From IMG/VR virus record IMGVR_UViG_3300028909_000001: DNA of 64,000 nucleotides; one strand, written 5' to 3'. The notes beneath the pieces were generated by a model. The model ran no database searches and had not been told where the DNA came from. It worked only from the letters and a program-made list of their open reading frames with translations. This stretch comes from a virus. Lineage: Duplodnaviria > Caudoviricetes. The position numbers were made by a program, and so were the translations under genes. Of this stretch, positions 1 through 64,000 are shown in pieces (the stretch's first letter is position 1; the number at the start of each line of letters is the position of its first letter).

Positions 1-549
1 GTTTTTTATATAATCTAATAAAGAAGGGATAGGGAGAAAATCTTTTTTATCTAACAAGCTCTCAGCAACCTTATCAAATACTTCTGAATTCTTTTCTTCC
101 AAATCTTTAGCTTCAGCATAACTAATACGTCCAGTACGAGGAGGCCAGATCACATTACGCATACTAGGAGCAACAATATCTTTTTGCACATCCTCTTTAC
201 GTTGATTGCTTACACTTCCCATCCCAGTTACATCATCTTTTAAGAATAGTTCTGCAAAATCTTCAGTAAGTGGGTACATTTGTTGATTGTTCTTACTATA
301 TAGTATGTCCAAGTCTTTAATTTTTCCATCAACAAAGAAAGCAGGGACAAACATGATTTGTCCATTATTACTCTTAAATCCAAAAACACCCACAGCTTTG
401 GTATCGTTATCACTCTTTTTAATTAGCTGGAAGCCTACTAAGAATGGTACTAGGTTACTTAGTTTGCCTTGTAACTTATCATATGCAAGAGTAAAGAACG
501 CTTTCTCAAAATCATCCTCAGAACTCGCTAATTTAGTTGAACTATTCAT
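1..549 (-). CDS. Hypothetical protein, truncated by window edge (MNSSTKLASSEDDFEKAFF...), K-x-A motif family
   Basis: Hand translation gives an open frame from ATG 549 to position 1; contains KLAS and KVAE; absent from the ORF track because there is no stop in the window. Confidence 0.8.
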   Translation of the reverse strand, partial: MNSSTKLASSEDDFEKAFFTLAYDKLQGKLSNLVPFLVGFQLIKKSDNDTKAVGVFGFKSNNGQIMFVPAFFVDGKIKDLDILYSKNNQQMYPLTEDFAELFLKDDVTGMGSVSNQRKEDVQKDIVAPSMRNVIWPPRTGRISYAEAKDLEEKNSEVFDKVAESLLDKKDFLPIPSLLDYIKN

Positions 550-633
550 AAATTGAAAGAAGAAGGCTTCTTATATATACTCATCTTCACTTATTATTAT
601 CATATTAGGAAAGTTATAGTTAAGCAATGTCTA

Positions 634-1917
634 TTATACATTAGCTAATTCACTCCTAACTTTATTTTGCATCATTTTATTCTCATTATTCAAGTTGTCT
701 ATGTCTTTATTATGATAATGATTATAAGCACCTATAGCAGCTGTAGGGGCTCCAATAATACCACCAGCTACTAGATATGGTTTTAAAGCTTCCCATCCCG
801 TAGCAGGCTTAGAAGGTGCTACGGGTAAGCCAGGTTTAAAACTATCATTAATATTCTGTCCTATCTGCTTAATCTTTTGAACTGAGTTGGATTTGTCAAA
901 GTTAATATTCTCAGCACCAGCACCTTCAATACCTTCAATAAGATTAGCTGGAGTCTTAAATACATTACTGCCTAATCGTGTTAATGCTTTTGGAAGAGTA
1001 TCAAAGTTACCACTATTATCATTTTGTCTTTCAGCTATAGTCTCTGCACTACCTAATATAGCTGAAGGAATCATTAAACTCTTGACTGGATTCCTAGTAA
1101 TAAAATTGTTTAACAGAGTATTAGGATGATTTACATTCTTTTGTAATATGTTTAGAGGAACTGCATTATCTTTAGCATTACTTATCAGTTCTTGTAATTT
1201 ATCAACTCCAATATTAGATGGTCGGTTTATATATTTTTTAAACAGAGGGTTGTCTACTATTCTATCCAATACTGATGCTTGTTTATGAGTAAGCATCTGT
1301 AATAAAGCATTTGTTCTTTCAGCTTCTTCTTTTCTATGCTTCCTAGTAATGGCATCATAAGCCATAACCGGGCCAGCAGAAAGAGCGGTAGCCCCTAATA
1401 TGCTTTTAACTGGATGATTCGCCATATCTTGCATAGTACTAGAGAATATGCCTTTACCAAATTCCTTGCCTGCCTCATTATAAAGAGGACCCATTTTCTC
1501 ATTAGCCTTGTCTATTAATGCTTCAGCAAATTCATTTCTAGTAGTAGGATTAGTTATATTAGATAGTGAATCCAATACTTTCTGAGCATTAGGATTTTTA
1601 TCTACACTATTTAATACACTATCAGAAGCAGAACCAAGAGCAGGACCAGCACCAGTAGCATTAAGTATTGCACTAGTTAGATGGCCTACTTGTCTACCAG
1701 TCCAAGGAGCACCACCCATTTCTAGATGACCGTGTAAAGCATTATTAATAGTCCTTCCACCTGATTCTAGAGTTGCTGAGGCTAACCCTGCTCCCAAACC
1801 TAGACCGGCAGCACCTTTCAAACCAGCTCTACTATAATCAAATATACGTCCTAATTGAGATAATACGTTAGCTTTCTTATCAATGAAATTAGTCAAAGCT
1901 TTAGTATTGGCATTCAT
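634..1917 (-). CDS. Glycine-zipper, membrane-like K-x-A protein (putative internal virion/ejection protein)
   Basis: ATG 1917 follows the upstream stop directly; KKAN and HKQAS motifs; GAAGLGLGAGLA and GGIIGAPTAAIG hydrophobic segments. Confidence 0.7.
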   Translation of the reverse strand: MNANTKALTNFIDKKANVLSQLGRIFDYSRAGLKGAAGLGLGAGLASATLESGGRTINNALHGHLEMGGAPWTGRQVGHLTSAILNATGAGPALGSASDSVLNSVDKNPNAQKVLDSLSNITNPTTRNEFAEALIDKANEKMGPLYNEAGKEFGKGIFSSTMQDMANHPVKSILGATALSAGPVMAYDAITRKHRKEEAERTNALLQMLTHKQASVLDRIVDNPLFKKYINRPSNIGVDKLQELISNAKDNAVPLNILQKNVNHPNTLLNNFITRNPVKSLMIPSAILGSAETIAERQNDNSGNFDTLPKALTRLGSNVFKTPANLIEGIEGAGAENINFDKSNSVQKIKQIGQNINDSFKPGLPVAPSKPATGWEALKPYLVAGGIIGAPTAAIGAYNHYHNKDIDNLNNENKMMQNKVRSELANV

Positions 1918-1918
1918 A

Positions 1919-4258
1919 TTACTCAAATGATAACTGCTCTTCCAGTTCTTCTGCAAATTTATGGGTCCCAAATCCTTTGGCATATGCAAGCCCTGGTATT
2001 GGAGATGGTCCCTCCAAACTACTAGAAGCTCCAGTATTGACAGCCTTTATTAATCTACGTTCCAGATTAGTACTATATAAGGTATGCATCCAGTCATGTT
2101 CATGTGCTGGGACATCTAATAATCTTTGCATTTCTGGTTCAAATTCAGGTTTTGTCTCATTTACCGTAACATAATCGATATTATGTTTCTTCAACTCATT
2201 AATTACAGTACTGGTGATTCTAGTTCCTATTGTATAGTGTAATTCAGGTATTTCCAAGTATAAACCTTGAGCCATATCAGTTCTGACCTTCTTACTATTA
2301 GTTCTAGGAGAATAGGCTTTCTCCAGTGTATGATAATTTACTATACTGTCTGGCAAGTTATTCCCTAAGCCTTTAGGATTGGTTATTTTAACATGAGTAA
2401 TTAAACCTTTACTTATAATATCAAAATTACGTTTATTTATTCCACCTAATTGACTAGTTTCAAATGTATCTTTAATAGCTTTGGAGAAATACCTTCTACC
2501 TTCTCCAATACCTTTATGCTTTGTTATTTTAGCTGGATTAGGTATACCATCACTTAACACATCACCTTCTTCAACTAGCTGGCCTGATTTAACCAATACT
2601 TTCAAATCTGGGTGTACATAATATTCTTCAAGTTTTCCATTATCATGCTTAATAACTATATAATGACCTCCTTGTGGTGCTACTCTTACTTCTTCTATCT
2701 TACCATCAGAGTCAGCTATTGGGGCTTCATGGACAAATGAATCCGGGATATTAAATAATTGATTGATGTATTTAAAGCCACCAAATTGATTAGAACCAGT
2801 TGCACTACCTCCCTTGTGCTTACTATTATGTACTATTAAGCCATTCGCTAATACAAATAAAGCATCTTTACTATCTACTTCAATATCCCAACATTGTATT
2901 AATCCTAGATACTCTGGTTTATTGTATAGTACTACCCAATAATCATTTGTAGTAACTACATCTATAGTTTCATCAATATCTTTTAGAGGCATTTCTGTTA
3001 ATACATTACTACATTCCAGGGTTTCACAAAGTATCTTATGATTCTCTGTAGCATATAGTTCAATTACTTTATCTTTATTATCTATAAATATATATTTATT
3101 AACAGGTTGTAATCCTTGATTGAATAACCTTAGAACTTTGACTGGAGAGGTTTGACCAGCGTTATCAGAGCCAAGCACCATATCTCCGACCTTTATATCT
3201 TGAATAGCTTTAATAGAATAATCTGCCATTCTTACTAGTGTTCCTTCAGCTAAACAGTTTAACGCCCCTTGTGCTACTGGTTCTGCTGCTGAAGTACCGG
3301 CAACAACTCCAATAAAAGAATTAAGTTCAGACAAGCCTTTACCTCTGATACCCACACATAATTGACAAAGAGCACTAGAAGTTCCATCATGACTAGCTTC
3401 ACAAGTTATAGGATTTCTAACTACAATCTCTTCTATGCCTTTGCTTTTTAGAATACCCAGCATACTAGAGGTAACTTCATTATTATAGTGATATTTGTCT
3501 ATAGGATGAGCTAAGAACGAACCGATGTAATCATTATCATTTGTTTTTACAGGTATTCCATTATGAGTACCACAATCATGTTCTTCTATCACCATTGTCA
3601 TGTTTGCTCTAGCTAATTGCTTGCCTAAAAACCCACCTTCTGCCACTGATAATTTTGTGGCCGCGCTGGCTTGTCTCGCACCAAAAGTATGTGCCAAATA
3701 TTGGGGCAAGGTTAATCCTTCAGCAAAAGATCTATCAATAATAAAATCAGTTAGAATACCGCCTTTATTATCGTTAACGGCTACTGGGGAGAAAATAGTT
3801 TGACGATATTGTTCGGGACTCCCTCTCGCTCCGGCTTTAACTACCTTGGCTAGAGTCTTATTATCTTTAAGGCCTTCTTCTATTATTTCCTTATTTGCAG
3901 TGTCAGAAAACTTGTTGAGCAAATTTGTTAGTTCATCATCTTCTTTCTTTTTAGGTAACTTTTTATCCTTTATGCTCTTAATCTCTTTATTGAGTTCTTT
4001 AAATCTCTCATCTTTAAAGGAGGGTGGAAGCAAGTCACCTAGTCTGACAGTACTACCCAACCTAGTAGCTGATTCAAACCCAAGTCTAGTTAAATCTGAT
4101 ACTACTTTCTTATAACTATCTTCATTATGCTCTGCTAAATTAGAGAAGAAAGCACCTATATTCTTCTTATCCAAATCTTTGCTTTCTATAAATGAATGAG
4201 AGTTAGCAGGAGAGTAATGCTTAAGCAGGATTTTGCCTACTGTTGTTACCTCAGACAT
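1919..4258 (-). CDS. rpoC: Phage RNA polymerase beta' C-terminal subunit with mini-intein
   Basis: TTVGK, AGARGS, SFAEGL, bridge helix GARQASAATKLSVAEGGFLGKQL, HDCGT...CQLCVG zinc site, trigger loop AAEPVAQGALN|SKHKGG. Confidence 0.93.
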   Translation of the reverse strand: MSEVTTVGKILLKHYSPANSHSFIESKDLDKKNIGAFFSNLAEHNEDSYKKVVSDLTRLGFESATRLGSTVRLGDLLPPSFKDERFKELNKEIKSIKDKKLPKKKEDDELTNLLNKFSDTANKEIIEEGLKDNKTLAKVVKAGARGSPEQYRQTIFSPVAVNDNKGGILTDFIIDRSFAEGLTLPQYLAHTFGARQASAATKLSVAEGGFLGKQLARANMTMVIEEHDCGTHNGIPVKTNDNDYIGSFLAHPIDKYHYNNEVTSSMLGILKSKGIEEIVVRNPITCEASHDGTSSALCQLCVGIRGKGLSELNSFIGVVAGTSAAEPVAQGALNCLAEGTLVRMADYSIKAIQDIKVGDMVLGSDNAGQTSPVKVLRLFNQGLQPVNKYIFIDNKDKVIELYATENHKILCETLECSNVLTEMPLKDIDETIDVVTTNDYWVVLYNKPEYLGLIQCWDIEVDSKDALFVLANGLIVHNSKHKGGSATGSNQFGGFKYINQLFNIPDSFVHEAPIADSDGKIEEVRVAPQGGHYIVIKHDNGKLEEYYVHPDLKVLVKSGQLVEEGDVLSDGIPNPAKITKHKGIGEGRRYFSKAIKDTFETSQLGGINKRNFDIISKGLITHVKITNPKGLGNNLPDSIVNYHTLEKAYSPRTNSKKVRTDMAQGLYLEIPELHYTIGTRITSTVINELKKHNIDYVTVNETKPEFEPEMQRLLDVPAHEHDWMHTLYSTNLERRLIKAVNTGASSSLEGPSPIPGLAYAKGFGTHKFAEELEEQLSFE
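2825..3256 (-). mobile_element. Mini-intein (144 aa, no endonuclease) in the beta' trigger loop
   Basis: Starts CLAEGTLV, has block B ATENHKIL, ends LIVHN followed by Ser+1. Confidence 0.93.
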
Positions 4259-4260
4259 AA

Positions 4261-4932
4261 TTAGTGATTGCTATATAGTTCAAATAGAGAAGATTTCTTT
4301 ACTATTTGAAATCTAGCAGGTGTAAGATCTAATACTTTAAGACTGCAAGAAATACCTAATATATCCGCCATAGCTAAGTGATGATGTCCGTCAAGGATAC
4401 TATCATTGAGTAACAATATATACTTATTATTATTCTTGGCTTGAAATTTATCGGCTAAAGCTTTCTTACCTAGTTTAGTCATTTCTTTCTTTATATGAGA
4501 TTTAGCAGATTCGTAGTTATGTATATCTACTTTAGGTAATAGCTCACTAGTTGTCATACCATAAAGTACGAGTTTGGTATCTTTATCAGCTCCAGGAGCA
4601 AATTTTAATACATCTGCTTGAGTATCTTTGGGTAGGCTATTTACTGTAATATCAGCTACATAAGCAGAAGCAACCTTGCCAAATTCAGACTTATTCGGTT
4701 CAGGTTTAGCTATATCAGGCATCCATTTATCAATTTTTTGGTCAACCTCATCTTTAGTACGATTTGTTAGTGGCTGATTCTGTTCCTGGGCATGTAAAGC
4801 TGGTTGTTCGATTTCTTCTGTTTCTTCAGCATTAACTAGCTGGTCTAGTAAGGATGAAGCAGCCTTCTTTACTTTTACATCCTTGGACTCTGCTGACTTT
4901 TCAAGAAATGATTGGATAACATTAAAGTTCAT
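4261..4932 (-). CDS. K-x-A protein with C-terminal ParB/Srx-like motif
   Basis: KSAE, KAAS and KVAS motifs; ILDGHHHL resembles the ParB-N DGHHR motif. Confidence 0.55.
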   Translation of the reverse strand: MNFNVIQSFLEKSAESKDVKVKKAASSLLDQLVNAEETEEIEQPALHAQEQNQPLTNRTKDEVDQKIDKWMPDIAKPEPNKSEFGKVASAYVADITVNSLPKDTQADVLKFAPGADKDTKLVLYGMTTSELLPKVDIHNYESAKSHIKKEMTKLGKKALADKFQAKNNNKYILLLNDSILDGHHHLAMADILGISCSLKVLDLTPARFQIVKKSSLFELYSNH

Positions 4933-4934
4933 TG

Positions 4935-5636
4935 TTAGATTTCTGGATTTCCGCCTGGTTCATCTTCACCATTATCATATTCACTATCTTCTGATTTTCT
5001 ATGCTTGCTATATAGATAAGCCCCTAAACCACCTAAACCTGCAGCGCCCAAACCTAATTCATAAGGAACTTTGTTGTTACTAATATGATTGGATAATACT
5101 TCAAATAAAGATTGGGGAGAAATATCATTCTTATGTAAAGCTTGTTCTGCTCCAGTTATAGCTCCATGTATACTAGGTTTAATAGTAGTATTAGCATTTA
5201 CATTATTAAATACATTACCTAATCCTTGACCAGCATAATGAGCACCTATGCCTCCACCTACTCCAAGTCCGGCAGCAGTACCTAGTCCCATGTCACCAAC
5301 TGATTTACTTTTGAATAGTTTACTCAATACGGATTTGGCATCAATATTAGCTGGTTCTGGTTTACTATTTAATTTAAGTTGATTTCCTCCAAAGCCATCT
5401 AATTTAATCTTATTACTTATAGAACCTAGATTAAGTTTACTAGATGGAAAGTCAGAACTAGAAGGAGCTTTAGGTATAGCTAAATTAGAAACAGCTGCCT
5501 CTGGTATAGAAGCACCAGTAGCCTCAGTAGCACCAGTAACTTCAGGTTTAAGTACATTAGCCAATTCTTCAAATGACTTAATAGGATTTGCAGAAGCTTT
5601 AATAAATCCGTTAATAAATGCGTTATTTAGATTCAT
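4935..5636 (-). CDS. FINGFIKA-leader protein with glycine zippers
   Basis: N-terminus MNLNNAFINGFIKASA; GLGTAAGLGVGGGIG and LGLGAAGLGGLG. Confidence 0.75.
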   Translation of the reverse strand: MNLNNAFINGFIKASANPIKSFEELANVLKPEVTGATEATGASIPEAAVSNLAIPKAPSSSDFPSSKLNLGSISNKIKLDGFGGNQLKLNSKPEPANIDAKSVLSKLFKSKSVGDMGLGTAAGLGVGGGIGAHYAGQGLGNVFNNVNANTTIKPSIHGAITGAEQALHKNDISPQSLFEVLSNHISNNKVPYELGLGAAGLGGLGAYLYSKHRKSEDSEYDNGEDEPGGNPEI

Positions 5637-6286
5637 ATACCTAGACCTTGTTGGGGTTGGGCTGATTGTGCTGGTTGGGTTGGTTGTGCAGGATTACTAC
5701 CATCCATCGGCCCACTACCATAAATACCTCCACCCATCATACCTTGTTGTTGCTGTTGTTGCATCATTTGTTCTTGTTGTTGCTTCTGCTGTTCTTCTCT
5801 CTGCTTCTGTTGCTCTTCCCTATGCATCTTAGCACGTTCATATTGATGCTTTTCTTTTAATTGTTCAGTCTTCAAATGACTCTGTGTTGCCTTCCCGCCA
5901 CTATGTAAATCTAATAGATCAGCTACACTTAATGTAACTGTAGTATCTTTTAACCCTCTAGACTGTTGTTTTGGGGCTAAATCATCACTTTGTCCTGGTT
6001 GTGGCTGACCTCCCTGACTCAGATCTTGCTGAGGTTGACCCTGGCCTTCTTGTTGCATTCCTTGGCCTTGACCCATTTGTTGAGCTAATTGAGCCATCTG
6101 TTGTGGGTCTGGTTGTTGACCTGATCCACCTTGACTTGGTTGTGGAGATTGTGAAGATTGTGGAGGTTGAGGTTGTTGCCCAGGTAAACCTCCTTGTTGT
6201 TGAGCAGCAGTACTATTAGGTGATGGTATAAATGCTTGTTTATGCATCATACTACCTATTTCTTCTAAGATTTGTCTGTAAGTCAT
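5633..6286 (-). CDS. Gln/Gly/Pro-rich low-complexity K-x-A protein
   Basis: HKQAF near N-terminus; long Q-rich tracts around a short ordered core. Confidence 0.75.
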   Translation of the reverse strand: MTYRQILEEIGSMMHKQAFIPSPNSTAAQQQGGLPGQQPQPPQSSQSPQPSQGGSGQQPDPQQMAQLAQQMGQGQGMQQEGQGQPQQDLSQGGQPQPGQSDDLAPKQQSRGLKDTTVTLSVADLLDLHSGGKATQSHLKTEQLKEKHQYERAKMHREEQQKQREEQQKQQQEQMMQQQQQQGMMGGGIYGSGPMDGSNPAQPTQPAQSAQPQQGLGI

Positions 6287-6349
6287 ATTAAAATTGGTAT
6301 TATCTCTATTTCAAAGTTCTATCTATTATGGAGATTGATGGTAGTTATA

Positions 6350-6571
6350 TTAATGATACTTTTGTAATAGTTTCTCACTTTCCCAGGCCACAGCTTCATC
6401 AATAATAAATTCTTCCAAGGATTTTTTAACATTAGCTAATCTACCTTGGTCTATTCTACCCTTTAATTTACTTTTAGGCAAATCAATATCTCTTAGTTGA
6501 GTTAGAGCTTCTATCAACTTATCTAATTTCTGTTGTTCGTTCAATACTAACCATACATCTCTAGTTATCAT
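6350..6571 (-). CDS. Hypothetical protein
   Basis: ATG-started 73-aa ORF filling the operon gap. Confidence 0.6.
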   Translation of the reverse strand: MITRDVWLVLNEQQKLDKLIEALTQLRDIDLPKSKLKGRIDQGRLANVKKSLEEFIIDEAVAWESEKLLQKYH

Positions 6572-6587
6572 ATAAGGTCTTCTTCTT

Positions 6588-8309
6588 TCATTTCTCTATT
6601 TCTATGTTGTCTCCTGGCTCTAAATCACCTCTGTTATATGCAGCAACTACTTCTTGTTCAGTTTTATATTTTTTAGGAGTGTTATGTTTGTTTTCTGTAC
6701 TTAGTCCATAAAGGCCCAAAGCTGCTTCATTACTAGGGATTAATACAGGTTGAAAAGATTTAACAGATAATAAATTTTTGCTAGGCATCATTTTAGCTAT
6801 AACTTCTTTACGTGCTTCTTCAGTGCCTGGAATATGGACATTAAGTTGGTCTCCGTCGGAATTTTTTGTATATCCTCCTATAGTTAAGAAACTTCCGTAG
6901 TTTGGTATTTCCAAATCGTAAGCAGTATTAGATTGTAACTTAGTTACTCTTTTAACTTTCTTCCATTTTAAACTACCATTATACACCTTACCTAAATATG
7001 ATATCCATTGTTCATTATTCTTTAACTCAACTAGAAGTATTTCAATTATTTCTTTTAAAGTGCTTTTACGAAATCTATCTGTTTTAAATTCCTGGCTTAA
7101 TCTATATTTTAAATTATAAAGTTCCTTATTCTTTTGTAATTTATATTTATTATTAATAGCTGTAATTATATTTTTTTTAACAGTTTCTGAAGGAAGTGGT
7201 ACTAAGTCATTAAAGTTATCACCTATACCTGTTATATCTTTTAAGCTATTCTCTAATTTTTCCTTCTTCAACTCATGACTTATTCTAAATTTTGTTCTTT
7301 CAACTAACTTTTTAAATGTCCCAGTATGAAATCTGAAGGAGAAATTATCTTTACTACTCAGCCTAGATGCCCCTTTATATACTCCATAATTTAAATTTAA
7401 CCGTTTACTCATATATCTTAAACCGTTAATTAAATGAATTGATGATGTGCAGATACTTATATTTATAACTGTTTTATTAGAAGAACTGACACTTACTGTT
7501 CCATCAGTTGAGATTAACCCATCTAATATACCTAGTAGATGTTCTTCAGGACCGTTTAAACTAAAAGTAGGTATTTTCTTATTAAAAGCTCCACTCCCTA
7601 TCTGCTCTTTTAACCACTTATTAAACCAGGCACAAGAAGCTCTAGTTTTACCTCTAGAAGTAAATTGCCCCATCATATTCTCACTAACTCTATCTATTTC
7701 TTTAACTCCATTTTCATAAGGAAGATATTCACTATTACATAAATCAGCAAATACTTTTCTATTCATTAATTTTTCTTTGGTAGAACCGGCTAAGAAAAGT
7801 TGATTAGCATTATCTACCCAACCATCACCTAAAACCATTCCTATAAAAAGTCCGGTTTTATAATTAAGTTGCAAGTTAAATGAATTTTTAACAAATCCTT
7901 TTCCTCGTATTCCTTTCATTCCTCTAGTACCCATCATACCTTCAGCTAATACACTTGATTGAATATTGGGTGCTATAGTTGTAACATCACTAGGACAATA
8001 CCTACCTACTGCCTCTTCGGTATCAACTTCTTCAATACCACTATCAGTATAAGCTAATAAACTATGATCTTTGGCTGCAAATATAAAATCCCCATCTATA
8101 AATTGTACCAAATATAAAGGTACATTAGGATGAATCGAGAATGTCTTTGGATTTACCCAATCTACTTCACCAGTTATAAGGTTTAATGATTTTACTTCTA
8201 CATTACTAGGTACATCATAAAGGATATTACCATTTATAGTAGTAGTGGCTGAATTTTCTATTCTAGGGAAATCTGAAATAGGTACTAGTGTATATTTATA
8301 ATTAATCAT
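6588..8309 (-). CDS. rpoC: C-terminal split-intein half with LAGLIDADG endonuclease, fused to beta' middle segment (SDGDQLNVHIP...)
   Basis: Block B AAKDHSLL, LAGLIDADG motifs GMVLGDGW and DGLISTDGT, intein end GGYTKN|S; C-extein matches the DGDQMAVHVP region of bacterial beta'. Confidence 0.9.
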   Translation of the reverse strand: MINYKYTLVPISDFPRIENSATTTINGNILYDVPSNVEVKSLNLITGEVDWVNPKTFSIHPNVPLYLVQFIDGDFIFAAKDHSLLAYTDSGIEEVDTEEAVGRYCPSDVTTIAPNIQSSVLAEGMMGTRGMKGIRGKGFVKNSFNLQLNYKTGLFIGMVLGDGWVDNANQLFLAGSTKEKLMNRKVFADLCNSEYLPYENGVKEIDRVSENMMGQFTSRGKTRASCAWFNKWLKEQIGSGAFNKKIPTFSLNGPEEHLLGILDGLISTDGTVSVSSSNKTVINISICTSSIHLINGLRYMSKRLNLNYGVYKGASRLSSKDNFSFRFHTGTFKKLVERTKFRISHELKKEKLENSLKDITGIGDNFNDLVPLPSETVKKNIITAINNKYKLQKNKELYNLKYRLSQEFKTDRFRKSTLKEIIEILLVELKNNEQWISYLGKVYNGSLKWKKVKRVTKLQSNTAYDLEIPNYGSFLTIGGYTKNSDGDQLNVHIPGTEEARKEVIAKMMPSKNLLSVKSFQPVLIPSNEAALGLYGLSTENKHNTPKKYKTEQEVVAAYNRGDLEPGDNIEIEK

Positions 8310-8382
8310 ATAGACACAATACGGTGACTAGTTGAACTTGTCAATTAATTTTCTCTCTATAAATAATATAATCTACAATACT
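6861..8382 (-). mobile_element. Split intein in the RNAP catalytic motif (IntN 13 aa at 8344-8382; IntC at 6861-8309)
   Basis: Joining the exteins gives YGAD+SDGDQ; IntN SIVDYIIYREKIN is followed by TGA. Confidence 0.85.
8316..8344 (-). promoter_or_regulatory. sigma70-type promoter for a leaderless IntC transcript
   Basis: TTGACA(8344-8339)-N17-TATTGT(8321-8316)-N6-ATG(8309). Confidence 0.75.
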
Positions 8383-11094
8383 ATCCGCACCATACCCCTT
8401 AAATACTAATGGATTCATTTTAATAGTTTTATCTTTAGAATTTGGATTAGCAATTAAATTAAACCCTAATAGATTATATTTATGCCAGGCTGGATCTCGC
8501 GTTATAATACCAGGTCTTACTGCCATCTCTTCCTTTAATGCCATAACTGCTAATGGACTATGTTTTTTAACATAATCAACCGCACTAATAGCTGGTACAC
8601 CCTTCATAACCAACCTTCTAATAACAAAAGGTTTATATATCTGCCACAGCATATCTTGAGGTACACTAGCCTGGTCTACATCCAATCTAGTATCTGGAGT
8701 TAACACAGCTCTTCCCACCAAATCCAGACTCTTATTAACCACCTTACTCTGAAACATTGTACTTTTAGCCGTTCCACCCTTTAATCCAAACATAGTAGCT
8801 AATATACCTTTAACATTCTTATCCTGGTGTTTCTTATTAATTGGATCACCCAAACCAAAGGCAGCTTTTACTCCATCATATTCATTTTGTTTTAATTTCC
8901 TAACTACTTCGTCCGGCACATTCTCAGTATTTTTAAGTGCATTGTTATTTAGTATGAGGTCTTTATATAGATTATTAACATCACTAGTTAATACTACATC
9001 ACCCATCTTACTAGCAGGTCTGTATTGGGCTGGTAGAATAGGTACTTTATGCAACATCAAATCTTTAGGATGTAACTTATGTTCTTTTAGTGTAGTGAGA
9101 AATTCTAACAATTTAACGGCATCATCTCTTCTAGTCTTCTTCTCACTACCTATATACTTCTTCATTTCTTCTATCTTCTTATCCAGATCTATATTATTAA
9201 GGGCTTTTTCCATTTCCCCATCCACTACCATATCATTAAACTTAAACTTGGTAACTCCTAACAACTTTCTGAGATAATCCTCACTAATAGGATTAGGTAT
9301 GGGATGATTAAGATTTATGTGATTAAACTTGTCACCTAATATGCCTATTATATTAGGATCAAATAGTCCGCCAGGTTCATGTATTAGTTCTTCTTGATGT
9401 GGCTTGAATAATGAAGGTTTCTTAATTTCACCATTACTCAAAGCAGTAGTATCCTTATCTGTTAAAGGTAGGATATTAAAGGTATTACCAACTCTATCTA
9501 CATTAATACCGGCAGCTTTTAAACTATCTATGAACTTGTTAAAGATGAATGGAACTTTAGGGCTGGGTGGGGTTTGGCCCAATTTAATAGCACGCCAGAA
9601 TTCATCATTCTGAGTACCTTTAACAGTACCTATATCCTCCAATACATGTCTGACATCATGACTTAGCAAAGCTGTAGTACCTAAATTTCCTATTCTCTTT
9701 GATGAACCACCTTCCACTGCTGACTTACTTGGTTGCCGGTCGAAACTGTATCCGGACCCCTGACTTCTAGTACTTAGTTTATCTTCACTAATATGAGTTA
9801 ACCTACTATAGAATAATGGACCTACAACTGCTTCAATATTTCTACCAGTAATTGGATCATATAGTTGTTCAGTATCATTTATATTATTCTTCTTTAATAC
9901 ATTAATTACATTCTTAATAGATGAATCCTTTCTAAACTGATCCATTTTAATAGTCTTACCAGTCTTCTCAGCTAATTTACCAAGGCCTAGAGTTATGGCT
10001 AAGGCTGGTGCAACTCTTGACGTGATGGACATGGAGTTAAGCATGATATCAACTGGCTTCCCATTAGGTAGTAGTGGAGCTTGTGAGTCTGATACAATCT
10101 TCGTTACACCCTTAGCTCCAAAGTAATTAGAAATCTTATCACCAGGTAATAGACTTCTTACCGTCTTGATATGTACTGTAATAAGTGGGCCATGTTTGGT
10201 TACATCCACTACTTCTCCATCATGTTCGTAGTCCCAGGCTTCTGAATTATCTTTGAATGCATGTTTTAATACTTTACTCAGCTTACCTAATGCCAAATCT
10301 GTACTCTTTAATGCTCTGGGTGAGTAAGCCAGGATTACCGGGTCTCCAGCTTTCAATCTAGACCCTACTATAACCACTCCATCTGAATCTATATTTTTAA
10401 TTTGATTATTCGTATATTTATTAGGAAATAGTGCTACAAATTTATCCTTGCCTGCCTCTACTCCAAATTTCTCTTCAATACTAAAATTGATCATTTGTTC
10501 TGCTGCCAACTTTTTAGCACCACTTTCAGTCACTGCAAAAGCATCCTCAAAGTTGTCTGAGCGGTACGGGATTATAGCAGTAGTAAGGTTAGTTCCCATC
10601 GCCATATTACCTTCTTTATCATTATAATTACTGTAAGCTATTACTTCATTAGTTTTAACTTTATCACCAACCTTCACTTTAGGGGTATGAGTAATAAAGC
10701 TTTTCCTGCCTAAATGAAAGTTATTATATAGTTGATAGGTAGACTTGGTTTTATCTGTATTATCTACTTTAATATGATTTTCAGTAACTTCAGTAACAGT
10801 ACCAGGTTTAGTTGCAGTTACAGATAAATAATGTTTACCATATAGTTCTTGAGTACTTTCTTTGTTAGTGTCATCTGAACTTTCTACTAACGGACGTTCA
10901 GGATTTACTAAAGGTATAGCTTGGAGAGAAGCCTTGGCTCCTAGTAACACACGCCCGCCGGAAACTGAATTTAGCCCAGTAATCATGTTAGTAGGTAAAG
11001 CAAATAAATCCCTACTCGAAGGCATGGATATATGATCTTCATTTAGTTTGTCCACCTTCTCAAAATTTCCCTTATTAAGTACAGTATAACTCAT
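8341..11094 (-). CDS. rpoB: RNA polymerase beta C-terminal / beta' N-terminal fusion ending in IntN
   Basis: Beta motifs RVLLGAKASLQAIPL, NFEDAFAV, GDKISNYFGAKG, RLTHISEDK; beta' motifs GGLFDPNIIG, VPILPAQYRP, SDVNNLY, TRDPAWHK, NPLVFKGYGAD; start moved to ATG 11094 (TATAAT-N6-ATG). Confidence 0.93.
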   Translation of the reverse strand: MSYTVLNKGNFEKVDKLNEDHISMPSSRDLFALPTNMITGLNSVSGGRVLLGAKASLQAIPLVNPERPLVESSDDTNKESTQELYGKHYLSVTATKPGTVTEVTENHIKVDNTDKTKSTYQLYNNFHLGRKSFITHTPKVKVGDKVKTNEVIAYSNYNDKEGNMAMGTNLTTAIIPYRSDNFEDAFAVTESGAKKLAAEQMINFSIEEKFGVEAGKDKFVALFPNKYTNNQIKNIDSDGVVIVGSRLKAGDPVILAYSPRALKSTDLALGKLSKVLKHAFKDNSEAWDYEHDGEVVDVTKHGPLITVHIKTVRSLLPGDKISNYFGAKGVTKIVSDSQAPLLPNGKPVDIMLNSMSITSRVAPALAITLGLGKLAEKTGKTIKMDQFRKDSSIKNVINVLKKNNINDTEQLYDPITGRNIEAVVGPLFYSRLTHISEDKLSTRSQGSGYSFDRQPSKSAVEGGSSKRIGNLGTTALLSHDVRHVLEDIGTVKGTQNDEFWRAIKLGQTPPSPKVPFIFNKFIDSLKAAGINVDRVGNTFNILPLTDKDTTALSNGEIKKPSLFKPHQEELIHEPGGLFDPNIIGILGDKFNHINLNHPIPNPISEDYLRKLLGVTKFKFNDMVVDGEMEKALNNIDLDKKIEEMKKYIGSEKKTRRDDAVKLLEFLTTLKEHKLHPKDLMLHKVPILPAQYRPASKMGDVVLTSDVNNLYKDLILNNNALKNTENVPDEVVRKLKQNEYDGVKAAFGLGDPINKKHQDKNVKGILATMFGLKGGTAKSTMFQSKVVNKSLDLVGRAVLTPDTRLDVDQASVPQDMLWQIYKPFVIRRLVMKGVPAISAVDYVKKHSPLAVMALKEEMAVRPGIITRDPAWHKYNLLGFNLIANPNSKDKTIKMNPLVFKGYGADSIVDYIIYREKIN

Positions 11095-11185
11095 ATTTTG
11101 ATTATATACTCTTATTATTGATTTCCACAACCTCAAACTTTAGTCTTTAATTAACCTGGAATATACATTAAACTAGGTTAGATTT

Positions 11186-11536
11186 ATGAAGAGTTGGATT
11201 ATTATTGTATTTAGCTTGATTAGTATTAGTATTGAAGCACAACAATTAAATAAAGTCTATCTAAATCACTTATTAGACGCTATTTATCTAGCTGAGGGTG
11301 GGGCTAATACTAAATATCCTTATGGAGTGATTGGAGATTTTAAAAAGAGTCCAAGAATTATAGCTGCCAATACTATAAAACATAATTACAATAACTGGTT
11401 AAATAGTAGTTCTAAAACAGATTTCTTAAGATATCTACAACAACACTATTGTCCTATAAATGCTAAAAATGACCCTAATCATTTAAATGATAACTGGTAT
11501 AAGAATGTATCTTTAATAATGAAACAGTATGAATAA
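11186..11536 (+). CDS. Secreted lysozyme-like / transglycosylase-like protein
   Basis: Signal-peptide-like N-terminus; AIYLAEGG...PYGV...HYCP...LNDNWYKNV pattern. Confidence 0.55.
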   Translation: MKSWIIIVFSLISISIEAQQLNKVYLNHLLDAIYLAEGGANTKYPYGVIGDFKKSPRIIAANTIKHNYNNWLNSSSKTDFLRYLQQHYCPINAKNDPNHLNDNWYKNVSLIMKQYE

Positions 11537-12206
11537 GTTAGATGCATTTATTAATGGTTTTATCAAGGCTGCTGGCCCACTCCCTCCACCTCCTCCACCT
11601 CCTACACCTCCTACACCTCCAAAAATTCCGATGATTTCATTACCACACAATGCTTATACTGTTGGTGGTCTCCCTCCAAATATGCATAATTTTGTTAATA
11701 AAGGTGGTAATACCCTTAATATAAATGCTCACGGTGGTCCTGATAGTGCTATTAATGGAGAATATGCATTTCAAAGTGATTCTAATAATTCTAAAAACTT
11801 GCTTTATAACAATGAACCACTAACTTATACTCCTCAAACATTGGCTAAACTTATTGGTCCAGCTACTAACAATATCAATAATATTTATACTACTGCTTGT
11901 AATGGTGGGGATTGCTCCAATACTAATGTGAGTCCAAACGAAGTGCTTAAAGGGTTTGCTACTCCAGCTATGTACCGTAAATTATTCCCTAATCTTACTA
12001 ACGTTGTTCAAATCCCTCCCAGGCATTATGGTCCATTAATTCCAAGTCAATTTAAGACTAATGAATACCCAGACGTAGTGAATATAATAAATAGAATTAT
12101 TAAAGATAGGAATCCTAATGATCCAATAACTACAAGCTTGCCTCATCAATATAATCTACAAGGTGGTACTAATTGGGTGGATAAAGGGACTTACTATAAT
12201 TACTGA
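11529..12206 (+). CDS. FINGFIKAA-leader protein with Pro linker and possible clan CD cysteine protease domain
   Basis: MNKLDAFINGFIKAAG, poly-Pro, LNINAHGG (H68) ... IYTTACN (C124). Confidence 0.6.
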   Translation: MNKLDAFINGFIKAAGPLPPPPPPPTPPTPPKIPMISLPHNAYTVGGLPPNMHNFVNKGGNTLNINAHGGPDSAINGEYAFQSDSNNSKNLLYNNEPLTYTPQTLAKLIGPATNNINNIYTTACNGGDCSNTNVSPNEVLKGFATPAMYRKLFPNLTNVVQIPPRHYGPLIPSQFKTNEYPDVVNIINRIIKDRNPNDPITTSLPHQYNLQGGTNWVDKGTYYNY

Positions 12207-12207
12207 T

Positions 12208-15063
12208 ATGACAGACCGACACAATGTATATGTAGTTGAATTGGATAAGGAGGTCTTAGCTAAAAAAAAGTTTTTAAAGTTGAATCCTAACTACAATCCA
12301 GAACTACCTCCACTTTATGTAGGAGAGACTGGTTTGAGTCCTGAAGCTAGATTCGAGAAACATAAAACTGGACTAAAAGCCAATATCTGGGTAAAGAATC
12401 ATGGGCTTAGACTTAGGCCTGAACATTATAAAGATTTAAATCCCATGCCATTTCATAAAGCTGAAAGAACCGAGGAATGGTTGGCAAAGAAGTTAAGGGC
12501 TGAGGGTTATCCAGTAGTAGGTGGGAATCCTAGAACCGTACCTTTGAAGAAGGAGGCTGGTGAAGAAGCGTTACAACCTCAACAAGCTAGAGTAATTAAG
12601 AAGATTCAAGATAAGAATACTTCAGGGTTAGTGCTTTATCATGGGATGGGTAGTGGAAAAGGATTGGTTATAGGCTCAAAGATATTAACACCTACAGGGT
12701 GGATAAATATAGAAGATATAAAACAAAACACAGAAGTGATTTCTGTTAATGGTGTGAAAGCTAATGTGACTGGAGTCTATCCTCAAGGGTATAAAGATGT
12801 GTATAAAATTACTTTTAGGGATGGTGCTACTATAGAATGTGATGATTCTCATTTATGGTTCACTCAATCTAGATGTGAACGTAAAAATTACGTTAAAAGC
12901 AAGGATCAATTTAAATATAGGTGGGTAGGTAAAGTCAGGAGTACAAGCGAAATTAAAGATACAGTATTATCTAATGATAATAGTTTAAATTATACTATTC
13001 CTATTGTGAAACCTATTCATTTTAAATATAGAAAACTTCCACTAGACCCGTATTTTGTTGGTTTGATTTTAGGAGATGGTAGTATTTGTGGAGGTGGCTG
13101 TGCGATAACAACAGCAGATGACGAAATTCTGCAATCAATTAAGTCTTTATTTCCAAATTTTACTCTTAAAAAATATTCTAAATATACTTATGGATTAGGT
13201 AAACCAAAAGGATATAACAGTTACATTGTTCAAGCATTTAAAGAATTAAAATTACAAGGTATGAATTGTTTTACAAAATTTATACCTGATATTTATATGT
13301 TTAACACAGTGAAATCTCGCATAGCATTATTACAAGGGTTAATGGATACTGATGGTACTGTAAGTAAAGATGGTATGGCTATAGTTTATGAGTCCGTCTC
13401 AAAACAGTTAGCAGATGGTGTGCAATTCCTTGTTGAATCACTAGGAGGTTTAGCAAAGATAACAACTAGAATTCCAACATATTCATATAAAGGAGAAAAA
13501 AAGAAAGGAGCTTTATGTTATAGGGTTTGGTTAAGTTTACCACCAAATATCAATCCATTTAGATTACACAGAAAAGCAATTCAAGTAATTCCTAAGACTA
13601 AATATAAACCAACTAGATATATAAAAAGTATAGAATATGTTGGAAAAAAAGAGACAATCTGTATTGCAATCGATGACCCTTCTCATCTATATATTACTGA
13701 ACATTGTATAGTTACGCACAATACACGCGAAAGTATTGAATCCTGGAAAGCATTAGGATTACCTAAGACTGATATCATTGTTCCAGCTTCATTAAAATCC
13801 AACTATCGTAAAGAGTTGCAGAGATGGTATGGCAATTCTAATCCTTCTAATATCAACTTAATTAGTCAACAAAGATTTGCTAATTCTAAGTTAAATACTC
13901 CAATATACAATACTGGTTTGCAGATAGTAGATGAAGCTCAAAAAGCTAAAAATAGTAATAGTGAATTATATCAAGCATTGGTTAAAACGAATCCAGCCAA
14001 GCGCCTTCTCCTTTCAGGAACTCCAATTCTAAATGATCCTACTGAATTAAGTAATCTTGTTAACTTAGTAGCAAAGAAACAAGTATTACCTAATAATTTA
14101 TCTGAGTTTAAAAAACAATATTTTAAACAGGAAGAAGTTAAACCTGGATTTTTTGGTAGATTAATGGGAGTTTCTCCAGGCATTCAATATAAGCTACAGA
14201 ATAAAGCTCAACTATCTAAGATTCTGGATAAGTATGTTGACTACTATAAACCTACTCAAGAAGGATATCCTACTGTGACGGAGCAAGAAGTTAATGTTCC
14301 TATGGGTGCTAAACAACAAGAGATATATGATACAATACTCGGAAAGACACCATTTTGGACACGTTATCGAATTAAACATAATTTACCTCCTGGACGTGGT
14401 GAATTAGAAGGTATGCGAGCATTTTTAAGTGGACCTAGACAAGTAAGCAATTCAACTGCTGGATTTACTAAAAATTTAAGAGACGTGGAATCCCCTAAAA
14501 TAGATGCAGCTTTTAAGTTTTTACAAATACAATTAAAACAAGATCCAAACTATAAAGCTCTAGTATATAGTAATTATCTTAATAATGGTCTTAGACCTTA
14601 TGAATCATTATTAAGAAAGAATAATATACCATTTGGAGAGTTTAGTGGAGCTGTAACACCTACTATAAGAGACCAGGCAGTTAAAGATTATAATGCTAAT
14701 AAATTAAGAGCATTATTAGTATCAGGAGCTGGGGCTGAAGGATTGGATTTGAAGGCTACAAATTTGACACAACTTTTGGAACCTTTTTGGAACCTTCCTA
14801 AAGAGAGACAAGTTATCGGAAGATCAGTACGTTTCCATAGTCATGATAGTTTGCCTCCAGAAAAGAGAAAGGTTTTAGTGCAACGTTATTTTGCCACACC
14901 AAAACCTAGTTTATTGGATAAACTTACATTCAATCCCAAACCTACTGGTACAGATTCATATATTAGAAATTCAATCAGTAAACCAAAAGATAATCTTAAT
15001 CAAGAAATAACTAATTTAATAGCCAAGAATCAAGAACCTAAATCTTGGCTTAACTACAATTAA
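12208..15063 (+). CDS. GIY-YIG-like domain fused to an SNF2/SF2 helicase with intein
   Basis: VYVVEL...LYVGETG; Walker A GMGSGK|T, DEAQ, LLLSGTP, GAEGLDL, QVIGRSVR; start moved to ATG 12208 (TATAAT-N7-ATG). Confidence 0.9.
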   Translation: MTDRHNVYVVELDKEVLAKKKFLKLNPNYNPELPPLYVGETGLSPEARFEKHKTGLKANIWVKNHGLRLRPEHYKDLNPMPFHKAERTEEWLAKKLRAEGYPVVGGNPRTVPLKKEAGEEALQPQQARVIKKIQDKNTSGLVLYHGMGSGKGLVIGSKILTPTGWINIEDIKQNTEVISVNGVKANVTGVYPQGYKDVYKITFRDGATIECDDSHLWFTQSRCERKNYVKSKDQFKYRWVGKVRSTSEIKDTVLSNDNSLNYTIPIVKPIHFKYRKLPLDPYFVGLILGDGSICGGGCAITTADDEILQSIKSLFPNFTLKKYSKYTYGLGKPKGYNSYIVQAFKELKLQGMNCFTKFIPDIYMFNTVKSRIALLQGLMDTDGTVSKDGMAIVYESVSKQLADGVQFLVESLGGLAKITTRIPTYSYKGEKKKGALCYRVWLSLPPNINPFRLHRKAIQVIPKTKYKPTRYIKSIEYVGKKETICIAIDDPSHLYITEHCIVTHNTRESIESWKALGLPKTDIIVPASLKSNYRKELQRWYGNSNPSNINLISQQRFANSKLNTPIYNTGLQIVDEAQKAKNSNSELYQALVKTNPAKRLLLSGTPILNDPTELSNLVNLVAKKQVLPNNLSEFKKQYFKQEEVKPGFFGRLMGVSPGIQYKLQNKAQLSKILDKYVDYYKPTQEGYPTVTEQEVNVPMGAKQQEIYDTILGKTPFWTRYRIKHNLPPGRGELEGMRAFLSGPRQVSNSTAGFTKNLRDVESPKIDAAFKFLQIQLKQDPNYKALVYSNYLNNGLRPYESLLRKNNIPFGEFSGAVTPTIRDQAVKDYNANKLRALLVSGAGAEGLDLKATNLTQLLEPFWNLPKERQVIGRSVRFHSHDSLPPEKRKVLVQRYFATPKPSLLDKLTFNPKPTGTDSYIRNSISKPKDNLNQEITNLIAKNQEPKSWLNYN
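12661..13722 (+). mobile_element. Class 3-like intein (354 aa) with LAGLIDADG endonuclease
   Basis: Starts GLVIGSKILTPTGW; DDSHLW, TICIAI and IVTHN|T give the WCT signature; GLILGDG and GLMDTDG motifs. Confidence 0.9.
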
Positions 15064-15314
15064 GCTTTCTCTTCCTTTTCCTGCTCCTTAGCTAATTGCA
15101 GTATTTTCCGCATCAAGTCTGGGGTGAATCTTAGCGGCTGATCTCCGAAATCAAATACATTGCATAGTTCATCCATTACCGAACTAGCGATTGTATTTAT
15201 AACTACCTCAGGTTTGCTAAAGTTATTCACATCTTTAAGTAATGCCTCAACTCCAGAAGTAACTCCACTAACCACTGAATTTTCTGTAACGATATAAGAA
15301 TTAATATTTATCAT
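15060..15314 (-). CDS. Hypothetical protein
   Basis: ORF preceded by TTGACA-N16-TATATT-N7-ATG. Confidence 0.7.
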   Translation of the reverse strand: MININSYIVTENSVVSGVTSGVEALLKDVNNFSKPEVVINTIASSVMDELCNVFDFGDQPLRFTPDLMRKILQLAKEQEKEEKA

Positions 15315-15391
15315 AACTGTAAATATAGCTTAATATTTTCTTATGTCAATTACTGATAGCTAAAAAAAGGGATTTGCAGTCTCCCCTCTCA

Positions 15392-15838
15392 TTACAACAA
15401 GTCTTTATAAGCCTGTACTGCCAAACTATCTGCTTCTTCATTTAGAGGATTTCCGGCATGGCCCTTAGTCCATTCCCAGGTAATCTTTAATTTATCCATA
15501 AAACAATCCATAGTTTCCCACAGTACTTTATTTTTTACTGGTTTTTTATCTTTTGTCCTCCAACCATTTCTCTTCCAATTAGTTATCCATAGACTAGCTC
15601 CCAATACTACATACTCACTATCAGCAATTACTTTAACTATAGTACCTAGTTCGGGATTGTCTAGTATGTATGATAATCCTAAAATAGCACCATAAATTTC
15701 CATCTGGTTATTAGTAACATCAGGGTAAGCCGCAGTTAATCTTTTTATTACTATATCGTCATTACATATAATGGCGCTACACCCACCAACCTTATCTTTT
15801 GAACTTGCTCCACCATCTGTATAAATTATTAAAGCCAT
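15392..15838 (-). CDS. rnhA: Ribonuclease HI
   Basis: IYTDG, TNNQME, DSEYV, NWKRNGW, VKN..LW, WTKGHAG...NEEAD; start moved to ATG 15838. Confidence 0.95.
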   Translation of the reverse strand: MALIIYTDGGASSKDKVGGCSAIICNDDIVIKRLTAAYPDVTNNQMEIYGAILGLSYILDNPELGTIVKVIADSEYVVLGASLWITNWKRNGWRTKDKKPVKNKVLWETMDCFMDKLKITWEWTKGHAGNPLNEEADSLAVQAYKDLL

Positions 15839-15883
15839 ATTGTTGTTATTGTAAAAATTGTTATTGTTTGGTATTATATCATT

Positions 15884-16678
15884 ATGCATTTAAATGAACA
15901 CTTTATTAATGGTTTTATTAAGGCTGCTCTAACTAATCCAGGCAATATTAGTCAACCTAAGCCAGCTCCTAAACCCAGCTCTCCACCTATTCAATCAGCT
16001 CCTTCACCTAACCCAGCTCCACCTCCTCCTTTAGCCAACACTCCTCCACCTCAAGTTCTACCTACTCAACCACCTACTAATCTAAATCATGGTATTATGC
16101 CACAATATGATGGTTGGAAATTGAGGGGATATGCTAAATCTAATAATGGTGGAACTTATGATTACCAAGATACTGCTGGTAAGTATCATTTAATGAATCA
16201 TGAATTAGGTGAAGGTGCTCAAAGTTTGGAGGATTTTAACAACGATAATAGTATATCTAATGAAAAACCAATTGCTAGACAAGCTATTACTCCAGAAGTA
16301 GAGAACCAAGCTTTGCGTTCAGCTTATAGTAATTTAGGGAAACCAGATCTGGATTTGAATAGATCTGCTAACGATATATTAGGTGATCCATATACTAGTG
16401 TTGGTCTTCCTAGAGTAGATAGCGTTACTAGAGGTGGTAGTCCTGAACCTGATCCTAATGAGTTATATCAAAGACTGCAACACAATATGACGAATAATAA
16501 CGGTCTATTCGATCAATTACAAAGTGCTGCTAATGGTCTGCCTGGTAGATTGTGGAATAGTGATCCTGGAATTCATGAACAAGGTATGGGTCAACTATTG
16601 CAGATGGTTAAACATCTAGCCACTACTAATCCACCTTTAGCTCAAGAATTGTATCAGAAGTACTTTGGGCAAAATTGA
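15884..16678 (+). CDS. FINGFIKAA-leader protein with Pro linker and unknown cargo domain
   Basis: MHLNEHFINGFIKAAL followed by a Pro-rich tract. Confidence 0.75.
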   Translation: MHLNEHFINGFIKAALTNPGNISQPKPAPKPSSPPIQSAPSPNPAPPPPLANTPPPQVLPTQPPTNLNHGIMPQYDGWKLRGYAKSNNGGTYDYQDTAGKYHLMNHELGEGAQSLEDFNNDNSISNEKPIARQAITPEVENQALRSAYSNLGKPDLDLNRSANDILGDPYTSVGLPRVDSVTRGGSPEPDPNELYQRLQHNMTNNNGLFDQLQSAANGLPGRLWNSDPGIHEQGMGQLLQMVKHLATTNPPLAQELYQKYFGQN

Positions 16679-16683
16679 TAGTT

Positions 16684-16720
16684 AAAAAAGAGGTTGAGTT
16701 TGCACTCTCAACCTGTTGTT
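16684..16720. terminator. Intrinsic terminator between convergent genes
   Basis: AGGTTGAG/CTCAACCT stem flanked by an A6 tract and a T-rich tract. Confidence 0.75.
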
Positions 16721-16725
16721 TTAAC

Positions 16726-17166
16726 TTATACTCCTAATACTTTAAAGGTACTAGTAAGGTCAGCTTGGAGACGCTTCTTTTCTGAGGCCCTACAGAACCA
16801 ACCAACGCCTCTGCTTGTTGGTAAAAAGTTGTATTTAAACAACATTTTCTTATCTGCCGCTGCCTCATTAAATTCCTGCTCAGAACAAGGAACATAACCA
16901 TCGCCGGTTTCATCAGGTTTTGAAAACACCCATATATCATAGGTTTCCTGTGTATCAGGATGATTAGTATTTGCAGCATCAGAAGCCCCAAAAGGAGCTT
17001 TGGTTATTTCAAATGGTCCTTTTGTTGGCAAGCCTGGTGCCAAAATCCATATCTCACCGGATCCATCGCTTGCCGGCAGTTGAGGCCAACAACGCTCACA
17101 AGAAGCCACTATTACGGTGCAGCCCCTTCCCTCAAATATTTCTTTTATTTCCTGCCTCGTTCTCAT
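16726..17166 (-). CDS. Hypothetical protein
   Basis: ATG ORF with AT-rich leader, bounded by terminators. Confidence 0.7.
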   Translation of the reverse strand: MRTRQEIKEIFEGRGCTVIVASCERCWPQLPASDGSGEIWILAPGLPTKGPFEITKAPFGASDAANTNHPDTQETYDIWVFSKPDETGDGYVPCSEQEFNEAAADKKMLFKYNFLPTSRGVGWFCRASEKKRLQADLTSTFKVLGV

Positions 17167-17219
17167 ATTTTTTGTCTTTCATCCTTTTGCTTAGTTTGTT
17201 ATGCTGGGATTGTATTGTT

Positions 17220-17244
17220 AAAAAAGAGGGATGATTAATCCCTC
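17220..17244 (-). terminator. Intrinsic terminator
   Basis: GAGGGAT/ATCCCTC stem followed by a U tract on the minus strand. Confidence 0.65.
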
Positions 17245-17252
17245 ATGAAATA

Positions 17253-17654
17253 CTAAATCCGCCCTACAAACACCCACTGCTTGTGTTCGAAAGTAGGTTT
17301 CCCACCTTCCACCGTCCGTTGCACATTCCATGCAGAGTAGCATGGAATTGCCGTCCCACCTCCAGTTACATATCTTGCAGTTTCATTAACCAAATGGGAC
17401 TGCACCGGTGCTGCAAAGACACCAAACACCGCCGAGAATATATTCTCGGAGGGAGGACAGTCAGGAGGACAGTCAGGAAGCTCCGCGTACTGCAAGTACG
17501 CCACCACCCCCAATAAATCGTCATCAGTCTGGATTGACATGGAGGCATACTTTGTTGCCTCCTCCAATATCACCAGTTCGAACCCCATCCCCACCGCCTC
17601 AGCGGTTTGGACAGGGGTTGGGGTATGCCGTGAAAACCACAATGCTTTTTTCAT
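17253..17654 (-). CDS. Hypothetical protein (MKKALWFSRH...)
   Basis: ATG 17654 downstream of a class A promoter. Confidence 0.7.
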   Translation of the reverse strand: MKKALWFSRHTPTPVQTAEAVGMGFELVILEEATKYASMSIQTDDDLLGVVAYLQYAELPDCPPDCPPSENIFSAVFGVFAAPVQSHLVNETARYVTGGGTAIPCYSAWNVQRTVEGGKPTFEHKQWVFVGRI

Positions 17655-17708
17655 ATTTATTAATTGTTGATTGTTCTTATAACAAAGGCTAATATCCTTG
17701 TTCATTAT

Positions 17709-17749
17709 GTTATACCACAATTACTTGAAATCATGGTAGAGGGGTGGGG
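17709..17749 (-). promoter_or_regulatory. Class A promoter (C-box-N22-GGTATAAC)
   Basis: CCCCACCCCTC-N22-GGTATAAC. Confidence 0.7.
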
Positions 17750-17763
17750 TAGGTAAGTGAATT

Positions 17764-18087
17764 TCATTTCATCTTAATGAGAAGCCCAGTCCTGGCGAAT
17801 TCTGTCAACTCTTTGTCAGTAAATTGGGCTAACACTGATTGTCTTGGTTCAACAATCAAGTTACCAGTCATGTCCCAGATGTAACTGTCTCTTATTAATA
17901 CTGAATCTATAGTTAGACATATACTAACCAAGGAATCATCTACCCATAACGTCCGTGAATACCCACCATGGTTAACTCCATTAGTGAGTACGTTCGCGTT
18001 ATACACTATACCGTCAACTAGCTGAAAAGCTAGGTCCTTAGGTTTAGTTCTGAATATTTTGACTCCGGCCTGCTCGACCCCCGGCAA
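17764..18087 (-). CDS. Hypothetical protein, possibly the 3' part of a frameshifted gene
   Basis: Only a TTG start; overlapped by an upstream ATG ORF in another frame. Confidence 0.5.
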   Translation of the reverse strand: MPGVEQAGVKIFRTKPKDLAFQLVDGIVYNANVLTNGVNHGGYSRTLWVDDSLVSICLTIDSVLIRDSYIWDMTGNLIVEPRQSVLAQFTDKELTEFARTGLLIKMK

Positions 18088-18196
18088 ACCGTTGCAAGTC
18101 GAGCTCCTGTCCGCTCGTAATGATTACCAGCACGTCCTGAATAAGTTTTCGGTCCCCGAAACCAACATAATGTATAGCATGGATTGCTTTATTCAT
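18044..18196 (-). CDS. Small hypothetical protein (50 aa, MNKAIHAIHY...)
   Basis: Hand translation from ATG with AT-rich leader. Confidence 0.45.
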   Translation of the reverse strand: MNKAIHAIHYVGFGDRKLIQDVLVIITSGQELDLQRFAGGRAGRSQNIQN

Positions 18197-18255
18197 ATCT
18201 TAATTCCTTTTTATTATAGTTAGTAGCATGCACTCTACTAACTTTTATTGATTAT

Positions 18256-18507
18256 TTAAAGCTCAGTGAAAACCCGGTATCCAGCATCTTTCAAAGGCTG
18301 GACTAATAGTTGACCTACTTTTTTATCACCAATGCCTGGCAACTTTTTCATCGCCTTGACATTAACCACTACCGAGACAACCGCTTCTTCATTTTCAGGA
18401 TTGTCCAAGTCATTATGCCACAGGACTTTGGTGAACTGCAAATTTTTCCCTGCAATCTTGTTAATTTCAAGAATGCAGGTTTGGACTAACTCAAAGTCTA
18501 CTTCCAT
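18256..18507 (-). CDS. Hypothetical protein
   Basis: ATG 18507 (MEVDFEL) within the minus-strand cluster. Confidence 0.65.
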   Translation of the reverse strand: MEVDFELVQTCILEINKIAGKNLQFTKVLWHNDLDNPENEEAVVSVVVNVKAMKKLPGIGDKKVGQLLVQPLKDAGYRVFTEL

Positions 18508-18523
18508 ATTTTTCCTTTCTTGT

Positions 18524-18862
18524 TTAAGGTTGACTAGCAAGATAATTATCTACAAACAGTTTTGCGCGTTCGATTGTAACTGGAACACTACAACCATTAT
18601 CGGTAACCTCATATTTAAGTTCACCAGACTCCAGGGCTATCATAACTTCTATCAGAAATTTTGCCAGTTCTAATTTTTGGTCTTTGTAAAGACGGAGACG
18701 GAGAGGAAGAGGATCACCAGCTTTCCGTCTAGTAGTAGGCAATTCAATAACATACTCAGTAGTAATAGGCAACTCTTGGTTTATTGACAATTCCTTTTTT
18801 TGCCTTGCAAGTTCTTCCTGTGCCTCTTCAACAGAGAGGGTTATTACTGTTTTGTATTTCAT
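18524..18862 (-). CDS. Hypothetical protein
   Basis: ATG 18862 (MKYKTV) overlaps the upstream stop (ATGA). Confidence 0.65.
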   Translation of the reverse strand: MKYKTVITLSVEEAQEELARQKKELSINQELPITTEYVIELPTTRRKAGDPLPLRLRLYKDQKLELAKFLIEVMIALESGELKYEVTDNGCSVPVTIERAKLFVDNYLASQP

Positions 18863-18966
18863 AGTGGTTCTTGAAATGAGCAGGAAATTACAAGACACCA
18901 GAGCAAGTACCTTTTGAATTTGGACTTGCCCCGGAAATCTTGGAGGGAAAATCCTGCTGCCCTCAT
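18859..18966 (-). CDS. Small hypothetical peptide (35 aa)
   Basis: Hand translation MRAAGFSL...; stop coupled to the next start. Confidence 0.4.
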   Translation of the reverse strand: MRAAGFSLQDFRGKSKFKRYLLWCLVISCSFQEPL

Positions 18967-18983
18967 AGTTTTAATTGTAGTGT

Positions 18984-19241
18984 TCATGATTGTAATAGCG
19001 TTGTTTCTCCAAGAGTCAATATTGTATCATCATTCATAAAGACTAGTTCTTCTGATGATTTAATGAAGCCTAATACTATCAAGGCTTGGATTGCTTGGAA
19101 CAAATTACCAGAGTGACTAATATCTTTTGAACGCACCCCGTTGTTGAGAGCAGAATTTATCAAGTCTCTCACTGTGATTTGGGTAGGAGAGGTTTTAACA
19201 ACTCCTACCAGCCAGTTAATTGTTTCTTGAGTAGTTTTCAT
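18984..19241 (-). CDS. Small protein, possibly winged-helix-like
   Basis: MKTTQE...ITVRDLINSAL...LIVLGFIK pattern. Confidence 0.55.
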   Translation of the reverse strand: MKTTQETINWLVGVVKTSPTQITVRDLINSALNNGVRSKDISHSGNLFQAIQALIVLGFIKSSEELVFMNDDTILTLGETTLLQS

Positions 19242-19242
19242 A

Positions 19243-19512
19243 TTATTCTTTTTCCAACCATAGAACTGTACCTCGTTCAAATAAAGGTACCATTCCTTCA
19301 ACTAGTTGAGGAGTAGAACCACCTCCTAAACAAGAAGTATGGACTGCCGGATCGAACTCGGCTTCCCATCCATCCTTCGATACATCAACAAAAACACTGT
19401 TAGCTGGATGGCGTTTCATTACATATTCTTGATTAGCCGGATTATCCAAGAATGCTCCATTAACTACGAATCGTTGGCATTCACAACAAACTGCATTTGC
19501 AAAATTTTTCAT
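19243..19512 (-). CDS. Hypothetical protein
   Basis: ATG lies within the repeated 65-bp module. Confidence 0.7.
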   Translation of the reverse strand: MKNFANAVCCECQRFVVNGAFLDNPANQEYVMKRHPANSVFVDVSKDGWEAEFDPAVHTSCLGGGSTPQLVEGMVPLFERGTVLWLEKE

Positions 19513-19569
19513 ATTTTATCATTTTATTAAAGAGGGTGGACTCATTTAGAATCCACCCTCCTAGTTTAA
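19505..19569 (-). repeat. 65-bp intergenic direct repeat, copy 1 (hairpin plus AT-rich start region)
   Basis: Identical to 20207-20272 except for one indel. Confidence 0.9.
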
Positions 19570-19575
19570 TTGTAG

Positions 19576-20214
19576 TTATTGATCTTGATAGACCAAGATC
19601 CCTTCTAGAGTATCAACCACTCCAGATTTAGAACTGCTACCACGACCAAACAGGTAGCCCACTATGCCTGGCCTATAATGCCCATGGTGGCTGGTACATA
19701 TATGTGCACCTACTAGCAGCACTTGATGGCGGTATGTACCACCGACATCCCATCGGATAAACTCTGTTTTCAGTTTGCGAACTTCTGTGAAGTCCTGATT
19801 ATTAGCCCATAGATATAGGGCCACCTCTTTTGCTAGGCCTATCCAATGACCTAGCCTTGCTATTTCGAGGTAACAAAGGTGCTTGGCTGTTTCATCAGCC
19901 ATATACTGCTTTAAAGCAGCAATATATCCGGCTCGGTACGATTCCGATGTGTCCCTGAATTCGGCATTAATGCCGGTAGATATGAACTTTCTACCATCCC
20001 ACCGGCTGAATGGGGTGTAAACCAACTCGTCCGGATAGTTTTCCGGAATTTCTTTTATCCAATAAGATTGGCATTCCGCCGTCCCTGCCAGATACCCATG
20101 TTCCCAGTCTTGCTGGGATTTAGTCATGGATTCTGCCCATTTTTGGGCAACCTCTTTTATTCCATTTTCCTTTGCAGCCATCAAAGCTGCAATTAATCTT
20201 CTATGTTTTTTCAT
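19576..20214 (-). CDS. Hypothetical protein
   Basis: 212-aa ATG ORF flanked by the two repeat copies. Confidence 0.75.
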   Translation of the reverse strand: MKKHRRLIAALMAAKENGIKEVAQKWAESMTKSQQDWEHGYLAGTAECQSYWIKEIPENYPDELVYTPFSRWDGRKFISTGINAEFRDTSESYRAGYIAALKQYMADETAKHLCYLEIARLGHWIGLAKEVALYLWANNQDFTEVRKLKTEFIRWDVGGTYRHQVLLVGAHICTSHHGHYRPGIVGYLFGRGSSSKSGVVDTLEGILVYQDQ

Positions 20215-20272
20215 ATTTTATCATTTTATTAAAGAGGGTGGACTCATTTAGAATCCACCACTCCTAGTTTAA
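20207..20272 (-). repeat. 65-bp intergenic direct repeat, copy 2
   Basis: GAGGGTGGA...TCCACC hairpin and TTTAATAAAATGATAAAATATGAAAAA. Confidence 0.9.
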
Positions 20273-20598
20273 ATTTGAGACCAGTGAACGGGCTGAGACT
20301 CTACCGGAACATTAACATAAGCTGGTAGATCGCCAGCAGTTGCCGTCATATCATCAGAGTAGTGCTTCTCGATATGCACACCACCCTGGTAATGCCCTAC
20401 TACGATCACAGTGAAGTGACCGTTGATCGTCTTGCCACAAAAAGTAATGCTTTCCAACTTCAGAATCTTGTGAGGATTAGCACTACTATTCTGCTGCCCT
20501 AAGTTCACTGCAATATCAGTATGCAGTGGAATTTTCCCCGGATCTGTCCGCCTCTTAAAGAGACGGTTCGCCCTATTATAGTTATCTAATGATGCCAT
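20269..20598 (-). CDS. Hypothetical protein
   Basis: ATG ORF tightly packed in the cluster. Confidence 0.7.
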   Translation of the reverse strand: MASLDNYNRANRLFKRRTDPGKIPLHTDIAVNLGQQNSSANPHKILKLESITFCGKTINGHFTVIVVGHYQGGVHIEKHYSDDMTATAGDLPAYVNVPVESQPVHWSQI

Positions 20599-20599
20599 A

Positions 20600-20986
20600 T
20601 CAATATTGTTTTTTGGTTATTACTAGATACGGAATGTACCCAGCTTTCGTTGGTTGGTCTAGTTTGAGAGCTTTGACTAGCTCTATTTTAACTACATGAC
20701 CGTGCTGCACTAATGCAACCGGTCTATTGAATCCTTGTAGTTGCTCCAAACTATCATCTAGCTGGAACAGGTGATATGTGAATACAAAGCCTGGAAACCG
20801 AAGTCTCAAGGCTCCTAACGGGTTAAGTCCGAAGGCATAGCACATCGGAACGAATTCCTGAATTAACTCCTGGTAATCAGGATGATGTAATAGTAGGGTA
20901 TGATCTCCATGTACCCCTATATTTTCCAATTCAGTGAAGAGGGTTTTTAAAACCTCTCCTACTAGTCGGTTAGTTTTTGTTTTCAT
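20600..20986 (-). CDS. Hypothetical protein
   Basis: ATG ORF tightly packed in the cluster. Confidence 0.7.
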   Translation of the reverse strand: MKTKTNRLVGEVLKTLFTELENIGVHGDHTLLLHHPDYQELIQEFVPMCYAFGLNPLGALRLRFPGFVFTYHLFQLDDSLEQLQGFNRPVALVQHGHVVKIELVKALKLDQPTKAGYIPYLVITKKQY

Positions 20987-21056
20987 TTAGATTAACTACA
21001 GCTTCTTATGGGAGCTAGTCCAGGTTGTGTTATTATAGTCAACCAACTATATTATT

Positions 21057-21899
21057 TTACCCTTCCCGAACAAACCTGATCTTATCTGCACATGGCCCCT
21101 TCTTATTAGTGGAATATACGAAAGAGACGGTATCTCCTTCATATAGTTTCCCGCTATCGATGGGAAATGTTACATCTTCCCAGTTAGTGACGTGCCAGTA
21201 TAGCCGTTGTGCCCCAGGGATATTGGGAAGAATAAATCCATACCCATTAGTGAAGATGGAGATGACAGTACCCTCCACCCTTTCATTAGATGAGGTCAGT
21301 TCCTTCAACCCAATGTACCGAATCTGCCCACCAACTGAAGAAACGGTTTTCATCTCGAACTCAGGTAACATTTCAATGATTTCGGAGAGCGATGTAACTC
21401 CGAACTCAGTGTAGTCTATCTCTGGGTTGAGCTTTTTCAAAGTCTCCCCTACAGATGCTAAGTTCGCACTCGGCCCACCCAACTGCCTTATCGTAGCTAA
21501 ATAGGCAGCCTTGATTTGCTGCTTCACTACATCTGATATTGGTGGGAATGCCTCCGGCTTGATCTCCTTCACTACCAAAGTAGCAATGGAGTTGGTTTCG
21601 CCACTAACCGGATCACGCTTTACCACATTAAGCTGAATTTTCCCAGCCTGCAGTTTCCGGAGCATGAATCCGGCATACTTCCCACCCGCCAATGTAATGT
21701 CAATAACCAGATCGATTACCTCCTGTTCGACCTTGACCGACTTCATCTCTGGTTGAATATTAGTGAGTTTAGTGAGTTTAACAACTTCCTCAACCTCAAG
21801 TTCTGTTAAGGAGCAGGAGGTTGAGTTGAGCCGAGGGACATACTTGAGAATCTCCTTACTAGAGATTCCCAACTTCTTAGCTAATTCGTGAACGCGCAT
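21057..21899 (-). CDS. IF2-N-like HTH + OST-HTH/LOTUS + cold-shock domain RNA-binding protein
   Basis: MRVHELAKKLGISSKEIL; LASVGETLKK...YTEFGVTSLSEII; GTV...GYGFI...LYWH...GDTVSF. Confidence 0.8.
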   Translation of the reverse strand: MRVHELAKKLGISSKEILKYVPRLNSTSCSLTELEVEEVVKLTKLTNIQPEMKSVKVEQEVIDLVIDITLAGGKYAGFMLRKLQAGKIQLNVVKRDPVSGETNSIATLVVKEIKPEAFPPISDVVKQQIKAAYLATIRQLGGPSANLASVGETLKKLNPEIDYTEFGVTSLSEIIEMLPEFEMKTVSSVGGQIRYIGLKELTSSNERVEGTVISIFTNGYGFILPNIPGAQRLYWHVTNWEDVTFPIDSGKLYEGDTVSFVYSTNKKGPCADKIRFVREG

Positions 21900-22073
21900 A
21901 TGTTTTTAGTTTGAAGGAGGAACAAGGAATTTATCTTGTCCCTATTATTGATTGTGAGTTTTACAGGAGTTCTAACAACCCCCTCCTGCCTTATCTTTAT
22001 TGCTGGAACAAAAGCCAGCAATTGAATTTTTGCGATTTTGATTTTCATTAAGTTAACAAACTCTGTTCAATAT

Positions 22074-22115
22074 ATTATACCTGATTATGGTAAATATAGA
22101 TGGTGGGGGGAGGGG
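22074..22115 (-). promoter_or_regulatory. Class A promoter (leftward)
   Basis: CCCCTCCCCCC-N23-GGTATAAT. Confidence 0.65.
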
Positions 22116-22151
22116 TCGTTATTCATATGTATCGTGTAATATAGTACCCGA

Positions 22152-22192
22152 CCCCTCCCCTCCTAATTATTTTGCCTAAATAAAGGTATAAT
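22152..22192 (+). promoter_or_regulatory. Class A promoter (rightward)
   Basis: CCCCTCCCCTC-N22-GGTATAAT. Confidence 0.7.
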
Positions 22193-22264
22193 AGTCTGAT
22201 AGAGCGTCTTTAAATATTTAGAGATGTTCTCAGTAAACCGCAACAAACGTTACTACAAAACATT

Positions 22265-22378
22265 ATGAAGATCACTGTTATCTGTTTATCCGTGGCCTGT
22301 GTCGTTTTACTGGGCTGGGCCATTGTCAAGACCACCCCCTCTGGGAGCAGAGCCCCGGCCCCTACTGCCCAGAAGTAA
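22265..22378 (+). CDS. Small membrane peptide (37 aa)
   Basis: Hand translation MKITVICLSVACVVLLGWAIVK... Confidence 0.5.
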   Translation: MKITVICLSVACVVLLGWAIVKTTPSGSRAPAPTAQK

Positions 22379-22426
22379 GTACAAGTTTCAACCCTGGCGC
22401 GCCCAGCAGTAAGCCAACGGTTGCGG

Positions 22427-22637
22427 TAGGAGGGGGCTGGAGAAGAGTAGTCTTCAGCCCCTATCCTTCCAGTTACATTCAGTAGTAAGTAAACTACCTA
22501 GATACTCATAGGTAGTTTACTTACTATTTTGTCATCTAATTTTTTTTGCTAGCGAACAACAAACAACATGAACATTTCTTTACTACGAGCACAATATGAT
22601 AACGCAGGGTCAAGGTCATGGTCAGGGACAAGGTCAG
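22427..22637 (+). repeat. Duplicated leader + MNISLL cassette, copy 1
   Basis: Similar to 23289-23469: hairpin, AGTTTACTTACTATTTTGTCATCTAAT, and an identical ORF start. Confidence 0.85.
22483..22526. repeat. Perfect 18-bp inverted repeat
   Basis: TAGTAAGTAAACTACCTA-N8-TAGGTAGTTTACTTACTA. Confidence 0.9.
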
Positions 22638-22840
22638 GGTCAAGGTCAGGGTCAGAGTCAGTGTCAAGGTCAAGGGCAGGGTCAGGGTCAAGGTCAGGGT
22701 CATGGTCAGTGTCAAGGTCAGGGTCAAGGTCATGGTCAAGGTCAGGGTCAAGGTCATGGTCAGAGTCAAGGTCAAGGTCAAGGTCAAGGTCAGGGTCAAG
22801 GTCAAGGTCAAGGTCAGGGTCAAGGTCAGGGACATGGTAA
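22568..22840 (+). CDS. Ser/Arg/Gly/Trp-repeat (RS-like) protein, copy 1
   Basis: The unique N-terminus MNISLLRAQYDNAG is conserved in both copies, which defines the frame. Confidence 0.7.
   Translation: MNISLLRAQYDNAGSRSWSGTRSGSRSGSESVSRSRAGSGSRSGSWSVSRSGSRSWSRSGSRSWSESRSRSRSRSGSRSRSRSGSRSGTW
22605..22837 (+). repeat. Hexamer tandem repeat (CARGGT/CATGGT)n
   Basis: Visible tandem array. Confidence 0.95.
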
Positions 22841-22915
22841 AAATAATAAAGTTCTGATCAACTCTACCAACGAACAACAAACAACAAACAACAAACAACA
22901 AACAACAACAAAAAT

Positions 22916-23278
22916 ATGATTAACATTAATGAACTAACTATTGGGGAAGTCAAGGAACTGGCAAAAATTGCTCAGTCGTTAAACCTCTGTTCCAAACCTG
23001 CTCCTGAAAATAACTCCCATCCGTACCAAGTCGGTGATAAATATTTCGTACGGACCGTTACCCATCACTATACCGGCCAGTTAGAGCAGGTATCGGAACA
23101 TGAGTTGGTCCTCTCCCAGGCCGCATGGGTTGCAGATGATGGTAAGTTTTCAGCAGCGGTCAGTTCTGGTAATTTCAATGAAGTTGAGATGTACCCGGCT
23201 TGCCAGAAAGTGATTATTGGTAGGGCTGCGATTTTGGATGCAGTAATGATTCCGGTGTTACCTACCCAGACCAAGTAA
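22916..23278 (+). CDS. Conserved phage protein (VRTVT...YTGQL...AAWVAD), possible Sm/SH3-like barrel
   Basis: Motif pattern recalled from phage proteins found next to SRS repeat ORFs. Confidence 0.75.
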   Translation: MININELTIGEVKELAKIAQSLNLCSKPAPENNSHPYQVGDKYFVRTVTHHYTGQLEQVSEHELVLSQAAWVADDGKFSAAVSSGNFNEVEMYPACQKVIIGRAAILDAVMIPVLPTQTK

Positions 23279-23288
23279 GTGAAGTTAA

Positions 23289-23469
23289 TAGGAGGGGTTG
23301 GAGAAGAATAGTCTTCAGCCTCTCCTAATTATATTTAGTAAGCAGTTTACTTACTATTTTGTCATCTAATTTTTTTGCCAGCTAACAATAACAAACAACA
23401 TGAACATTTCTTTACTACGAGCACAATATGATAACGCAGGGTCAAGGTCATGGTCAGGGACAAGGTCAA
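23289..23469 (+). repeat. Duplicated leader + MNISLL cassette, copy 2
   Basis: Similar to 22427-22637; the long palindrome is shortened here. Confidence 0.85.
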
Positions 23470-23738
23470 GGTTAGGGTCAGGGTCAGGGTCAGGGTCAGG
23501 GTCAGGGTCAAGGTTAGGGTCAGGGTCAGGGTCAGGGTCAGGGTCAGGGTCAGGGTCAAGGTCATGGTCAAGGTCAGGGTCAGAGTCAGTGTCAAGGTCA
23601 AGGTCAGGGTCAAGGTCAAGGTCATGGTCAGGGTCAAGGTCATGGTCAGGGACAAGGTCATGGTCAGGGTCAGGGTCAGGGTCATCGTCATCGTCATGGT
23701 CAGGGTCAGGGTCAGGGTCAAGGGCAGGGTCATCGTAA
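23400..23738 (+). CDS. Ser/Gly/Arg-repeat protein, copy 2
   Basis: Same N-terminus as copy 1, with a longer SG-rich array. Confidence 0.7.
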   Translation: MNISLLRAQYDNAGSRSWSGTRSRLGSGSGSGSGSGSRLGSGSGSGSGSGSGSRSWSRSGSESVSRSRSGSRSRSWSGSRSWSGTRSWSGSGSGSSSSSWSGSGSGSRAGSS

Positions 23739-23759
23739 TGGTCAGGGTCAAGGGCAGGT
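23437..23759 (+). repeat. Hexamer tandem repeat, copy 2
   Basis: Visible tandem array. Confidence 0.95.
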
Positions 23760-23778
23760 GCTATTAAGTAAGCAATTT

Positions 23779-23819
23779 GAATTGGTAGAATAGTTCAACT
23801 CTGGCTATTCTACCAATTC
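23779..23819. terminator. 15-bp perfect hairpin, probable terminator or processing site
   Basis: GAATTGGTAGAATAG-N11-CTATTCTACCAATTC. Confidence 0.7.
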
Positions 23820-23989
23820 CTTAAAAATAAATAATTTAACTTATTTTTAACTATAAGTAACTGTTTTACCTTATATACCACATTTACCCTCCTATCCACC
23901 TCCCTCCACCCCTCTCTGCATCCCCTAACCCTCACCTTTACCCTATAAACATTACTCATTATATCAAACTGTAGTATTATTTTATCTAT

Positions 23990-24337
23990 ATGAAACATAC
24001 AACTCGAATTACAATAAACCACCACTCCCTACCTCCAGAATACAAACTAACCCTGATAAATAAACTAACCCTCCTATACCCCCTCTCTTCAACTACTCAC
24101 TATTATTTAATCGTTCTTATACATGCCTTAACTAGCGCTACCACTAATATTACCTATTATGAGATTGGTAGATTCTTTTATAAACTATTTAAATGTATTA
24201 AGAATAATAAAGTTGAAGATAGAGTATATATTAATGCTAACCAATACTTAACCGAAACTGACATGCAAATCCTCTCCAACCTGATTGAATTCCATGACCT
24301 TACTACCGAACAAAATCAAGCTAATATCCAAAACTGA
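23990..24337 (+). CDS. Leu-rich small protein, possible paralog 1
   Basis: ATG ORF; pattern similar to the next two ORFs. Confidence 0.6.
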   Translation: MKHTTRITINHHSLPPEYKLTLINKLTLLYPLSSTTHYYLIVLIHALTSATTNITYYEIGRFFYKLFKCIKNNKVEDRVYINANQYLTETDMQILSNLIEFHDLTTEQNQANIQN

Positions 24338-24596
24338 TAGACTAGACCTTATTTATAGTTTAACTAATATATTCTTTGATACCATTCTAGTTAATACTGG
24401 TAGAAGTAATAAAGATAAAGTATCACTATTAACCGTAGTACATGCATTATCTTTTCCTAGCTCAGACTGGTATCCGATAACAGGATATTATAAAAAGCTC
24501 CTAACTTACATTAAAGAAGATGAACTAGAGGCTGATCCTAATATCAATATATATTTTACTAAGAAACATATAAAACTACTGAAATCAATTATATGA
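24294..24596 (+). CDS. Leu-rich small protein, possible paralog 2
   Basis: First in-frame ATG at 24294. Confidence 0.6.
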   Translation: MTLLPNKIKLISKTDRLDLIYSLTNIFFDTILVNTGRSNKDKVSLLTVVHALSFPSSDWYPITGYYKKLLTYIKEDELEADPNINIYFTKKHIKLLKSII

Positions 24597-24949
24597 ATAA
24601 CAATCCTATCTTTAATGAACCATTTATCCTCAATTTAAGTAGTGAGGCCAAACTACTACTAATTAAAGCCTTATGTAAACTAGCTATAAGTAATTTCAGC
24701 CATACTATATTAATTGATTCTTTTATAGTTATTAATAGTATAGTAAATAACCTGGAACGGGATACTGTTAATCTAGGTGATTACTGGCGAACTCTACCTA
24801 CTAGTAAAAGAACTAAGTGGGTAAGAATACTAGTATATATAAAGAATAGTCAGAACTTGGCCGAGACGCTTACATATCAACGAGGAAGCAGAGTTATTAA
24901 TCTGCTAACTGAACATGAATACGAACTACTTAAACAACTGATATTATGA
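24593..24949 (+). CDS. Leu-rich small protein, possible paralog 3
   Basis: ATGA coupling with neighbours. Confidence 0.65.
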   Translation: MNNNPIFNEPFILNLSSEAKLLLIKALCKLAISNFSHTILIDSFIVINSIVNNLERDTVNLGDYWRTLPTSKRTKWVRILVYIKNSQNLAETLTYQRGSRVINLLTEHEYELLKQLIL

Positions 24950-25314
24950 AAGATAAGATTAAGAAAGTATTGATTGAACGCAGTATTATGGAGCTACCTC
25001 TTAGTTTAAGTGGTGGATATGCTAATGGTTATGTAGGTATGCCTCCTGAACATCCTTGGTTCGGTAAGTATTATACTAATCTTGACGTTTCCATTCACGG
25101 TGGGCTTACTTATTCCAACCCGTATTTACCTAATAATATATATGATACAACATTGTGGTGGATAGGATTTGATACTAGTCACTACGGCGATACTATAATT
25201 ACCTGTAATAGAACTTACTGTGAAAATGAATTGAAATCCTTATATAATCAAGTAGTGGCTGCAATTCCTGGCATATACTGTATTTACGTTGATACTATCT
25301 GTCCTAAATTATGA
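24946..25314 (+). CDS. Conserved phage protein (NGYV...IHGGLTY...WWIGFD..H family)
   Basis: Recognisable widespread phage motif. Confidence 0.75.
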   Translation: MKDKIKKVLIERSIMELPLSLSGGYANGYVGMPPEHPWFGKYYTNLDVSIHGGLTYSNPYLPNNIYDTTLWWIGFDTSHYGDTIITCNRTYCENELKSLYNQVVAAIPGIYCIYVDTICPKL

Positions 25315-25448
25315 GATTATTCATACCTTTAATCCTGGTAGTCTCCCTGCTCAGCTATTGGTTCTGGTCCACCTATATCAGAAGTGAAAGTAAAAGACGT
25401 AGGGATATTAATTCTGACATTGAAAATAAACGCTTTGATGACTTATGA
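25311..25448 (+). CDS. Small membrane peptide (45 aa)
   Basis: Hand translation MRLFIPLILVVSLLSYWFW...; ATGA overlaps at both ends. Confidence 0.6.
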   Translation: MRLFIPLILVVSLLSYWFWSTYIRSESKRRRDINSDIENKRFDDL

Positions 25449-25840
25449 AACTAACAAAAAGAGCTGATAGATGGTATGACGAAAACGATAATAGTTGGTC
25501 TACAGAAGAATCAGCTACTACATATTCACCTACCTTAACTAATTGTTATAATTGTAGAGATTGTAATGCTTGTAGTGGTTGTAGTGGTTGTAATGGTTGT
25601 AGAGATTGTTATAATTGTAGTAATTGTATTGATTGTAGAGATTGTATTGATTGTAGTTATTGTGATGATTGTAGTGATTGTATTGCGTGTATTAATTGTA
25701 TTACTTGTAGTGAGTGTAGTAGTTGCAGTAATTGTACTAATTTAATAGATTGTGAACCATCGCCCAGACCTAAAATAATTCAAAATGATACTAGACCAGA
25801 ACTGAATATTAATGATAGAAGGCTAGAACTTGAACTATAA
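25445..25840 (+). CDS. CxxC tandem-repeat protein
   Basis: Long run of Cys every third residue. Confidence 0.7.
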   Translation: MKLTKRADRWYDENDNSWSTEESATTYSPTLTNCYNCRDCNACSGCSGCNGCRDCYNCSNCIDCRDCIDCSYCDDCSDCIACINCITCSECSSCSNCTNLIDCEPSPRPKIIQNDTRPELNINDRRLELEL

Positions 25841-25975
25841 AATATGACCTCTTATTTCTTCTAATAAGGCTCTCTTAGGTCATTCTTTTAGAAGGAAATA
25901 TCTCATGTGTTTCCTTTTTTTAGCTAATAGTAATTGACAATAATCCGTATACCTCTAAACTCTTTATTTATCTAA

Positions 25976-26785
25976 ATGTATTCACGTAGTCAGATCATCT
26001 CTAAATTAGTCTATAGTATTGACCAACTATCAGCTCAGAACTTGGTTGGAGATATACTGGTTACGGCTAAAAGGTCTGATCAGTATGACGGTGAATTTCC
26101 TAACAAGTTAAATAAGCTGAATGCCTGCTTAAAGAAGTTGTTTAGTAAAGGAGTCTCTATCGTAACCAGGTCTGATTCTGGTAAACTACATGCTCATATA
26201 GGTGTGGAGATGCCTGGTCCTGTCACTAACTTTGACTGGGTAGCTTTTGAACAGAGTGAAAGATACTACAATCTATATAAGCATTTTAAAGATAAGGATA
26301 GCTTGAAATTCTACAACTATTATACCAAGAAGTATAGAAATAGCCTCCCTACTACCTGGCAAGTTATTAATAGTAAACTAATGAGTATAGGTAAAAAGCT
26401 GGGTTTAGGTCGAATATTCCTAACCCCTATTAGAAAGAATCTAACTGCATATAAATGGTATTTAGTATCTAATGTTCCTTATAAAAGAGAAAAGAGAGAT
26501 AAATACATTAGATTCTTCTTTAGTTGGGGTATGGCGGTAGTAGATAAATGTCAGATATTAAATAAGTATACTAAAGCATACCGTAATAAGCTCAAGTCAT
26601 TTGCTGAAGGCTTGCAATTAACTAGTGAATCCTATAATATGGTTTTAAGAGATGTACTAGGTAATTCCTGGCATTATCGTGTTAATGAATTGATCAAACA
26701 TATAGATTCTTTAGACTCTTTAGAATTAATCAAATATAATGAATTAAAGTCAACTGTAGCCCTGCATTTACTTCGTTCTCAATGA
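25976..26785 (+). CDS. HUH (rolling-circle Rep-like) endonuclease
   Basis: RSDSGKLHAHIGV (HUH), GLGRIFLTPI, AYKWYL; upstream TTGACA-N16-TAAACT. Confidence 0.6.
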   Translation: MYSRSQIISKLVYSIDQLSAQNLVGDILVTAKRSDQYDGEFPNKLNKLNACLKKLFSKGVSIVTRSDSGKLHAHIGVEMPGPVTNFDWVAFEQSERYYNLYKHFKDKDSLKFYNYYTKKYRNSLPTTWQVINSKLMSIGKKLGLGRIFLTPIRKNLTAYKWYLVSNVPYKREKRDKYIRFFFSWGMAVVDKCQILNKYTKAYRNKLKSFAEGLQLTSESYNMVLRDVLGNSWHYRVNELIKHIDSLDSLELIKYNELKSTVALHLLRSQ

Positions 26786-27801
26786 ATAAAACATCCTTCT
26801 ATAAAGGTTTACTAGCTGAGTTAACCAAACTAACCAAACTATCTGAACTAGCTAAAGAACCATCTAAAAAACATTGGTATCAGAATCCTTATGTATTAGG
26901 AGGATTAGGTATTGGTGCTGGCGCTCTAGGTACTTATGGATTGAATAGATATTTTGATAATCCTGCAACAAGCCCAACCCAATCAATTACTACCTCTACT
27001 CCTACCACTCCTACCACTCCTGCCCCTACCTCATTTAACTCTTTGAATAATGGAATAGCTACTGGAGTTGGAGCAGGTTTAGGTGGTTTGGCTGTAAAGA
27101 AATGGGGCCTTAATGGAGTATCTGGTGGAGTTGATGCTCTTAGTGGAATTAATAATATATATGATAGTGTTTCAAATCCTGATAACTTAAGTCCTGGTTT
27201 AAGAGCAGTTCAAGGTGTAGGTGGTGCATCTCAAGCAGTATTAGGTGGTTTAGGTTTGGCTGGTAAATCTGTTCCTATGGGTGGATTTGGTAGTCTAGGT
27301 AGATCAGTATCTATGAGACCAATAACCAACCTTGCCTCCAAACTACTACCATCAGCTCTTAGAAGTACTGCCCCAGCTATACAAAGCTTCTTACCAGGTT
27401 TTGCTGCACCTCGAGCCATGACTGCTGCTGCTGGTAGTGTAGCTGCTGTACCGTTATCTGGTGGGGCTGCAGTTCAAGCTTTATTAAATGAAGGAGGAGA
27501 TAAAGCTCAACAACATTCAGATTTGCTAGGTAGTGTAGCAGATAGTCTAGTAGGTACTAAGAATAACCCTGGTATAAGACAGGAACTAAGGTCTGGCGAT
27601 CCGGCCTTAATCAATGATGCTAAACAAAGATTAAATAGTTTCTTTAGTTCTGGATCAAATAATCTAGTGACAAGTCCTGGTACATTAGCTAATATAGGTT
27701 ATAACCCTACTCCTTGGTCTAATAAAGGAAATACTGAGAATTTTCAGACTATTGCACATTTACTAGAACAAGTACGTAGAGAGGCAGAGTTAACCAAATA
27801 A
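26782..27801 (+). CDS. Glycine-zipper protein with variant leader (FYKGLL...KLS)
   Basis: Multiple GxxxG segments and a TP linker. Confidence 0.75.
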   Translation: MNKTSFYKGLLAELTKLTKLSELAKEPSKKHWYQNPYVLGGLGIGAGALGTYGLNRYFDNPATSPTQSITTSTPTTPTTPAPTSFNSLNNGIATGVGAGLGGLAVKKWGLNGVSGGVDALSGINNIYDSVSNPDNLSPGLRAVQGVGGASQAVLGGLGLAGKSVPMGGFGSLGRSVSMRPITNLASKLLPSALRSTAPAIQSFLPGFAAPRAMTAAAGSVAAVPLSGGAAVQALLNEGGDKAQQHSDLLGSVADSLVGTKNNPGIRQELRSGDPALINDAKQRLNSFFSSGSNNLVTSPGTLANIGYNPTPWSNKGNTENFQTIAHLLEQVRREAELTK

Positions 27802-27803
27802 TT

Positions 27804-28565
27804 ATGAGTAACTTATATAATGAATTTGTAAGCGGTTTCTTAAAGCTGGCTGAAGAAGAGAAGTGTGACGTAGATTTCCTCAAAGGCTATATTAAGCAAG
27901 CTGATGAAATAGTAGATATTTGGACGCAAGCCTTTGACGTACTAGCTAAAGAATCTGGTGACCCTCAATACAAGGTTAAGCTAGCTAATGAGATTATTAG
28001 ATTTACTCAACTACTACCTCAAATACATAAACAAGCAGATTTACAAGATACTGAGAAAGGTTATGAAAACTTCCTAGGCGGACTTAATAATGGAGGATTA
28101 AGCCAGGGTCAAAATTGGCTGGAGCATCAATCCTGGATGCCTCAATTTATACAGCAAGCATTACATAACAATCCAAACCTATTATCTAGTCTACTCTCTG
28201 GTAGTATGGGTGGTGGTTTAGGAGGACTATTAATTGGTGCATTGCTAGGTCATCCAATGTCTGGTCTGATGCTGGGTGGTTTAGGTGGTGCAGCTTCAGG
28301 AGCATTCTTAGGTAATCAAGGTATTAGAGATATGTTTAATTCTGGAGATGGAGTTCCCAAACCTACTCCTCCTCCTCAAGAACTTCCAGACAGGGCTCCT
28401 AGTAGTCTGAATCATGGTCCTGACGATCTACCTACTAGTGCTCCTAGTAATCAGAGTCATGGTGTTATAGAACCAACTCCTACCTCAGCTCCTACTAATA
28501 GTATTCCTAATGTTAAACCTATTAGTCCTGTTAATAATGCAACAAATACAGTACCACATAAATAA
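27804..28565 (+). CDS. Leader / K-x-A glycine-zipper protein
   Basis: NEFVSGFLKLAE, DFLKGYIKQAD, HKQAD; GGGLGGLLIGALLG. Confidence 0.75.
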   Translation: MSNLYNEFVSGFLKLAEEEKCDVDFLKGYIKQADEIVDIWTQAFDVLAKESGDPQYKVKLANEIIRFTQLLPQIHKQADLQDTEKGYENFLGGLNNGGLSQGQNWLEHQSWMPQFIQQALHNNPNLLSSLLSGSMGGGLGGLLIGALLGHPMSGLMLGGLGGAASGAFLGNQGIRDMFNSGDGVPKPTPPPQELPDRAPSSLNHGPDDLPTSAPSNQSHGVIEPTPTSAPTNSIPNVKPISPVNNATNTVPHK

Positions 28566-28569
28566 TCAT

Positions 28570-28782
28570 ATGTTTCTATATCTTACACAAATCCTTAAAG
28601 AAGCTAATGAGTTTGGTTTCGCTAATCAACCAAATACAAGTTTTAGTAATACAAATCCAGCTCCACAATCAGCTTCATTACCTCCTCCTAATCCTGCCCC
28701 ACGACCTAGTCCTGTTCCTAGTATTGGCGGTATGACACCTAATATACAGACAAACAGCCCAGGGTTTACCAGAACTATATGA
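28570..28782 (+). CDS. Small Pro-rich K-x-A protein
   Basis: ATG 28570, MFLYLTQILKEAN followed by a Pro-rich tail. Confidence 0.6.
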   Translation: MFLYLTQILKEANEFGFANQPNTSFSNTNPAPQSASLPPPNPAPRPSPVPSIGGMTPNIQTNSPGFTRTI

Positions 28783-29690
28783 AACTAGATATTAATGATT
28801 TTAGTGAAGGTGTTAAAGATATCCTGGCACTATATAAACAAGGTAACAATATCTTTGAAATGAAGAGTGGTGATTTATTCCCTCACAACACTTCTCAATC
28901 TACCTGGCAGTTCGCCAAGGATAATGGTAATATACATTTCTCTGATGGTACTCATACTTATAGTTTTAAAGGTGATCTAAGTGAGTATGATACAGAATTG
29001 GAGAAGATGCCAGAAGCACCACTACCTAATGTATTTTCCAATGCTAAGATTAAGGGTAGGGCTCAGGTACATAGATCAGATCCAGGTAGTATATATTTTA
29101 CTTTGCAAGAAGGACGAAATAATCCAACCTATACTTTAAAACATCAGGGAGATAGTAAATGGAAAGCTATTCCTAAACCTAGAAAAGTCAAAGCCCAACT
29201 AAAAGAAACAGTTACTCCTCTTAATGTAAACTTGGAAAAAGTAAAAGAAGGTATGTTAAAAGAGTTGGAGGAATTCATTAAAGAAGGTGATGGACCAAGT
29301 TTTTTTGATAATGCCAATCATGTAATAGGTAGAGGAGTGCAAGGATTGGCTAATGGAATTACTAAACTTCCTCTATTACCTGGTAGAATTGGTGGAGAAG
29401 TACCAGTACAACAATCAGATAACGGTCCAATATCTACTGAGGGTGCAGGAACTATAGCCGGTAATGCCTTGCTAGCTAGTGGGATAGGTGCTGGTAGTGG
29501 TTTATTATATCATTTAGCTAAACGTAATCTGTTAAATACGACTCAAGAAAATGCTGAAGAAGATGCAGAAGGTGGAAAACTTGGTAAAAGAGTGATGTTA
29601 CCAGCTCTAGGTATGGCTGGTTTAAATATAGCTGGTAGACAGATGCTACCTAACGCTATTAATGATCCTAAATTAAACATATTTCCTTAA
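28779..29690 (+). CDS. Putative virion protein with C-terminal glycine zippers
   Basis: DFSEGV...YKQG and FIKEG variants of the motif. Confidence 0.7.
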   Translation: MKLDINDFSEGVKDILALYKQGNNIFEMKSGDLFPHNTSQSTWQFAKDNGNIHFSDGTHTYSFKGDLSEYDTELEKMPEAPLPNVFSNAKIKGRAQVHRSDPGSIYFTLQEGRNNPTYTLKHQGDSKWKAIPKPRKVKAQLKETVTPLNVNLEKVKEGMLKELEEFIKEGDGPSFFDNANHVIGRGVQGLANGITKLPLLPGRIGGEVPVQQSDNGPISTEGAGTIAGNALLASGIGAGSGLLYHLAKRNLLNTTQENAEEDAEGGKLGKRVMLPALGMAGLNIAGRQMLPNAINDPKLNIFP

Positions 29691-29694
29691 TTAA

Positions 29695-29997
29695 ATGGAT
29701 ATTGATACTATAATGAATCTGGTTAATAATGATAATAACCTGAGTAGTGAGCAGAAACAGGAATTGAATCAAGCAGAGAATAAACAGAAACTTGAAAAGT
29801 TATTATCTAGTGTAGCTGGTTCCGCTATAGGATTGGTAGTTGCTAAATTTAATGATTTAAGCAAGACTACCCAAGTATTGTTAACACTATTAGGTTTTGG
29901 TCTGGGTAGTGTGATTTATGATTATTATCATCGTAGTAAGTTTGCTAATTACGATGACAAGACTAGAACTTATAAGATTGATACTGATAAATATTAA
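29695..29997 (+). CDS. Small protein with two hydrophobic helices
   Basis: VAGSAIGLVV and LLTLLGFGLGSVI. Confidence 0.65.
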   Translation: MDIDTIMNLVNNDNNLSSEQKQELNQAENKQKLEKLLSSVAGSAIGLVVAKFNDLSKTTQVLLTLLGFGLGSVIYDYYHRSKFANYDDKTRTYKIDTDKY

Positions 29998-30000
29998 TAT

Positions 30001-30339
30001 ATGAATAAAGCTGAATTGATAAAAGAAGCAATCTCTGCTGAATTAGCTAAAGAAGGTAAGACATTGTTAGACTTGGAGAGAGCCTTGAGTAAAGAGGCTG
30101 GTGGAGGTGGCTTGTTCTTTTCACCAGAATCGTTCACTAATGTAGGTAAAGGTCTATTAAATCTTTACGGAGCCTCAGCATTAGCGGTAGGTGCATTAGG
30201 AGGTACTGGTGCTTATATGGGGTTGCAGGCTAATGAGGATAGTACTAATCAACAATTAAAGAAAATCAGGGAAAAACAACAATACGAAGAAGCTACCAGA
30301 TCTTTAATAGAACATATTAAAAACCCTTCAACTCTATAA
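30001..30339 (+). CDS. K-x-A glycine-zipper protein
   Basis: SKEAG; GASALAVGALGGTGAY. Confidence 0.7.
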   Translation: MNKAELIKEAISAELAKEGKTLLDLERALSKEAGGGGLFFSPESFTNVGKGLLNLYGASALAVGALGGTGAYMGLQANEDSTNQQLKKIREKQQYEEATRSLIEHIKNPSTL

Positions 30340-30341
30340 TT

Positions 30342-30746
30342 ATGCCTAAGAAAAATATTGAGATTAAGAATCGTGAAGACTTCATGCTGCAAGGAACATT
30401 GAGTGAGGTACCTTGGGAACCAAAGTCTGAAGAACAGATTCAGAAAGATTTATTTAAAAGTAGTGACCCGGATAAGATACTTGATGCTTTTGAAACTCAA
30501 CTAGGTATAAAATCAAATAATGTACCTATTCCTAATGAGATCTATAAGTGTATATTTTTAAAACCATGTAGTGATGATGAACATGCTCAATTATTACAAG
30601 ATTTATATAATAACTCTAGAAGATATAGAGTTTTGAATCGGTCTGATAATTGGACCCATAAAGGAGATTTGGTAATGTTTGTTGAATATGTTGAAAACCT
30701 GGATGTTAAAGCAGAGTTGGAGAAAGAGAAGGAAAACAATATATGA
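30342..30746 (+). CDS. Hypothetical protein
   Basis: ATG ORF in the operon. Confidence 0.7.
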   Translation: MPKKNIEIKNREDFMLQGTLSEVPWEPKSEEQIQKDLFKSSDPDKILDAFETQLGIKSNNVPIPNEIYKCIFLKPCSDDEHAQLLQDLYNNSRRYRVLNRSDNWTHKGDLVMFVEYVENLDVKAELEKEKENNI

Positions 30747-31711
30747 ATGAAATTTTAAAGAAAGCTTCAGGCTATACTCCCCCAGAATTGATGTTGTTAT
30801 CTGCTTTGGGTGGCGGAAGTGTATTTGCCGGACTAAGGTTGCTCACAGATATGGGGAGTAAATTAAATCCACCTAAAGTAGAGCAAAATAAAATCAAGCT
30901 ACAATTACCGGAAAATAATGGAATTGCTTCAGTAACTCCTGGGGAAGCTGGTCCATTACAAGGTTTCGGTAAATCAGCAGAACCAATGCAGCCTGATTGG
31001 TATGTTTCTCCTCTCTCAGCCTTAGTAGGTTTGCCTATAGGATTCTTAGGAACTAAAGCGCTTTATGACAAATATCAGGAGAATCAAGGAAATGCTCAGA
31101 TAGCCGAAGCTAAAAAGAATTATACTAAGCAGTTAATGCTAGCTCAACAAATGAATAAAATGAGTGAAGAAACACCATTAGTAGATGCATTCTGTAAAGC
31201 TGCTGCAGAAGAATTGGATAAAGAAGCTGCTTCTTTACTTAGTTTGACAAAAGGTCTGATAAATAAAGTACCAGGTCTTAATGCTGTAAAAGGTTTCACT
31301 AATCAACATAAATGGGTTACCCCTATCGCAGGTTTAGGTGCATTAGGTGTGGCTGATAATTATGTAGAACCAACTACTAAATCTTTAACAGAAAATGCAC
31401 CAAATGCTATGGGATTTGCTCCCTCAGCAGTACCTGGTATTGATAGTAGTACTATTATGAAGAATCTCCCTACTGATGATGCTAGCTTGTTAAGTGCTGA
31501 AGATAGTTTATCTAATAAAGCTTCTAAAGGTGGTAATGCATTTGTAAACAAGCTTACTGGTAATTATTGGGGACAGACTAAAGATACTTGGAAGGCATTA
31601 GCTGGTTTAGGTACAGCTGGTACATTCGGTATACTATTAAATAATCATCTAAAGAAAAAAGAGAAGGAAGAAAAAGCTCAATATCCTGTAGGTGTTGAAT
31701 ATGCAAAATAA
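30743..31711 (+). CDS. Multi-K-x-A membrane-like protein
   Basis: KKAS, KSAE, KMSE, DAFCKAAA and KEAAS separate hydrophobic segments. Confidence 0.75.
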   Translation: MNEILKKASGYTPPELMLLSALGGGSVFAGLRLLTDMGSKLNPPKVEQNKIKLQLPENNGIASVTPGEAGPLQGFGKSAEPMQPDWYVSPLSALVGLPIGFLGTKALYDKYQENQGNAQIAEAKKNYTKQLMLAQQMNKMSEETPLVDAFCKAAAEELDKEAASLLSLTKGLINKVPGLNAVKGFTNQHKWVTPIAGLGALGVADNYVEPTTKSLTENAPNAMGFAPSAVPGIDSSTIMKNLPTDDASLLSAEDSLSNKASKGGNAFVNKLTGNYWGQTKDTWKALAGLGTAGTFGILLNNHLKKKEKEEKAQYPVGVEYAK

Positions 31712-32501
31712 TGCTTTTTATAGAGGAGTACTTAGTGAGATAAATAAGTTTGCTCAAGTAACTCCTCCTACACCTCAAATAACACCTTCAGCTCCTAGTC
31801 CAGTTATCTCAGGTATTAAGGCACCTCTTCTCTCTCAAACTCAGCATACAATAAATGATTTTGAAAGTGTTTATCCTAAAGTAGAATCAGCTTTGCCTAA
31901 TATAGAGAAATCTATTAGTAGTATACCAGATAATCAATTAGCTTCCACTACTCCTGAGCAATTTAAAAATACAGTCACTCCTTCATTTTCACAGATACTA
32001 GCACATCCTATAAATAGTGCTTCATTAGCTGATAATCAAGGTAAACTTAATGATGTATTTACTAGTTTTCAAAATTTACCTCCTGAACAGCAAGCAGTAG
32101 CAATAAATACTATAGGTACTTATCATCCAGATTTAGCCAAATTCTTAAGTAGTCAGATAGAGAGAGGAGCTAAATCCAGTTTTAGTAATGCTTCCTGGTC
32201 TGATTTAGGTAGTGCTGCTAAACAAGGCCTAACTGGAGATCATAAAACATTATCTAGTGTGATGATGCAAGATCCTAAAATAAAGTCTCTAGTCACTAAT
32301 TCTATGTTAGGGAGGGCTGGAGAACTTAGTGGTCAGTGGTTAAAGAATAATTGGCAGACTCTGGCTAGTGTGATAGGTGGAACAGCTTTGATAGGTTTGG
32401 TGTATAGTATTATGAAAAATACCGCAGCCACAGCCCAAGCTACCCAACAAACTCAACAAAATAGTTTACAACCTAGGCTGAATGCTCCACAATCATTATA
32501 A
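31701..32501 (+). CDS. Variant-leader protein (NAFYRGV...KFAQ) with Pro linker and C-terminal TM helix
   Basis: ATG 31701; LASVIGGTALIGLVYSIM. Confidence 0.7.
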   Translation: MQNNAFYRGVLSEINKFAQVTPPTPQITPSAPSPVISGIKAPLLSQTQHTINDFESVYPKVESALPNIEKSISSIPDNQLASTTPEQFKNTVTPSFSQILAHPINSASLADNQGKLNDVFTSFQNLPPEQQAVAINTIGTYHPDLAKFLSSQIERGAKSSFSNASWSDLGSAAKQGLTGDHKTLSSVMMQDPKIKSLVTNSMLGRAGELSGQWLKNNWQTLASVIGGTALIGLVYSIMKNTAATAQATQQTQQNSLQPRLNAPQSL

Positions 32502-32503
32502 TT

Positions 32504-33202
32504 GTGAACAATCATATAGATCCATTATATAGTTTGCCTATTCCAAAGAATGTGCGTGGTTTTTTCGATCCAGAGAAGACTAGGGAATGGTTACATACTA
32601 AAGCCTTGGATTCTTTTCAGAAGAAGCTTAATACAATTGAAAGTCCAGCCTACAAACTAAAAGTAACAGACTTATCTTATAATGCTCCTGAACATTCTCC
32701 AACTTATAAAGAACAAAATAAGGCTATAATGGAGAAAAGAGATTTGTCCACTCCATTACGAGGTACTTTTCAGATGATAGATAAGAAAACTGGTAATGTA
32801 TTAGATACCAAAACTACAACTATCGCTCATATCCCCTGGCTTACTGAAAGGAATACAGTAATCTTACATGGTGCGGAATACTCAGTTGCACATCAACAAC
32901 GTTTACTACCAGGTGTCTATACTCGTACTAAGGAATCTGGAGAAGCTGAAGCCCACATCAATGTCTTACCTGGAACTGGAGTAGGTGGCAAAGTAATTTT
33001 TTACCCTGACCGTGCATTATTCGTTTATCAAGTTGGAACTACTCAAATTAAGCTATATGGATTACTTAAAGAAATGGGCGTATCTGATAGTGAGATGGAG
33101 AAAGTTTGGGGTTCTGAAATATTCAATAAAAATAAATCTCAATATACTGGACTAGAATTTGATAAATTGTATAATAAAGTCATAGGTAATGAAGAAGAAT
33201 AA
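32504..33202 (+). CDS. rpoB: RNA polymerase beta N-terminal subunit
   Basis: STPLRGTFQMID, IAHIPWLTERNTVILHGAEYSVAHQQRLLPGVY, LYGLLKEMGVSDSEM match the beta domain 1 region. Confidence 0.85.
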   Translation: MNNHIDPLYSLPIPKNVRGFFDPEKTREWLHTKALDSFQKKLNTIESPAYKLKVTDLSYNAPEHSPTYKEQNKAIMEKRDLSTPLRGTFQMIDKKTGNVLDTKTTTIAHIPWLTERNTVILHGAEYSVAHQQRLLPGVYTRTKESGEAEAHINVLPGTGVGGKVIFYPDRALFVYQVGTTQIKLYGLLKEMGVSDSEMEKVWGSEIFNKNKSQYTGLEFDKLYNKVIGNEEE

Positions 33203-33214
33203 CTACTCAAATAT

Positions 33215-33499
33215 ATGTCGAACGAAACACAATTAGAACAGCAATTGAATGCTGAATGGAGAAAAACTATTAAAGATAATCTTGAAGAACTCAGGACTGG
33301 TCAAAAACAATTAGCTAAGGATATTACTGATATTAAGCTAAGTTGTGCTCAAGCAGATGAAGTAAAAAGTCTGAGAGAAAAGGTCGAAAAACTTGAATTA
33401 TCTAAAGCTAAAACTACTGGAGTATTGGTAGCCGTAAATGTGATATTAATTTTTGCGGGCTGGTGTATTCAGACTTTACTGCTTGTACATCATAGTTAA
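33215..33499 (+). CDS. Coiled-coil protein with C-terminal TM helix (holin/XhlA-like)
   Basis: Heptad-rich N-terminus and hydrophobic C-terminus. Confidence 0.55.
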   Translation: MSNETQLEQQLNAEWRKTIKDNLEELRTGQKQLAKDITDIKLSCAQADEVKSLREKVEKLELSKAKTTGVLVAVNVILIFAGWCIQTLLLVHHS

Positions 33500-34146
33500 G
33501 CAGGCCTTCTTCTTTCATTTCTTGGTAAGTTGAATTGTAGATATTTCTCATACTTTCTAGTCAGTCCAATTCTGTCTTCTAGAAAGCCTTGATAAATATA
33601 GTTACCGAATTTATAACCACCACAAATGCTAGGTATAACTATTCTAGAACCCTTATGTCCAGTTTTTTTATTAATCTCCCTCCCTATTCTATAATGAATC
33701 TCCATAGGTAATACTAATTTCTCAAAAGCAGACCAATCTTGAGTGTAGGGACCACAAATACTATAAGAACAATGACCATCTCTGGATATACAAAAACAAC
33801 CATCCCCATCACTGTAACCCCTCCACCAGTAATGAGTTAGGTTTTCAGGTATAATGCTTAATATTGTAGGAGCTTGATCTTTACTTCTATAATTGTAACT
33901 AATTAATTTAGTTGCTAATTCTACACTACCTTTTTGAAAACTCATTTGTAATTGCCCTGGTGGATTTGTTTTTTGTATATTTCTACGTATATTCCAATTC
34001 CAGGCTTTCATAAGTGTTGGTTCAATAATTACTGCATCAACTTGTTTTATAGCTATTTTAATTTTATTTTCTTTAGATATAGACCCGTCGGCCCAGATAA
34101 ATCCTAACGTATATGCTGTCTCTGCTGTTATATTAGTTAAATCCAT
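33496..34146 (-). mobile_element. Free-standing LAGLIDADG homing endonuclease
   Basis: AYTLGFIWADG and WWRGYSDGDG; start moved to ATG 34146 behind TTGACA-N17-TACTGT-N6. Confidence 0.85.
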
Positions 34147-34152
34147 ATAATG

Positions 34153-34181
34153 ACAGTACACATTAGCTACCACGCTGTCAA
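34153..34181 (-). promoter_or_regulatory. sigma70-type leaderless promoter of the endonuclease
   Basis: TTGACA-N17-TACTGT-N6-ATG. Confidence 0.7.
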
Positions 34182-34280
34182 TATTATAGCGCATATATCT
34201 GTTGACTAAACTTATAATAATAGTTAATATAGAAATATACGAATAAACAATTATGTTTATTTTAACTAATTATACAATCT

Positions 34281-35414
34281 ATGTCAGACGCCTCTAGTAT
34301 TAGAAGGACATCAGCAGTTTTAGCTCCAACTTCTGGTAATGCTAACCCTAAGCCTGGTACATTGCCTGGAGTTTTGACTCCTGGTTCACAACAAAATAAC
34401 CCTGGTGGTACTGGCTTTGCTGGTGCTCAAGCCACAGCAGCTGGATTTTTTGCTGGTGGTATCAGATTTTGTTTAAATCCATCTGGGTATTATTTCACTT
34501 ATACTGATACAAGTGGTATTAGTAGACTCCGTGAAACTGGTCAGGCTTACATTAATACAGGCACGCAGTGGACTCCAGTTGGTAACAATCCACTAGATAT
34601 CAATGTCCCCCTCGCCGCTAATGCTATTGATCAATATGTTTATGTAGCTGACCGTCCTTATAACGTATTGAGTGGTTCATTTGTATATACTACTCCTGGT
34701 GGCTCTTCTTGTGCACTTCAGTTAGGTGTATGTCCTTTCTCTCAAGGTATATTAGCTGGTGCTGGTACTATTACTACTACTAACTCTTCTGCTACTGTTA
34801 ATGGTGTTAGTACTACATTTACTTCTGCACTAATTGGTTCCGCAATTTTCAGTCCTTCAGGTACTTATATTGGTACAGTCTCAGCTGTAGGTAGCACAAC
34901 CTCTCTTACATTGGCTGTGGCTGCTTCTAATGCATGGGGTGGTGGTACTCAGGTATTGACTGGTTCTGCCTGGAATTACGGCCCTTATCTTACTGGTACT
35001 GGTAACCTTACTGCGTCTACTGCAACTTCTGCTGTGACTGTTACTGCTGCTGGTTTTGCTAGTTCTGTTACAGTTGGTAGTAACTTGTATGATCAATATG
35101 GTAGAACTCTTGGTGTGATTGCTTCCGTTAATAGTACTACATCTCTTACTCTAACCGCCAATGCTGCTTTTAATGCAGCTGCTACAACTTGGTCATATAG
35201 CACCTTGTTTATTGGTGTGCCAGCTTATGGTACTAATGTGTTTACTGCTACCATCCCACTCACTGCAAGTCCGGGTATTGTACAAATTGGTACTTTGAAT
35301 GCCACTATTGCTAATACTCAAATAACTACTGGACAGGCTTTGGCCCTTAGATTTACTGGTACTGTCACAGGTTTGGCTGGGTTGACTGGTACTGTTATCT
35401 TGCAACCTCAGTAA
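34281..35414 (+). CDS. Virion structural protein (decoration/fibre-like) with two internal beta repeats
   Basis: Thr/Gly/Ala-rich; repeats ending V.S.TSLTL; upstream TTGACT-N17-TAATAT and a strong terminator downstream. Confidence 0.6.
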   Translation: MSDASSIRRTSAVLAPTSGNANPKPGTLPGVLTPGSQQNNPGGTGFAGAQATAAGFFAGGIRFCLNPSGYYFTYTDTSGISRLRETGQAYINTGTQWTPVGNNPLDINVPLAANAIDQYVYVADRPYNVLSGSFVYTTPGGSSCALQLGVCPFSQGILAGAGTITTTNSSATVNGVSTTFTSALIGSAIFSPSGTYIGTVSAVGSTTSLTLAVAASNAWGGGTQVLTGSAWNYGPYLTGTGNLTASTATSAVTVTAAGFASSVTVGSNLYDQYGRTLGVIASVNSTTSLTLTANAAFNAAATTWSYSTLFIGVPAYGTNVFTATIPLTASPGIVQIGTLNATIANTQITTGQALALRFTGTVTGLAGLTGTVILQPQ

Positions 35415-35432
35415 GCTATTTAATCTTATCAC

Positions 35433-35463
35433 AAAGCAACCTATTTACTTAGGTTGCTTTTTT
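35433..35463 (+). terminator. Intrinsic terminator
   Basis: AAAGCAACCTA/TAGGTTGCTTT 11-bp stem plus T tract. Confidence 0.85.
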
Positions 35464-35501
35464 ATTTGACAACTTTCCTCTATTTTGAAATGATACTAAA
35501 C

Positions 35502-35756
35502 ATGAATGAACAAGCTACGTTAGACACACCAGTGATACCTAATTTTAAGATGTCGACTGAGCAGATAGTTAAGTTATTGCAGGGTTATTTGGCACAAGCA
35601 GATACTAGTTTAACTAGTTTACAATCTAATATAGATGATGCTACAAATAAATTGAATGAATGGAAGAGAATGCAGTTGATTATAGTAGGACAGAAACAAT
35701 TGATACAAGATATACTAAGTAAGACGGTAGACACACCTAAAGAAGAGACTAAATAA
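35502..35756 (+). CDS. Small coiled-coil protein
   Basis: ATG 35502 (MNEQATL). Confidence 0.65.
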   Translation: MNEQATLDTPVIPNFKMSTEQIVKLLQGYLAQADTSLTSLQSNIDDATNKLNEWKRMQLIIVGQKQLIQDILSKTVDTPKEETK

Positions 35757-35759
35757 ATT

Positions 35760-35954
35760 ATGGCTATAACGCTAAATGACACCAAGACTAGAATATACAA
35801 CCTTTATATAGAACAGTTGGAAGCAGAGGAAGAAAAGAAAGCTACTAGTAAGATGCATTCAGAAAATATTAAACGGATTAAATCTGAAATTAAGGATATT
35901 CTGAATGAAGAAGCAGAAGTTGTAAAGAATGCTCAAAAGAGTATTGACGATTAA
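35760..35954 (+). CDS. Small coiled-coil protein
   Basis: ATG ORF. Confidence 0.65.
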   Translation: MAITLNDTKTRIYNLYIEQLEAEEEKKATSKMHSENIKRIKSEIKDILNEEAEVVKNAQKSIDD

Positions 35955-36013
35955 ATAGATTGAAGTAATATGAGGCTAGGCTATTTAATGTAGTTTAGCC
36001 TCATTTTATTTAT

Positions 36014-36394
36014 ATGATTGATATTTTAATTTCATACCTATTATTAAGTGCAAGTATAGCCATGTTTTTAGTTATATGGTTTAATAATACTTTTGTTGAA
36101 TATATGAATTTACTAAGATTGACTAAGTTCTTTTATATAGAAGAATACAATAATATTACTGTAGATGACCCTAGTTTGTCTTATCTAGAATATTTAGCTG
36201 CTAATCGGTCTAACTTCCTTGTAAAAATTATTAGTTGTCCCAAATGTATAGTAGTCTGGTTATCTATACTATTACATATTCCTATTATCGTATTTATAGA
36301 TTTTCCTTTAATATTTATTCCTGTAAGTATATTTATAGCAGCTTACTTTAGTTTGCTAATGTACTATATTTTGGTTAAACTAATGAATAAATGA
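36014..36394 (+). CDS. Membrane protein with CPKC motif
   Basis: Several hydrophobic helices; SCPKCIVVW. Confidence 0.65.
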   Translation: MIDILISYLLLSASIAMFLVIWFNNTFVEYMNLLRLTKFFYIEEYNNITVDDPSLSYLEYLAANRSNFLVKIISCPKCIVVWLSILLHIPIIVFIDFPLIFIPVSIFIAAYFSLLMYYILVKLMNK

Positions 36395-38211
36395 GTAATA
36401 GTTTCATAGATAGCTTGATTGAGGTAACTAATTCTACTAATCATCAAGCACAGTATATACCACAACCGTCTAGTAGTATTCCTAGTTCTGGATGTACTTT
36501 ACCAGCATTGCTCACACCTCCTACTATCGGAGCAGTCACACCACCATCTAATGTAAAAGCTTGTGTACCTTTATTCGTACAATTTCCATTAGTACCAGAA
36601 CCCTTTCCATTACCTGAGAATTGCCCTTCAGGTATTTCATTTACTCCTAATACTCAAGCTATAGGGATATTAAATACTTCTGGAATGATTCCTTATACTT
36701 CTATTACTGTAGGTATAACTCCAGGAGTTGATGTTTGTCATTTTAATTTAGACATCCCACCTACACTAATTATACCTTGCTATCCTACTGGTCCTTTATT
36801 TAGTGGAGTTTTACAGTTTAAGATGGTTGGTGATGGTTCTCCAATTGCAGATGATTTTTCATTAAGCACTACTAGAATTAGTGGAGATATAACCCAGCCT
36901 TGTACCTGGAATATTGATACTATAATAAATCTACCAACCCCTAATTGCGCAGCTGGTATTTCATTTCAGAGCAATGTAACGGTAAATCTAAATAATAGTA
37001 CAGCTCTACCACCAGTAATAACATATTTATATTCAAGGGTTTATTCTATAGGACAGAGCATAATTGATACTAATGGAAATCTACAAACAGTCACTGCTAT
37101 TACTGGTGATGGTACATCCGGTGTAACTGCTCCTACCTGGGCTATATCTGGTACTACTGTAGATCATAATGTTACCTGGACCATGTCTCAAGCATCAATA
37201 AGTAACTATGCTTATGTTGATGTTTTAAGTCAGTATGATTATTATAGATTAATACATGGAATTCCCCCTACTACCAAAGATTGCGGTTCAGTATTGTTAG
37301 GTAATCTTGAATTAGGTATTGTTTGTCCATCAGGTTTAAGTGTAGGAGGTAGTGGGACAGCTACCTTTTTATTCCCTGGTGATATAGGTTATAGTGCTCC
37401 AGTAGGTGATCCAACTATTGCGTTATCTATTAGTTCTTGTAATTTAAATTTTGGTATTACTAATATAAGTTTCCCGGCTTTAAAATGTGCTTCAGGTTAT
37501 ACAGCAAACGCAGTTTCAGTAACTAGTGTAAAGGATGTATTAGGAAATACAGTTAGTCAGACTGGTGGAGGAAATACACCTTTTCAAATAACCCCCTCAG
37601 CTTGTTTAGGATTATCAAATCTAGGTAATCTAATAGTTCCTGGTTGTGCTCCTGGTAATTTTGTTAATTGGTATTTAAATTCTTCTACTTCAGGTGGAAC
37701 TACTACATTATCTATTTCTAGTGGTTCTCCTACTACTAGCAGCTATTTAACTGTAACTCCTACTACTTGTGGTATAACTCCTTCTGGTTCATTTTCATTT
37801 AGCAGTGCTTCAAGTTTAGGAATAACTGATGGTACTACAAGTTTAAGTAATGTATCTAATATTACTTTTAATGGAATGACAGTTGGAGGTACTAGTGGGG
37901 CAGCTACCGTAACTGGAACTAAGTTAACTGATGGCACTACTACATTAAATGGGGCACAGATGCTTACTTTTGTAGGTGGTACTTTAAGTGGTACTACTTC
38001 CAGTGCTACAATTACAATAAGTCCAGCTGGTTCCGGGCTTAATTATCGAGGAGTTTGGAGTGCATTATCTACTTATAATCTTAATGATGTTGCAGTATTA
38101 GGGGCAGGTACTTCGTCTGGTATGTATATATGTTTAATAAATTCTAATACTAATAGTCCTGATACTGGTACTGGCTGGTTTCAAGCCTGTTCTTATGCTA
38201 CCTGGTTATAA
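36391..38211 (+). CDS. Tail/baseplate-associated structural protein
   Basis: Cys/Pro-rich N-terminal half, IIDTNGN module, C-terminal YRGVWSALSTYNLNDV carbohydrate-binding-like module. Confidence 0.65.
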   Translation: MSNSFIDSLIEVTNSTNHQAQYIPQPSSSIPSSGCTLPALLTPPTIGAVTPPSNVKACVPLFVQFPLVPEPFPLPENCPSGISFTPNTQAIGILNTSGMIPYTSITVGITPGVDVCHFNLDIPPTLIIPCYPTGPLFSGVLQFKMVGDGSPIADDFSLSTTRISGDITQPCTWNIDTIINLPTPNCAAGISFQSNVTVNLNNSTALPPVITYLYSRVYSIGQSIIDTNGNLQTVTAITGDGTSGVTAPTWAISGTTVDHNVTWTMSQASISNYAYVDVLSQYDYYRLIHGIPPTTKDCGSVLLGNLELGIVCPSGLSVGGSGTATFLFPGDIGYSAPVGDPTIALSISSCNLNFGITNISFPALKCASGYTANAVSVTSVKDVLGNTVSQTGGGNTPFQITPSACLGLSNLGNLIVPGCAPGNFVNWYLNSSTSGGTTTLSISSGSPTTSSYLTVTPTTCGITPSGSFSFSSASSLGITDGTTSLSNVSNITFNGMTVGGTSGAATVTGTKLTDGTTTLNGAQMLTFVGGTLSGTTSSATITISPAGSGLNYRGVWSALSTYNLNDVAVLGAGTSSGMYICLINSNTNSPDTGTGWFQACSYATWL

Positions 38212-38214
38212 ATT

Positions 38215-41109
38215 ATGTCTGTAGCTCCTGGTAATAACTTTAAATTAACTGATTTACAAGCATTAGCAACTCAAGCTAATGCAGTCTCATCTACTAGTTT
38301 TGACTTGAGTACATTTTATTATGTGTATCCAATGTTTTATGACTTAAGTAGTAATCCATATGGTTATCGTATTTGTGGTGCTTTTGCTTTAACTGCTAGA
38401 GGAAGTGGTTATGCTGTTGGAGATATAGTAGTTTCCCCAGGCTATACTACATATTTTGAAGTTGGTTCAGTAGATATTACTGGAGCTATTATAGGATTGG
38501 TAACTTATACTAATTCTGCCTTTTCTCCTTCCGGTGATCTGACTACCACACCTCCATTCCCTTCATATACAGACCCTACTCCTGGCGCACTTAATACAGT
38601 AACTGGTTCTGGTACTGGAGCTACTATTACTTTTACTGTTAGTCAAGTAGGCCCTTCTCAAAATTATTCATTTCCAGACTATAATCCTGGTAATGGTTAT
38701 TTTACCGATTTTTATCTTTGTTTTGGAGGTACTGGTTATACTGCTGGCGATAATTTAACTTTGCCTGGAGCTAAGATAGTTGGTGGCAGTCCAGTTCCAG
38801 TACATGTTGTAAGTGTTGATGGTAGTGGCAAGATATTAACATTCACATTACCTAATACTACTTATATAGGATTTCTTCAATACTTATCTAATACTCCACA
38901 ATATTTAGCTGCTAGTGGTGGAACCGGTAGTGGGGCAACTTTTGGTGGTTTGTTTATAGTTCCTCAAAGACCTACTTGGCTAGCTGAACTAAATAGACTT
39001 CGTAGTGCTATTTGGGGGTTGAAGGATTTGGATGATTCTTTTACATTTATGAATGTTACTTCACCTTCATTATTGTGTGTTTCTGGACCCTGGCCTGTAG
39101 GTGGACCAAATGATAATTATGCAAGTACCTGGTTTTATTTTGAAGATACTGGTGGTGGAGCAACAGTTACAATTAGTAGTAATTTCCCTGGTAGTGGTGC
39201 ACCTTTTTCTGCAGGTTTAAGAACTAATGCCGTTTGCAGTATGCTTTTGTCAACGTTTCCACCATCACCATACTATTATCCAGTAACAACAAAGCAACGA
39301 CAAGCCTTTGTGGTTGGTGGTGTTGATTCTCTCTTTGTTAGTGGGACCTTCCATATAACTGCGGAGTATGTGCGTGGAGGGACTGCTGTGATAACATACC
39401 CTGGACCAACCACAACCATTACACCCGATACAGTTGACCCTAATACGCTTTGGTCTGTAAATCTATCTCCTAGTGGTGGTTATAATGCATTTCCTGGTTC
39501 AGTTTCTTATTCTACATTGGTGGCTGATACAGGATTTTGTAGTATTGGGATTGTCGAAATTTCAATAGCGGTGAGCGCGACTCTAGCACCGGGGCGGTAT
39601 GAACTTGAGGTGGACATACCACAATTACCGGATGACACATCAGTTCCTATAACCGGTACACAGACCACATATACACGCCTTTTCCCAAATGGCACTAACC
39701 CACTAGATGATGGCAGCGGCGGCAATGGAAAATTATTTGGCCCTGTCACAGCCAGTATTAGTTATAGTACAGCAGTTACAGCTTATGGAATTGATAATGC
39801 ATGGCCAATTAAAAAGATAAACTTACCTGGTGATGGACTTTCTCACGGCCCAGGATTATTATTTGTGCAGGATATACCTAATAATAATTGGAATTCTGGA
39901 GCTGGCCCTACATTTCCTGCTATTACATATGATCCGGAAAAAATATTTGGTAATGGTTGGAGTATTGGTACTAGTAAGGCTGGATTTTGGTCTTCAATGT
40001 CACCTGCTATTAGTAGTTTAGCTATTCCTAGTTTAACTTCAATGCCTTGGAATTTAACTAGAACTAAATATGCAGTAGCCGGTAATGCTACAGTAAATCC
40101 AATGCTACAAGGTGATTTGGCTCCTAACGGTTCAGGTATGTTTGGTGCTTATGCTCAAGTATCTAACTCATATAATCAACTCAGTCCAGTAGAAAGTCAA
40201 TCCGAGCCTCCTAGTTGGGCTGCTTCTATATATTTTACGTCTGGATTTACAATTATAGATTCTAACGGTAATTATCAAACAGTATTTACAGGTGGTATAT
40301 CTGGCGGTTCACATCCAGTTTGGTCTGGGGCATTTGGTGGATCTACTACTGATAATGGAGTGGTATGGCATTGTTCTAAAGTATTTACTGCACCGGCTAC
40401 TACTTGGATAGCTAGTACAGTATTTCAATCAGGACAAACTATAATAGATTCTAACGGTAATATTGAAACTGCTCAAAATACCGGTACTAGTAATTCATCA
40501 GCACCTGCCTGGCCTGGAACTTTAGGAGGTACAGTAACTGATAATACTATAACCTGGAAATTTACTTCTCGTTATCAAGCTTTCCAACCAGGCCAACATA
40601 GAATCCCACCACTTCCTAGATACCCTGTTTATTGGTATAGTGAGACAATTCCTAGAATGATGCCCCCTACACTTACTAGCGGTAATACTATTTGGGGAGC
40701 TTATGATCAGTGGCAATATAATACTTATAATTCTCCTAGCTTTGATCAAGGTTGGCATCAAGTAGGTCCTACTGATACACCAGCTAAAGGAAAAGCTTAT
40801 GGTTGGTGGATATATAGTGTATCTATTAATAGAATAGCTAGTACTGCTGGAACCGTAGCTGTAACTTTAGGATGTATTAGAAGTAGTGTATTTAGTCCAT
40901 TTGCAACTTATAATACTGGTACAACTAATCAAGTTCTTTGGCCCATATTTACAAGTGATGCCTTAGTATATCAATGTAGTGAAAGAGTTGATGTTCAAGC
41001 ATTAGCTATTGCTTCTACTAATAGTGTATCTCAAGGTCAAGTAGTACAATCTCCTATATGTGCAGCATTTGTTACCGATACTTCAGCTTTAATATCGCTA
41101 ATAACTTAA
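38215..41109 (+). CDS. Tail fibre / receptor-binding-like protein
   Basis: GSG/GTG-Y..GD repeats and two IIDSNGN modules. Confidence 0.65.
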   Translation: MSVAPGNNFKLTDLQALATQANAVSSTSFDLSTFYYVYPMFYDLSSNPYGYRICGAFALTARGSGYAVGDIVVSPGYTTYFEVGSVDITGAIIGLVTYTNSAFSPSGDLTTTPPFPSYTDPTPGALNTVTGSGTGATITFTVSQVGPSQNYSFPDYNPGNGYFTDFYLCFGGTGYTAGDNLTLPGAKIVGGSPVPVHVVSVDGSGKILTFTLPNTTYIGFLQYLSNTPQYLAASGGTGSGATFGGLFIVPQRPTWLAELNRLRSAIWGLKDLDDSFTFMNVTSPSLLCVSGPWPVGGPNDNYASTWFYFEDTGGGATVTISSNFPGSGAPFSAGLRTNAVCSMLLSTFPPSPYYYPVTTKQRQAFVVGGVDSLFVSGTFHITAEYVRGGTAVITYPGPTTTITPDTVDPNTLWSVNLSPSGGYNAFPGSVSYSTLVADTGFCSIGIVEISIAVSATLAPGRYELEVDIPQLPDDTSVPITGTQTTYTRLFPNGTNPLDDGSGGNGKLFGPVTASISYSTAVTAYGIDNAWPIKKINLPGDGLSHGPGLLFVQDIPNNNWNSGAGPTFPAITYDPEKIFGNGWSIGTSKAGFWSSMSPAISSLAIPSLTSMPWNLTRTKYAVAGNATVNPMLQGDLAPNGSGMFGAYAQVSNSYNQLSPVESQSEPPSWAASIYFTSGFTIIDSNGNYQTVFTGGISGGSHPVWSGAFGGSTTDNGVVWHCSKVFTAPATTWIASTVFQSGQTIIDSNGNIETAQNTGTSNSSAPAWPGTLGGTVTDNTITWKFTSRYQAFQPGQHRIPPLPRYPVYWYSETIPRMMPPTLTSGNTIWGAYDQWQYNTYNSPSFDQGWHQVGPTDTPAKGKAYGWWIYSVSINRIASTAGTVAVTLGCIRSSVFSPFATYNTGTTNQVLWPIFTSDALVYQCSERVDVQALAIASTNSVSQGQVVQSPICAAFVTDTSALISLIT

Positions 41110-41151
41110 TTGAATTGACTGGTATATCAAGTTTGTGTTAGAGTTGGAATT

Positions 41152-41745
41152 ATGGAAACATCTAATGCGATTGATTATAATTCTTGTACTGTTTTAAGAG
41201 GAGCCCAACACACTGAAACTTGTGAAGCTCATGGTGTTTATACTGCTAGATGTATAGACTCTAATAATAATTTAATTTGGGAAGATACTATAGATAATGT
41301 AGTTAATACTGAAGGTAAAAACCTGGCTTTTAATACATTTTTAAACGGCTCTGCTTATACTGTTACTGGGCCTTATATGGGTTTAATTAGTTCAGTATCT
41401 TATTCTACCGTAGCTGCTGGTGATACAGCTGCTCAAATTAATGGTACTAATGGTTGGAAGGAAGCAGGTTCCAGCACTAATTATCCATTATACACTACTC
41501 CTAGAAAAACTTGTGCCTGGTCTGCTGCTTCTGCTGGTTCGATTTCACTTTCCGCAGCTCTAAGTTTTCCTATTATCACTACTGGTGGTACAGTTAAAGG
41601 ATGTTTTATTATCTTTGGCTCTGGTGCTTCGTCCACTATTGCTAATACTTCAGGTACTCTTTGGTCTGCTGGTCTATTCTCAGGTGGTGATAAGATTGTT
41701 AACCCTGGTGATACAATTCAAGTATCATATAGTACTAGCATGTAA
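41152..41745 (+). CDS. Conserved phage tail-associated protein
   Basis: WEDTIDNVV...EG...GTVKG.F...GTL.SAG...GDTIQVSY pattern. Confidence 0.7.
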   Translation: METSNAIDYNSCTVLRGAQHTETCEAHGVYTARCIDSNNNLIWEDTIDNVVNTEGKNLAFNTFLNGSAYTVTGPYMGLISSVSYSTVAAGDTAAQINGTNGWKEAGSSTNYPLYTTPRKTCAWSAASAGSISLSAALSFPIITTGGTVKGCFIIFGSGASSTIANTSGTLWSAGLFSGGDKIVNPGDTIQVSYSTSM

Positions 41746-41748
41746 TAT

Positions 41749-44700
41749 ATGGCTTTTGATGCCCATTCAAATCTAGCAATATCACAAGTAGCCACTGCTC
41801 CATCACCACCTACTTCTGGTACTTCACTAACTGTAACTACTGGTCAGGGTGCATTATTTCCTACTCCCCCATTTAATTGCACTGTCTGGCCTTCAGGTGT
41901 TATACCTACTACAGTTAATGCTGAGATTATTAGGGTTACTGCAGTTGCCACTGATACATTTACTATAACTAGAGCACAAGAAGGAACATCTGCTGTATCT
42001 ATTGCTGTAGGATACCAAATAGCCAATACTGTTACTAAAAAGGTAGTTACAGATATTGAAAATGCAATTCCTACTACGTTACCTCCTAATGGTTCTGCTA
42101 GCGGTGATTTATCAGGTAGTTATCCAGGTCCTACAGTAGCAAAGATTAACGGCACTTCTTTAGCAGGATTAGCTACAGGGTTATTAAAGAATACTACTGG
42201 TACTGGTGTTCCTAGTATTGCAGCGTCTGGTGATTTGCCTGGTGGGCCATATTTAGGTGCTACTGCCTCTGCTTCTGGTGATTTATCAGGTAGTTATCCA
42301 GGTCCTACAGTAGCAAAGATTAACGGTACTTCATTAGCAGGTCTTGCTACCGGTATACTTAAAAACACTACTGGTACTGGTGTTCCTAGTATTGCAGCGT
42401 CTGGTGATTTGCCTGGTGGACCTTATCAAACGACAGCATCTTATGGTGTGTTAGGGTTTTCTTCAGTAGCTACAGCTGGAAGTACAACTACATTAAGTGG
42501 ATCAGCTACTAATTATATAATTTTTACTGGTACATTAACTCAGATTTGTGTACTACCTAATGCCACTACACTTTCTAATGGGGCGTCATTCTTTATTGAT
42601 AATAGTTCAACTGGAGCTGTTACTGTAAATATGAATGGTGGAACTACTTTATGGATTGTAGGAGCTGGAGCATTTTTAGAGTTAGTATTAACTAGTAATG
42701 GAACTTCAGCTGGTACCTGGAATACTCAATATTTTGGTAGTACGGTATCAACAGGAAAAGTCATTAACTTAGCTGATAATTTAACATCAGTAGCCAATAC
42801 TCCAGGGGTATTTCAGAATGATGGAAGTGGTAATATATCTTACGGTCCACCACCACCTACTATAACCCAACTTGATCTTTGGGGACATTCCTGGCTTGAT
42901 GATATAGTTTATATTACTGGCGCAAATCAAATTACTGATCCTGCTGAAATATTAAATAACGTACTTACAAATGCTTTGGGAATTTCTCAAGATAGAGTAA
43001 GAAATCATGCTAGGAGTGGTGCAAACCTTACGTCTCAAGGATGTTTAATGGGCGGTTATATGAGGTTTTTAACTGAAATAACTCGTACCAAAAAATATTC
43101 TCCATTTTATCGACAAGGTGGTTTATCTGTAATTGTATATGGTATTAATGATTTAGGTAATAATACATCAGCTAATCAATCATTAATGCGCTCAGTATTT
43201 TCGCAAGCCTTAACCATGGCTATTAGTAGAATAAGAGCTTCAGCTATTTTTCCTTGTGGCACTGGGTTAGCTCAATGGGCTTTTGGTACTAATTATGCAG
43301 CCGGTCCAGTAGCTAACCTTGAGTGGATGTCTACTGTTGGAATGCAAGCAACAGTAGTAGATTCTGGTGGTACTTCTACAGCAACTTTCACCATTCCATT
43401 TGGCTATAAAGGAGAACCAATAGGATTTCTATTAGTTGGTACTTCCGGAGCAACTTCAGGTATTGTTACTTGGGGTGGAAATATTACTGGAACTAGTGGT
43501 ATTATTGGAACTACTACCACTTTAAACTCTACTTCCATAGATGCTCATGGACCTGTATTCGTTAGATGGACTTCTGGTACTAATGGATTATCAGCTGCTA
43601 ATGCTGGTCAGACTATTACTATCAAGGTAACTACTGCGAGTGGGACAGTACAATTAGATTCAGCCTGGATTGAATCTCTTAAACCAAATCCTGTAGTTGT
43701 AGCCAATGTATATCAATGTGATTGTAGAACTATTACTTACGCTTTAGGGGATGGGGTAACTTCTGGTGTTACTACTTCTTTTACTTCTGGTTCAGCCAAT
43801 TTTAATTCAAGTACTGATGCTGGAAATTCAATAACTGAGACTGATGCTCAAGGTGCTTTTACTTCTGGTAAGACTATTTCATCTGTAACTAATGCAACCA
43901 CCATAGTATTATCAGGAAATGCTACTGGTGCTTTTACATCCATTAAATATACTTTTGGGCGTATTTTAAACGGTTACGCTAATTATGCTACTAATACAGA
44001 TTTTAGTGGGGCAACTCCAGCTAGTCATAGTGCAGCAGACACAGATTTACAAAATTTAAATAGCACAATTACTACAGTAGTTAATTCATTCGATTCAATG
44101 GTTCAATTAGCTGACGTAAATACAGCTATGGGGATTGGTGGAACTGGAACTCTGCCTACTAACGTCTATACAACATCTGCTGATGGTTATCATCCTAATG
44201 CGGTTGGAGCAGCTTTGGCAACTAATGCTATATTTGCTGCTATTAAGAAGCTAGTACCTGTTGCTGATGGTTTAGGGACTCTAGGTGTATTAGAGACACA
44301 GACTCCACAAGGTTATCCAGTCGCTCCTAAACGAAATATTATTCGTCCTGGTAGTAATGTTTATTTACCTGAATTTGGTGTTTGGGGTGCTACATATACT
44401 GCAGTTGCTGGTGATACGTTTGCTATTCCTTTCTGGGTATCAGAAGGTGGGGCTAATATTACTGCATTCCAAGTACAACAAACCAATGCTCCTGCTACAG
44501 CTGGATCTAACGTAAGATTTGGTATTTATGATGATACTATGTTTACAGGTTATCCTTGTAACCTTAGATATGAAGTTACATCAGGCGGTGCATTTGCGAT
44601 GGGAACTACTGCAGCTATAAAGACTATTGGAACTAATACTTTTGGATGGCTACGATCAGGACTTTATTGGCAAGTATTTAAGATAGATTCCCTCGGTACA

Positions 44701-44901
44701 ACTGCTAGTATAGTTAATACAATTGGAGGTCCTAGTCCGTATATGCCACAGTGGTTGGCCGCTGGTGGTACTGCTTCACCTATTGCTTGGAAAGTAACTA
44801 GTGTAGCTGCTGGTGCTTTACCTAATGAATTTAGTGCATTAGCTGCTGGTACTGCAGTTACTACAGCTCCAGCTGTAGGAATGACAATAACTGTAACATA
44901 A
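41749..44901 (+). CDS. Tail fibre/spike with SGNH (GDSL-like) hydrolase domain
   Basis: WGHSW, SGANL, YGINDLG and DGYHPN blocks. Confidence 0.75.
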   Translation: MAFDAHSNLAISQVATAPSPPTSGTSLTVTTGQGALFPTPPFNCTVWPSGVIPTTVNAEIIRVTAVATDTFTITRAQEGTSAVSIAVGYQIANTVTKKVVTDIENAIPTTLPPNGSASGDLSGSYPGPTVAKINGTSLAGLATGLLKNTTGTGVPSIAASGDLPGGPYLGATASASGDLSGSYPGPTVAKINGTSLAGLATGILKNTTGTGVPSIAASGDLPGGPYQTTASYGVLGFSSVATAGSTTTLSGSATNYIIFTGTLTQICVLPNATTLSNGASFFIDNSSTGAVTVNMNGGTTLWIVGAGAFLELVLTSNGTSAGTWNTQYFGSTVSTGKVINLADNLTSVANTPGVFQNDGSGNISYGPPPPTITQLDLWGHSWLDDIVYITGANQITDPAEILNNVLTNALGISQDRVRNHARSGANLTSQGCLMGGYMRFLTEITRTKKYSPFYRQGGLSVIVYGINDLGNNTSANQSLMRSVFSQALTMAISRIRASAIFPCGTGLAQWAFGTNYAAGPVANLEWMSTVGMQATVVDSGGTSTATFTIPFGYKGEPIGFLLVGTSGATSGIVTWGGNITGTSGIIGTTTTLNSTSIDAHGPVFVRWTSGTNGLSAANAGQTITIKVTTASGTVQLDSAWIESLKPNPVVVANVYQCDCRTITYALGDGVTSGVTTSFTSGSANFNSSTDAGNSITETDAQGAFTSGKTISSVTNATTIVLSGNATGAFTSIKYTFGRILNGYANYATNTDFSGATPASHSAADTDLQNLNSTITTVVNSFDSMVQLADVNTAMGIGGTGTLPTNVYTTSADGYHPNAVGAALATNAIFAAIKKLVPVADGLGTLGVLETQTPQGYPVAPKRNIIRPGSNVYLPEFGVWGATYTAVAGDTFAIPFWVSEGGANITAFQVQQTNAPATAGSNVRFGIYDDTMFTGYPCNLRYEVTSGGAFAMGTTAAIKTIGTNTFGWLRSGLYWQVFKIDSLGTTASIVNTIGGPSPYMPQWLAAGGTASPIAWKVTSVAAGALPNEFSALAAGTAVTTAPAVGMTITVT
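42103..42424 (+). repeat. Internal duplication with 174-bp period (58 aa)
   Basis: GDLSGSYPGPTVAKINGTSLAGLATG.LKNTTGTGVPSIAASGDLPGGPY occurs twice. Confidence 0.9.
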
Positions 44902-44905
44902 TGAA

Positions 44906-46669
44906 ATGTTTGGCTCTTCATACTTTGGAGAAGGTTATTTTGGTGGCGATCCTCCATTACCAGATAGGGTAATTGAGGCAGCTAGTGCAGTTGATTCAGT
45001 TAGTGGTATAGCAGTATATAATGTTTCCGTAACAGAAACAGCTTCAGCTTCAGATTCAGTTGATTTAGCAGGTACAGTTTCAGTAACTTTCGGTGGTTTT
45101 TATCTCGCTCAGAATCAATTTGCTGGTGGTACAGCAATTCCTACTTCTCAAACTTATCTAGTTAGTGTAAGTGAATCAGCTTCAGCTCTAGATAGCCCTT
45201 CTAGTATAGCTGTATATGGAGCAAGTGATAGTGAATCTGCATCTGCTACTGATACTCCTAGTTCTACTGCTATATATCCAGGTTCTACTACAGAATCAGG
45301 TAGTGCAGTAGATAGTCCTTCTGTTAATGCTATATTTGCTGCAAGTACTTCAGAAAGTGGTACAGCAACTGACAATCCTTCAGCTAATTCTACTCTTCAA
45401 GCTAGTACTAGTGAATCTAATAGTGCAGTAGATAGTCCTAGTTCAACAGCTACATTTGCAGGGTCCATAACTGAGTCTGCTTCAGCTCTAGATAGTCCAG
45501 CTGGCGGTTATTTAGTAACTATATCTGAATCTGCTTCAGCTACAGAGTCACCCTCAGCTAATGATTTATTAGCAGCAACAGTATCAGAAAGTGGTTCAGC
45601 TTCAGATAATCCTAGTGCTAATGCTTTATTTGCAGGAAGTGTAACTGAATCTGCTAGTGCTTCTGATAACCCTTCTGCTAATGCTATATTTGCAGGTTCA
45701 GTAAGTGAAGCTGCTAGTGCTTCTGATAGTCCTTCATCTACTGCTAAATACAGTGTAAGTATTAGTGAATCTGGTAGTGCAACAGATTCTCCTTCAGCTA
45801 ATTCTACCCTACAAGCTAGTGTAACAGAATCAGCTTCAGCTCTAGATAGTATAGTTGGTGGTTATTTAGTAACTATAACAGAATCAGGAACAGCAACGGA
45901 TAATCCTAGTTCTACTGCTATATATGCATGTTCTACTACAGAATCAGGTAGTGCAGTAGATAACCCTTCAGCCAATGATTTATTAGCAGCTTCTATCACA
46001 GAATCAGTTACCACAATTGATACTCCTAGTTCTACTGCTAATTATAGTGTAACTATATCAGAGTCAGTCTCAGCTAATGACAATCCTTCAGCCAATGATT
46101 TATTAGCAGCTTCTATTACGGAGTCAGGCAGTGCTTCTGATAGTCCTAGCTCAACTGCTACTTATCAAGTTAGTATAAATGAGTCAGGAACAGCCCTAGA
46201 CAGCCCTACAGCTAATTCTACACTATTAGCTAGTATATCAGAGTCAGTCTCAGCTAATGATACTCCTACAGCTAATGATTTATTAACAAGTTCTATTACA
46301 GAGTCAGGTAGTGCAAGTGATTCTAGTTCAGCTTCAGTACTATTCAATACTTCTATTACTGAAACAGCTTCAGCCTTGGATAGTTTATCAGCTATTATAA
46401 GTTCTATAAATAGTGAGTCTGAAAGTGCCTCAGCTATAGATAATACTGATGCCACACTATTAACTCTAGCTAGTGTATTAGAATCTATTACCGCAATTGA
46501 TACAGCTTCAACTAATGCCCCACCTATTATTTATAGTGTAAATGTATTAGAAGCAGCCTTGGCTTTAGACAGTAATATCAACAATAACCCATTTGTTGAA
46601 GGTGTGATTAATAAGAAATTTATAAGTAGATTTCCGGTTCGAAAATCTAAATTATTGGCGAATGTTTAA
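44906..46669 (+). CDS. Ser/Ala/Thr repeat structural protein ((S/T)ESxSAxDxPS repeats)
   Basis: Many roughly 15-22-aa repeats. Confidence 0.75.
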   Translation: MFGSSYFGEGYFGGDPPLPDRVIEAASAVDSVSGIAVYNVSVTETASASDSVDLAGTVSVTFGGFYLAQNQFAGGTAIPTSQTYLVSVSESASALDSPSSIAVYGASDSESASATDTPSSTAIYPGSTTESGSAVDSPSVNAIFAASTSESGTATDNPSANSTLQASTSESNSAVDSPSSTATFAGSITESASALDSPAGGYLVTISESASATESPSANDLLAATVSESGSASDNPSANALFAGSVTESASASDNPSANAIFAGSVSEAASASDSPSSTAKYSVSISESGSATDSPSANSTLQASVTESASALDSIVGGYLVTITESGTATDNPSSTAIYACSTTESGSAVDNPSANDLLAASITESVTTIDTPSSTANYSVTISESVSANDNPSANDLLAASITESGSASDSPSSTATYQVSINESGTALDSPTANSTLLASISESVSANDTPTANDLLTSSITESGSASDSSSASVLFNTSITETASALDSLSAIISSINSESESASAIDNTDATLLTLASVLESITAIDTASTNAPPIIYSVNVLEAALALDSNINNNPFVEGVINKKFISRFPVRKSKLLANV

Positions 46670-46687
46670 GAAGCCCTCTTCTTTCAT

Positions 46688-47374
46688 TTAGTATTCAGGG
46701 ATTAATACTTGTTTATCTAGAATTTCTTTGTGACTCATCCATTTAAGTTTTCCGTGCTTATCCTTCATAATCCTATATAAATTACAATCTGCTCCTTTAG
46801 CTACATTTTGATTTATATAATTAGTAACACCTATCTTCGTGTTTTCTGCAATATGAACGGGATCATAAAAGCCAAAACTAGAAGGACTTACATTTCTAGA
46901 TTCATCTGGTATTGCTGACTCTGATACAATTCCTCCCTGCCCCATCTTAGTTACTTTATGACTATTATCAAAGTGTTCTAATGGATTAATACCTTCAACG
47001 TTATTAGCTAAAGGATTTCCTACAATAACCGACCTGACTTGCTGAGAGAAGAAACCAGGAGTAAGCCAGTTAAGATTCTTTTTCATTTGCATTTTATAAG
47101 CTGCTTTTTGTTGTATTTTACCTGCATCCTTATTTATATGGTCGGCTATAAAATCCTCTAGTCCCATAAATTTGGAGAATTTAAGGTTATCTCGATCATC
47201 ACCTTCAACCTCACCTTTATTAATCTTAATTAATTTTGCTGAACTAGCTAATAAGACTTGGGGACTTATTTTATCCTCATCTACTCCAATATTATTCTTA
47301 ACAATATCTTTATCTAGGGAGGTATGATTTAACCATTCCTTAAATTTAGTTAGTTTCTCGGTTCTAGTTAACAT
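46688..47374 (-). CDS. rpoB: RNA polymerase beta middle subunit (fork-loop region)
   Basis: GDDRDNL, INPLEHFDNSHKVTKMGQGG, RNVSPSSFGFYDPVHIAENTKIGV correspond to DDIDHL / NPLSEITHKRRISALGPGG / [24 protein letters not shown]. Confidence 0.87.
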   Translation of the reverse strand: MLTRTEKLTKFKEWLNHTSLDKDIVKNNIGVDEDKISPQVLLASSAKLIKINKGEVEGDDRDNLKFSKFMGLEDFIADHINKDAGKIQQKAAYKMQMKKNLNWLTPGFFSQQVRSVIVGNPLANNVEGINPLEHFDNSHKVTKMGQGGIVSESAIPDESRNVSPSSFGFYDPVHIAENTKIGVTNYINQNVAKGADCNLYRIMKDKHGKLKWMSHKEILDKQVLIPEY

Positions 47375-47375
47375 A

Positions 47376-48116
47376 TTAATTCTGTACTTGTATAAGGTCA
47401 GCTACTAATTGATCCATATTAAACCCGGAAGGAGATAAACCAGTATTATTAATCCAATCCTGACTAATCAATGCATAAGCTTCCTCAGTCCTATTAGTCA
47501 CCCAATCATAAGTAGCGGATTGTACAGCACCCCAAGTAATATATTCAAAAGTATTCTCTGAAAATGAAAATGATGGTATGGCATGTCCTCCAATTATATT
47601 CCCAGTAGTATATTGCCAGGTAGTTATGCCACTTTCCACAGCATTCATATCATCCTCAGTCAAATCAACCCCAGTATAAACCCCTCCAAATAACCAGATA
47701 GCTATTTTTAGATGAAGTATATTCTTAGGATTAACACTTACGAATGCCCCTATCTTATGATTAGCAATACCTGTAGTTTGCCAGTACTTCAATACCTCAA
47801 GTTCAACTGCTCCATTATCAGTAGCAGGATTATTAGGAGTATAGCCAGTAATTGCTTCATAGGCTCTTAATACATCATCATTAGTAGGTGTGATGAGTGT
47901 AGAACTATTTGCAGTCCAGTTCATAATATAGTGAGCGGCAGCAGCACAAGTACAAATTCCTAGACTATCATTGAGAAACATCTGATAAGGGTTATTACCT
48001 ATTTTAGCCCACCAATTAATAGAAGTTGGTGGTATTAGTGTAGGAGCTAAATACTTTTCTAGTTTAAGCGCCCTCTTATCAAATACAGCCTTATTACGTC
48101 CTAATTTATAGTTCAT
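47376..48116 (-). CDS. Papain-like (C1-type) cysteine protease
   Basis: NDSLGICTCA (C55), GGHAI (H178), ITWG. Confidence 0.75.
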   Translation of the reverse strand: MNYKLGRNKAVFDKRALKLEKYLAPTLIPPTSINWWAKIGNNPYQMFLNDSLGICTCAAAAHYIMNWTANSSTLITPTNDDVLRAYEAITGYTPNNPATDNGAVELEVLKYWQTTGIANHKIGAFVSVNPKNILHLKIAIWLFGGVYTGVDLTEDDMNAVESGITTWQYTTGNIIGGHAIPSFSFSENTFEYITWGAVQSATYDWVTNRTEEAYALISQDWINNTGLSPSGFNMDQLVADLIQVQN

Positions 48117-48122
48117 AGTATT

Positions 48123-48190
48123 ATTCTACTTTCTTGGAACTACTTAAACAATAAAATAAAGTTGACAACATTACCGTACATTTCTAAAGT
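48123..48190. promoter_or_regulatory. Divergent pair of leaderless sigma70-type promoters
   Basis: Minus: TTGTTT-N17-TAGAAT-N6-ATG(48116). Plus: TTGACA-N17-TAAAGT-N6-ATG(48197). Confidence 0.7.
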
Positions 48191-48196
48191 AGTGTT

Positions 48197-48400
48197 ATGC
48201 AATTAGAGATAAATTACGAACCAGAAGATGAGGAAGTCACTATTATAGTTGATAATGCTGACGTTCTTAAAGCTACATTAGGGGAAAAGAATTTACTAGT
48301 GCTTAATAAGAAGTTTAAAGATATAAAAGATGATAACGAGAAACTTTATACTGCACTTAGAAGTATTACCCTGTCTTTAATGGAGCTTACTGAGGTTTAA
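48197..48400 (+). CDS. Hypothetical protein
   Basis: ATG at the leaderless position. Confidence 0.65.
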   Translation: MQLEINYEPEDEEVTIIVDNADVLKATLGEKNLLVLNKKFKDIKDDNEKLYTALRSITLSLMELTEV

Positions 48401-48518
48401 TTAGATATAACAAATTTAACGGTAGGCAAGTAAAAAATTTGCCTAAATCTTCCTTGTCCCTATTCCTAAGGGGCATTTTTTATGATAACTTGATTATTCA
48501 ATCAACAATAATAACTAT

Positions 48519-48845
48519 ATGACAAATGACGAATACTTACAGTTTACAAGAACAACTGCAATCTATCCTAAAGATAGAGAATTAGAATACCTGGGTTTGG
48601 GCTTAGCATCAGAAGCAGGCGAGGTGTGTGGAAAATTAAAGAAAGTGATTAGAGATGATAATGGAGTTTTAAGTGATGTAGTAAAGTTAAGGTTGACAGA
48701 TGAATTAAGTGATGCAGCCTGGTATTTAACTAGACTGGCCGATACTTTAGGTCTTACATTAACTGAATTGTTAGAACATAACTATATGAAACTATCTTCT
48801 AGGAAAGAAAGAGGAACTATAGGTGGCTCTGGGGATTTGCGTTGA
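48519..48845 (+). CDS. mazG: MazG-like nucleotide pyrophosphohydrolase
   Basis: LGLASEAGEV...KKVIRD...ELSD..WY...N..KL.SRK.RG.I.GSGD.R. Confidence 0.9.
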   Translation: MTNDEYLQFTRTTAIYPKDRELEYLGLGLASEAGEVCGKLKKVIRDDNGVLSDVVKLRLTDELSDAAWYLTRLADTLGLTLTELLEHNYMKLSSRKERGTIGGSGDLR

Positions 48846-48847
48846 TT

Positions 48848-49339
48848 ATGAACTGGGATGAATATTTTATGAGGCGTGCATATTTAGCAGCCGAGATGAG
48901 CAAGGACCCGAGAACTAAAATAGGGGCAGTATTGGTTAGAGATGGTAAGTGGGATATTTCATCAGGTTTTAATGGATTCCCTGCTAAAGTTCAAGATTCA
49001 CCAGAAAGATATAGTGATAGAAATACTAAGCTAAAAATGATAGTACATGCCGAGGCTAATTCTGTACTCCAATGTGCTAAACTAGGTTATTCTAGTTTAG
49101 GAACTACCTTATATACTCTTGGGATGCCTTGTAATGAGTGTATGAAAACAATAATTCAAGGAGGGATTACAAGTATAGTACTTCATAAACAATGGCCAGA
49201 GATGACTTATTCTGGAGATTGGGTTGAAGCTTTTAGAATATCTACAATTATGGCTAGAGAAGCAGAAATAAATATTAGTTACTTAGATAAAGTACTAGGG
49301 ATTAAGGGGTTTTGTGATGGTAAAGAAATGAATGTATAA
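48848..49339 (+). CDS. dCMP deaminase
   Basis: SKDPRTKIGA, HAEAN, PCNEC. Confidence 0.92.
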   Translation: MNWDEYFMRRAYLAAEMSKDPRTKIGAVLVRDGKWDISSGFNGFPAKVQDSPERYSDRNTKLKMIVHAEANSVLQCAKLGYSSLGTTLYTLGMPCNECMKTIIQGGITSIVLHKQWPEMTYSGDWVEAFRISTIMAREAEINISYLDKVLGIKGFCDGKEMNV

Positions 49340-49342
49340 ATT

Positions 49343-51454
49343 ATGGATAATAAAGATAATATTAACTTTTTAGAAGAAATTGCTAACTTTACTTTCATGA
49401 GTAAATATGCAAGGTATAACTCAATAGCTGAAAGAAGAGAAACTTGGGATGAGTGTGTAGATAGAGTAGAAAGTATGCATCTTCAAAAGTTTAGGAAATT
49501 ACCTAAAGAAGATTTGAATGAAATTAAACAAGCATTCAATTTAGTGAAAGAAAAAGGCCTCACACCATCAATGCGTTCTATGCAATTTGGTGGAAAAGCT
49601 ATTCTTGCTCATAATAGTAGAATGTTTAATTGTGCTGTAAGACATATAGATAGTATTCGTTCATTTTCTGAATCTTTTTATTTACTATTGTGTGGTTGTG
49701 GTGTCGGGTTTGGTATCTCAGATTATTTTCTTAACAGGTTACCCAAATTAGTAAATGAAAAAGATAAGAACGGTATTGTAATAACTTATGTAATCGAAGA
49801 CACAATAGAAGGATGGGCAGACTCTATTGAAGCATTATTGAACTGTTATTTTAAGAACACTGCTTATACTGGTAGGAAGATTGTGTTTGACTATAGTAGG
49901 ATTAGACCTGAAGGTACTCCATTAAAGACCGGCGGCGGCAAAGCTCCTGGTTATAAAGGATTAAAGCAAGCTCACATAAAAGTTAAGAAACTACTAGATA
50001 AAATTATTGAAGAAAATAAGCAAATCAGTCTTAAAACTATTAATGCTTATGATATTTTAATGCATTGTGCTGATGCTGTATTAAGTGGAGGTATTAGAAG
50101 GTCAGCTTGTGCCATTATATTTGATAAAAACGACCAAGATTTGATTAATGCTAAAACATTATTTAAAGTAACTAGGTATAATAAATTTGATTTTGACAAG
50201 GATACTAATAAATATGAAGGAAAAGTTACTGTAGATGGAGAGAAGTATGAAGTTGTTATTGATAAGTTTGAATATGATTTCTTAGTTAAGGATAATACAA
50301 TTAGCTGGATACATATCGAACCTCAAAGAGCTAGAAGTAATAATAGTGTATTATTACTTAGAGCTAGTACTACGTTAGAAGAGTTTACAGATATAATTGA
50401 AAAGACTAAACAGTTTGGAGAGCCGGGGTTTGTTTGGGCGGACCACCCCCATCAATTATTTAACCCTTGTTTTGAGATAGGGTTTATTCCGGTTACTGAA
50501 GATGGTAGATGTGGTGTTCAGTTTTGTAACTTAAGTTCAATTAATGGAGCTAAGGTTAAGAATAAACAAGACTTCTTAAATGCTGCTAAAGCTGCATCGA
50601 TATTAGGTACTTTACAAGCTTCGTACACAGAAGATATGGTTTATTTATCTAGAGTAACTAAAGAACTTACAGAGAAAGAAGCTTTGTTAGGAGTGTCGAT
50701 TACCGGGTTTATGGATTCACCAGATATTCTATTAACTGCTGAAATGTTACAAGAAGGCTCTAAATTAGTTGTTAAGACTAATGAATTATGGGCTAAGAAG
50801 TTAGGTATTAATCCGGCTGCTAGATGTACTTGTGTTAAGCCAGAAGGAACTAACAGTATTGTATTAATGAGTGCTTCTGGTGCACATCCACATCATAGTA
50901 GAAAGTACTTTAGAAGGATTCAATGTAATAAACACGAACCAATCTATAAGTATTTTAAGAGTATAAACCCTCATATGTGTGAGCCTAGCGTATGGAGTGC
51001 TAACAAGACAGATGATGTAGTTATGTTTCCTTTAAGTGTAGACGAAAATGCTATAGTTAAAGAAGATCTAACAGCATTAAAGCATCTTGAATATATAAAG
51101 TTAATTCAGGAAAATTGGGTATTGCCAGGTAGTACCATACATAATGAGAAGAATATTACTCATAATGTATCTTGTACTATTCAAGTAGCTGATGATGAAT
51201 GGGAAGAAGTTACTAAATATATTTATAATAATAAGAAAAATTTTGCAGCGGTTTCCTTTCTAGCTAAGATTGGAGACAAGTTATATAAACAAGCTCCTAT
51301 GGAAAGTGTTTCTACTAAAGAAGATAAAGATAAATGGGATGATATAGTTAGTAATTTTAAGAAAGTAGATTATAAGAAACTTAAAGAAGAGGAAGATACT
51401 ACTGCTTTAATGGCAGTTGCAGCATGTAGTGGTGGAAAATGTGATCTTTTATAA
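49343..51454 (+). CDS. nrdJ: Class II (AdoCbl-dependent, monomeric type) ribonucleotide reductase
   Basis: FNCA, LLLCGCGVGF, NPCFEI, CNLS, TCVKPEGT, C-terminal CSGGKC. Confidence 0.9.
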   Translation: MDNKDNINFLEEIANFTFMSKYARYNSIAERRETWDECVDRVESMHLQKFRKLPKEDLNEIKQAFNLVKEKGLTPSMRSMQFGGKAILAHNSRMFNCAVRHIDSIRSFSESFYLLLCGCGVGFGISDYFLNRLPKLVNEKDKNGIVITYVIEDTIEGWADSIEALLNCYFKNTAYTGRKIVFDYSRIRPEGTPLKTGGGKAPGYKGLKQAHIKVKKLLDKIIEENKQISLKTINAYDILMHCADAVLSGGIRRSACAIIFDKNDQDLINAKTLFKVTRYNKFDFDKDTNKYEGKVTVDGEKYEVVIDKFEYDFLVKDNTISWIHIEPQRARSNNSVLLLRASTTLEEFTDIIEKTKQFGEPGFVWADHPHQLFNPCFEIGFIPVTEDGRCGVQFCNLSSINGAKVKNKQDFLNAAKAASILGTLQASYTEDMVYLSRVTKELTEKEALLGVSITGFMDSPDILLTAEMLQEGSKLVVKTNELWAKKLGINPAARCTCVKPEGTNSIVLMSASGAHPHHSRKYFRRIQCNKHEPIYKYFKSINPHMCEPSVWSANKTDDVVMFPLSVDENAIVKEDLTALKHLEYIKLIQENWVLPGSTIHNEKNITHNVSCTIQVADDEWEEVTKYIYNNKKNFAAVSFLAKIGDKLYKQAPMESVSTKEDKDKWDDIVSNFKKVDYKKLKEEEDTTALMAVAACSGGKCDLL

Positions 51455-51517
51455 TTAAAAACCATATATAACACTTAGCATTGACATATTTTATGTTCTG
51501 TGATATATATGAGTTAT

Positions 51518-52222
51518 ATGACTAAACCTAATTTGATAGGTAAAATATTTGGTAAATTGACAGTTATTTCAAAAGCTGATGAACATAAATTTCATCAACA
51601 ATATTGGAATTGTTTATGTAGTTGCGGTGTTACTACAATAACAACTTCAGCAAAGTTACTTAGTGGGCATACAAAATCTTGTGGTTGTTTACACAGAAAA
51701 GATTTACTAGGTAAAAAATTTGGTAACTTAGAAGTAATTCGTTTTGATAAAGTAGTTATAGGAAATGCTTATTGGTTATGTAAATGTAATTGTGGACGTG
51801 AAGCTTCTATTAGAGGTAGTAGTTTAATTTCTAAACATACTACAACATGTGGTTGTACACATTTAGCAGGTCATACCAATTGTTTATGGGGTGGTGTAGG
51901 GAATATTTCTGGAACGTATTGGTGTACAATGTGTGGAGGAGCTAAGCGCCGTGGTATCCCTGTTGAAATTACAAAACAATATTTGTGGGATGTATTAGTT
52001 AAACAAAATTTTATATGTGCTCTATCTGGTGTTTTGTTGATACTAAATTCAAAAAATGGTTGTTATGATGGAAATGCTTCTATTGATAGAATTGATTCTT
52101 CCAAGGCTTATATTGAAGGAAATATACAATGGGTGCACAAATATGTAAATTTAATGAAATTAGATAAATCCTCAGAAGAATTTATAAGATGGTGTAAACT
52201 CGTAGCAGATAACAACAAATAA
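51518..52222 (+). mobile_element. Free-standing zinc-finger/HNH-type homing endonuclease
   Basis: Repeated GK.FG.L.V...W.C.C.CG units; CALSG...ASIDRIDS...Y...N.QWV; upstream TTGACA at 51481. Confidence 0.8.
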
Positions 52223-52271
52223 TTATGAATTATGAATACATGTCAATTAGAACTTAAGAAGAAATAAATAT

Positions 52272-52712
52272 ATGACCAAATATGTACTAGGGTTTTTGTT
52301 TTCTACTGATCTATCTAAGGTAGTACTCATTAGAAAACAGCAACCAGAATGGATGAGGGGATTATTGAATGGAGTAGGCGGTAAGGTCGAATCAAGAGAA
52401 TTTCCTACCGATACTATGGTAAGAGAGTTTGAAGAGGAGGCTGGGGTTAAGATAATTGACTGGAAATATTACAGTATTATGCTTGGTACCGATACTGATA
52501 ATACTCCTTTTACAGTTTATTGTTATTATACAGTAACTGACCCAATTAACGTAAAAACTATGGAAGAAGAGGAAGTTGGAATCTTTGAAGTTAGTGAGGT
52601 AATAGCAGGGAAATTACCGATAATGAAGAATTTGCCTTGGTTGATCACAGCAGCTTTGGATTTTATCACTAATCCAAGGCCGCCAAGTTTTATAACTGCT
52701 AATTATGAATAG
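52272..52712 (+). CDS. Nudix hydrolase
   Basis: GGKVE.RE...DTMVREFEEEAG Nudix box. Confidence 0.9.
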   Translation: MTKYVLGFLFSTDLSKVVLIRKQQPEWMRGLLNGVGGKVESREFPTDTMVREFEEEAGVKIIDWKYYSIMLGTDTDNTPFTVYCYYTVTDPINVKTMEEEEVGIFEVSEVIAGKLPIMKNLPWLITAALDFITNPRPPSFITANYE

Positions 52713-52974
52713 CTTAGAACAAAGTAAATTAGACAAAATTAAACTAGAAATACATCAGGGTTTACTACCATTTATAGGAGAATTTAATACTGAATCATTG
52801 AGAGAATCAATAGAAGGATTTTTACGAGTATTACAGGAAGAATTTAATAAATGTAATGCTAATAATGATACTATAATCACTATTGTTCCAGATACTAGTG
52901 ATTCAAATATAATTAATATAAGTATGTCTTTAACCTATCATAGACCAATAAATAATATAACAATTTACAACTAA
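52705..52974 (+). CDS. Hypothetical protein
   Basis: ATG ORF in the operon. Confidence 0.6.
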   Translation: MNSLEQSKLDKIKLEIHQGLLPFIGEFNTESLRESIEGFLRVLQEEFNKCNANNDTIITIVPDTSDSNIINISMSLTYHRPINNITIYN

Positions 52975-53675
52975 TGAATAACATACCGATTATTGGTGAG
53001 AAGAGAGGTTTCCTTATTATAGCAGAAGGCGCAGATGCTTCGGGTAAGGATATGCATGTAGACCTGCTTAGACAGGCTTTAAACAAGACTGGATTTAGTG
53101 TGAAGACGTTTAGATCACCGGGTAGTACAGAATTAGGTGAGAAAATTAGAGAGATATTTAAATCTAGCAATACACCAATCTGTCCTGAAGCAGAATTGTT
53201 ACTTATGACTGCTTCTTTCGCACAACTAGTTAAAGATGCTATAAAACCTGCACTACAAGAAGGTAATATAGTTATCTGTAATAGGTTTTATTGGTCCACG
53301 ATTATTTATCAAGGATTCGGAAAGTTTGTAGATAAAGATATTATATCCGCTAATCTACATTTTGTGCTTAATGGTTTGGTTCCAGATTTAACCTTAGTCT
53401 TGCATACTACTGATGAAGAGACGGCTAGAAGAATATCAGAAAGAAAGACTACTGATAGATTTGAGTCTGAAAGTAAAGAATATCATGCCAGAATAAAGCA
53501 AGGTTTTGAATGGTTAATGAGTTTACAAGAAGCTAGTAAGGGAGCTATCATACCAATTGATAGCTCTGGTAGTATAGAAGACACACATAATGAGATATTT
53601 AGATGTGTAGCATTTAAAATAGGACAGTTAAAAGAAGGTACAATAGAAGTGGATTTAGCTAAAAAGATTATTTAA
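52974..53675 (+). CDS. tmk: Thymidylate kinase
   Basis: EGADASGK P-loop, RSPGS, NRFYWSTIIYQG, PDLT. Confidence 0.9.
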   Translation: MNNIPIIGEKRGFLIIAEGADASGKDMHVDLLRQALNKTGFSVKTFRSPGSTELGEKIREIFKSSNTPICPEAELLLMTASFAQLVKDAIKPALQEGNIVICNRFYWSTIIYQGFGKFVDKDIISANLHFVLNGLVPDLTLVLHTTDEETARRISERKTTDRFESESKEYHARIKQGFEWLMSLQEASKGAIIPIDSSGSIEDTHNEIFRCVAFKIGQLKEGTIEVDLAKKII

Positions 53676-53679
53676 ATTT

Positions 53680-53889
53680 ATGGGAAAACAACACTTAGAC
53701 AATATAAAGATAGTAAAATCAAAAGAAGCAGAACTAAAAAGAGACAAGTTTATTAAAGAAACTGAAGGTAATCATGCTAGAGTGGAAGATGGAAGAAAAA
53801 CTGAAGTTACCAAAGCTAGATTATCTGATAAAGAAGTTAGTGAGCAGAATAAAGTTACTGAGAACTGGGTTAACCAATACATTAAATGA
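53680..53889 (+). CDS. Hypothetical protein
   Basis: ATG ORF in the operon. Confidence 0.6.
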   Translation: MGKQHLDNIKIVKSKEAELKRDKFIKETEGNHARVEDGRKTEVTKARLSDKEVSEQNKVTENWVNQYIK

Positions 53890-54659
53890 ATAAAGGAGAG
53901 ACAATTAACGTTTTAGATCACGGATTTGTAAGATTAATTGATTGGATGGGTAATGATGAACGTATTTGTGAAGCTGCTAGAATAAGCTATAAAGCACCTA
54001 GTAAAGGAATAGAAGGTGACCGTAAACTGATTCAATATCTTTATAAAAATAGGCATACTAGTCCGTTTGAGATGGTAAAGATTACATTAAATATCAAGTT
54101 ACCTCTATTTGTTATGCGTCAATATGTTCGTCATAGGATGCAGAATTTAAATGAAGTTAGTGCTAGATATACAGAATTACCTAATGAGTTTTATATTCCT
54201 TCTAGTTGGAGAGTGCAAGATACTAAAAATAAACAAGGAAGTTTAGTTACTGGAGGTATGGATAACCAAGGTAATCTTATTGATGATAAATGGAATCCAA
54301 TTGTAGAACACTATAATCATATTCCAACTATAGAAGAAAATTATAGTAGAATAGATGTAACAGCTACAGAAGCATTAATAAAACATTGTCACTATTCTTA
54401 TGAGTTATATCAATCAATGTTGGCGCAAGGTATAGCTAGAGAGATGGCTAGGATGGTATTGCCTGTTAATATTTATACAGAAATATATGCTTGCTGGGAT
54501 TTAAAGAATCTACTTCACTTTATTACGTTAAGAGAAGATAGTCACGCTCAAGCAGAAATTCAGGAGTATGGTAAAGCTATTAAATTAATATGTCAGGATA
54601 AGTTTCCTTTAGTAATGGAAGCTTATGAAAAATATAAGTGGGTAGTTTTTGAGTCATAG
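53886..54659 (+). CDS. thyX: Flavin-dependent thymidylate synthase
   Basis: AARISY, HTSPFE, RQYVRHR...NEVSARY, REMARMVLP. Confidence 0.95.
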   Translation: MNKGETINVLDHGFVRLIDWMGNDERICEAARISYKAPSKGIEGDRKLIQYLYKNRHTSPFEMVKITLNIKLPLFVMRQYVRHRMQNLNEVSARYTELPNEFYIPSSWRVQDTKNKQGSLVTGGMDNQGNLIDDKWNPIVEHYNHIPTIEENYSRIDVTATEALIKHCHYSYELYQSMLAQGIAREMARMVLPVNIYTEIYACWDLKNLLHFITLREDSHAQAEIQEYGKAIKLICQDKFPLVMEAYEKYKWVVFES

Positions 54660-54663
54660 CTAA

Positions 54664-54710
54664 AGAAAAGGGTGCTGAGGTTAGGTATTTAACCCAACCT
54701 CAGCATCTTG
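54664..54710. terminator. Hairpin terminator after thyX
   Basis: GGTGCTGAGGTT/AACCTCAGCATC stem with a flanking A tract. Confidence 0.7.
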
Positions 54711-54814
54711 TTATTCGTATAACCCGATCGGGTAGGGAGTAGCAGGTCAGAGAAGGTGATAACGGTAAATACGAAAGCCAACGCCAGTACCATCATAATA
54801 AGTTCGTGTATCAT
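54689..54814 (-). CDS. Possible small membrane peptide (41 aa)
   Basis: Hand translation MIHELIMMVLALAFVFTVITF...; GGTATAAT upstream at 54865-54872. Confidence 0.35.
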   Translation of the reverse strand: MIHELIMMVLALAFVFTVITFSDLLLPTRSGYTNNKMLRLG

Positions 54815-54905
54815 AAGTTTAATTTTTAATGTTGCGGTTGTGGTTAAGAACTACTAATCATTTTATTATACCTTAAAATATGATAAATATGATGTAGGGT
54901 CCCCC

Positions 54906-54946
54906 TCCCTCCCCTCTACCTAACTTAAACTTAAATAGGGTATAAT
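54906..54946 (+). promoter_or_regulatory. Class A promoter
   Basis: TCCCTCCCCTC-N22-GGTATAAT. Confidence 0.7.
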
Positions 54947-54996
54947 AATTTGAATAACATAAACATTATTCGGAAATTTTTACTTATCTATCATAC

Positions 54997-55037
54997 CCCC
55001 TCCCCTCCACCAGAATTTTGATTAATTATGGTATGAT
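54997..55037 (+). promoter_or_regulatory. Class A promoter
   Basis: CCCCTCCCCTC-N22-GGTATGAT. Confidence 0.7.
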
Positions 55038-55091
55038 AACTTGATTAGGAGTTTTATAGCTTTTAGTCAAATTTGAATTTCCCACTATAAT

Positions 55092-55395
55092 CCTGGCTAC
55101 AGTCGGTGCAAATCCGAGGCTTGGACAAAGTGGATATGGCCAAAAGCCCGTTGTTCGTCCGCAAAGTAGCTTAGGAGGTGACATCTCTTGAGCCAGGGTG
55201 ACGAATAATGTATCTCTATAGGGAGGGGATTGCGGAAATCTGGCAGAGCGTCAATCTCTGTTACCCAGAATGTATTGTAGGGTTGATCACCTTATTTACT
55301 GATTTCACCACCTCCCTGTTTAATTTCAGTTGCCTTGTTGTGTTGATTGGTCAGAGAAGAGGTGGCTTGAATCTTAATTGATTTGGGCCACCTCT
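55092..55395 (+). ncRNA. Candidate structured non-coding RNA
   Basis: GC-richer intergenic stretch; closing stem CCTGGCT/AGCCAGG, T-loop-like TCGG-TGCAAAT-CCGA, several hairpins, final stem 55358-55395. Confidence 0.4.
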
Positions 55396-55433
55396 ACTTA
55401 AATTCTAAACATACTTAAACTCAATTTTTAGCT

Positions 55434-55997
55434 ATGAACATTAACTGTGAAATAAAAGACGATATAATCTTAATAGGTACCAAGGTATACATTCCCAGAC
55501 CTGTTTTTGGAACTGTAGATGAAGATGAAGTTATTGGTTACTATGGTGTATTAACTAAAGAAGGGGAGCAATATGTATTAACCCCTACTGACTATGTTTT
55601 AAACACTATAAACTTGGACAAGGAAGGTCTAAATTCTGGATGGAAAGCTAGTCAGTTTTTTCTTAGCTATGATGAGGCTAAAGCTCAGGCAGTGGAATAT
55701 TTAGTTGATGCTAGTCAAACTGAATGGTTTAAAGCTATAGGATTAAACCAAGATTCTGATAGGTTATACTATGATGAAAATTGTGAGTTAGCTCCTTGTT
55801 GTAACACTATAAGTAATATCAGGAATATTCTTTTTGATGTTTGTAAAGAAGGATGTATTACTGGAGTTGCTAGACTAGAGTTAATTGAATTACTGGAATC
55901 TCATGAATGCTGTGAACCTAAACCTATATTAGACAGTCTTTTGAGACAACTGAAGATAAAATGGAATGACAAAGCTCCATTTGTAGAATTGCTATAA
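55434..55997 (+). CDS. Hypothetical Cys-containing protein
   Basis: ATG ORF followed by a terminator. Confidence 0.7.
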   Translation: MNINCEIKDDIILIGTKVYIPRPVFGTVDEDEVIGYYGVLTKEGEQYVLTPTDYVLNTINLDKEGLNSGWKASQFFLSYDEAKAQAVEYLVDASQTEWFKAIGLNQDSDRLYYDENCELAPCCNTISNIRNILFDVCKEGCITGVARLELIELLESHECCEPKPILDSLLRQLKIKWNDKAPFVELL

Positions 55998-56004
55998 ATT
56001 AAAA

Positions 56005-56033
56005 TCCCTGCCAAAGTTATTATTTGGCAGGGA
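56005..56033. terminator. Terminator between convergent genes
   Basis: TCCCTGCCAAA/TTTGGCAGGGA 11-bp perfect stem. Confidence 0.8.
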
Positions 56034-56075
56034 CTATACATATAATTAAAAAGGTGGTCCTTGCCGAATAATAAT

Positions 56076-57380
56076 TTATTTCTCCACCCTATTTATCGGA
56101 TTAAACGCATAAATCACGTTTATTAGGTAGTTTCTATAATTAGGCGATACGTTAGGAGGTGTCATACCACTATCCAGCATAATATCAGATAGTTCTTTTA
56201 ACAAAGTATGATGATTCAGAAAAGCCTTCCTCTTTATCTTGAAAGCTGCGGTTTCTCCTTCCTTAATAACTAGTCCAAATTGATAATAAACATCATTTTC
56301 TTTCTTTATCTTGGTTAAATCTAGAGCGAAGTTACTATATTCAATCAGATTCTTACCTGACTGATAATAGTAACGGTCATTGTTTCTAGTAAATCTGGTT
56401 CCGCTAATACTGACTTCACTAGTCTTTGATGACAACCAATATTTCTTTAGATCGGTCTTGGTTACTTGTTCCAGTTCACCTAATTGAGTTATGGTCAAAT
56501 TCCCTAAACAACCTTTTAATTGTTCAGCCAGATTTTGTGATTTAATCAAGGTTAGAGGATTTACATTGGTAGCTAAATTACTTTGATTACTCCAAATCTC
56601 GATACATTGCGTTGGTTGTAGTGAATGATGTAGTGTAAGCTTCTTATCTCCAACCCAATTAACTATCTTATTAGACCAGGTACATCCCTCATTAGTTAAC
56701 AAGTCCCTGATACTACCTACTATATTAGTACCTAGTTTACCATACCAACCAGGCCCATCAGTTTGGAAAATCATCTCATTTATAGACATATCACATATCT
56801 CAAATATCTCCAAAGTTGCAATCTTGTAGTTAGGTGCGAAATAGGTCGGTACTAACAATTTATTAGCATGTCTATTATGCAGTTTAAGACTGGCAAAGTC
56901 TCTACTATTTATCATCTTATAAGTTAACAATCCTACTCCAGTATTGATAAATTGAGTCATCCCTAACTCATTTAACAGTTCATTTAATTTATAGTTTCTT
57001 CCTTTATAAGTTATCAAGTTCTCTAATGCACACATTCTACTATACTTCCACAATTTCTCATTAGTTCTTAATTGTGTATAATCATTAACAATACCGGCTT
57101 CTATATATTCTGCATACTTGGCTGGTACTTCCAACAAGTCTGGATGCTCCTTGATATAATAACGATAGCATCTACTCATCAATAACAAGTCATCATTCCT
57201 AATCTCTTTAGGTTGATTATAAGCGAATAAATCAATGGCATTAAATGTCATTTGCTCATCTTTTGAAAGGGCATACCATCCTAGATTTGGTAGTTTTCTA
57301 TACATTTTAGGAACCTCCCAGCCGAAATGAGCCACAGCTGAAGGTAAATGTACTTTACTACATAAAGATTTGACATCCAT
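56076..57380 (-). CDS. Hypothetical protein (434 aa)
   Basis: Long ATG ORF with upstream TTGACC-N17-TATACT. Confidence 0.8.
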   Translation of the reverse strand: MDVKSLCSKVHLPSAVAHFGWEVPKMYRKLPNLGWYALSKDEQMTFNAIDLFAYNQPKEIRNDDLLLMSRCYRYYIKEHPDLLEVPAKYAEYIEAGIVNDYTQLRTNEKLWKYSRMCALENLITYKGRNYKLNELLNELGMTQFINTGVGLLTYKMINSRDFASLKLHNRHANKLLVPTYFAPNYKIATLEIFEICDMSINEMIFQTDGPGWYGKLGTNIVGSIRDLLTNEGCTWSNKIVNWVGDKKLTLHHSLQPTQCIEIWSNQSNLATNVNPLTLIKSQNLAEQLKGCLGNLTITQLGELEQVTKTDLKKYWLSSKTSEVSISGTRFTRNNDRYYYQSGKNLIEYSNFALDLTKIKKENDVYYQFGLVIKEGETAAFKIKRKAFLNHHTLLKELSDIMLDSGMTPPNVSPNYRNYLINVIYAFNPINRVEK

Positions 57381-57475
57381 ATTAACAAGTAAGTATAGTC
57401 TTGTACTTGTATCAGGTCAACCATATTACTATTAATTTGACTTGTTGATATAATAGATATTGCTATAATAGAAAT

Positions 57476-58516
57476 ATGAAGAAATTTGACATTACTGATG
57501 ACAACTCTTATAGCGAATTGTATAGATTTGTTGATTTAAATACATTGCCAGCCTATGTTAAAGAAGCGGAAGTATTGACTAAAACTGCTACAGAAAGTTT
57601 GCCAGATACTGCTTTTGCTGATCAGATGCATAGAGCTTTTCCCATTAATACTGCTGAAGATACTTATTTGAGTAATGCTTTCTTTATTAATAAAAGGGCT
57701 GAACTTACCAAACTTTGTGGTGAAAAGTATATTAATGAGGTAGGTGTCAGAATTGTTAAAGCTGCTCAGATATTTGATATCTATGATGACATTGCTAATT
57801 ATAATGGTGGTCTGGATGTTAAACAAGCTGCTGATTATACTGAACAGTCCATAGTATCTATTGAGATTGGTGGAAATGAATATGATTTGTTTCCTTATAA
57901 GACTGCTGAAGATCTTAAATTTCAAGCATCAGAATTTGTTAAGAATCTAAACAATTACCCATTTAATTGGCGTACTAAAATAGCTTCAGCTTTCGTTGAG
58001 AAGGCTGTGGAACAGAATATCGAGGATTTACCTGATTTGATTTGTAAGTATGCCGGTCTATTCTATCCAGATACCAGGGAATTTTCTGATACCCTAGCTG
58101 GAAGAATGCATAGGTTGAGTGAAGAGTATCAAACTAAGTATCAACCTATTATAGAGAAGGCAGCTAATATCTCTTCCAAGACTGAGGCCTTTGAACTTTG
58201 TAGTGAAGCTTATAATATAGAAAAATTAGCTGGAGTATATGAAAAACCACTATTATATAGGGAGATGGGAGACTTAGTTGATCGAACCATGACACTAGAT
58301 TTGACCAAAATTGCTGATATGCTGAATGTAGTCAAAATTGGTGGTAGTTGTTATCATATAAATGATTTGCAGAAAGTATCCAAAGATATATATGACAAGG
58401 CTTTTGATTGTGGATTAGACCCAAAGAATGCCAATGAATTAATGGATGTCTTGCCTACTGTCCCTCGTTCAGATTTTGAGCTGTTTAAAGAACTATCCGG
58501 CATAACCGCACTTTAA
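57476..58516 (+). CDS. Multi-K-x-A helical protein
   Basis: KEAE, KTAT, KAAQ, KQAA, KAAN, KLAG, KIAD; TATAAT-N6-ATG. Confidence 0.8.
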   Translation: MKKFDITDDNSYSELYRFVDLNTLPAYVKEAEVLTKTATESLPDTAFADQMHRAFPINTAEDTYLSNAFFINKRAELTKLCGEKYINEVGVRIVKAAQIFDIYDDIANYNGGLDVKQAADYTEQSIVSIEIGGNEYDLFPYKTAEDLKFQASEFVKNLNNYPFNWRTKIASAFVEKAVEQNIEDLPDLICKYAGLFYPDTREFSDTLAGRMHRLSEEYQTKYQPIIEKAANISSKTEAFELCSEAYNIEKLAGVYEKPLLYREMGDLVDRTMTLDLTKIADMLNVVKIGGSCYHINDLQKVSKDIYDKAFDCGLDPKNANELMDVLPTVPRSDFELFKELSGITAL

Positions 58517-58517
58517 A

Positions 58518-59093
58518 ATGTTTGACGCTTCTATCTTAGTCTTAAAAGATAGTTCTAGTCCTGCTTCAGTACTATTAGCTGCAATATTCGATCATTACGG
58601 TACTGAATGCTTTGATTGGAACCCTGATATTCTAGTTACTGAGATTAGAGATGATTTTAATATTACTCTATCTCCTATTCAATCAGATAAGTTACAGGCA
58701 GCTATTATAGTGATGTCAACCAATCAATTTGAAAATGATTGGCATGTTTTTAATAGTTGTGTTCATGGGTTAAACGGTGAACCTTTTGACTATGATGTTT
58801 TCTCTCCTATTGATCCTGAGCAGATTATAGCAGCTTTGCCTGAGATTCAAACTATCAGAACTGGATTTATGGGAGATGAAGTTATTTTCTCAGATGAAGT
58901 AAATGCTTATGCTGGTATTATTTTTTCTGAATATGGTTTAATTTCAGCTCCTAACGAATTTCCTTCCGCAATAATGCCTGATATAACTACTGAGCATTAT
59001 TTAGACAGCCAGTCAGAAAAACAAGCTGCATTGGCTGAAATCTATACTAACAAAAAACAAAAAATCGAAGAATACTTATCTAAGTTCAAATAA
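58518..59093 (+). CDS. Hypothetical protein
   Basis: ATG ORF coupled to the upstream gene. Confidence 0.75.
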   Translation: MFDASILVLKDSSSPASVLLAAIFDHYGTECFDWNPDILVTEIRDDFNITLSPIQSDKLQAAIIVMSTNQFENDWHVFNSCVHGLNGEPFDYDVFSPIDPEQIIAALPEIQTIRTGFMGDEVIFSDEVNAYAGIIFSEYGLISAPNEFPSAIMPDITTEHYLDSQSEKQAALAEIYTNKKQKIEEYLSKFK

Positions 59094-59102
59094 CATTCTA
59101 AT

Positions 59103-59178
59103 GTGCTTGTGGCAGATTGGAATGCACAAACCAGTTTAAATACTGTTTTGGACAAAGATTCGAATTCTTTCAAGCACA
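59103..59178 (+). tRNA. tRNA-like element with atypical anticodon arm
   Basis: 7-bp acceptor GTGCTTG/CAAGCAC, U8, D-arm GCA/TGC with GG, T-arm AAAGA-TTCGAAT-TCTTT; anticodon arm 4+1+4 bp with a 6-nt loop. Confidence 0.55.
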
Positions 59179-59184
59179 ACAAAT

Positions 59185-59403
59185 ATGAGTAATCATCTAC
59201 CTGAAAAACTTAATTTATGGGACAGACTCTTCAATCGTTATAAGAAAACTATTCATGCTAGGGGTAGTGAGCAGTGGTTTAAAAGTTGTGGCTATACAGG
59301 ACTCAGAATTCCCGGTTCAGAGTTTCAACGTAACTATGTTGAGTATTTAATTATTGATAGACTTACTGGGTCTGAAAAAATTGAGAAGATATATCTAAAA
59401 TAA
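59185..59403 (+). CDS. Hypothetical protein
   Basis: ATG ORF. Confidence 0.65.
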   Translation: MSNHLPEKLNLWDRLFNRYKKTIHARGSEQWFKSCGYTGLRIPGSEFQRNYVEYLIIDRLTGSEKIEKIYLK

Positions 59404-59407
59404 GAAT

Positions 59408-59611
59408 ATGAAAACAAAGAAACCAAAGAAGATTAATTCTGATACTGAAAAGGTTGTACTAGATGAACATTGGAAGAAGTATGCTAAAGATAAAGATCCT
59501 TGTAACATCATCCCTGCTCAATTATTTACAGATGCTTATTATATTGGATTTATGAGAGGTAGAGAGGTTGAAAAAGGTTTAACTGATGGAATTATGATTG
59601 AAGGAGGCTAA
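59408..59611 (+). CDS. Small protein, paralog of 60126-60311
   Basis: C-terminus RGREVEKGLTDGIMIE. Confidence 0.7.
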   Translation: MKTKKPKKINSDTEKVVLDEHWKKYAKDKDPCNIIPAQLFTDAYYIGFMRGREVEKGLTDGIMIEGG

Positions 59612-59613
59612 AT

Positions 59614-60120
59614 ATGAATGTTTTAATTAATCATTGCTGGTGTTTTGATTCTATTTGGGGAGGTGTATATGACTGTCAAGTGATTGTTAGTATGGAAAAG
59701 TATGCTTGTAGAGAAGACATATATGCTGGTAAGAATACAACTGATTGGAATACTATATTAGATAAATTTCAGATTGAAGTAGATGAATTTGGACGAAAGA
59801 GAATGGAAGACGTTTATTGTCTCAAACCAGAAGTAGTTCAATGGTTAGATGCGAATGTCAAAGACAAAAATTGCAAAATGGAAGGACGTACCGAGTTATC
59901 CCTTTCTAAAGGATGGGGAGTAGGCACAGACCAATACAATGTGAAAGATCAGATTTCCTTTTCTCTCTTTTTTGAGCGTCCAAAGGATGCACTTGCCTTT
60001 ATCAAACAGTGGAGTGAATACAAAAATCCAGTGGATTATCTCAATTATTTCCAAGATATTAGGCGTAAACTTAATCCCAAAACTGGTAGGTTACAACGAA
60101 TTCCTAGATGGAATAACTAA
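59614..60120 (+). CDS. Hypothetical protein
   Basis: ATG ORF. Confidence 0.7.
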   Translation: MNVLINHCWCFDSIWGGVYDCQVIVSMEKYACREDIYAGKNTTDWNTILDKFQIEVDEFGRKRMEDVYCLKPEVVQWLDANVKDKNCKMEGRTELSLSKGWGVGTDQYNVKDQISFSLFFERPKDALAFIKQWSEYKNPVDYLNYFQDIRRKLNPKTGRLQRIPRWNN

Positions 60121-60125
60121 ACAAT

Positions 60126-60311
60126 ATGAGTACTAAAACAAAGAAACTAAAGAAGATCAGTTTTGAAACTGAACACAAAGAACTAAAAAGACAATGGGAT
60201 AACCTTAAGATTGAAATAGACTTCCTTTCTTTTTCTCTTGGTTATGAGTTAGGGATTGAGAGAGGTAGAAATATCGAAAAAGGTATTAGAGATGGAACTA
60301 TGATTGAATGA
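60126..60311 (+). CDS. Small protein, paralog of 59408-59611
   Basis: C-terminus RGRNIEKGIRDGTMIE. Confidence 0.7.
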   Translation: MSTKTKKLKKISFETEHKELKRQWDNLKIEIDFLSFSLGYELGIERGRNIEKGIRDGTMIE

Positions 60312-60314
60312 TAA

Positions 60315-60533
60315 ATGAAGAAACTCACTCCAGCTCAGTTTAAAGAGTATATTTCAAATCCTCTAGTTAATGATAGTAAAGTTCGTAGTTATTGTGATAT
60401 TCCTGAAGATAAGTATTTTACTGTAAGTATCTGGCCTGAAGAAGGAATAGTAAATGAAACAAGAGGGCTTCATAGAGTAGTAAAGACTCCTAAAATCTCA
60501 AAGTCTAATCAATCAAAAACTACAACCATTTAG
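60315..60533 (+). CDS. Hypothetical protein
   Basis: ATG ORF. Confidence 0.6.
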   Translation: MKKLTPAQFKEYISNPLVNDSKVRSYCDIPEDKYFTVSIWPEEGIVNETRGLHRVVKTPKISKSNQSKTTTI

Positions 60534-62206
60534 ATATTGTGAGTAGTAAAGAAGCTATTACCATTCCAGAGATGAGCAGCACAAGCACACCAAGTAATAC
60601 AATGAAATGCATCATCAGGGTCACGGTGTCTGTAAAATATCTTGCTTCTAAGGTTATCTTCTTTAACTTCAGTAAATATAGAAAGAATATCCTGGCAAGC
60701 CTCACTACTATCCTCCCAGCAAGGTAATAGTATCTTGGATTTCTTTATTAGTTCAAAGGTGAAACTCATTACTTCACTTCGATTAAGACACCATCTAGTC
60801 TGGCTCCAATCCAAAGCATCAGGTGGAAAGTCTGTATATTGAGTTAAATTCATTTCACGGTAACTTACTAATTGTGTCATTGAGCTATTATATAAGTTAC
60901 CCAGCATTTTTCCTCTAATCGGGTCAGGTCCGGAATCAGTGAAGAGAGTTGGCTGATATACCCTACAAATGTCAGCAATCTCTCTTATCTGGAGTTCATA
61001 GTCGGTATTCTTAAAAATCCTGATATAGAACACTTCTAGATAACCATCATGTCTTAAACCCATTAATGTAAACACAGTTCTGGAGCTTTCAGGATTCACT
61101 CCCCAATCAACACCACCAACTATATACTGGTATCTAGTTGCATTACGCTGATAGATGGTATTCATTGGACCTAGCACACATAATGATTTTAAGTGTTCCT
61201 CAGTAATAGGTTTACTACCAATATCATAAGCCAGACCAAATACTTCGTTGTAAACTTGTAGAACACTATAGTTACTATCTATATTATGAACCTTATTATA
61301 TATTTCCTTCCAATCCTTTTCTCTTTGATTGTAATATGGTAGGATAGGTTGAGCTAGATGAAATCCATATAATTCATGTTCCCCTGGGTTAAAGTCAATC
61401 CACTGACCTATATTAGTATTTAGAAGCTTGCTGCACTTACTGCAACTCAACCCTTGTTTAAGAATCATTTTTAGAGGCTCATTAGCTTCTGTAAGTGAAT
61501 TCCAGTGATTGCAGCCTTCACATTTAGTCATCCATTCCATTTGATGCCCCTTCTTCCAGATAGTATTAATAGTATTATCTGTAGTAAGAGGAGTACCAGC
61601 ATATGTTTCTCGTTTAATTGGACTAATAGCCATGGTTTCATTTACAACTGGTATAATATCCAGATTCATCCCCTGGCACTCGTCGAAGATGTTGGAATCC
61701 GTAGCGGGACCTCTAGTACGTGATGCATCCTCACTAGCATAAGTTAGTATGATATTACTATTACTATCAGCTACTTCCTTAACATAGACATCATTTTTAG
61801 ATAGTTTGCTGATGATCTTTTGTAGTGGTGGGCTGGCAAATCTGGCAGTTAAATAATCATGTGAAAATCTTTTTGTAGCCTGTTCGTTAGGTGCAACATA
61901 CATCATTCGATAGTAATTATATCGAACTAAATTCAAAGCTATCATATTACTGACTAACGTTGATTTTAACGTCTTTCTTGAACACTTTAATAATAACTTT
62001 CTTGGTAGTCCGTCATAGATAGACCGCATCATTGGGAATTTATCCAACTTTTGTGGCTGTCCTTCGTTGTTATATAGATAAAGTTCTACGAGCTTGGATA
62101 GAGGACTATTCAAGAATAGCAGCTGTCTTGCTAGAAATCGTGACTTTTGATCCGTCTGTTTAAACAACGCTGCCGCTTGCTGATATATATTATGGATAGA
62201 AAGCAT
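60530..62206 (-). CDS. terL: Terminase large subunit (lambda GpA-like, with zinc finger)
   Basis: KCSRKTLKST, MMYVAP, RTRG...IFDECQ, AGTP, CxxC...CxxC, GGVDWG, DDAFH. Confidence 0.85.
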   Translation of the reverse strand: MLSIHNIYQQAAALFKQTDQKSRFLARQLLFLNSPLSKLVELYLYNNEGQPQKLDKFPMMRSIYDGLPRKLLLKCSRKTLKSTLVSNMIALNLVRYNYYRMMYVAPNEQATKRFSHDYLTARFASPPLQKIISKLSKNDVYVKEVADSNSNIILTYASEDASRTRGPATDSNIFDECQGMNLDIIPVVNETMAISPIKRETYAGTPLTTDNTINTIWKKGHQMEWMTKCEGCNHWNSLTEANEPLKMILKQGLSCSKCSKLLNTNIGQWIDFNPGEHELYGFHLAQPILPYYNQREKDWKEIYNKVHNIDSNYSVLQVYNEVFGLAYDIGSKPITEEHLKSLCVLGPMNTIYQRNATRYQYIVGGVDWGVNPESSRTVFTLMGLRHDGYLEVFYIRIFKNTDYELQIREIADICRVYQPTLFTDSGPDPIRGKMLGNLYNSSMTQLVSYREMNLTQYTDFPPDALDWSQTRWCLNRSEVMSFTFELIKKSKILLPCWEDSSEACQDILSIFTEVKEDNLRSKIFYRHRDPDDAFHCITWCACAAHLWNGNSFFTTHNI

Positions 62207-62342
62207 AAGGTTAATGAAGTAGATAGTTTAGATCTAGGTCTTTCTATTTGTTTTCATTTTCTTAAACTATGCTTAATTGAAATCCTGTCACTTTTAAACA
62301 TCTTACTCAAATAACAACTAATCTTAACTAGCTTTACATCTT

Positions 62343-62480
62343 ATGTCAAGATCTGCTAAAAAATACAATTCTCGATCCAAACCCAAAAAACATTCTAAAA
62401 TTAAAGGAGTGTACGAAACTAATACTGCACCTATACTAAACTCTGCCGCTAAATCGAATGTCAAAAAATCTGATAAATGA
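62343..62480 (+). CDS. Small basic peptide (45 aa)
   Basis: Hand translation MSRSAKKYNSRSKPKKHSK... Confidence 0.4.
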   Translation: MSRSAKKYNSRSKPKKHSKIKGVYETNTAPILNSAAKSNVKKSDK

Positions 62481-62823
62481 AGGAGATACCGTTGTTTTTG
62501 CTCAACGGTATCTCGCTGATGATATATTCTCTACTCTATACGGTAAACAAGGCAAGGTTTTATCTGTAAAAGAAGAATATGCTGTAATAAACTTCAATGA
62601 TGCTGCTGTAGAAGTTTATCTTGAAGATTTGGAAAAGCTTAATACTTCCTCAACCCCAGAATTGGAGAATGAGGAGATTGAAATAGATAGAGTCGATTTG
62701 TTAGAAAACCATGATTGCAGTGGATTACAACCAGCACAATTAATAGCTCATAAACTTTTGGCCCAGGAAACCGATCCTGGACTGAATAACGAAATAACAC
62801 AACTACTAAACATAAACCAGTAA
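62458..62823 (+). CDS. Hypothetical protein with SH3-like N-terminus
   Basis: EGDTVVF...GKVLSV...AVINF pattern. Confidence 0.65.
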   Translation: MSKNLINEGDTVVFAQRYLADDIFSTLYGKQGKVLSVKEEYAVINFNDAAVEVYLEDLEKLNTSSTPELENEEIEIDRVDLLENHDCSGLQPAQLIAHKLLAQETDPGLNNEITQLLNINQ

Positions 62824-62824
62824 A

Positions 62825-63733
62825 ATGCAAAAGATATCGTTTGAAGATAAATTTAAGAACTATCTTCGTGCTAGTTATCCCATCCTTTGGATCAGGACTC
62901 ACGAAGAAAGCAGAGTAACCAGAAGTATCATTAATGCGGTTGCTGATGCTAAACAAATAACCATATATAGTTGGGATTGTAAGAGATTGTTGGAGAAATA
63001 TGTTAAAAATGCTGACAAGTCTGTTATTAACAACTTTGAATCCGTTAAAGGTGGTGTTGGCACAAGTACAGGACCTAATGCAGGACCCAAGGATTATGGC
63101 CTGACTAATGCAATTGAGAGCATTAAAGCGTTGCCTAATGGAACTGGACGGAATATTATCATTATGAAGGATTTCCATCCTTATATTGAAGCTCCTGGGC
63201 AAGTCCGGCCTATTCGTAATGCCATTGATGATTTGAAGTGTAAGGGAAATATGTTGGTGTTTATATCTCCTATCATTAAGATTCCTGTAGAGTTGGAGAA
63301 GGAGATTCAAATTCTGGATTTCCACCTCCCTGATGAAAAGCAATTAGAGGGTATTTTAATGTCCGTAGTAGCCATCTTTAATAAAAAGAATGAGGAGAAG
63401 GGTGAGCCGGAAAAGAAGATTGATCCTGACATTAAGCAAGCTACTATTGAAGCTCTGAAAGGACTTACATTTAGTGAAGCTCATGATGCAGTAAGTTTGG
63501 CTATTATTGAGAATCATGAATTTAATGCTTCTTTCGTCCTTAGTGTATTTAACGAGAAGGTTAAACAAGTCAAGCGTGGTGGTCAGTTACAATATCAACA
63601 ATCTGATATTACTTATGAGCATATTGGTGGTTTGGATGGCTTGAAGAAATGGACAGAAGTGAGATCTAAAGCTTATAGTCAGAAAGCTAGAGATTATCAT
63701 TTGCCGTACCCTAAGGGAGTTCTACTGGCTGGT
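62825..63733 (+). CDS. Ycf46-like AAA ATPase, exon 1
   Basis: LRASYPILWIRTHEESR, IIIMKDFH, IGGLDGLKKW...PYPKGVLLAG; breaks at Walker A. Confidence 0.85.
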
Positions 63734-64000
63734 GAATTAAATTGACGAATACCTTTGGTTATGGTAAATAATATATTCGTTAGTTTTTATGCCGGTCGCT
63801 CTAGTAATGGAGCGAAGCTTACAGCGGAAAAAATCGGGGACCCTATTAAAAATGAGGGAATCCGACCTGAAGGTTCTATAGATTATTCTATTTAACCAGG
63901 GGCAGAGCATAGTGGATGTAATAAGCCACCAAGAGACCGCTGCAACCTAGAAATAGGTTGAATATATATGCCGAACTATGTGCGTAAGATACTAAGCCAT
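63734..64000 (+). mobile_element. Group I self-splicing intron (3' end beyond the window)
   Basis: 5' splice site after U63733; IGS GCCGGTCG 63791-63798; P2 63797-63814; P3 CAGCGG/CCGCTG; P4-P6; P7 GCATA/TATGC; P8 with GAAA loop. Confidence 0.88.

Follow-up and report, generated by a model that had tools for sequence, protein, structure and literature searches.

The head-maturation protease of phage T4, gp21, cuts after Glu at (L/I)-x-E, a short motif that recurs in core and scaffold proteins, at the N-terminus of the capsid protein, in the protease and in leaders on unrelated proteins. Those of IPI-III and Alt, the capsid-targeting CTS of sequence MKTYQEFIAE, are amphipathic, about 10–16 residues long and carry the motif at their end. 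Herpesvirus assemblins cut (V/L/I)-x-Ala/Ser (a slash marks the bond concerned, here and below always that after Ala) at 2–3 sites in the scaffold/protease precursor. In Staphylococcus phage 80alpha, the host protease Prp trims capsid and scaffold N-termini mimicking ribosomal protein L27. A further group of proteases (phiKZ gp175, 201phi2-1, SPN3US gp245) belongs to large phages that carry a multisubunit RNA polymerase (RNAP) and many internal proteins in the virion, and acts on propeptides with several motif copies. These enzymes cut themselves on the C-terminal side (PMC5694885, PMC10052503), and all characterised members cut after Glu, in motifs of the form S/A/G-x-E or A-x-E (PMC5694885).

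The stretch of viral DNA analysed here (64,000 nucleotides, the window) comes from a large uncultured phage whose closest cultured relative is Salmonella phage Arash (OQ632216), an "orphan" myovirus whose virion proteome has been published. Capsid protein, protease, a gp218-like protein, a split RNAP, SNF2 helicase and terminase are shared between both at 25–33% identity (capsid protein 28%, protease 30%) and in similar order. In the Arash paper the protease is without annotation and processing is not mentioned; the searches behind its virion proteome were fully tryptic, and it appeared without a peptide list (PMC10585845).

The phage resembles T4 in the fold of its protease and in the spread of one short motif over the capsid N-terminus, core/scaffold proteins, protease and leaders of unrelated proteins, the latter amphipathic, about 10–16 residues long and with the motif at the end as in the CTS (compare MSNLYNEFVSGFLKLA). 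It differs from T4 in the motif, which for a cut after Ala has P3 Lys and P1 Ala, in the size of the protease (~450 aa with a large helical C-terminal domain), and in a leader that continues into a module of two helices containing another site. The large-phage setting and the multiple motif copies within putative propeptides are as in the phiKZ type; however, [SAG]-x-E does not exceed expectation here, and the lineage is another one, with a small capsid protein (about 319 aa) instead of a large one. With assemblin the protease shares its fold and the proposed Ala at P1, and Ser is frequent at P1' in Arash and Vibrio phage D69 (KEA/S, KAA/S, KVA/S), although Lys is fixed here at P3 and a hydrophobic residue at P5, and dozens of proteins are proposed as substrates. 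We assign a probability of roughly 0.6 to the proposal that K-x-A is both the recognition code of the prohead protease and part of a portable N-terminal capsid-targeting leader.

Distribution of the K-x-A motif

Expected counts were taken from shuffles within each protein, so that composition is controlled. The sequence-only reading had defined the motif as K-x-[A/S/G], and all tetrapeptides it cited are found in the respective genes, but the pattern in this form is not enriched (630 observed versus 618 expected in the genome, 253 versus 273 in the window). The excess belongs to K-x-A only (275 versus 206 over the whole proteome); K-x-S is depleted and K-x-G neutral, and the Ser and Gly alternatives were wrong. 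Among ~1,600 combinations of residue pair and gap, K-x-A ranks at the top in residues 1–40 of the proteome (66 versus 32.9) and second in those of the window (32 versus 13.4). With shuffles within residues 2–45, [FILMV]-x-K-x-A occurs 20 times in the window against 4.4 expected, a value reached in none of 500 shuffles, and its reverse 2 times against 4.5. In its fuller form the motif reads [FLIM]-x-K-x-A, with E, A, S or G as the usual next residue. When window proteins are counted at full length, the K-x-A excess is weak (99 versus 84) and comes from N-terminal leaders and the few dense proteins 57476, 27804 and 4261 (named, as below, by their first coordinate).

The excess is confined to about 24 of 199 proteins and to three locations: the head-morphogenesis module just upstream of the window, which encodes the head protease, the major capsid protein and scaffold-like proteins; some 15 window proteins at their N-termini; and protein 57476. 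Its strongest concentration lies at genome 31.8–49.4 kb, immediately outside the window, where the 20 unselected ORFs from the capsid gene to the 747-aa gene contain 90 K-x-A versus 40.9 and 41 [FILMV]-x-K-x-A versus 9.6, whereas the 175 other proteins show no K-x-A excess (154 versus 152.6). The motif is real, though narrower in form than first reported and with its centre lying partly beyond the window. In 11 head-module proteins KA, K-x-x-A, A-x-K, R-x-A, K-x-S and K-x-G all stay at about 1.0 or lower. T4-type [LI]-x-E and phiKZ-type [SAG]-x-E (ratio 0.8–1.07) and herpes-type [VLI]-x-A are without enrichment. That the members are otherwise unrelated, as had been claimed, agrees with BLAST, which finds nothing in common except leaders of 15–31 residues.

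Head protease and conservation of the motif

The gene of the head protease (genome 40783–43341) is interrupted by an intein and located just upstream of the window. The modelled domain 16–200 matches best T4 gp21 (5jbl_A, Z 9.1, 135 residues aligned, rmsd 3.4), followed by varicella-zoster virus protease (1vzv_A, Z 7.1); the match to HCMV protease has Z 5.4. Judged from this model, the enzyme is a serine protease of the T4 gp21/herpesvirus assemblin fold. In 41 homologues His91 and Ser142 are invariant and K29/A31, K211/A213, K241/A243 and K252 conserved. The AF2 model places K211–A213 within a disordered linker (202–239) joining the protease domain to the helical C-terminal domain, and K241–A243 just beyond its end; these conserved linker sites correspond to the C-terminal self-cutting of the phiKZ type.

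The capsid protein carries h-x-K-x-A (h, a hydrophobic residue) at residues 2–6 and K-[KEQD]-A at 25–27, a pattern shared by all the different N-terminal variants that were listed for 120 homologues; the equivalent position in Arash and D69 reads L-[VT]-K-E-A/G. In short N-terminal sites Met1 serves as the hydrophobic position, as in MEKIA/D of capsid proteins, MPK[SK]A/S of the Arash and D69 RNAP and MIKTA/E of 27804 homologues.

In comparison with a 134-kb relative (G001), K and A are both kept at 73 of 96 sites (24% expected). Identity per position is 0.84 for K and 0.78 for A and drops to 0.47–0.59 for the middle residue and all flanks, a selective conservation of the two motif residues. 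Among the sites cited by the sequence-only reading, all four in 634, KSAE in 4261 and KFAQ in 31701 are lost. The motif recurs in this relative, four metagenomic relatives, Arash and D69, and with less clarity in Bacillus phage G. Within the head modules of the four metagenomic relatives, whose limits were set by position only, K-x-A is found 344 times versus 152 (z 17) and [FILMV]-x-K-x-A 168 versus 36 (reverse 37 versus 36); K-x-A tops the ~1,600 combinations there (z 15.7; next 6.8), and their flanking RNAP and tail genes give no K-x-A signal. Arash has its motif concentrated in the same module, with 41 sites versus 4.6 expected in gp220, gp223, gp242, gp225, gp222 (the protease) and gp218, compared with 64 versus 68 in the remainder of its proteome; it differs in having far fewer N-terminal leaders, and its N-terminal sites are not enriched overall (17 versus 15). 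D69 shows the same pattern strongly. Phage G has a protease homologue and, judged by eye without a shuffle test, a weaker excess in the protease and some neighbouring genes; its major capsid protein contains no K-x-A site. The pattern is shared by orthologues beyond BLAST range, such as the scaffold-like proteins of Arash and this phage.

Leader proteins and other members in the window

The window genes concerned are the following.

1–549, minus strand: N-terminal 183 residues of the 747-aa head-module protein, by BLAST a homologue of Arash structural protein gp218; begins MNSSTKLA/SS (K-L-A nt 526–534), with the site kept in the G001 orthologue as QIKLAA.
634–1917, minus strand: 427-aa protein with a Gly-rich membrane-like segment and KKA, KGA, KQA (HKQAS) and KPA; the 34% identical orthologue lacks all four; a weak member.
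4261–4932, minus strand: 223-aa protein with six K-x-A sites ([FILMV]-x-K-x-A 5 versus 0.69 expected); K-K-A (nt 4861–4869) and K-V-A/S (nt 4669–4677) are kept in G001.
4935–5636, minus strand: 233-aa candidate cargo protein, leader MNLNNAFINGFIKAS (leader HMM E 8e-12) with a K-A-S variant at about nt 5592–5600; the orthologue carries GYIDGFVKAA.
5633–6286, minus strand: 217-aa Q/P-rich protein, leader MTYRQILEEIGSMMHKQA/FIPSP (K-Q-A nt 6233–6241), conserved in G001 as LTKRA/FIPSP.
11529–12206, plus strand: 225-aa candidate cargo protein, leader MNKLDAFINGFIKAA/ (leader HMM; K-A-A nt 11565–11573) directly followed by a poly-Pro linker; the orthologue has FLTGMIKAA.
12208–15063, plus strand: SNF2 helicase carrying an extra domain at its N-terminus and a LAGLIDADG intein (Pfam SNF2, Helicase_C, LAGLIDADG); K-E-A/G (nt 12550–12558) lies in the linker ahead of the helicase core; G001 has IKKA/D nearby, out of register.
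15884–16678, plus strand: 264-aa candidate cargo protein, leader MHLNEHFINGFIKAA/LTNPGN (leader HMM E 3e-9; K-A-A nt 15920–15928), then a Pro-rich linker.
26782–27801, plus strand: 339-aa protein whose N-terminus is amphipathic and resembles a leader (MNKTSFYKGLLAELTKL...) but is without K-x-A; a doubtful member, opening the gene cluster that extends to an RNAP-subunit gene.
27804–28565, plus strand: 253-aa protein with four K-x-A sites in its N-terminal 78 residues (nt 27843–27851, 27894–27902, 27978–27986, 28029–28037), all four kept in G001, then a membrane-like segment of glycine-zipper type and a tail rich in Pro.
28570–28782, plus strand: 70-aa protein MFLYLTQILKEA/NEFG (K-E-A nt 28597–28605); ILKEAN is identical in G001.
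30001–30339, plus strand: 112-aa protein with K-E-A (nt 30022–30030) and LSKEA/GGGG (nt 30091–30099), the latter followed by a Gly-rich hydrophobic segment; G001 has both sites with another middle residue (LVKTA, LQKTA/G).
30743–31711, plus strand: 322-aa protein with MNEILKKA/SGYTPP (nt 30758–30766), K-S-A (nt 30971–30979) and K-E-A/A (nt 31220–31228); two sites are in register with G001, and the N-terminal one is one residue out (ALEKVA).
31701–32501, plus strand: 266-aa protein MQNNAFYRGVLSEINKFA/QVTPPTP (K-F-A nt 31746–31754), the site being absent from G001 (IQKIGE); a weak member.
32504–33202, plus strand: RNAP-subunit gene (BLAST to Arash gp206; PHROG and Pfam RNAP hits), directly following the leader-protein cluster.
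57476–58516, plus strand: 346-aa protein with 12 K-x-A sites ~26 residues apart (2.3 expected), the top of the proteome; a candidate scaffold/core protein that would be cut into small peptides.

The Arash homologue of the helicase, gp217, is among the proteins detected in virions (PMC10585845). The Arash virion RNAP subunit gp206 matches four scattered genes (32504–33202, 46688–47374, 8341–11136 and 6588–8309). The best Arash match of 57476 is gp242, a virion protein with eight K-x-A sites; the match is weak (E 0.087), and the neighbouring pair 58518/gp243 looks syntenic. None of the leader proteins in the window has a homologue of proven virion location.

The leader module comprises about 15–30 residues of the form [FY]-x-x-G-F-[IV]-K-x-A...G-[LIV]...L-L-K-x-A, and the leader HMM also finds it as internal tandem repeats in head proteins. 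The strict members are homologous to one another, and in this respect the sites are less independent than had been supposed, part of the N-terminal signal being one shared leader of ~30 residues (FINGFIKAA type); the HMM does not detect the K-x-A-dense proteins. Right past the Ala a Pro- or Gly-rich linker begins in several window proteins (FIKAA/GPLPPPPPPP, LSKEA/GGGG, KQA/FIPSP). In nine homologues of 27804, K14/A16, K31/A33 and K59 are invariant with a varying middle residue, and the fourth site is kept in eight, with a variable region after it. Its N-terminal 65 residues make up a helical domain of high conservation, in which many further residues are invariant; this is unusual for a throw-away propeptide. 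The suggestion that the motif closes amphipathic helices could be checked weakly in the AF2 model of this protein (mean pLDDT 47), where two of the four sites are at helix ends.

Cutting or docking at K-x-A

As the leader module is homologous throughout and recurs in internal tandem repeats, the conservation of its K and A could serve folding or binding, and the module could act by binding and not by cutting. K-x-A would then be the core of a short helix or helical hairpin that docks to the portal, to the scaffold or to the inner face of the procapsid, comparable to the T4 CTS or to the helix-turn-helix in the scaffolding protein of P22; it would be selected for binding, and the proteins would be incorporated uncleaved at these positions. 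The conserved G-F before and G-[LIV] and L-L-K-x-A after the first site of the ~30-residue leader, its tandem repetition, the helical domain of 27804 and a Lys suited to electrostatic contact agree with such a role. Many sites, however, are placed where no hairpin can form, as at residues 2–6 (MEKIA, MPKSA, MIKTA), in the disordered linker of the protease, or every ~26 residues in 57476 and gp220-like proteins without the remainder of the module. Since only K and A are constrained and their neighbours drift, a linear enzyme motif fits better than a binding surface, and we regard docking without cleavage as unlikely, albeit the most serious competitor. That the pattern has no maturation function and merely reflects common ancestry of a mobile leader/repeat module plus helix composition appears improbable. 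The head-module proteins do have a helical make-up with abundant K, A, E and Q, members of the strict leader family share ancestry, and outside N-termini [FILMV]-x-K-x-A and its reverse are both mildly high genome-wide (74 and 71 versus 46), resembling helix periodicity; but composition is already controlled by the within-protein shuffles, the enrichment is limited to the K-x-A spacing and to one direction, the dense proteins are missed by the leader HMM and unrelated by BLAST, and the pattern recurs in orthologues beyond BLAST range. Least probable of all, and by our estimate very improbable, is cutting by another enzyme, a host protease or a second phage protease. Prp of 80alpha provides the precedent, and the gp21-fold protease is linked to the sites by sequence comparison, not physically. 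Against it, the motif accompanies the protease homologue in phages of Salmonella, Vibrio, Bacillus/Lysinibacillus and freshwater or soil hosts, the protease's own linker is marked in 41 homologues, and we know of no host enzyme of K-x-A specificity common to all these hosts.

The idea of a protease code is consistent with every comparative test run, despite the wrong Ser/Gly alternatives and several unconserved examples. We infer from these comparisons that the motif is cut and that leader-bearing proteins are packaged. In the procapsid, the protease would cut at the motif sites, most likely after Ala, and release its own catalytic domain from the C-terminal helical domain. The scaffold-like/core proteins (the 388-, 463-, 266- and 131-aa head-module proteins and 57476) would be reduced to peptides of 10–40 residues; cutting of polyproteins into modules, as envisaged at the outset, is plausible for 27804, 30743 and 57476. 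Short N-terminal leaders would be removed from unrelated cargo, for which 4935, 5633, 11529, 15884, 27804, 28570, 30001 and 30743 are candidates encoded in the window, some of them with the leader module, probably a capsid-targeting address like the T4 CTS. The motif would thus mark capsid, scaffold-like and probably capsid-packaged proteins, and h-x-K-x-A is most likely the cutting site of the T4-like head-maturation protease that this phage and its relatives encode, with a specificity unlike that for Glu in the T4 and phiKZ enzymes.

The Lys-x-Ala excess in head proteins

The sequence-only reading had proposed a virion maturation code of the form K-x-[A/S/G] in otherwise unrelated proteins. 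All tetrapeptides cited for it are present in the genome; the motif as defined occurs at expectation (630 versus 618), and the broad definition was rejected. K-x-S is depleted and K-x-G neutral, while K-x-A alone is enriched (275 versus 206). The excess is thus real but narrower than claimed, and its centre is the head module located just upstream of the window. Among the tripeptides of the proteome KQA ranks seventh by enrichment, and the tetrapeptide HKQA, always preceded by a hydrophobic stretch, is found three times against 0.13 expected (window 634-1917, 5633-6286 and 27804-28565); in the orthologues K-x-A is kept only for the proteins 5633 and 27804 (named by their start coordinates), and the His has not been retained.

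In 11 head-module proteins K.A occurs 83 times versus 32.8 expected, whereas KA, K..A, K...A, AK, A.K, R.A, E.A, K.S and K.G all lie at 0.8–1.1 of expectation in the same proteins; the excess depends on both the spacing and the direction of the pair. The motif excess characterizes head and internal proteins and is absent elsewhere, the 175 remaining proteins containing 154 versus 152.6. An unselected head set consisting of every ORF from the capsid gene to the gene of a 747-aa protein gave 90 versus 40.9 for K.A and 41 versus 9.6 for [FILMV].K.A, the version with a hydrophobic residue two positions before Lys. When all residue pairs with gaps of 0–3 were scanned blindly in the first 40 residues, K.A ranked first in the proteome and second in the window, behind P.P. 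The N-termini of the window proteins contain 20 [FILMV].K.A versus 4.4 in shuffles confined to residues 2–45, a value reached by 0 of 500 shuffles, and two copies of the reverse pattern versus 4.5. These local shuffles reject an N-terminal composition bias alone, and pure chance is excluded as the source of the excess. Whole window proteins show a weak K.A excess (99 versus 84), which stems from N-terminal leaders and from the dense proteins 57476 (12 sites versus 2.3), 27804 and 4261.

The window corresponds to bases 48898-112897 of a 151-kb viral contig with 35% GC, which may be incomplete, and encodes a split multisubunit RNA polymerase (RNAP), an intein-bearing SNF2 helicase, a terminase and many orphan genes. 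A 10-kb stretch gave no match in the phage genome collection (Megablast). Protein searches identified a 134.6-kb IMG/VR contig, G001 (loci L006, L015-L017; 62% complete according to CheckV), with a 90% identical capsid protein and 25–75% identity in the remaining head and cargo proteins. Capsid homologues are encoded on hundreds of metagenomic contigs, with relatives up to 293 kb in size. The distant cultured relatives Arash (Salmonella) and D69 (Vibrio) have a similar gene order and share 28% identity in the capsid protein and 30% in the protease. No relative was found in a search for loci related to gene 28779; gene 26782 has a G001 orthologue of 26% identity (BLAST), which an earlier search of G001 had missed.

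The excess recurs in these relatives. In the head modules of four further metagenomic relatives, delimited by position only, K.A is found 344 times versus 152 (z 17), [FILMV].K.A 168 versus 36 and the reverse pattern 37 versus 36, and their flanking RNAP and tail genes show no K.A excess. The 344 sites define a consensus with F/L/M/I at P5, E/V/I at P4, K at P3, any residue at P2, A at P1, E/A/S at P1′ and E/D at P2′, where P1 and P1′ flank the proposed cut. In Arash, gp220, gp223, gp242, gp225, gp222 (the protease) and gp218 hold 41 [FILMV].K.A versus 4.6 expected, compared with 64 versus 68 in the rest of the proteome, and the pattern is strongly repeated in D69. A weaker excess, judged by eye only, is seen in Bacillus phage G, where it affects the protease homologue of that phage and several neighbours; the major capsid protein of phage G is free of K-x-A sites. 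Mycobacteriophages of cluster C and Gordonia phages likewise gave matches to the protease.

The expectation that sites persist while their surroundings diverge is borne out by the comparison with G001. Both K and A are kept at 73 of 96 sites, versus 24% expected from the other K and A residues of the same proteins; identity per position amounts to 0.84 for K and 0.78 for A and to 0.47–0.59 for the middle residue and the eight positions on each side. At K14/A16, K31/A33 and K59 all nine homologues of 27804 agree, the middle residue being variable, and a fourth site ahead of an unalignable region is kept in eight.

The candidate protease and its expected substrates

Two head-module genes are central to the argument:
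Genome 31850-32809: capsid protein, with h-x-K-x-A (h, hydrophobic) at its extreme N-terminus.
Genome 40783-43341, ca. 5.6–8.1 kb upstream of the window start: candidate head protease of 852 aa, including a Hint/LAGLIDADG intein.

The protease gene lies near the capsid and scaffold genes, in the same order in this phage, G001, the four metagenomic relatives (L018-L021), Arash and D69, and has a weak PHROG match to 'head maturation protease'. An intein-free orthologue comprises 453 aa. The intein of the protease is inserted into the conserved block GTG/xNRNGD (here the slash marks the insertion), close to where the catalytic domain begins; the SNF2 helicase (window 12208-15063) carries another LAGLIDADG intein, and the G001 orthologues of both proteins are devoid of inteins.

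The AF2 model of the protease (41 homologues, mean pLDDT 78) consists of a β-rich domain (residues 16–200), a disordered linker (202–239) and a helical C-terminal domain. Among 48,161 PDB chains the best match of the β-rich domain is T4 gp21 (5jbl_A; Z 9.1, 135 aligned residues, rmsd 3.4), followed by the varicella-zoster virus protease (Z 7.1) and the HCMV protease (Z 5.4), and the modelled domain has a herpesvirus-protease-like β-barrel fold. The fold was settled by this wide structural search; the protease sequence gave no match in the PDB, and Foldseek with the full-length model returned only a weak gp21 match (probability 0.77). The candidate catalytic residues His91 and Ser142 are invariant in the 41 homologues, and their spacing is presumably similar to that in gp21.

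The protease itself contains conserved K-x-A sites at residues 29–31, 211–213, 241–243 and 252–254 (A254 by majority consensus only), of which 211–213 falls within the disordered linker, the last two being located just beyond it. The phiKZ and SPN3US proteases are known to cut themselves C-terminally of the protease domain (PMC5694885). The motif is likewise found in the presumed capsid propeptide. The capsid N-terminus reads MEKIA, MLEKIA, MSLEKIA, MDKVA or MTKQA, the motif being present irrespective of N-terminal length, and all distinct N-terminal variants listed for 120 homologues have K-[KEQD]-A at residues 25–27. At the corresponding place, the capsid proteins of Arash (gp226) and D69 read L-[VT]-K-E-A/G (a slash marks the proposed cut), and the RNAP large subunits of these two phages begin with MPK[SK]A/S. 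A complex prediction of the protease domain with capsid residues 1–45 scored 0.24, which is below the mark and speaks neither for nor against binding.

Leaders, dense proteins and their genomic setting

A strict leader, MN...AFINGFIKAA, forms the N-terminus of 4935, 11529, 15884 and two proteins encoded upstream of the window; looser N-terminal leaders are found in 27804, 5633, 28570, 30001, 30743, 31701, 4261 and the 747-aa protein. The profile of the strict family describes a module ca. 30 residues long, [FY]-x-x-G-F-[IV]-K-x-A-x3-G-[LIV]...L-L-K-x-A, and its HMM matches the N-termini of the five strict members and of 27804. The module is present in all relatives and is also repeated in tandem in the interior of some head proteins. 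Such tandem copies, two to three per protein, are seen in L019:12132-12821, L021:14171-14977 and genome 36378-37178, each copy closing with K-x-A, in an arrangement resembling beads to be separated by cutting. BLAST corroborated that the leader-bearing proteins are otherwise unrelated. As in a T4-type capsid targeting sequence (CTS), one N-terminal peptide with the proposed protease motif at its end is shared by unrelated proteins. Arash gp221, with a leader-like N-terminus, is the only such protein reported in virions (PMC10585845).

The Ala is often followed at once by a linker rich in Pro or Gly, as in FIKAA/GPLPPPPPPP, LSKEA/GGGG and KQA/FIPSP, with glycine-zipper, membrane-like segments further downstream. 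The notion that the motif closes a helix could be checked to a limited extent in 27804, whose AF2 model (mean pLDDT 47) is moderately confident in the first ~64 residues only. With one site per ~26 residues, 57476 resembles, judged from its sequence, a core protein destined for chopping. Its best, albeit weak, Arash match is gp242 (E 0.087), which has eight sites and is present in virions; the genes next to the two are also alike. The leader-bearing putative cargo proteins and the dense proteins gave nothing usable in Pfam and PHROGs.

The SNF2 helicase has an extra N-terminal domain of ~115 residues (window 12208-12560) that is absent from Arash gp217 and is followed by a linker with K-E-A/G, by virtue of which the domain might be cut off. 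RNAP subunits and a helicase homologue were detected in Arash virions (PMC10585845). The 'coverage' values in Table 2 of that study were left aside, as 100% from 2 peptides cannot represent sequence coverage. The single 1,525-aa RNAP protein gp206 of Arash corresponds here to four separate genes dispersed over 40 kb and both strands:
Window 6588-8309: gp206-matching gene, with an intein at the catalytic loop.
Window 8341-11136: gp206-matching gene.
Window 32504-33202: gp206-matching gene.
Window 46688-47374: gp206-matching gene.

The stretch at window ~16–24 kb has a GC content of 41–43% versus 34%, is full of short ORFs and holds two (GGTCAR)n hexamer arrays (22608-22831, ~37 copies; 23437-23758, ~54 copies), which on the minus strand are read as TLTLTL... 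ORFs; tRNA genes as the cause of its higher GC content were ruled out, as none were found. The protein encoded directly upstream of the leader protein 11529 and overlapping it (window 11186-11536; 116 aa) begins with a signal-peptide-like sequence and gave no family match.

Proposed role of the motif

We propose, with a probability of roughly 0.6, that the proteases of this clade recognize h-x-K-x-A. The protease would cut at the motif, probably after Ala (alternatively, the scissile bond may be K/x-A), and would thereby trim the capsid protein, destroy scaffold and core proteins, release itself and remove the N-terminal address leaders from packaged cargo. A docking element that stays uncut would account for the conservation of the leader module and of the N-terminal domain of 27804, but fits poorly with sites at residues 2–6, in disordered linkers or in dense arrays, and we regard it as improbable, although the least so of the other readings. 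It is distinctly unlikely that the motif plays no part in maturation and reflects only shared ancestry and helical composition, and least probable of all that a host protease or another protease, rather than the candidate encoded in the head module, cuts the sites.

Recognition of h-x-K-x-A by the clade's own protease would set the system apart from T4 gp21 with its CTS and from phiKZ/SPN3US processing in the defining Glu at P1; the way of working would be alike. The motifs (L/I)-x-E and (S/A/G)-x-E occur at 1.05 and 1.04 of expectation in the relatives and at 1.07 and 0.79 in the head interval of this phage; since Glu motifs are not enriched in head proteins, the system is not a member of the T4/phiKZ Glu-specific code. 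By analogy, it may nevertheless work in the same way with a different motif. Herpesvirus assemblins cleave between Ala and Ser. The Ala at P1 and the frequent Ser at P1′ recall this specificity; however, the herpesvirus pattern [VLI]-x-A is not enriched here. The literature on phage prohead-protease motifs returned only Glu-specific systems and P1 (E120/S121), and no published Lys-x-Ala or Ala-P1 motif was found in a corpus lacking most subscription journals; within this limited coverage, Lys-x-Ala specificity may be new for a phage prohead protease.

A more far-reaching scenario, to which we give slightly less than even odds, is that a whole clade of gp21-fold proteases abandoned the Glu at P1 seen in every characterised myovirus prohead protease for Lys at P3 and Ala at P1, and that a portable address module of two helices and two cut sites evolved alongside. 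Dozens of unrelated cargo proteins that evolve fast would be loaded into the capsid by this module, among them membrane proteins with glycine zippers whose genes lie next to those of the virion RNAP. The clade would comprise the Arash-like virion-RNAP phages, their widespread environmental relatives of 130–290 kb, D69 and possibly phage G.

If the proposed recognition code is true, it would supply a sequence rule that is easy to apply in a large lineage with hardly any annotation, in which Pfam and PHROGs recognise almost no proteins. The motif would predict mature capsid ends, scaffold proteins and those orphan genes whose products are packaged into the capsid and probably injected. The specificity of the gp21/assemblin superfamily would be more plastic than the cleavage after Glu in T4, phiKZ, SPN3US and P1 implies, and may bridge to the Ala/Ser specificity of herpesviruses. 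In the culturable phages Arash and D69, the leader could be a packaging tag, as is the case with the targeting sequences of T4 and P1.

Follow-up and report, generated by a model that had tools for sequence, protein, structure and literature searches.

A phage RNA polymerase encoded in five scattered genes, with a beta-beta' fusion and a predicted split intein at the metal loop

Here we describe an RNA polymerase (RNAP) of bacterial type whose beta and beta' sequences are distributed over five genes, spread across 45 kb and both strands, in a large uncultured peat-soil phage (Caudoviricetes; IMG/VR record IMGVR_UViG_3300028909_000001). The analysis starts from a stretch of 64,000 nucleotides of this record, referred to as the window. 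Within a large phage polymerase family it is broken into more pieces than any version seen to date, and the only feature special to its sub-clade is the three-way cut of beta. Judged from its sequence, it is probably the single, functional DNA-dependent RNAP of the phage, with a bacterial-type core reduced by the loss of alpha, omega and the beta' zinc ribbon. A literature search found no description of the layout of this polymerase family.

Five genes covering one polymerase

A sequence-only reading of the window had proposed that five open reading frames (ORFs) make up one enzyme. All five are there, at the positions below, and each matches RNAP models.

1919..4258, minus strand: beta'C gene (779 aa; 635 aa spliced) with bridge helix, trigger loop, second Zn site and jaw; rpoC 549-1068, E 8.6e-55
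2825..3256, minus strand: 144-aa mini-intein (CLAEGT...LIVHN/S) in the trigger-loop motif of beta'C; Pfam Hint, Hom_end_hint
6588..6860, minus strand: beta'-mid C-extein (90 aa, starting SDGDQLNVHIP); rpoC 439-534, Arash gp206 1402-1524
6861..8309, minus strand: split-intein C-fragment (483 aa) with LAGLIDADG nuclease domain, ending ...GGYTKN; Pfam LAGLIDADG_3, Intein_splicing
8310..8340, minus strand: 31-nt spacer between the intein halves; read from the sequence
8341..8382, minus strand: 13-aa split-intein N-fragment (SIVDYIIYREKIN) and stop codon; read from the sequence
8383..9495, minus strand: beta'-N part of the fusion ORF (residues 534-904); Pfam Rpb1_1, Rpb1_2; rpoC 157-442
9496..11094, minus strand: beta-C part of the same fusion (residues 1-533) with catalytic barrel, flap and clamp end; Pfam Rpb2_6, E 4.8e-45
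32504..33202, plus strand: beta-N gene (232 aa), the beta N-terminal module; rpoB TIGR02013 36-227, Arash gp206 12-227
46688..47374, minus strand: beta-mid gene (228 aa), Rpb2 domain 3/fork region; Pfam Rpb2_3, rpoB 371-527

The five ORFs also tile the bacterial sequences, as had been claimed; the models used were NCBIfam rpoB TIGR02013 and rpoC TIGR02386. On gp206 (1525 aa) and gp216 of Salmonella phage Arash the tiling runs end to end. Along rpoB, beta-N covers positions 36-227, beta-mid 371-527 and the fusion 601 to the end; along rpoC, the fusion covers 157-442, the C-extein 439-534 and beta'C 549-1068. Arash gp206 is tiled over residues 12-227, 240-469, 484-1434 and 1402-1524, and gp216 over 1-397 and 342-599. 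Two segments are truly missing relative to bacteria, namely about rpoB 228-370 (the lobe region) and the beta' Zn ribbon with part of the clamp. Beta is cut two further times besides the cut of beta', which falls about 90 aa past the metal loop.

The individual pieces are recognizable as their bacterial counterparts. Beta-N matches bacterial beta in the PDB (E 1.9e-7) and stands alone in five relatives at 219-252 aa; beta-mid, which aligns to E. coli beta 426-576 and Arash gp206 240-469, stands alone in the same five and also in P0128 and P0129. Beta-C covers positions 536-1093 of the 1096 of NF001616, matches bacterial beta in the PDB at E 5.8e-43 and retains both lysines of the double-psi barrel, its GDK...GAKGV aligning to bacterial GDK...GNKGV. 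Beta'C matches Pfam Rpb1_5 and Rpb1_4 and Arash gp216 residues 1-599, and its counterparts in relatives are intein-less proteins of 617-645 aa. Catalytic residues are intact, with the barrel motif in beta and, in beta', the GAD/SDGD, a bridge-helix region and the second Zn site. The genome holds one RNAP set, every piece being single-copy.

The joint between the subunits lies within a single ORF (8341-11136), on which Pfam places Rpb2_6, Rpb1_1 and Rpb1_2. Here the natural C-terminus of beta is connected to beta' at about residue 35, with the Zn ribbon deleted; the beta' half begins at the true beta' N-terminus (SNGEIKKP), and fusion residues 540-917 contain no cysteine. Comparison with P0001 bore out the start given in the sequence-only reading, an ATG at 11094 that yields 917 aa, and the TTG at 11136 in the ORF list was rejected as the fusion start. 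More than 100 clusters of 990-1000-aa fusion proteins share the same N-terminal start. Modelled alone with AlphaFold, the fusion chain gave a structure of unusably poor quality.

The earlier proposal of one enzyme with four mature chains is supported, one of the chains combining the end of beta with the start of beta'. From the sequence, the chains after splicing should be beta-N (232 aa), beta-mid (228 aa), betaC-beta'N-beta'mid (994 aa) and beta'C (635 aa); going from five genes to four chains should take one trans-splicing and one cis-splicing event. The description of the enzyme as close to cellular RNAP holds only in a relative sense. Bacterial-type profiles match it at E 1e-44 against 1e-10 to 1e-15 for phiKZ-type PHROGs, but the sequence shares about 25 % identity with bacterial beta and beta', the NCBIfam equivalog cut-offs are far above the best scores (178 vs 896 bits for NF001616; 186 vs 963 bits for TIGR02386), and in a tree a long stem separates the phage RNAP from the two bacterial outgroups. 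In the same phylogeny, the split-beta members form one clade (SH-aLRT 100).

Two inteins in beta'

The first intein sits in the catalytic metal loop and is split. The beta'-N part of the fusion ends in ...GYGAD, with the first Asp of the loop, and is followed by S-IVDYIIYREKIN-stop, the 31-nt spacer and a 483-aa fragment ending KN/S. ORF 6588-8309 carries this intein fragment, its LAGLIDADG domain and the end of Rpb1_2 (Pfam). The C-extein behind it supplies the remaining two Asp and runs to the beta' cut (PDB beta', E 3e-9). The metal loop is thus encoded over two ORFs, ...GAD and then SDGDQ..., and a three-Asp loop on one chain depends on splicing, whereas intein-less relatives read an uninterrupted GAD[NSC]DGDQ.

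The arrangement recurs elsewhere. The N-fragment is conserved in P0006 and P0007, which are 72-75 % identical overall, and the contigs of L003 and P0007 show the same split intein with N-fragment, terminal Asn and Ser+1 conserved. Both the present spacer and the 24-nt spacer of L003 contain the motif TCACCGTAT(A)TTGT, and an RNA-library contig runs colinearly across the 31-nt spacer. In a complex model of the fusion with the downstream ORF, the ipSAE is 0.83 against 0.01 for the best control; of 78 solved complexes 51 came up to that mark, and of 108 mismatched pairs 2 did so. Agreement between runs extends to at least 48 % of contacts, with low partner pLDDT (41-45), and split-intein complexes belong to the training data of the method. 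The modelled interface joins residues 904-917 to residues 2-15, 36-40 and 474-481 of the downstream protein; the N-fragment forms a strand paired with 2-15 and 36-40 and adjoins the C-terminal junction.

We suggest that the 917-aa fusion and the 573-aa downstream protein would associate through the split intein, with the N-fragment serving as the first Hint strand. Trans-splicing through Ser1 and Ser+1 would then write GAD-SDGD, completing the three-Asp Mg site on a 994-aa chain. A close parallel is PolB16 OarG, an atypically split, cysteine-less intein (PMC10189870), which likewise has a short N-fragment ending the upstream gene, Ser1 and Ser+1 as its nucleophiles, a split after the first strand and a phage or metagenomic source. 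The two differ in the N-fragment (15 aa vs 13 aa here), in the C-fragment (168 aa vs 483 aa with LAGLIDADG here) and in the insertion site, which here is the metal loop of the polymerase; splicing here is predicted from sequence.

The 144-aa mini-intein of beta'C is a second intein, additional to the first reading. Relatives lack it, their matches passing from query residue 334 directly to 478. It would splice in cis and restore the trigger loop.

Relation to other polymerases

The best database match is the RNAP of Arash and of Vibrio phages, at about 30 % identity. Arash (gp206, 1525 aa, and gp216, 606 aa; PMC10585845) and Vibrio phages D69, D148 and D181 (1527 + 609 aa) have a two-chain enzyme in which beta is also joined end-to-end to beta' and beta' is cut about 90 aa beyond the metal loop. 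The same beta-lobe segment (rpoB ~228-370) appears to be missing there, given the gap-free tiling on gp206, and the phages also have in common an SNF2 helicase (gp217), a gene for a sigma factor and a gp218-like structural gene nearby. Arash has whole beta and beta'-N on one chain. Here, beta-N and beta-mid each have a gene of their own, 21-38 kb away from the fusion gene, and beta' is interrupted by two inteins; in all five relatives beta-N and beta-mid are likewise separate. Among the 150 best family members not one includes beta'C, and protein P0156 has its NADFDGD motif at residue 1358 of 1451. In the Arash paper, gp206 is annotated as 'beta' only and the fusion is not described (PMC10585845).

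The claim of a different architecture is true against the phiKZ/AR9 type, but the fused core is not peculiar to this contig: it also occurs in Arash, in Vibrio phage D69 and in hundreds of clusters from metagenomes. The phiKZ/AR9 enzymes resemble the present one in being phage-encoded and alpha-less, with fragmented beta and beta', a beta' cut in a similar region and a Swi2/Snf2 helicase linked to the polymerase genes (PMC7824862). They are nonetheless distinct, as had been proposed, having no beta-beta' join, two polymerase sets where here there is one, and no sigma factor (PMC7824862), in contrast to the conserved sigma-like gene found here; they are also far more divergent from the bacterial type. 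Of their two paralogous sets (virion and non-virion), one is packed in the virion (PMC7824862). The mReC polymerases (Weinheimer and Aylward 2020, PMC7481178) also come from uncultured large tailed phages, resemble cellular beta and beta' closely enough to match COG0085 and COG0086, carry an NADxDGD motif and branch deeply apart from cells; the paper, based on 97 contigs, mentions no beta-beta' join, extra cuts or inteins (PMC7481178).

Cellular precedents exist for the fusion and for some of the cuts. Cellular RpoBC fusions (NCBIfam PRK09603 and PRK14844, 'subunit beta/beta'') are joined head-to-tail, and the phage fusion matches both models on both halves, although at 157 bits against a 5372-bit cut-off. 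They comprise a complete beta and a complete beta' (~2840-2890 profile positions) and function together with alpha and omega, whereas here only beta-C and beta'-N are joined. In the phage, beta' is cut close to the RpoC1/RpoC2 boundary of the cyanobacterial and plastid gamma/beta' split: the C-extein reaches ~549-554 of the 619 positions of rpoC1_cyan, and beta'C residue 44 aligns with rpoC2_cyan 23. Similarly, the beta-mid/beta-C cut falls within ~40 residues of the B' model start of the archaeal B''/B' split. These boundaries are near but non-identical, and those enzymes have no beta-beta' fusion.

Accessory proteins, alternatives and implications

The sequence-only reading had seen no alpha or sigma gene in the window. 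This stands for the window and for alpha, but a sigma-like ORF of 213 aa lies outside it in the same genome (G000:C1:16055-16693). It matches Sigma70_r3 (28.8 bits, cut-off 25.3), phrog_351 (2e-11) and FliA/WhiG-type NCBIfam models (1e-7), with weak matches in regions r2 and r4, and is found in all five genomes checked (this record and four others). The alpha and omega models PF01193 and PF01192 gave no match at E<=1 in this record and in four relatives that are 93-100 % complete, while 14 of 14 control genomes match; PF01000 (alpha) gave none at E<=1 in this record. For a 69 %-complete record such absence is weak alone and is strengthened by the complete relatives. Two further genes flank the polymerase pieces:

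1..549, minus strand: gene start downstream of beta'C, homologue of Arash structural protein gp218; tblastn E 2e-10 to Arash locus 26194-26685
12163..15063, plus strand: SNF2-type helicase containing a LAGLIDADG intein of its own, adjacent to the fusion gene in divergent orientation; Pfam SNF2-rel_dom, Helicase_C, LAGLIDADG_3

The helicase's C-terminal part shares 33 % identity with Arash gp217 (E 1.5e-75), and relatives have an SNF2 helicase at the equivalent position beside the fusion gene; it is likely a companion of the polymerase. We propose that the sigma-like protein would provide promoter recognition, that the helicase may work as a RapA-like partner, and that the covalent beta-beta' link, with non-covalent docking of beta-N and beta-mid, could stand in for the assembly role of the alpha dimer.

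Fragmentation of this kind, over 45 kb and both strands of a metagenome assembly that is 69 % complete, might suggest decaying gene remnants or a chimeric contig. We give this next to no credence, because beta-mid, beta-N, fusion and beta'C recur, one copy each and in the same order and relative orientation, in five other IMG/VR contigs (G001-G005), four of them 93-100 % complete and one (G003) with terminal repeats. Every piece is moreover a full-length open frame, 46-78 % identical to its orthologues, with intact catalytic motifs. The stretch occurs in 14 peat DNA runs, and one Logan contig, possibly derived from the source sample, covers 1900-11200 (9.3 kb) with zero differences; RNA-library contigs cover all RNAP genes colinearly, though such libraries may contain DNA. 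If the genes are sound, the metal-loop intein might still not trans-splice, leaving five non-covalent chains (perhaps after C-terminal intein cleavage) or a catalytically dead allele. In favour of this, the N-fragment is only 13 aa when the shortest characterised one is given as 15 aa (PMC10189870), the penultimate intein residue is Lys instead of His, and Ser+1 is not evidence of splicing by itself since Ser or Cys stands there in intein-less alleles too. Yet three lineages at 72-75 % identity retain the N-fragment, Ser1, the terminal Asn and Ser+1 and have the stop at the same position to within a codon, the tail takes the place of the missing Hint strand near the C-junction in the complex model, a 13-aa tail and a 483-aa domain in the Mg-binding loop are hard to square with catalysis, and the genome has no other polymerase. 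Failure to trans-splice thus appears very improbable.

Packaging is the less settled matter. Purified Arash virions have gp206 and gp216 among their most abundant proteins, and sigma gp10 and helicase gp217 were also detected in them (PMC10585845). From this mass spectrometry on homologues of ~30 % identity, and from synteny with the Arash structural gene, we infer that the present enzyme is packed as well; by analogy with Arash it would be made late, packed in the virion, injected and start transcription independently of the host polymerase. The same layout could instead belong to a middle or late polymerase made after infection, with host RNAP performing early transcription. Leader-bearing (K-x-A) neighbours of the polymerase pieces, noted in the sequence-only reading, are real, but the FINGFIKA-type N-terminal leader of these genes is lacking from the polymerase pieces themselves, which favours this alternative, as does the single polymerase set, which must also transcribe the late genes. 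Against an unpackaged enzyme stand the abundance of the homologues in Arash virions, the location of the polymerase genes among structural and tail genes, and the gene following beta'C, which matches the Arash virion protein and also 732-747-aa genes after beta'C in L009 and L010. An unpackaged enzyme is on this evidence the less probable option, but one that carries real weight.

A broader reading joins these elements: the beta-beta' link would replace the alpha dimer as a distinct solution to assembly, the cuts and obligatory metal-loop trans-splicing would act as a checkpoint, and the places of the cuts would have a structural meaning. We regard this combination as speculative and rather unlikely to hold as a whole. 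If true, the polymerase would be catalytically dead until all its parts meet, for example in head filling or after injection, and the positions of the cuts would point to autonomous folding modules of all multisubunit polymerases.

Tiling of five genes on bacterial and phage polymerases

The window, bases 48898-112897 of a 151-kb IMG/VR viral record (CheckV completeness 69 %), has an open reading frame (ORF) at all five positions that a sequence-only reading had assigned to scattered pieces of beta and beta′. Their Pfam domains and their spans on the NCBIfam rpoB and rpoC models are as follows.

Polymerase pieces and their inteins in the window
32504-33202 (+), beta-N; rpoB 36-227
46688-47374 (-), beta-mid; Rpb2 domain 3; rpoB 371-527
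8341-11136 (-), fusion of beta-C and beta′-N; Rpb2 domain 6 (E 4.8e-45) and Rpb1 domains 1 and 2; rpoB 601-end and rpoC 157-442
6588-8309 (-), LAGLIDADG intein and end of Rpb1 domain 2; C-extein, rpoC 439-534
1919-4258 (-), beta′C; Rpb1 domains 4 and 5 and a Hint module; rpoC 549-1068
2825-3256 (-), mini-intein in beta′C, 144 aa, classic type (C1, HN, S+1), within the trigger-loop motif

Searches of solved structures agree with this tiling. The strongest of the tiling tests is the comparison with the cultured Salmonella phage Arash, whose gp206 (1525 aa) is matched by four ORFs at residues 12-227, 240-469, 484-1434 and 1402-1524, and whose gp216 (606 aa) is matched by the fifth. Because the pieces tile the rpoB and rpoC models as well as the Arash proteins, the earlier observation of a five-gene RNA polymerase (RNAP) was correct. 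The pieces had been said to tile almost without gaps, which holds on gp206; compared with bacteria, the lobe (rpoB ~228-370) is absent from beta, and an alignment to bacterial beta′ shows the zinc ribbon and part of the clamp deleted at the beta-beta′ join, where the fusion has no cysteines. Arash likewise lacks the lobe segment and, since gp206 is tiled without a gap, no beta piece is missing. Two ORFs considered as a hidden lobe gene, 31692-32501 and 47376-48116, carry no RNAP signal; the second, a 246-aa gene on the minus strand directly upstream of beta-mid and in the same direction, matches phrog_19005 (unknown function, E 1.3e-33).

The proposed fusion of beta-C to beta′-N is confirmed by a single ORF, starting with ATG at 11094, that holds both Rpb2_6 and Rpb1 domains, and by alignment to real bacterial beta′. 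In that alignment beta′ starts at its own N-terminus directly after the end of beta (SNGEIKKP versus bacterial S.GEVKKP), so the join is end-to-end. Cellular RpoBC fusions are joined in the same way, and their models also match the fusion ORF. The intein in front of beta′-mid had been noticed, while the second one, in beta′C, went unmentioned. With both removed, the predicted mature chains are 232, 228, 994 and 635 aa (about 2090 aa in total), and the catalytic residues of the beta and beta′ pieces are intact in sequence alignment. An AlphaFold2 model of the 917-aa fusion from a 10-row alignment was too poor for use (mean pLDDT 50.4, pTM 0.25).

A putative split intein at the metal loop

At the end of the fusion ORF, ...GYGAD runs into SIVDYIIYREKIN and then a stop codon. 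A spacer of 31 nt separates it from the next ORF, which begins MINYKYTLVPIS... and contains the remainder of a Hint fold and a LAGLIDADG domain, with the end reading ...GGYTKN/SDGDQLNVHIP. Intein-less relatives read an uninterrupted GAD(N/S/C)DGDQ in proteins of 991-998 aa. The same split occurs in two relatives at 72-75 % identity (protein clusters P0006, at locus L003, and P0007), both with an N-fragment of 13-14 aa and with the terminal Asn and Ser+1 kept. Of these two, the spacer sequence is known for L003 only (2838-2861, 24 nt).

In a model of the complex, fusion residues 904-917 form a strand that pairs with the downstream protein at residues 2-15 and 36-40, next to the latter's C-terminal junction. 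The model has an ipSAE of 0.83 (best control 0.01). Solved complexes reached that mark in 51 of 78 cases and mismatched pairs in 2 of 108; contact agreement between runs was at least 48 % and partner pLDDT 41-45. The model thus supports binding of the two intein fragments to each other.

Other ways of bridging the gap were weighed. A ribosomal bypass like that of T4 gene 60 was proposed on the grounds that ATT AAT precedes the stop codon and is found again as codons 2-3 of the downstream ORF, and was rejected because matching take-off and landing codons are lacking in L003. RNA-level joining is also unlikely, since a contig from an RNA library runs colinearly across the gap and joints were not seen. 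The polymerase active site is predicted to depend on this ultra-short split intein. An argument that Ser+1 had been selected for splicing was dropped, as intein-less relatives also read GADSDGDQ or GADCDGDQ. Among the IMG/VR loci L016-L029, intein-less alleles have GADSDGDQ, GGDSDGDQ or GADCDGDQ compared with bacterial NADFDGD; Ser or Cys at +1 where no intein is present could reflect past intein loss or offer a homing site that is already in place.

The spacers of the window (8310-8340) and of L003 share the motif TCACCGTAT(A)TTGT in phages 75 % identical in protein. No Shine-Dalgarno-like sequence is seen between the intein halves, and the motif may serve as a signal for translating or transcribing the downstream half. 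An N-intein of 15 aa has been described as the shortest characterised (PMC10189870), and N-fragments of atypically split inteins are typically 15-25 aa (PMC11923092). If active, the 13-aa, cysteine-less N-fragment would be the shortest natural one, of practical interest for protein semi-synthesis.

The Arash-type polymerase family is a hot spot for inteins. In the window, a stretch of 15 kb contains at least three. The fusion relatives P0005, P0033 and P0056 have contiguous LAGLIDADG inteins at two other beta-C sites, one after ...RSQGTGY and the other within GDK/..GAKGV at the catalytic lysines, and the beta-mid homologues P0127, P0131 and P0132 are interrupted near residue 150. Directly after beta-N lies a homing-type endonuclease gene (33496-34194, minus strand; phrog_4645, E 1.5e-20). 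Mobile nucleases may have contributed to the fragmentation and dispersal of beta.

Family, genome layout and companion genes

Homologues of the fusion protein number more than 1000. Rpb2_6 plus Rpb1 domains are present in each of the best 120, of which 112 have a length of 983-1032 aa; the other eight comprise three split-intein alleles (916-917 aa), a 960-aa protein and four proteins of about 1330 aa, with contiguous inteins in all three of the latter that were inspected. An exhaustive beta-mid search gave 1025 clusters at 50 % identity (880 with E <= 1e-10). When the five pieces were mapped onto the best 150 of these, some of which may be truncated at contig ends, 94 were of the Arash type, a single protein comprising beta-N, beta-mid and the fusion region; beta-mid ran on into the fusion region in 19, was joined to beta-N only in 18 and stood alone in 19. 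None of the 150 contained beta′C. Cultured members with two chains are Arash and Vibrio phage D69 (1527 aa and 609 aa).

In a quick maximum-likelihood tree of the beta-C to beta′-mid region (44 rows, 990 columns, two bacteria as outgroup), relatives with beta cut into three genes form a single clade (SH-aLRT 100) at an unresolved base shared with three unsplit lineages. The three-way cut would most simply be derived, on a tree that does not demonstrate nesting within unsplit lineages. The layout was compared in five IMG/VR relatives: four of 182-204 kb that are 93-100 % complete (G001-G004; one has terminal repeats), and G005. All five have one stand-alone copy each of beta-mid, beta-N, the fusion and beta′C, hence one polymerase set per genome, and the order and relative orientation of the loci are as in the window, over 17-34 kb compared with 45.5 kb. 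A chimeric contig had been named as what would overturn the reading; the conserved layout argues against both chimerism and decay. The enzyme is a real, conserved and most likely functional four-chain polymerase. A 63 %-identical relative, L010 (NCBI GCA_013565555.1, JACCDP010465492.1, 219,933 bp), belongs to an assembly with contig numbering above 465,000 and probably represents a phage that came along with a genome project not aimed at phages.

In the RNAPs of phiKZ/AR9-type jumbo phages both beta and beta′ are split; each genome has two sets, and there is no sigma (PMC7824862; PMC13282480). The claim that the present architecture differs from theirs is borne out by the beta-beta′ join, a kind absent from these reviews, and by the single set per genome. 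Closeness to cellular RNAP stands in part: the pieces lie nearer to profiles of bacterial type (E 1e-44 and 1e-26 to 1e-29 for phrog_24349 and phrog_25354) than to PHROGs of phiKZ type (1e-10 to 1e-15), but score far below NCBIfam equivalog cut-offs. Weinheimer and Aylward defined a phage clade with cellular-like beta and beta′, the multisubunit-RNAP-encoding Caudovirales (PMC7481178), for which fusion, extra cuts and inteins are unmentioned, and we found no literature description of a fused-and-split layout. Ralstonia phage RP13, annotated "beta/beta′", has two separate beta′ pieces (517 and 486 aa) and no fusion. Novelty is confined to the three-way beta cut, special to its clade, since Arash and D69 share the fused core: what is new is a more fragmented variant of the less fragmented Arash-type polymerase.

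Neither alpha nor sigma had been seen in the window, and this holds. Alpha and omega profiles had no match in five genomes (PF01000 in the window's own record, G000, only), and all controls matched. The wider search for missing subunits yielded a sigma-like ORF of 213 aa outside the window (G000:C1:16055-16693). It matches Sigma70_r3 above cut-off, a PHROG sigma family (2e-11) and FliA/WhiG-type NCBIfam models, with orthologues at 42-47 % identity in all four other genomes searched. The divergent neighbour of the fusion gene, in relatives too, is an SNF2 helicase that shares 33 % identity with Arash gp217 in its C-terminal part (E 1.5e-75). Beta′C is followed by a gene that matches Arash gp218, a structural protein. 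An N-terminal leader (..AFINGFIKAA/S..) recurs in small proteins that are otherwise unrelated, and low-complexity, Pro-rich sequence often comes next; the genes of two such proteins flank polymerase genes, and the polymerase pieces lack the leader.

Neighbouring genes in the window
12163-15063 (+), SNF2 helicase interrupted by a LAGLIDADG intein, 966 aa versus 466-598 aa in relatives
4935-5636 (-), leader-bearing small protein
11529-12206 (+), leader-bearing small protein
15884-16678 (+), leader-bearing small protein
27804-28565 (+), leader-bearing small protein

Virion packaging, expression and significance

In purified Arash virions, gp206 gave the most spectra of all proteins, and gp216, the helicase gp217 and the sigma factor gp10 were found too (PMC10585845). 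By analogy with these data, the sole basis for the claim, the polymerase described here would rather probably be packed into the virion. DNA of the window is present in 14 peat metagenome runs. Contigs from peat metatranscriptome libraries, which can contain DNA, cover all polymerase genes and suggest that these are expressed. No tRNAs that might hint at a host were found in the window. Positions 16001-24000 have a GC content of 0.41-0.435 (about 0.34 elsewhere in the window) and few long ORFs.

Without alpha, omega and zinc ribbon, with beta tied to beta′ and with three further cuts, the phage enzyme is a natural dissection of the bacterial polymerase core. It is cut at or near sites also used by cellular lineages: the cyanobacterial gamma/beta′ boundary is near its beta′ cut, and the archaeal B′ start, extrapolated from a profile alignment, is at most about 40 residues from the beta-mid/beta-C cut. 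Thus, a large family with cultured members, Arash and Vibrio phage D69, and a layout for which we found no published description offers an accessible model for minimal polymerase assembly and host-independent phage transcription.

Follow-up and report, generated by a model that had tools for sequence, protein, structure and literature searches.

The FINGFIKAA leader begins four proteins of an uncultured 151-kb phage (G000) that are otherwise unrelated, and its most probable role is that of a docking handle, which would bring its bearers into the phage head. A rough probability of 0.45 can be given to the reading in which the module containing this leader acts as a head-core docking handle similar to the capsid-targeting sequence (CTS) of phage T4. 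The leader follows the consensus M-x4-5-[FY]INGFIKA[AS], and its four strict copies in this phage are all N-terminal. Three of them are located in the 64,000-nt stretch of DNA that was analysed (the window), and one is outside it:

4935-5636, minus strand: P0001, 233 aa; leader MNLNNAFINGFIKASA at nt 5589-5636; probable second helix IKSFEELANVLK
11529-12206, plus strand: P0002, 225 aa; leader MNKLDAFINGFIKAAG at nt 11529-11576; poly-Pro linker
15884-16678, plus strand: P0003, 264 aa; leader MHLNEHFINGFIKAAL at nt 15884-15931; ~55-aa Pro-rich linker
G000:C1:46914-47201, minus strand, outside the window, 1.7 kb upstream: 95-aa protein; leader MTIEDAYINGFIKAAL

Conservation of the leader peptide

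The sequence-only reading had placed the three strong copies correctly, each at the extreme N-terminus. The recurrence of the leader is far beyond chance, and a scan of IMG/VR with the strict motif as degenerate DNA returned only chance matches, none of them N-terminal. The DNA of the P0002 and P0003 leaders is identical at 26 of 27 nt, as had been noted before, and has 8 of 9 codons in common (P ~0.015), which suggests a recent copy. Other pairs of copies agree at 20-23 of 27 nt, with different synonymous codons, and in the relatives the leader codons also vary while the peptide is kept. This variation of synonymous codons among the copies points to selection on the peptide. The flanking DNA of the copies does not align. 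In comparisons of orthologues the leader core was kept, while the remainder of the proteins was 21-40% identical, and the near-invariance of the core beside such divergence argues that it has a function of its own. For example, the P0001 orthologues G1_52853, L164 and L171 kept the core motif, with 21-30% identity in the rest. Leader positions K13, A14 and A15 were invariant or nearly so.

After the leader the proteins continue with a Pro/Gln-rich linker, which is followed by unrelated C-terminal parts. The layout of leader, Pro-rich linker and cargo that had been proposed from the sequence was borne out by linkers of 36-41% Pro in P0002 and P0003, and BLASTP detected no similarity among the bearers outside these two stretches, the leader and the Pro-rich one. 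The hydrophobic run of the leader is ~12 residues long and is interrupted by Asn and Lys (mean hydrophobicity 0.22-0.45). An interpretation as a SAR or signal peptide was rejected, because the hydrophobic length is too short and a poly-Pro or polar linker comes next. The leader helix is moderately amphipathic (muH 0.33-0.53), with the observed value reached by 1-27% of shuffles. The leader contains no Glu, and the T4-type cleavage site [LI]-x-E is absent.

The helix-loop-helix module and the head block

In AlphaFold2 models the leader forms helix one of a helix-loop-helix module (F..GF.KAA...G.......LLK.A) that is N-terminal and specific to the clade; some copies contain the whole module. The N-terminal module was predicted to consist of a helix at residues 3-15, a loop and a helix at residues 20-33 (pLDDT 66-76), while a second module copy was predicted with helices at 132-144 and 149-175 (pLDDT 83-88). 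The earlier reading had recognised a recurrent N-terminal peptide, but it took the 9-mer as the unit and overlooked the longer module.

A leader profile built from 20 leaders was searched against 1.84 billion proteins, and 27 proteins were obtained at E<=1e-3, in 23 of which the best match begins at residues 1-10. Searches of the leader and module proteins against Pfam and PHROGs found no family for the module, which is consistent with the earlier remark that the motif had no known description; the same searches gave sub-threshold Gly-zipper matches, and DUF6321 in one cargo. The 34-aa module had no match in GenBank phages by tblastn, and residues 1-40 of P0003, used as the query of a word-based homology search, matched only the P0003 cluster itself.

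The leader occurs in one to eight copies per relative in G001, G005, G006 and G007, and, among the matches listed, in one to eight copies each in the metagenome loci L081, L136, L157, L164, L168 and L171. The metagenome scan returned at least 117 loci, most of which are unrelated internal matches, and the cargo census is a lower bound. Judged by gene order in the relatives examined, the module belongs primarily to scaffold-like and glycine-zipper proteins whose genes lie between those of the putative prohead protease and the major capsid protein, and all further readable module contexts also lie between protease and capsid-protein genes in the same clade. The full module opens the gene after the putative prohead protease gene (phrog_18299) in G000, G001, G005, G007 and L136, and in scaffold-like proteins it is present as two or three repeats. 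Most bearers are low-complexity, membrane-like, glycine-zipper or scaffold-like proteins, and most end in Gly-zipper/TM-like segments; enzyme-like cargo was found in two, among the bearers listed. One bearer among the matches listed, at L168, is encoded amid tail genes.

The nearest cultured relative, Salmonella phage Arash, which is distant, was used for comparison. In purified Arash virions, mass spectrometry detected RNA polymerase gp206 and gp216 and helicase gp217, and also the putative protease gp222, as well as gp221 and gp223 (PMC10585845). The gp221 protein starts with ...LVDGLLKAAG, which is motif-like only, its homology to the leader proteins being putative, and gp223 contains repeats that resemble the second helix of the module. 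Of the 272 Arash gene products, 116 are listed in the proteome (PMC10585845), and therefore detection in the virion is not very specific. The Arash supplement provides annotation only. The 747-aa gene that lies upstream of the gene for the 95-aa leader protein was considered as a portal gene and rejected, because it is a homologue of Arash gp218, while the annotated Arash portal is gp204; gp218 is a virion protein of unknown role (PMC10585845).

Leader-bearing genes, their cargo and their neighbours

The neighbours of the leader genes, and the weaker variants proposed from the sequence, are the following:

1919-4258, 6588-8309 and 8341-11136 (within 1919-11136), minus strand: split genes of a multisubunit RNA polymerase, containing inteins; homologues of Arash gp216 and gp206
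4261-4932, minus strand: 223-aa gene adjoining P0001; N-terminus MNFNVIQSFLEKSA, possible further variant
11186-11536, plus strand: 116-aa ORF directly before P0002; signal-peptide-like N-terminus; homologue in G006
12163-15063, plus strand: SNF2 helicase gene with LAGLIDADG intein, homologous to Arash gp217
26782-27801, plus strand: P0004, 339 aa; N-terminal MNKTSFYKGLLAELTK variant; TM-like Gly-zipper
27804-28565, plus strand: P0005, 253 aa; weak variant; tandem module-like EFVSGFLKLAE and DFLKGYIKQAD, then Gly-zipper and Pro-rich tail
28779-29690, plus strand: P0006, 303 aa; DFSEGV N-terminus, doubtful variant
31701-32501, plus strand: P0007, ~266 aa; MQNNAFYRGVLSEINKFAQ variant at the N-terminus, then a Pro-rich linker and a TM-like segment at the C-terminus

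The P0001 gene is located within the split RNA-polymerase operon, and past the leader its product has a Gly-rich middle, a C-terminal Gly-zipper/TM-like segment and an acidic tail. The P0002 gene lies immediately upstream of the SNF2 helicase gene, overlapping its start, and its C-terminal domain gives a lead to a clan-CD-like (C80/CHAT/C11) peptidase candidate. P0003 makes up a cassette by itself, oriented divergently to the RNase H gene and flanked by a promoter-like site (15849-15877) and a bidirectional terminator (16691-16714), and its orthologue L157_805_1830 (FLDGFIKAA) likewise adjoins RNase H. The C-terminal part of P0003 has no recognisable fold, and an Atlas search with this cargo gave no usable match; PDB sequence searches with the P0002 and P0003 cargo, the 116-aa ORF and the G001 putative protease also gave nothing usable. 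At the syntenic RNA polymerase/SNF2 site the leader is kept while the cargo differs, the G001 gene consisting of leader, linker and a PF00959 phage lysozyme (GH24), versus the clan-CD-like domain here. This difference and the non-homology of the bearers agree with the idea of a modular tag shuffled onto new cargo, but that description is true of few genes only, since most bearers are low-complexity, glycine-zipper or scaffold-like.

The weaker variants fared unevenly. P0005 contains its tandem module-like segments, but its leader-profile score is 2.6 bits and its Gly-zipper matches are sub-threshold; its paralogue G0_37242_38114, which is alike in the Gly-rich part, carries a canonical internal module. 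Rather than the leader, P0004 and P0007 have a common N-terminal motif of their own, FY[KR]G[LV]L.E[LI].K. The P0004 orthologue in G001 begins with MNNTAFYQGILFELNK, while the G006 gene at the P0007 position starts with the canonical MNKDAFIDGFVKAA. The G6_25993 gene was rejected as a P0001 orthologue, because synteny puts it at the P0007 position. For P0006, the motif alignment with its orthologue G6_23376 (34% identical) was out of register. The profile score of the 223-aa gene was non-significant, and its G006 counterpart begins with MDFNVLKSFLEKAAAA.

Proposed docking into the head core, its alternatives and known systems

During prohead assembly, the module could bind the partner of the scaffold-like proteins, or the scaffold-like proteins themselves, and through the flexible Pro/Gln-rich tether any handle-bearing protein would be built into the head core, which it would leave later with the DNA. 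The leader-bearing genes that lie elsewhere than in the head block, namely in the polymerase operon and next to the SNF2 helicase and RNase H genes, would have acquired the handle, and their products would have become internal or ejected virion proteins. Such head-core binding and packaging, and any removal of the leader, are what we infer. Docking is favoured by the module opening head-block scaffold-like proteins, the cargo difference at the syntenic site, the Arash virion detections, and the precedents of the T4 CTS and phage SPN3US. Against docking stand the mostly low-complexity or membrane-like bearers, with enzyme-like cargo in two among those listed, the moderate amphipathicity, the L168 bearer amid tail genes and the lack of [LI]-x-E. 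A broader proposal, which is tentative, is that in a clade of large myoviruses with packaged RNA polymerase one helix-loop-helix "plug" serves both head-core building and the loading of exchangeable cargo. One element would thereby serve to dock injected enzymes (lysozyme, peptidase) as well as scaffold-like proteins, and new cargo would be recruited by grafting the first 15 residues and a proline tether.

The Gly-zipper/TM-like C-termini of most bearers could also suggest an oligomerisation or membrane-complex handle and no loading signal, which would act after ejection or in the infected cell in an envelope-spanning ejection or lysis complex, in which the shared helices would join glycine-zipper proteins to their partners (lysozyme, peptidase). 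The cargo that is a cell-wall hydrolase, the signal-peptide-like ORF beside P0002 and the bearer amid tail genes are consistent with this possibility. However, the module also opens acidic scaffold-like proteins by the putative protease, which have no obvious membrane function, and is borne by small Q/P-rich proteins too, which makes such a role unlikely; it would be compatible with prior packaging, so that both readings could hold. A relic of common descent, in which the bearers would be diverged paralogues of one head-core family with a slowest-evolving N-terminus of no addressing role, appears less probable still. The Gly-rich parts of several bearers are indeed paralogous (P0005/G0_37242_38114 and P0001/G0_40117_40779), the module is repeated within proteins, and the likely recent copy between P0002 and P0003 fits such descent, but the non-homologous C-terminal domains (the PF00959 lysozyme, the clan-CD-like lead and DUF6321) and the near-invariant core speak against it.

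The T4 CTS joins targeting and cleavage in one peptide (PMC9026906, PMC3012670), and by this precedent the leader could chiefly be where the prohead protease or a modifying enzyme recognises or cleaves the protein, with K-A-A as the processing point and no docking role. The conservation of K13, A14 and A15 and the putative protease gene adjoining the full-module genes fit this explanation, but K-A-A sits within a predicted helix of the full module (AlphaFold2), and we consider it improbable. The 26 of 27 identical nt in P0002 and P0003 could suggest that the similarity lies in a nucleotide-level element of the gene starts (a regulatory site, translation enhancer or recombination hotspot), but this is highly implausible: it was rejected on the codon comparisons, and the flanks do not align.

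The preferred reading, docking into the head core, can be compared with known systems. The T4 CTS is a short N-terminal peptide that directs IPI, IPII, IPIII and Alt into the prohead scaffolding core, and its bearers are otherwise unrelated, fast-evolving and encoded at scattered loci (PMC9026906, PMC3012670). The leader resembles it as an N-terminal peptide of 10-19 residues common to otherwise unrelated proteins, while its sequence is unrelated, and no [LI]-x-E follows it, whereas the N-termini of T4 Alt, gp22 and gp68 carry L/I-x-E. The tag here also differs in being part of a helix-loop-helix module that is itself carried and repeated by scaffold-like proteins; the PHROG family of the putative protease is also a different one. 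Another likeness, in the shared N-terminus, is to the conserved N-termini or propeptides of giant-phage ejection proteins (SPN3US gp53/gp54 and gp47, and phiKZ gp93). The gp53 and gp54 proteins have identical N-terminal 15 residues, are otherwise 34% identical, and were proposed to have a CTS-like role; SPN3US virion RNA polymerase subunits and gp47, which has a predicted transmembrane helix, are treated as ejection proteins, and processing at A/S-x-E was documented by mass spectrometry (PMC5694885). Those bearers are paralogous, in contrast to the non-homologous C-terminal domains here.

The coat-binding helix-turn-helix of scaffolding proteins, such as P22 gp8 and T7 gp9, docks to the inner capsid surface; the genes of these proteins lie between that of the protease or the portal and that of the capsid protein. 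The module is similar in its helix-loop-helix fold (AlphaFold2) and in its head-block location between protease and major capsid protein, while profile similarity to T7 gp9 was not supported (hhalign probability of 0.9% for the leader profile; sub-threshold PF05396 match, 16.6 vs 27.1 bits), and the element here is N-terminal, repeated and also found on non-scaffold proteins. Encapsulin cargo-loading peptides are short terminal peptides that attach varied cargo through a flexible Pro/Ala/Gly-rich tether and dock to an HK97-fold shell. The likeness concerns the layout alone (tag, flexible linker, cargo), while the sequence and the usual terminus differ, and the tag here would work within virus assembly, in which a scaffold and a protease take part.

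How large phages select the proteins to be loaded into the head (polymerases, helicases, lysins and counter-defence factors among them) is known in detail for T4 only. A second tag with no sequence relationship to the first would give a clue to the mechanism, since the tag here is visibly derived from a module of scaffold-like proteins, and cargo may copy the docking element of the scaffold. If the leader is instead a handle for ejection or a membrane complex, it would still be an unannotated module that marks virion-associated proteins in this clade. The plug proposal, if true, would mean a head-loading code that has not been described before, could be engineered and has no sequence relationship to the T4 CTS. 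If docking is true, the injected proteome of uncultured phages would become predictable from sequence, and a compact tag for the packaging of foreign proteins would be possible.

Genome context and leader genes

The window (G000:C1:48898-112897) lies within a 151,189-bp virus record of 35% G+C and carries these landmarks.

1919-11136, minus: split multisubunit RNA polymerase with inteins
12163-15063: SNF2 helicase with an intein
15392-15889: RNase H
34281-46669: tail-fibre block
60530-62206: large terminase

The genes of the tail sheath, a putative prohead protease (phrog_18299, intein-split) and the major capsid protein (G0_31850_32809) are located upstream of the window. The nearest cultured relative, Salmonella phage Arash, is distant (30% identity in RNA polymerase, 27% in terminase, 28% to the annotated capsid protein), and the closer relatives are metagenomic contigs only, which form a clade that is seen in metagenomes from peat and wetlands and has no cultured member; they include G001 (134.6 kb, terminase 77% identical), G005, G006 and G007. 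The putative protease gene (G000:C1:40783-43341, minus, outside the window) is split by a Hint/LAGLIDADG intein, which is absent from its 453-aa orthologue in G001, and inteins are found in four essential genes, those of the putative protease, RNA polymerase beta-prime, a second polymerase gene and SNF2. The region 16000-24000 of the window has 40-44% G+C versus 32-37% elsewhere in the window, contains almost no G001 orthologues, and includes minus-strand ORFs of repetitive LTLTLT/MTLTLT runs (22536-22901 and 23362-23751); these features may mark an island that was acquired or is hypervariable.

The sequence-only reading had placed a common leader at the start of three genes (5636 minus, 11529 plus and 15884 plus), and all three indeed open with the motif M-x4-5-[FY]INGFIKA[AS], as does a fourth one 1.7 kb upstream of the window.

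4935-5636, minus: P0001, N-terminus MNLNNAFINGFIKASA
11529-12206, plus: P0002, N-terminus MNKLDAFINGFIKAAG
15884-16678, plus: P0003, N-terminus MHLNEHFINGFIKAAL
G000:C1:46914-47201, minus: 95-aa protein, N-terminus MTIEDAYINGFIKAAL

The proposed layout of leader, proline-rich linker and cargo was seen in P0002 and P0003, the linkers of which are 36-41% proline. Directly 5′ of P0002, and overlapping it, is a 116-aa ORF (11186-11536, plus) with a signal-peptide-like N-terminus, an AEGG...YPYG stretch and a homologue in G006 (27247-27603), which had no match in Pfam or PDB. P0003 resembles a self-contained cassette (15849-16714), with a promoter-like TTGTAA-17-TATTAT containing TG that ends 7 nt ahead of its ATG, and a perfect bidirectional hairpin terminator (16691-16714) 3′ of its stop codon. 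Many small proteins of the same genome are reported to close with R-[KRL]-L-[ED]-x-[DE]-L (for example at window 25445-25840, and in many ORFs at 116-150 kb); this C-terminal shared peptide would be a second tag system beside the N-terminal leader.

The longer module and its variants

A profile built from leader alignments A2 and A3 revealed a longer form, F..GF.KAA...G.......LLK.A. The scan of related phages that had been proposed as a check yielded 1-8 genes in each related record, with varied C-terminal parts. When a 32-position profile was compared with 1.84 billion representative proteins, 27 proteins matched at E<=1e-3. For 23 of these, the best-matching stretch begins no later than residue 10; of the remaining four, three also have an N-terminal copy and one is apparently unrelated. 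All readable contexts of these matches belong to the same phage clade and lie between the putative protease and capsid protein genes. The bare 9-mer occurs by chance within unrelated cellular proteins among the metagenome matches listed, and it is the N-terminal position together with the phage context that discriminates true leaders from such occurrences. No Pfam or PHROGs family matches the module, a relationship to the T7 scaffolding protein was not supported when the two were compared, and searches of solved-structure sequences with the P0002 cargo, the P0003 cargo, the 116-aa ORF and the G001 putative protease returned nothing usable.

The longer module opens the gene directly downstream of the putative protease in G000 (G0_40117_40779), G001 (G1_65348), G005, G007 and the metagenome locus L136. 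In the last three this gene encodes an acidic protein of ~320 aa with three module copies, an EF-hand-like loop and a C-terminal glycine zipper. The loop, DVDKDGKIEGSDL, is conserved in the scaffold-like module proteins (L136:4735-5715, plus; L034:1248-2264, plus; and relatives), with an EF-hand_7 match below threshold, which hints at possible calcium binding by a head-assembly protein. The module is also present at the N-terminus of G0_36378_37178, and internally in G0_37242_38114, where it starts with Met-Asn-Lys-Glu-Ala-Phe after a DUF3008-like N-terminal part. Judged from sequence, this arrangement (G000:C1:37242-38114, minus; L018:6425-7324, plus) looks like two fused genes or an internal start.

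For the scaffold-like family, AlphaFold2 predicted in the N-terminal copy a helix at 3-15, a short loop and a helix at 20-33 (pLDDT 66-76), and the same pattern in the second copy (pLDDT 83-88), with a global fold that was not confident (pTM 0.31). On this prediction, the FINGFIKAA leader corresponds to helix 1 of the module. Helix 2 (IKSFEELA..LL) is apparently retained in P0001 and its orthologues, and a Pro/Gln-rich linker takes its place in P0002, P0003 and the 95-aa protein.

The weaker variants reported in the window fared unevenly. The protein at 27804 (P0005) has two tandem module-like stretches and is paralogous to G0_37242_38114, which contains the canonical module, but its profile score is only ~3 bits. 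Those at 26782 and 31701 (P0004 and P0007) do share an N-terminal motif, but a distinct one, FY[KR]G[LV]L.E[LI].K, which is retained in their G001 orthologues; the G006 gene at the P0007 position opens with the canonical MNKDAFIDGFVKAA. The stretch DFSEGV at 28779 (P0006) is out of register with the motif in the G006 orthologue and is a doubtful variant. The N-terminus of a 223-aa gene adjoining P0001 (4261-4932), MNFNVIQSFLEKSA, with MDFNVLKSFLEKAAAA in its G006 counterpart, may be another variant.

Homologues and module-like proteins in Arash virions

In mass spectrometry of Arash virions, two RNA polymerase subunits were identified, gp206 (more abundant than any other protein) and gp216, together with the helicase gp217 and with gp218, gp221, gp222 and gp223 (PMC10585845). 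Here, gp218 is a homologue of the 747-aa protein encoded just before the 95-aa leader gene, and gp222 of the putative protease, while gp221 has the N-terminus ...LVDGLLKAAG followed by a Gly-rich TM-like segment, and gp223 has a threefold repeat similar to helix 2 of the module. By analogy, these data suggest that the RNA polymerase encoded in the window would be virion-borne and that module-like head-block proteins would remain with particles, with a specificity that is limited because the Arash study lists 116 of 272 gene products (PMC10585845).

Cargo and alternative explanations of the leader

In T4, internal proteins that are otherwise unrelated share a capsid-targeting sequence (CTS), an N-terminal peptide of 10-19 residues through which they associate with the scaffolding core and which the head protease afterwards cuts off (PMC9026906, PMC3012670). 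The leader is similarly a short N-terminal peptide on otherwise unrelated proteins. A further parallel is SPN3US, in which gp53 and gp54 have identical N-termini (PMC5694885). Unlike the T4 CTS, the leader has no [LI]-x-E site, which is present in T4 Alt, gp22 and gp68 (T4 record). It is also visibly the same element as that carried and repeated by scaffold-like proteins, which suggests that cargo proteins may borrow the docking helix of the latter. We tentatively prefer the explanation that the leader is a T4-CTS-like docking element, with cargo using the scaffold's own docking helix (probability about 0.45).

The clearest cargo difference is at a syntenic site flanked by the gene of the large RNA polymerase and that of the SNF2 helicase. 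In G000 this site encodes P0002, in which leader and poly-Pro linker precede a C-terminal domain that comes closest, in the Atlas, to clan-CD peptidases (C80, CHAT, C11; feature scores 0.92-0.93, TM ~0.5), making it a clan-CD peptidase candidate as a lead only. In G001 the leader and linker are followed by a GH24 phage lysozyme (PF00959, E=2.7e-13) that keeps the Glu/Asp/Thr pattern; G000 has no homologue of this lysozyme cargo, and G001 none of the P0002 cargo. The proposed spread of a modular tag onto new cargo applies to few genes, and enzyme-like cargo is exceptional, since among the matches listed glycine-zipper or TM-like tails are the commonest C-terminal parts, and the remainder are Q/P-rich peptides, DUF6321 and regions in which no fold was recognised. 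An alternative role of the leader as a handle in ejection or membrane complexes, which would be compatible with packaging, is unlikely.

Plain paralogy as the source of the shared N-terminus appears somewhat less likely still. BLASTP among the four leader proteins found no similarity beyond the leader and the proline-rich stretch, which bears out the claim that the remainder of these genes is unrelated. Within orthologue groups, among the loci listed, the core motif is retained and the remainder diverged.

P0001 group (G001, L164, L171): 21-30% identity outside the leader
P0003 group (L157, same site adjoining RNase H): 21%
95-aa protein group (G001, L081): 30-40%

The leader as a protease or modification site is improbable. 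A nucleotide-level element is very improbable and is disfavoured by the codon data: the reported 26 of 27 nt match between the motifs at 11529 and 15884 is correct and equals 8 of 9 codons (P ~0.015 under genome codon usage), all other pairs of copies are alike at only 20-23 nt with differing synonymous codons, and the flanking DNA could not be aligned between copies. The differing codons and unalignable flanks argue that selection acts on the leader peptide, not on DNA or RNA, and the leaders of P0002 and P0003 may stem from a more recent copying event.

What is distinctive in this phage is the tie of the leader to the head-assembly gene block together with the syntenic difference in cargo.
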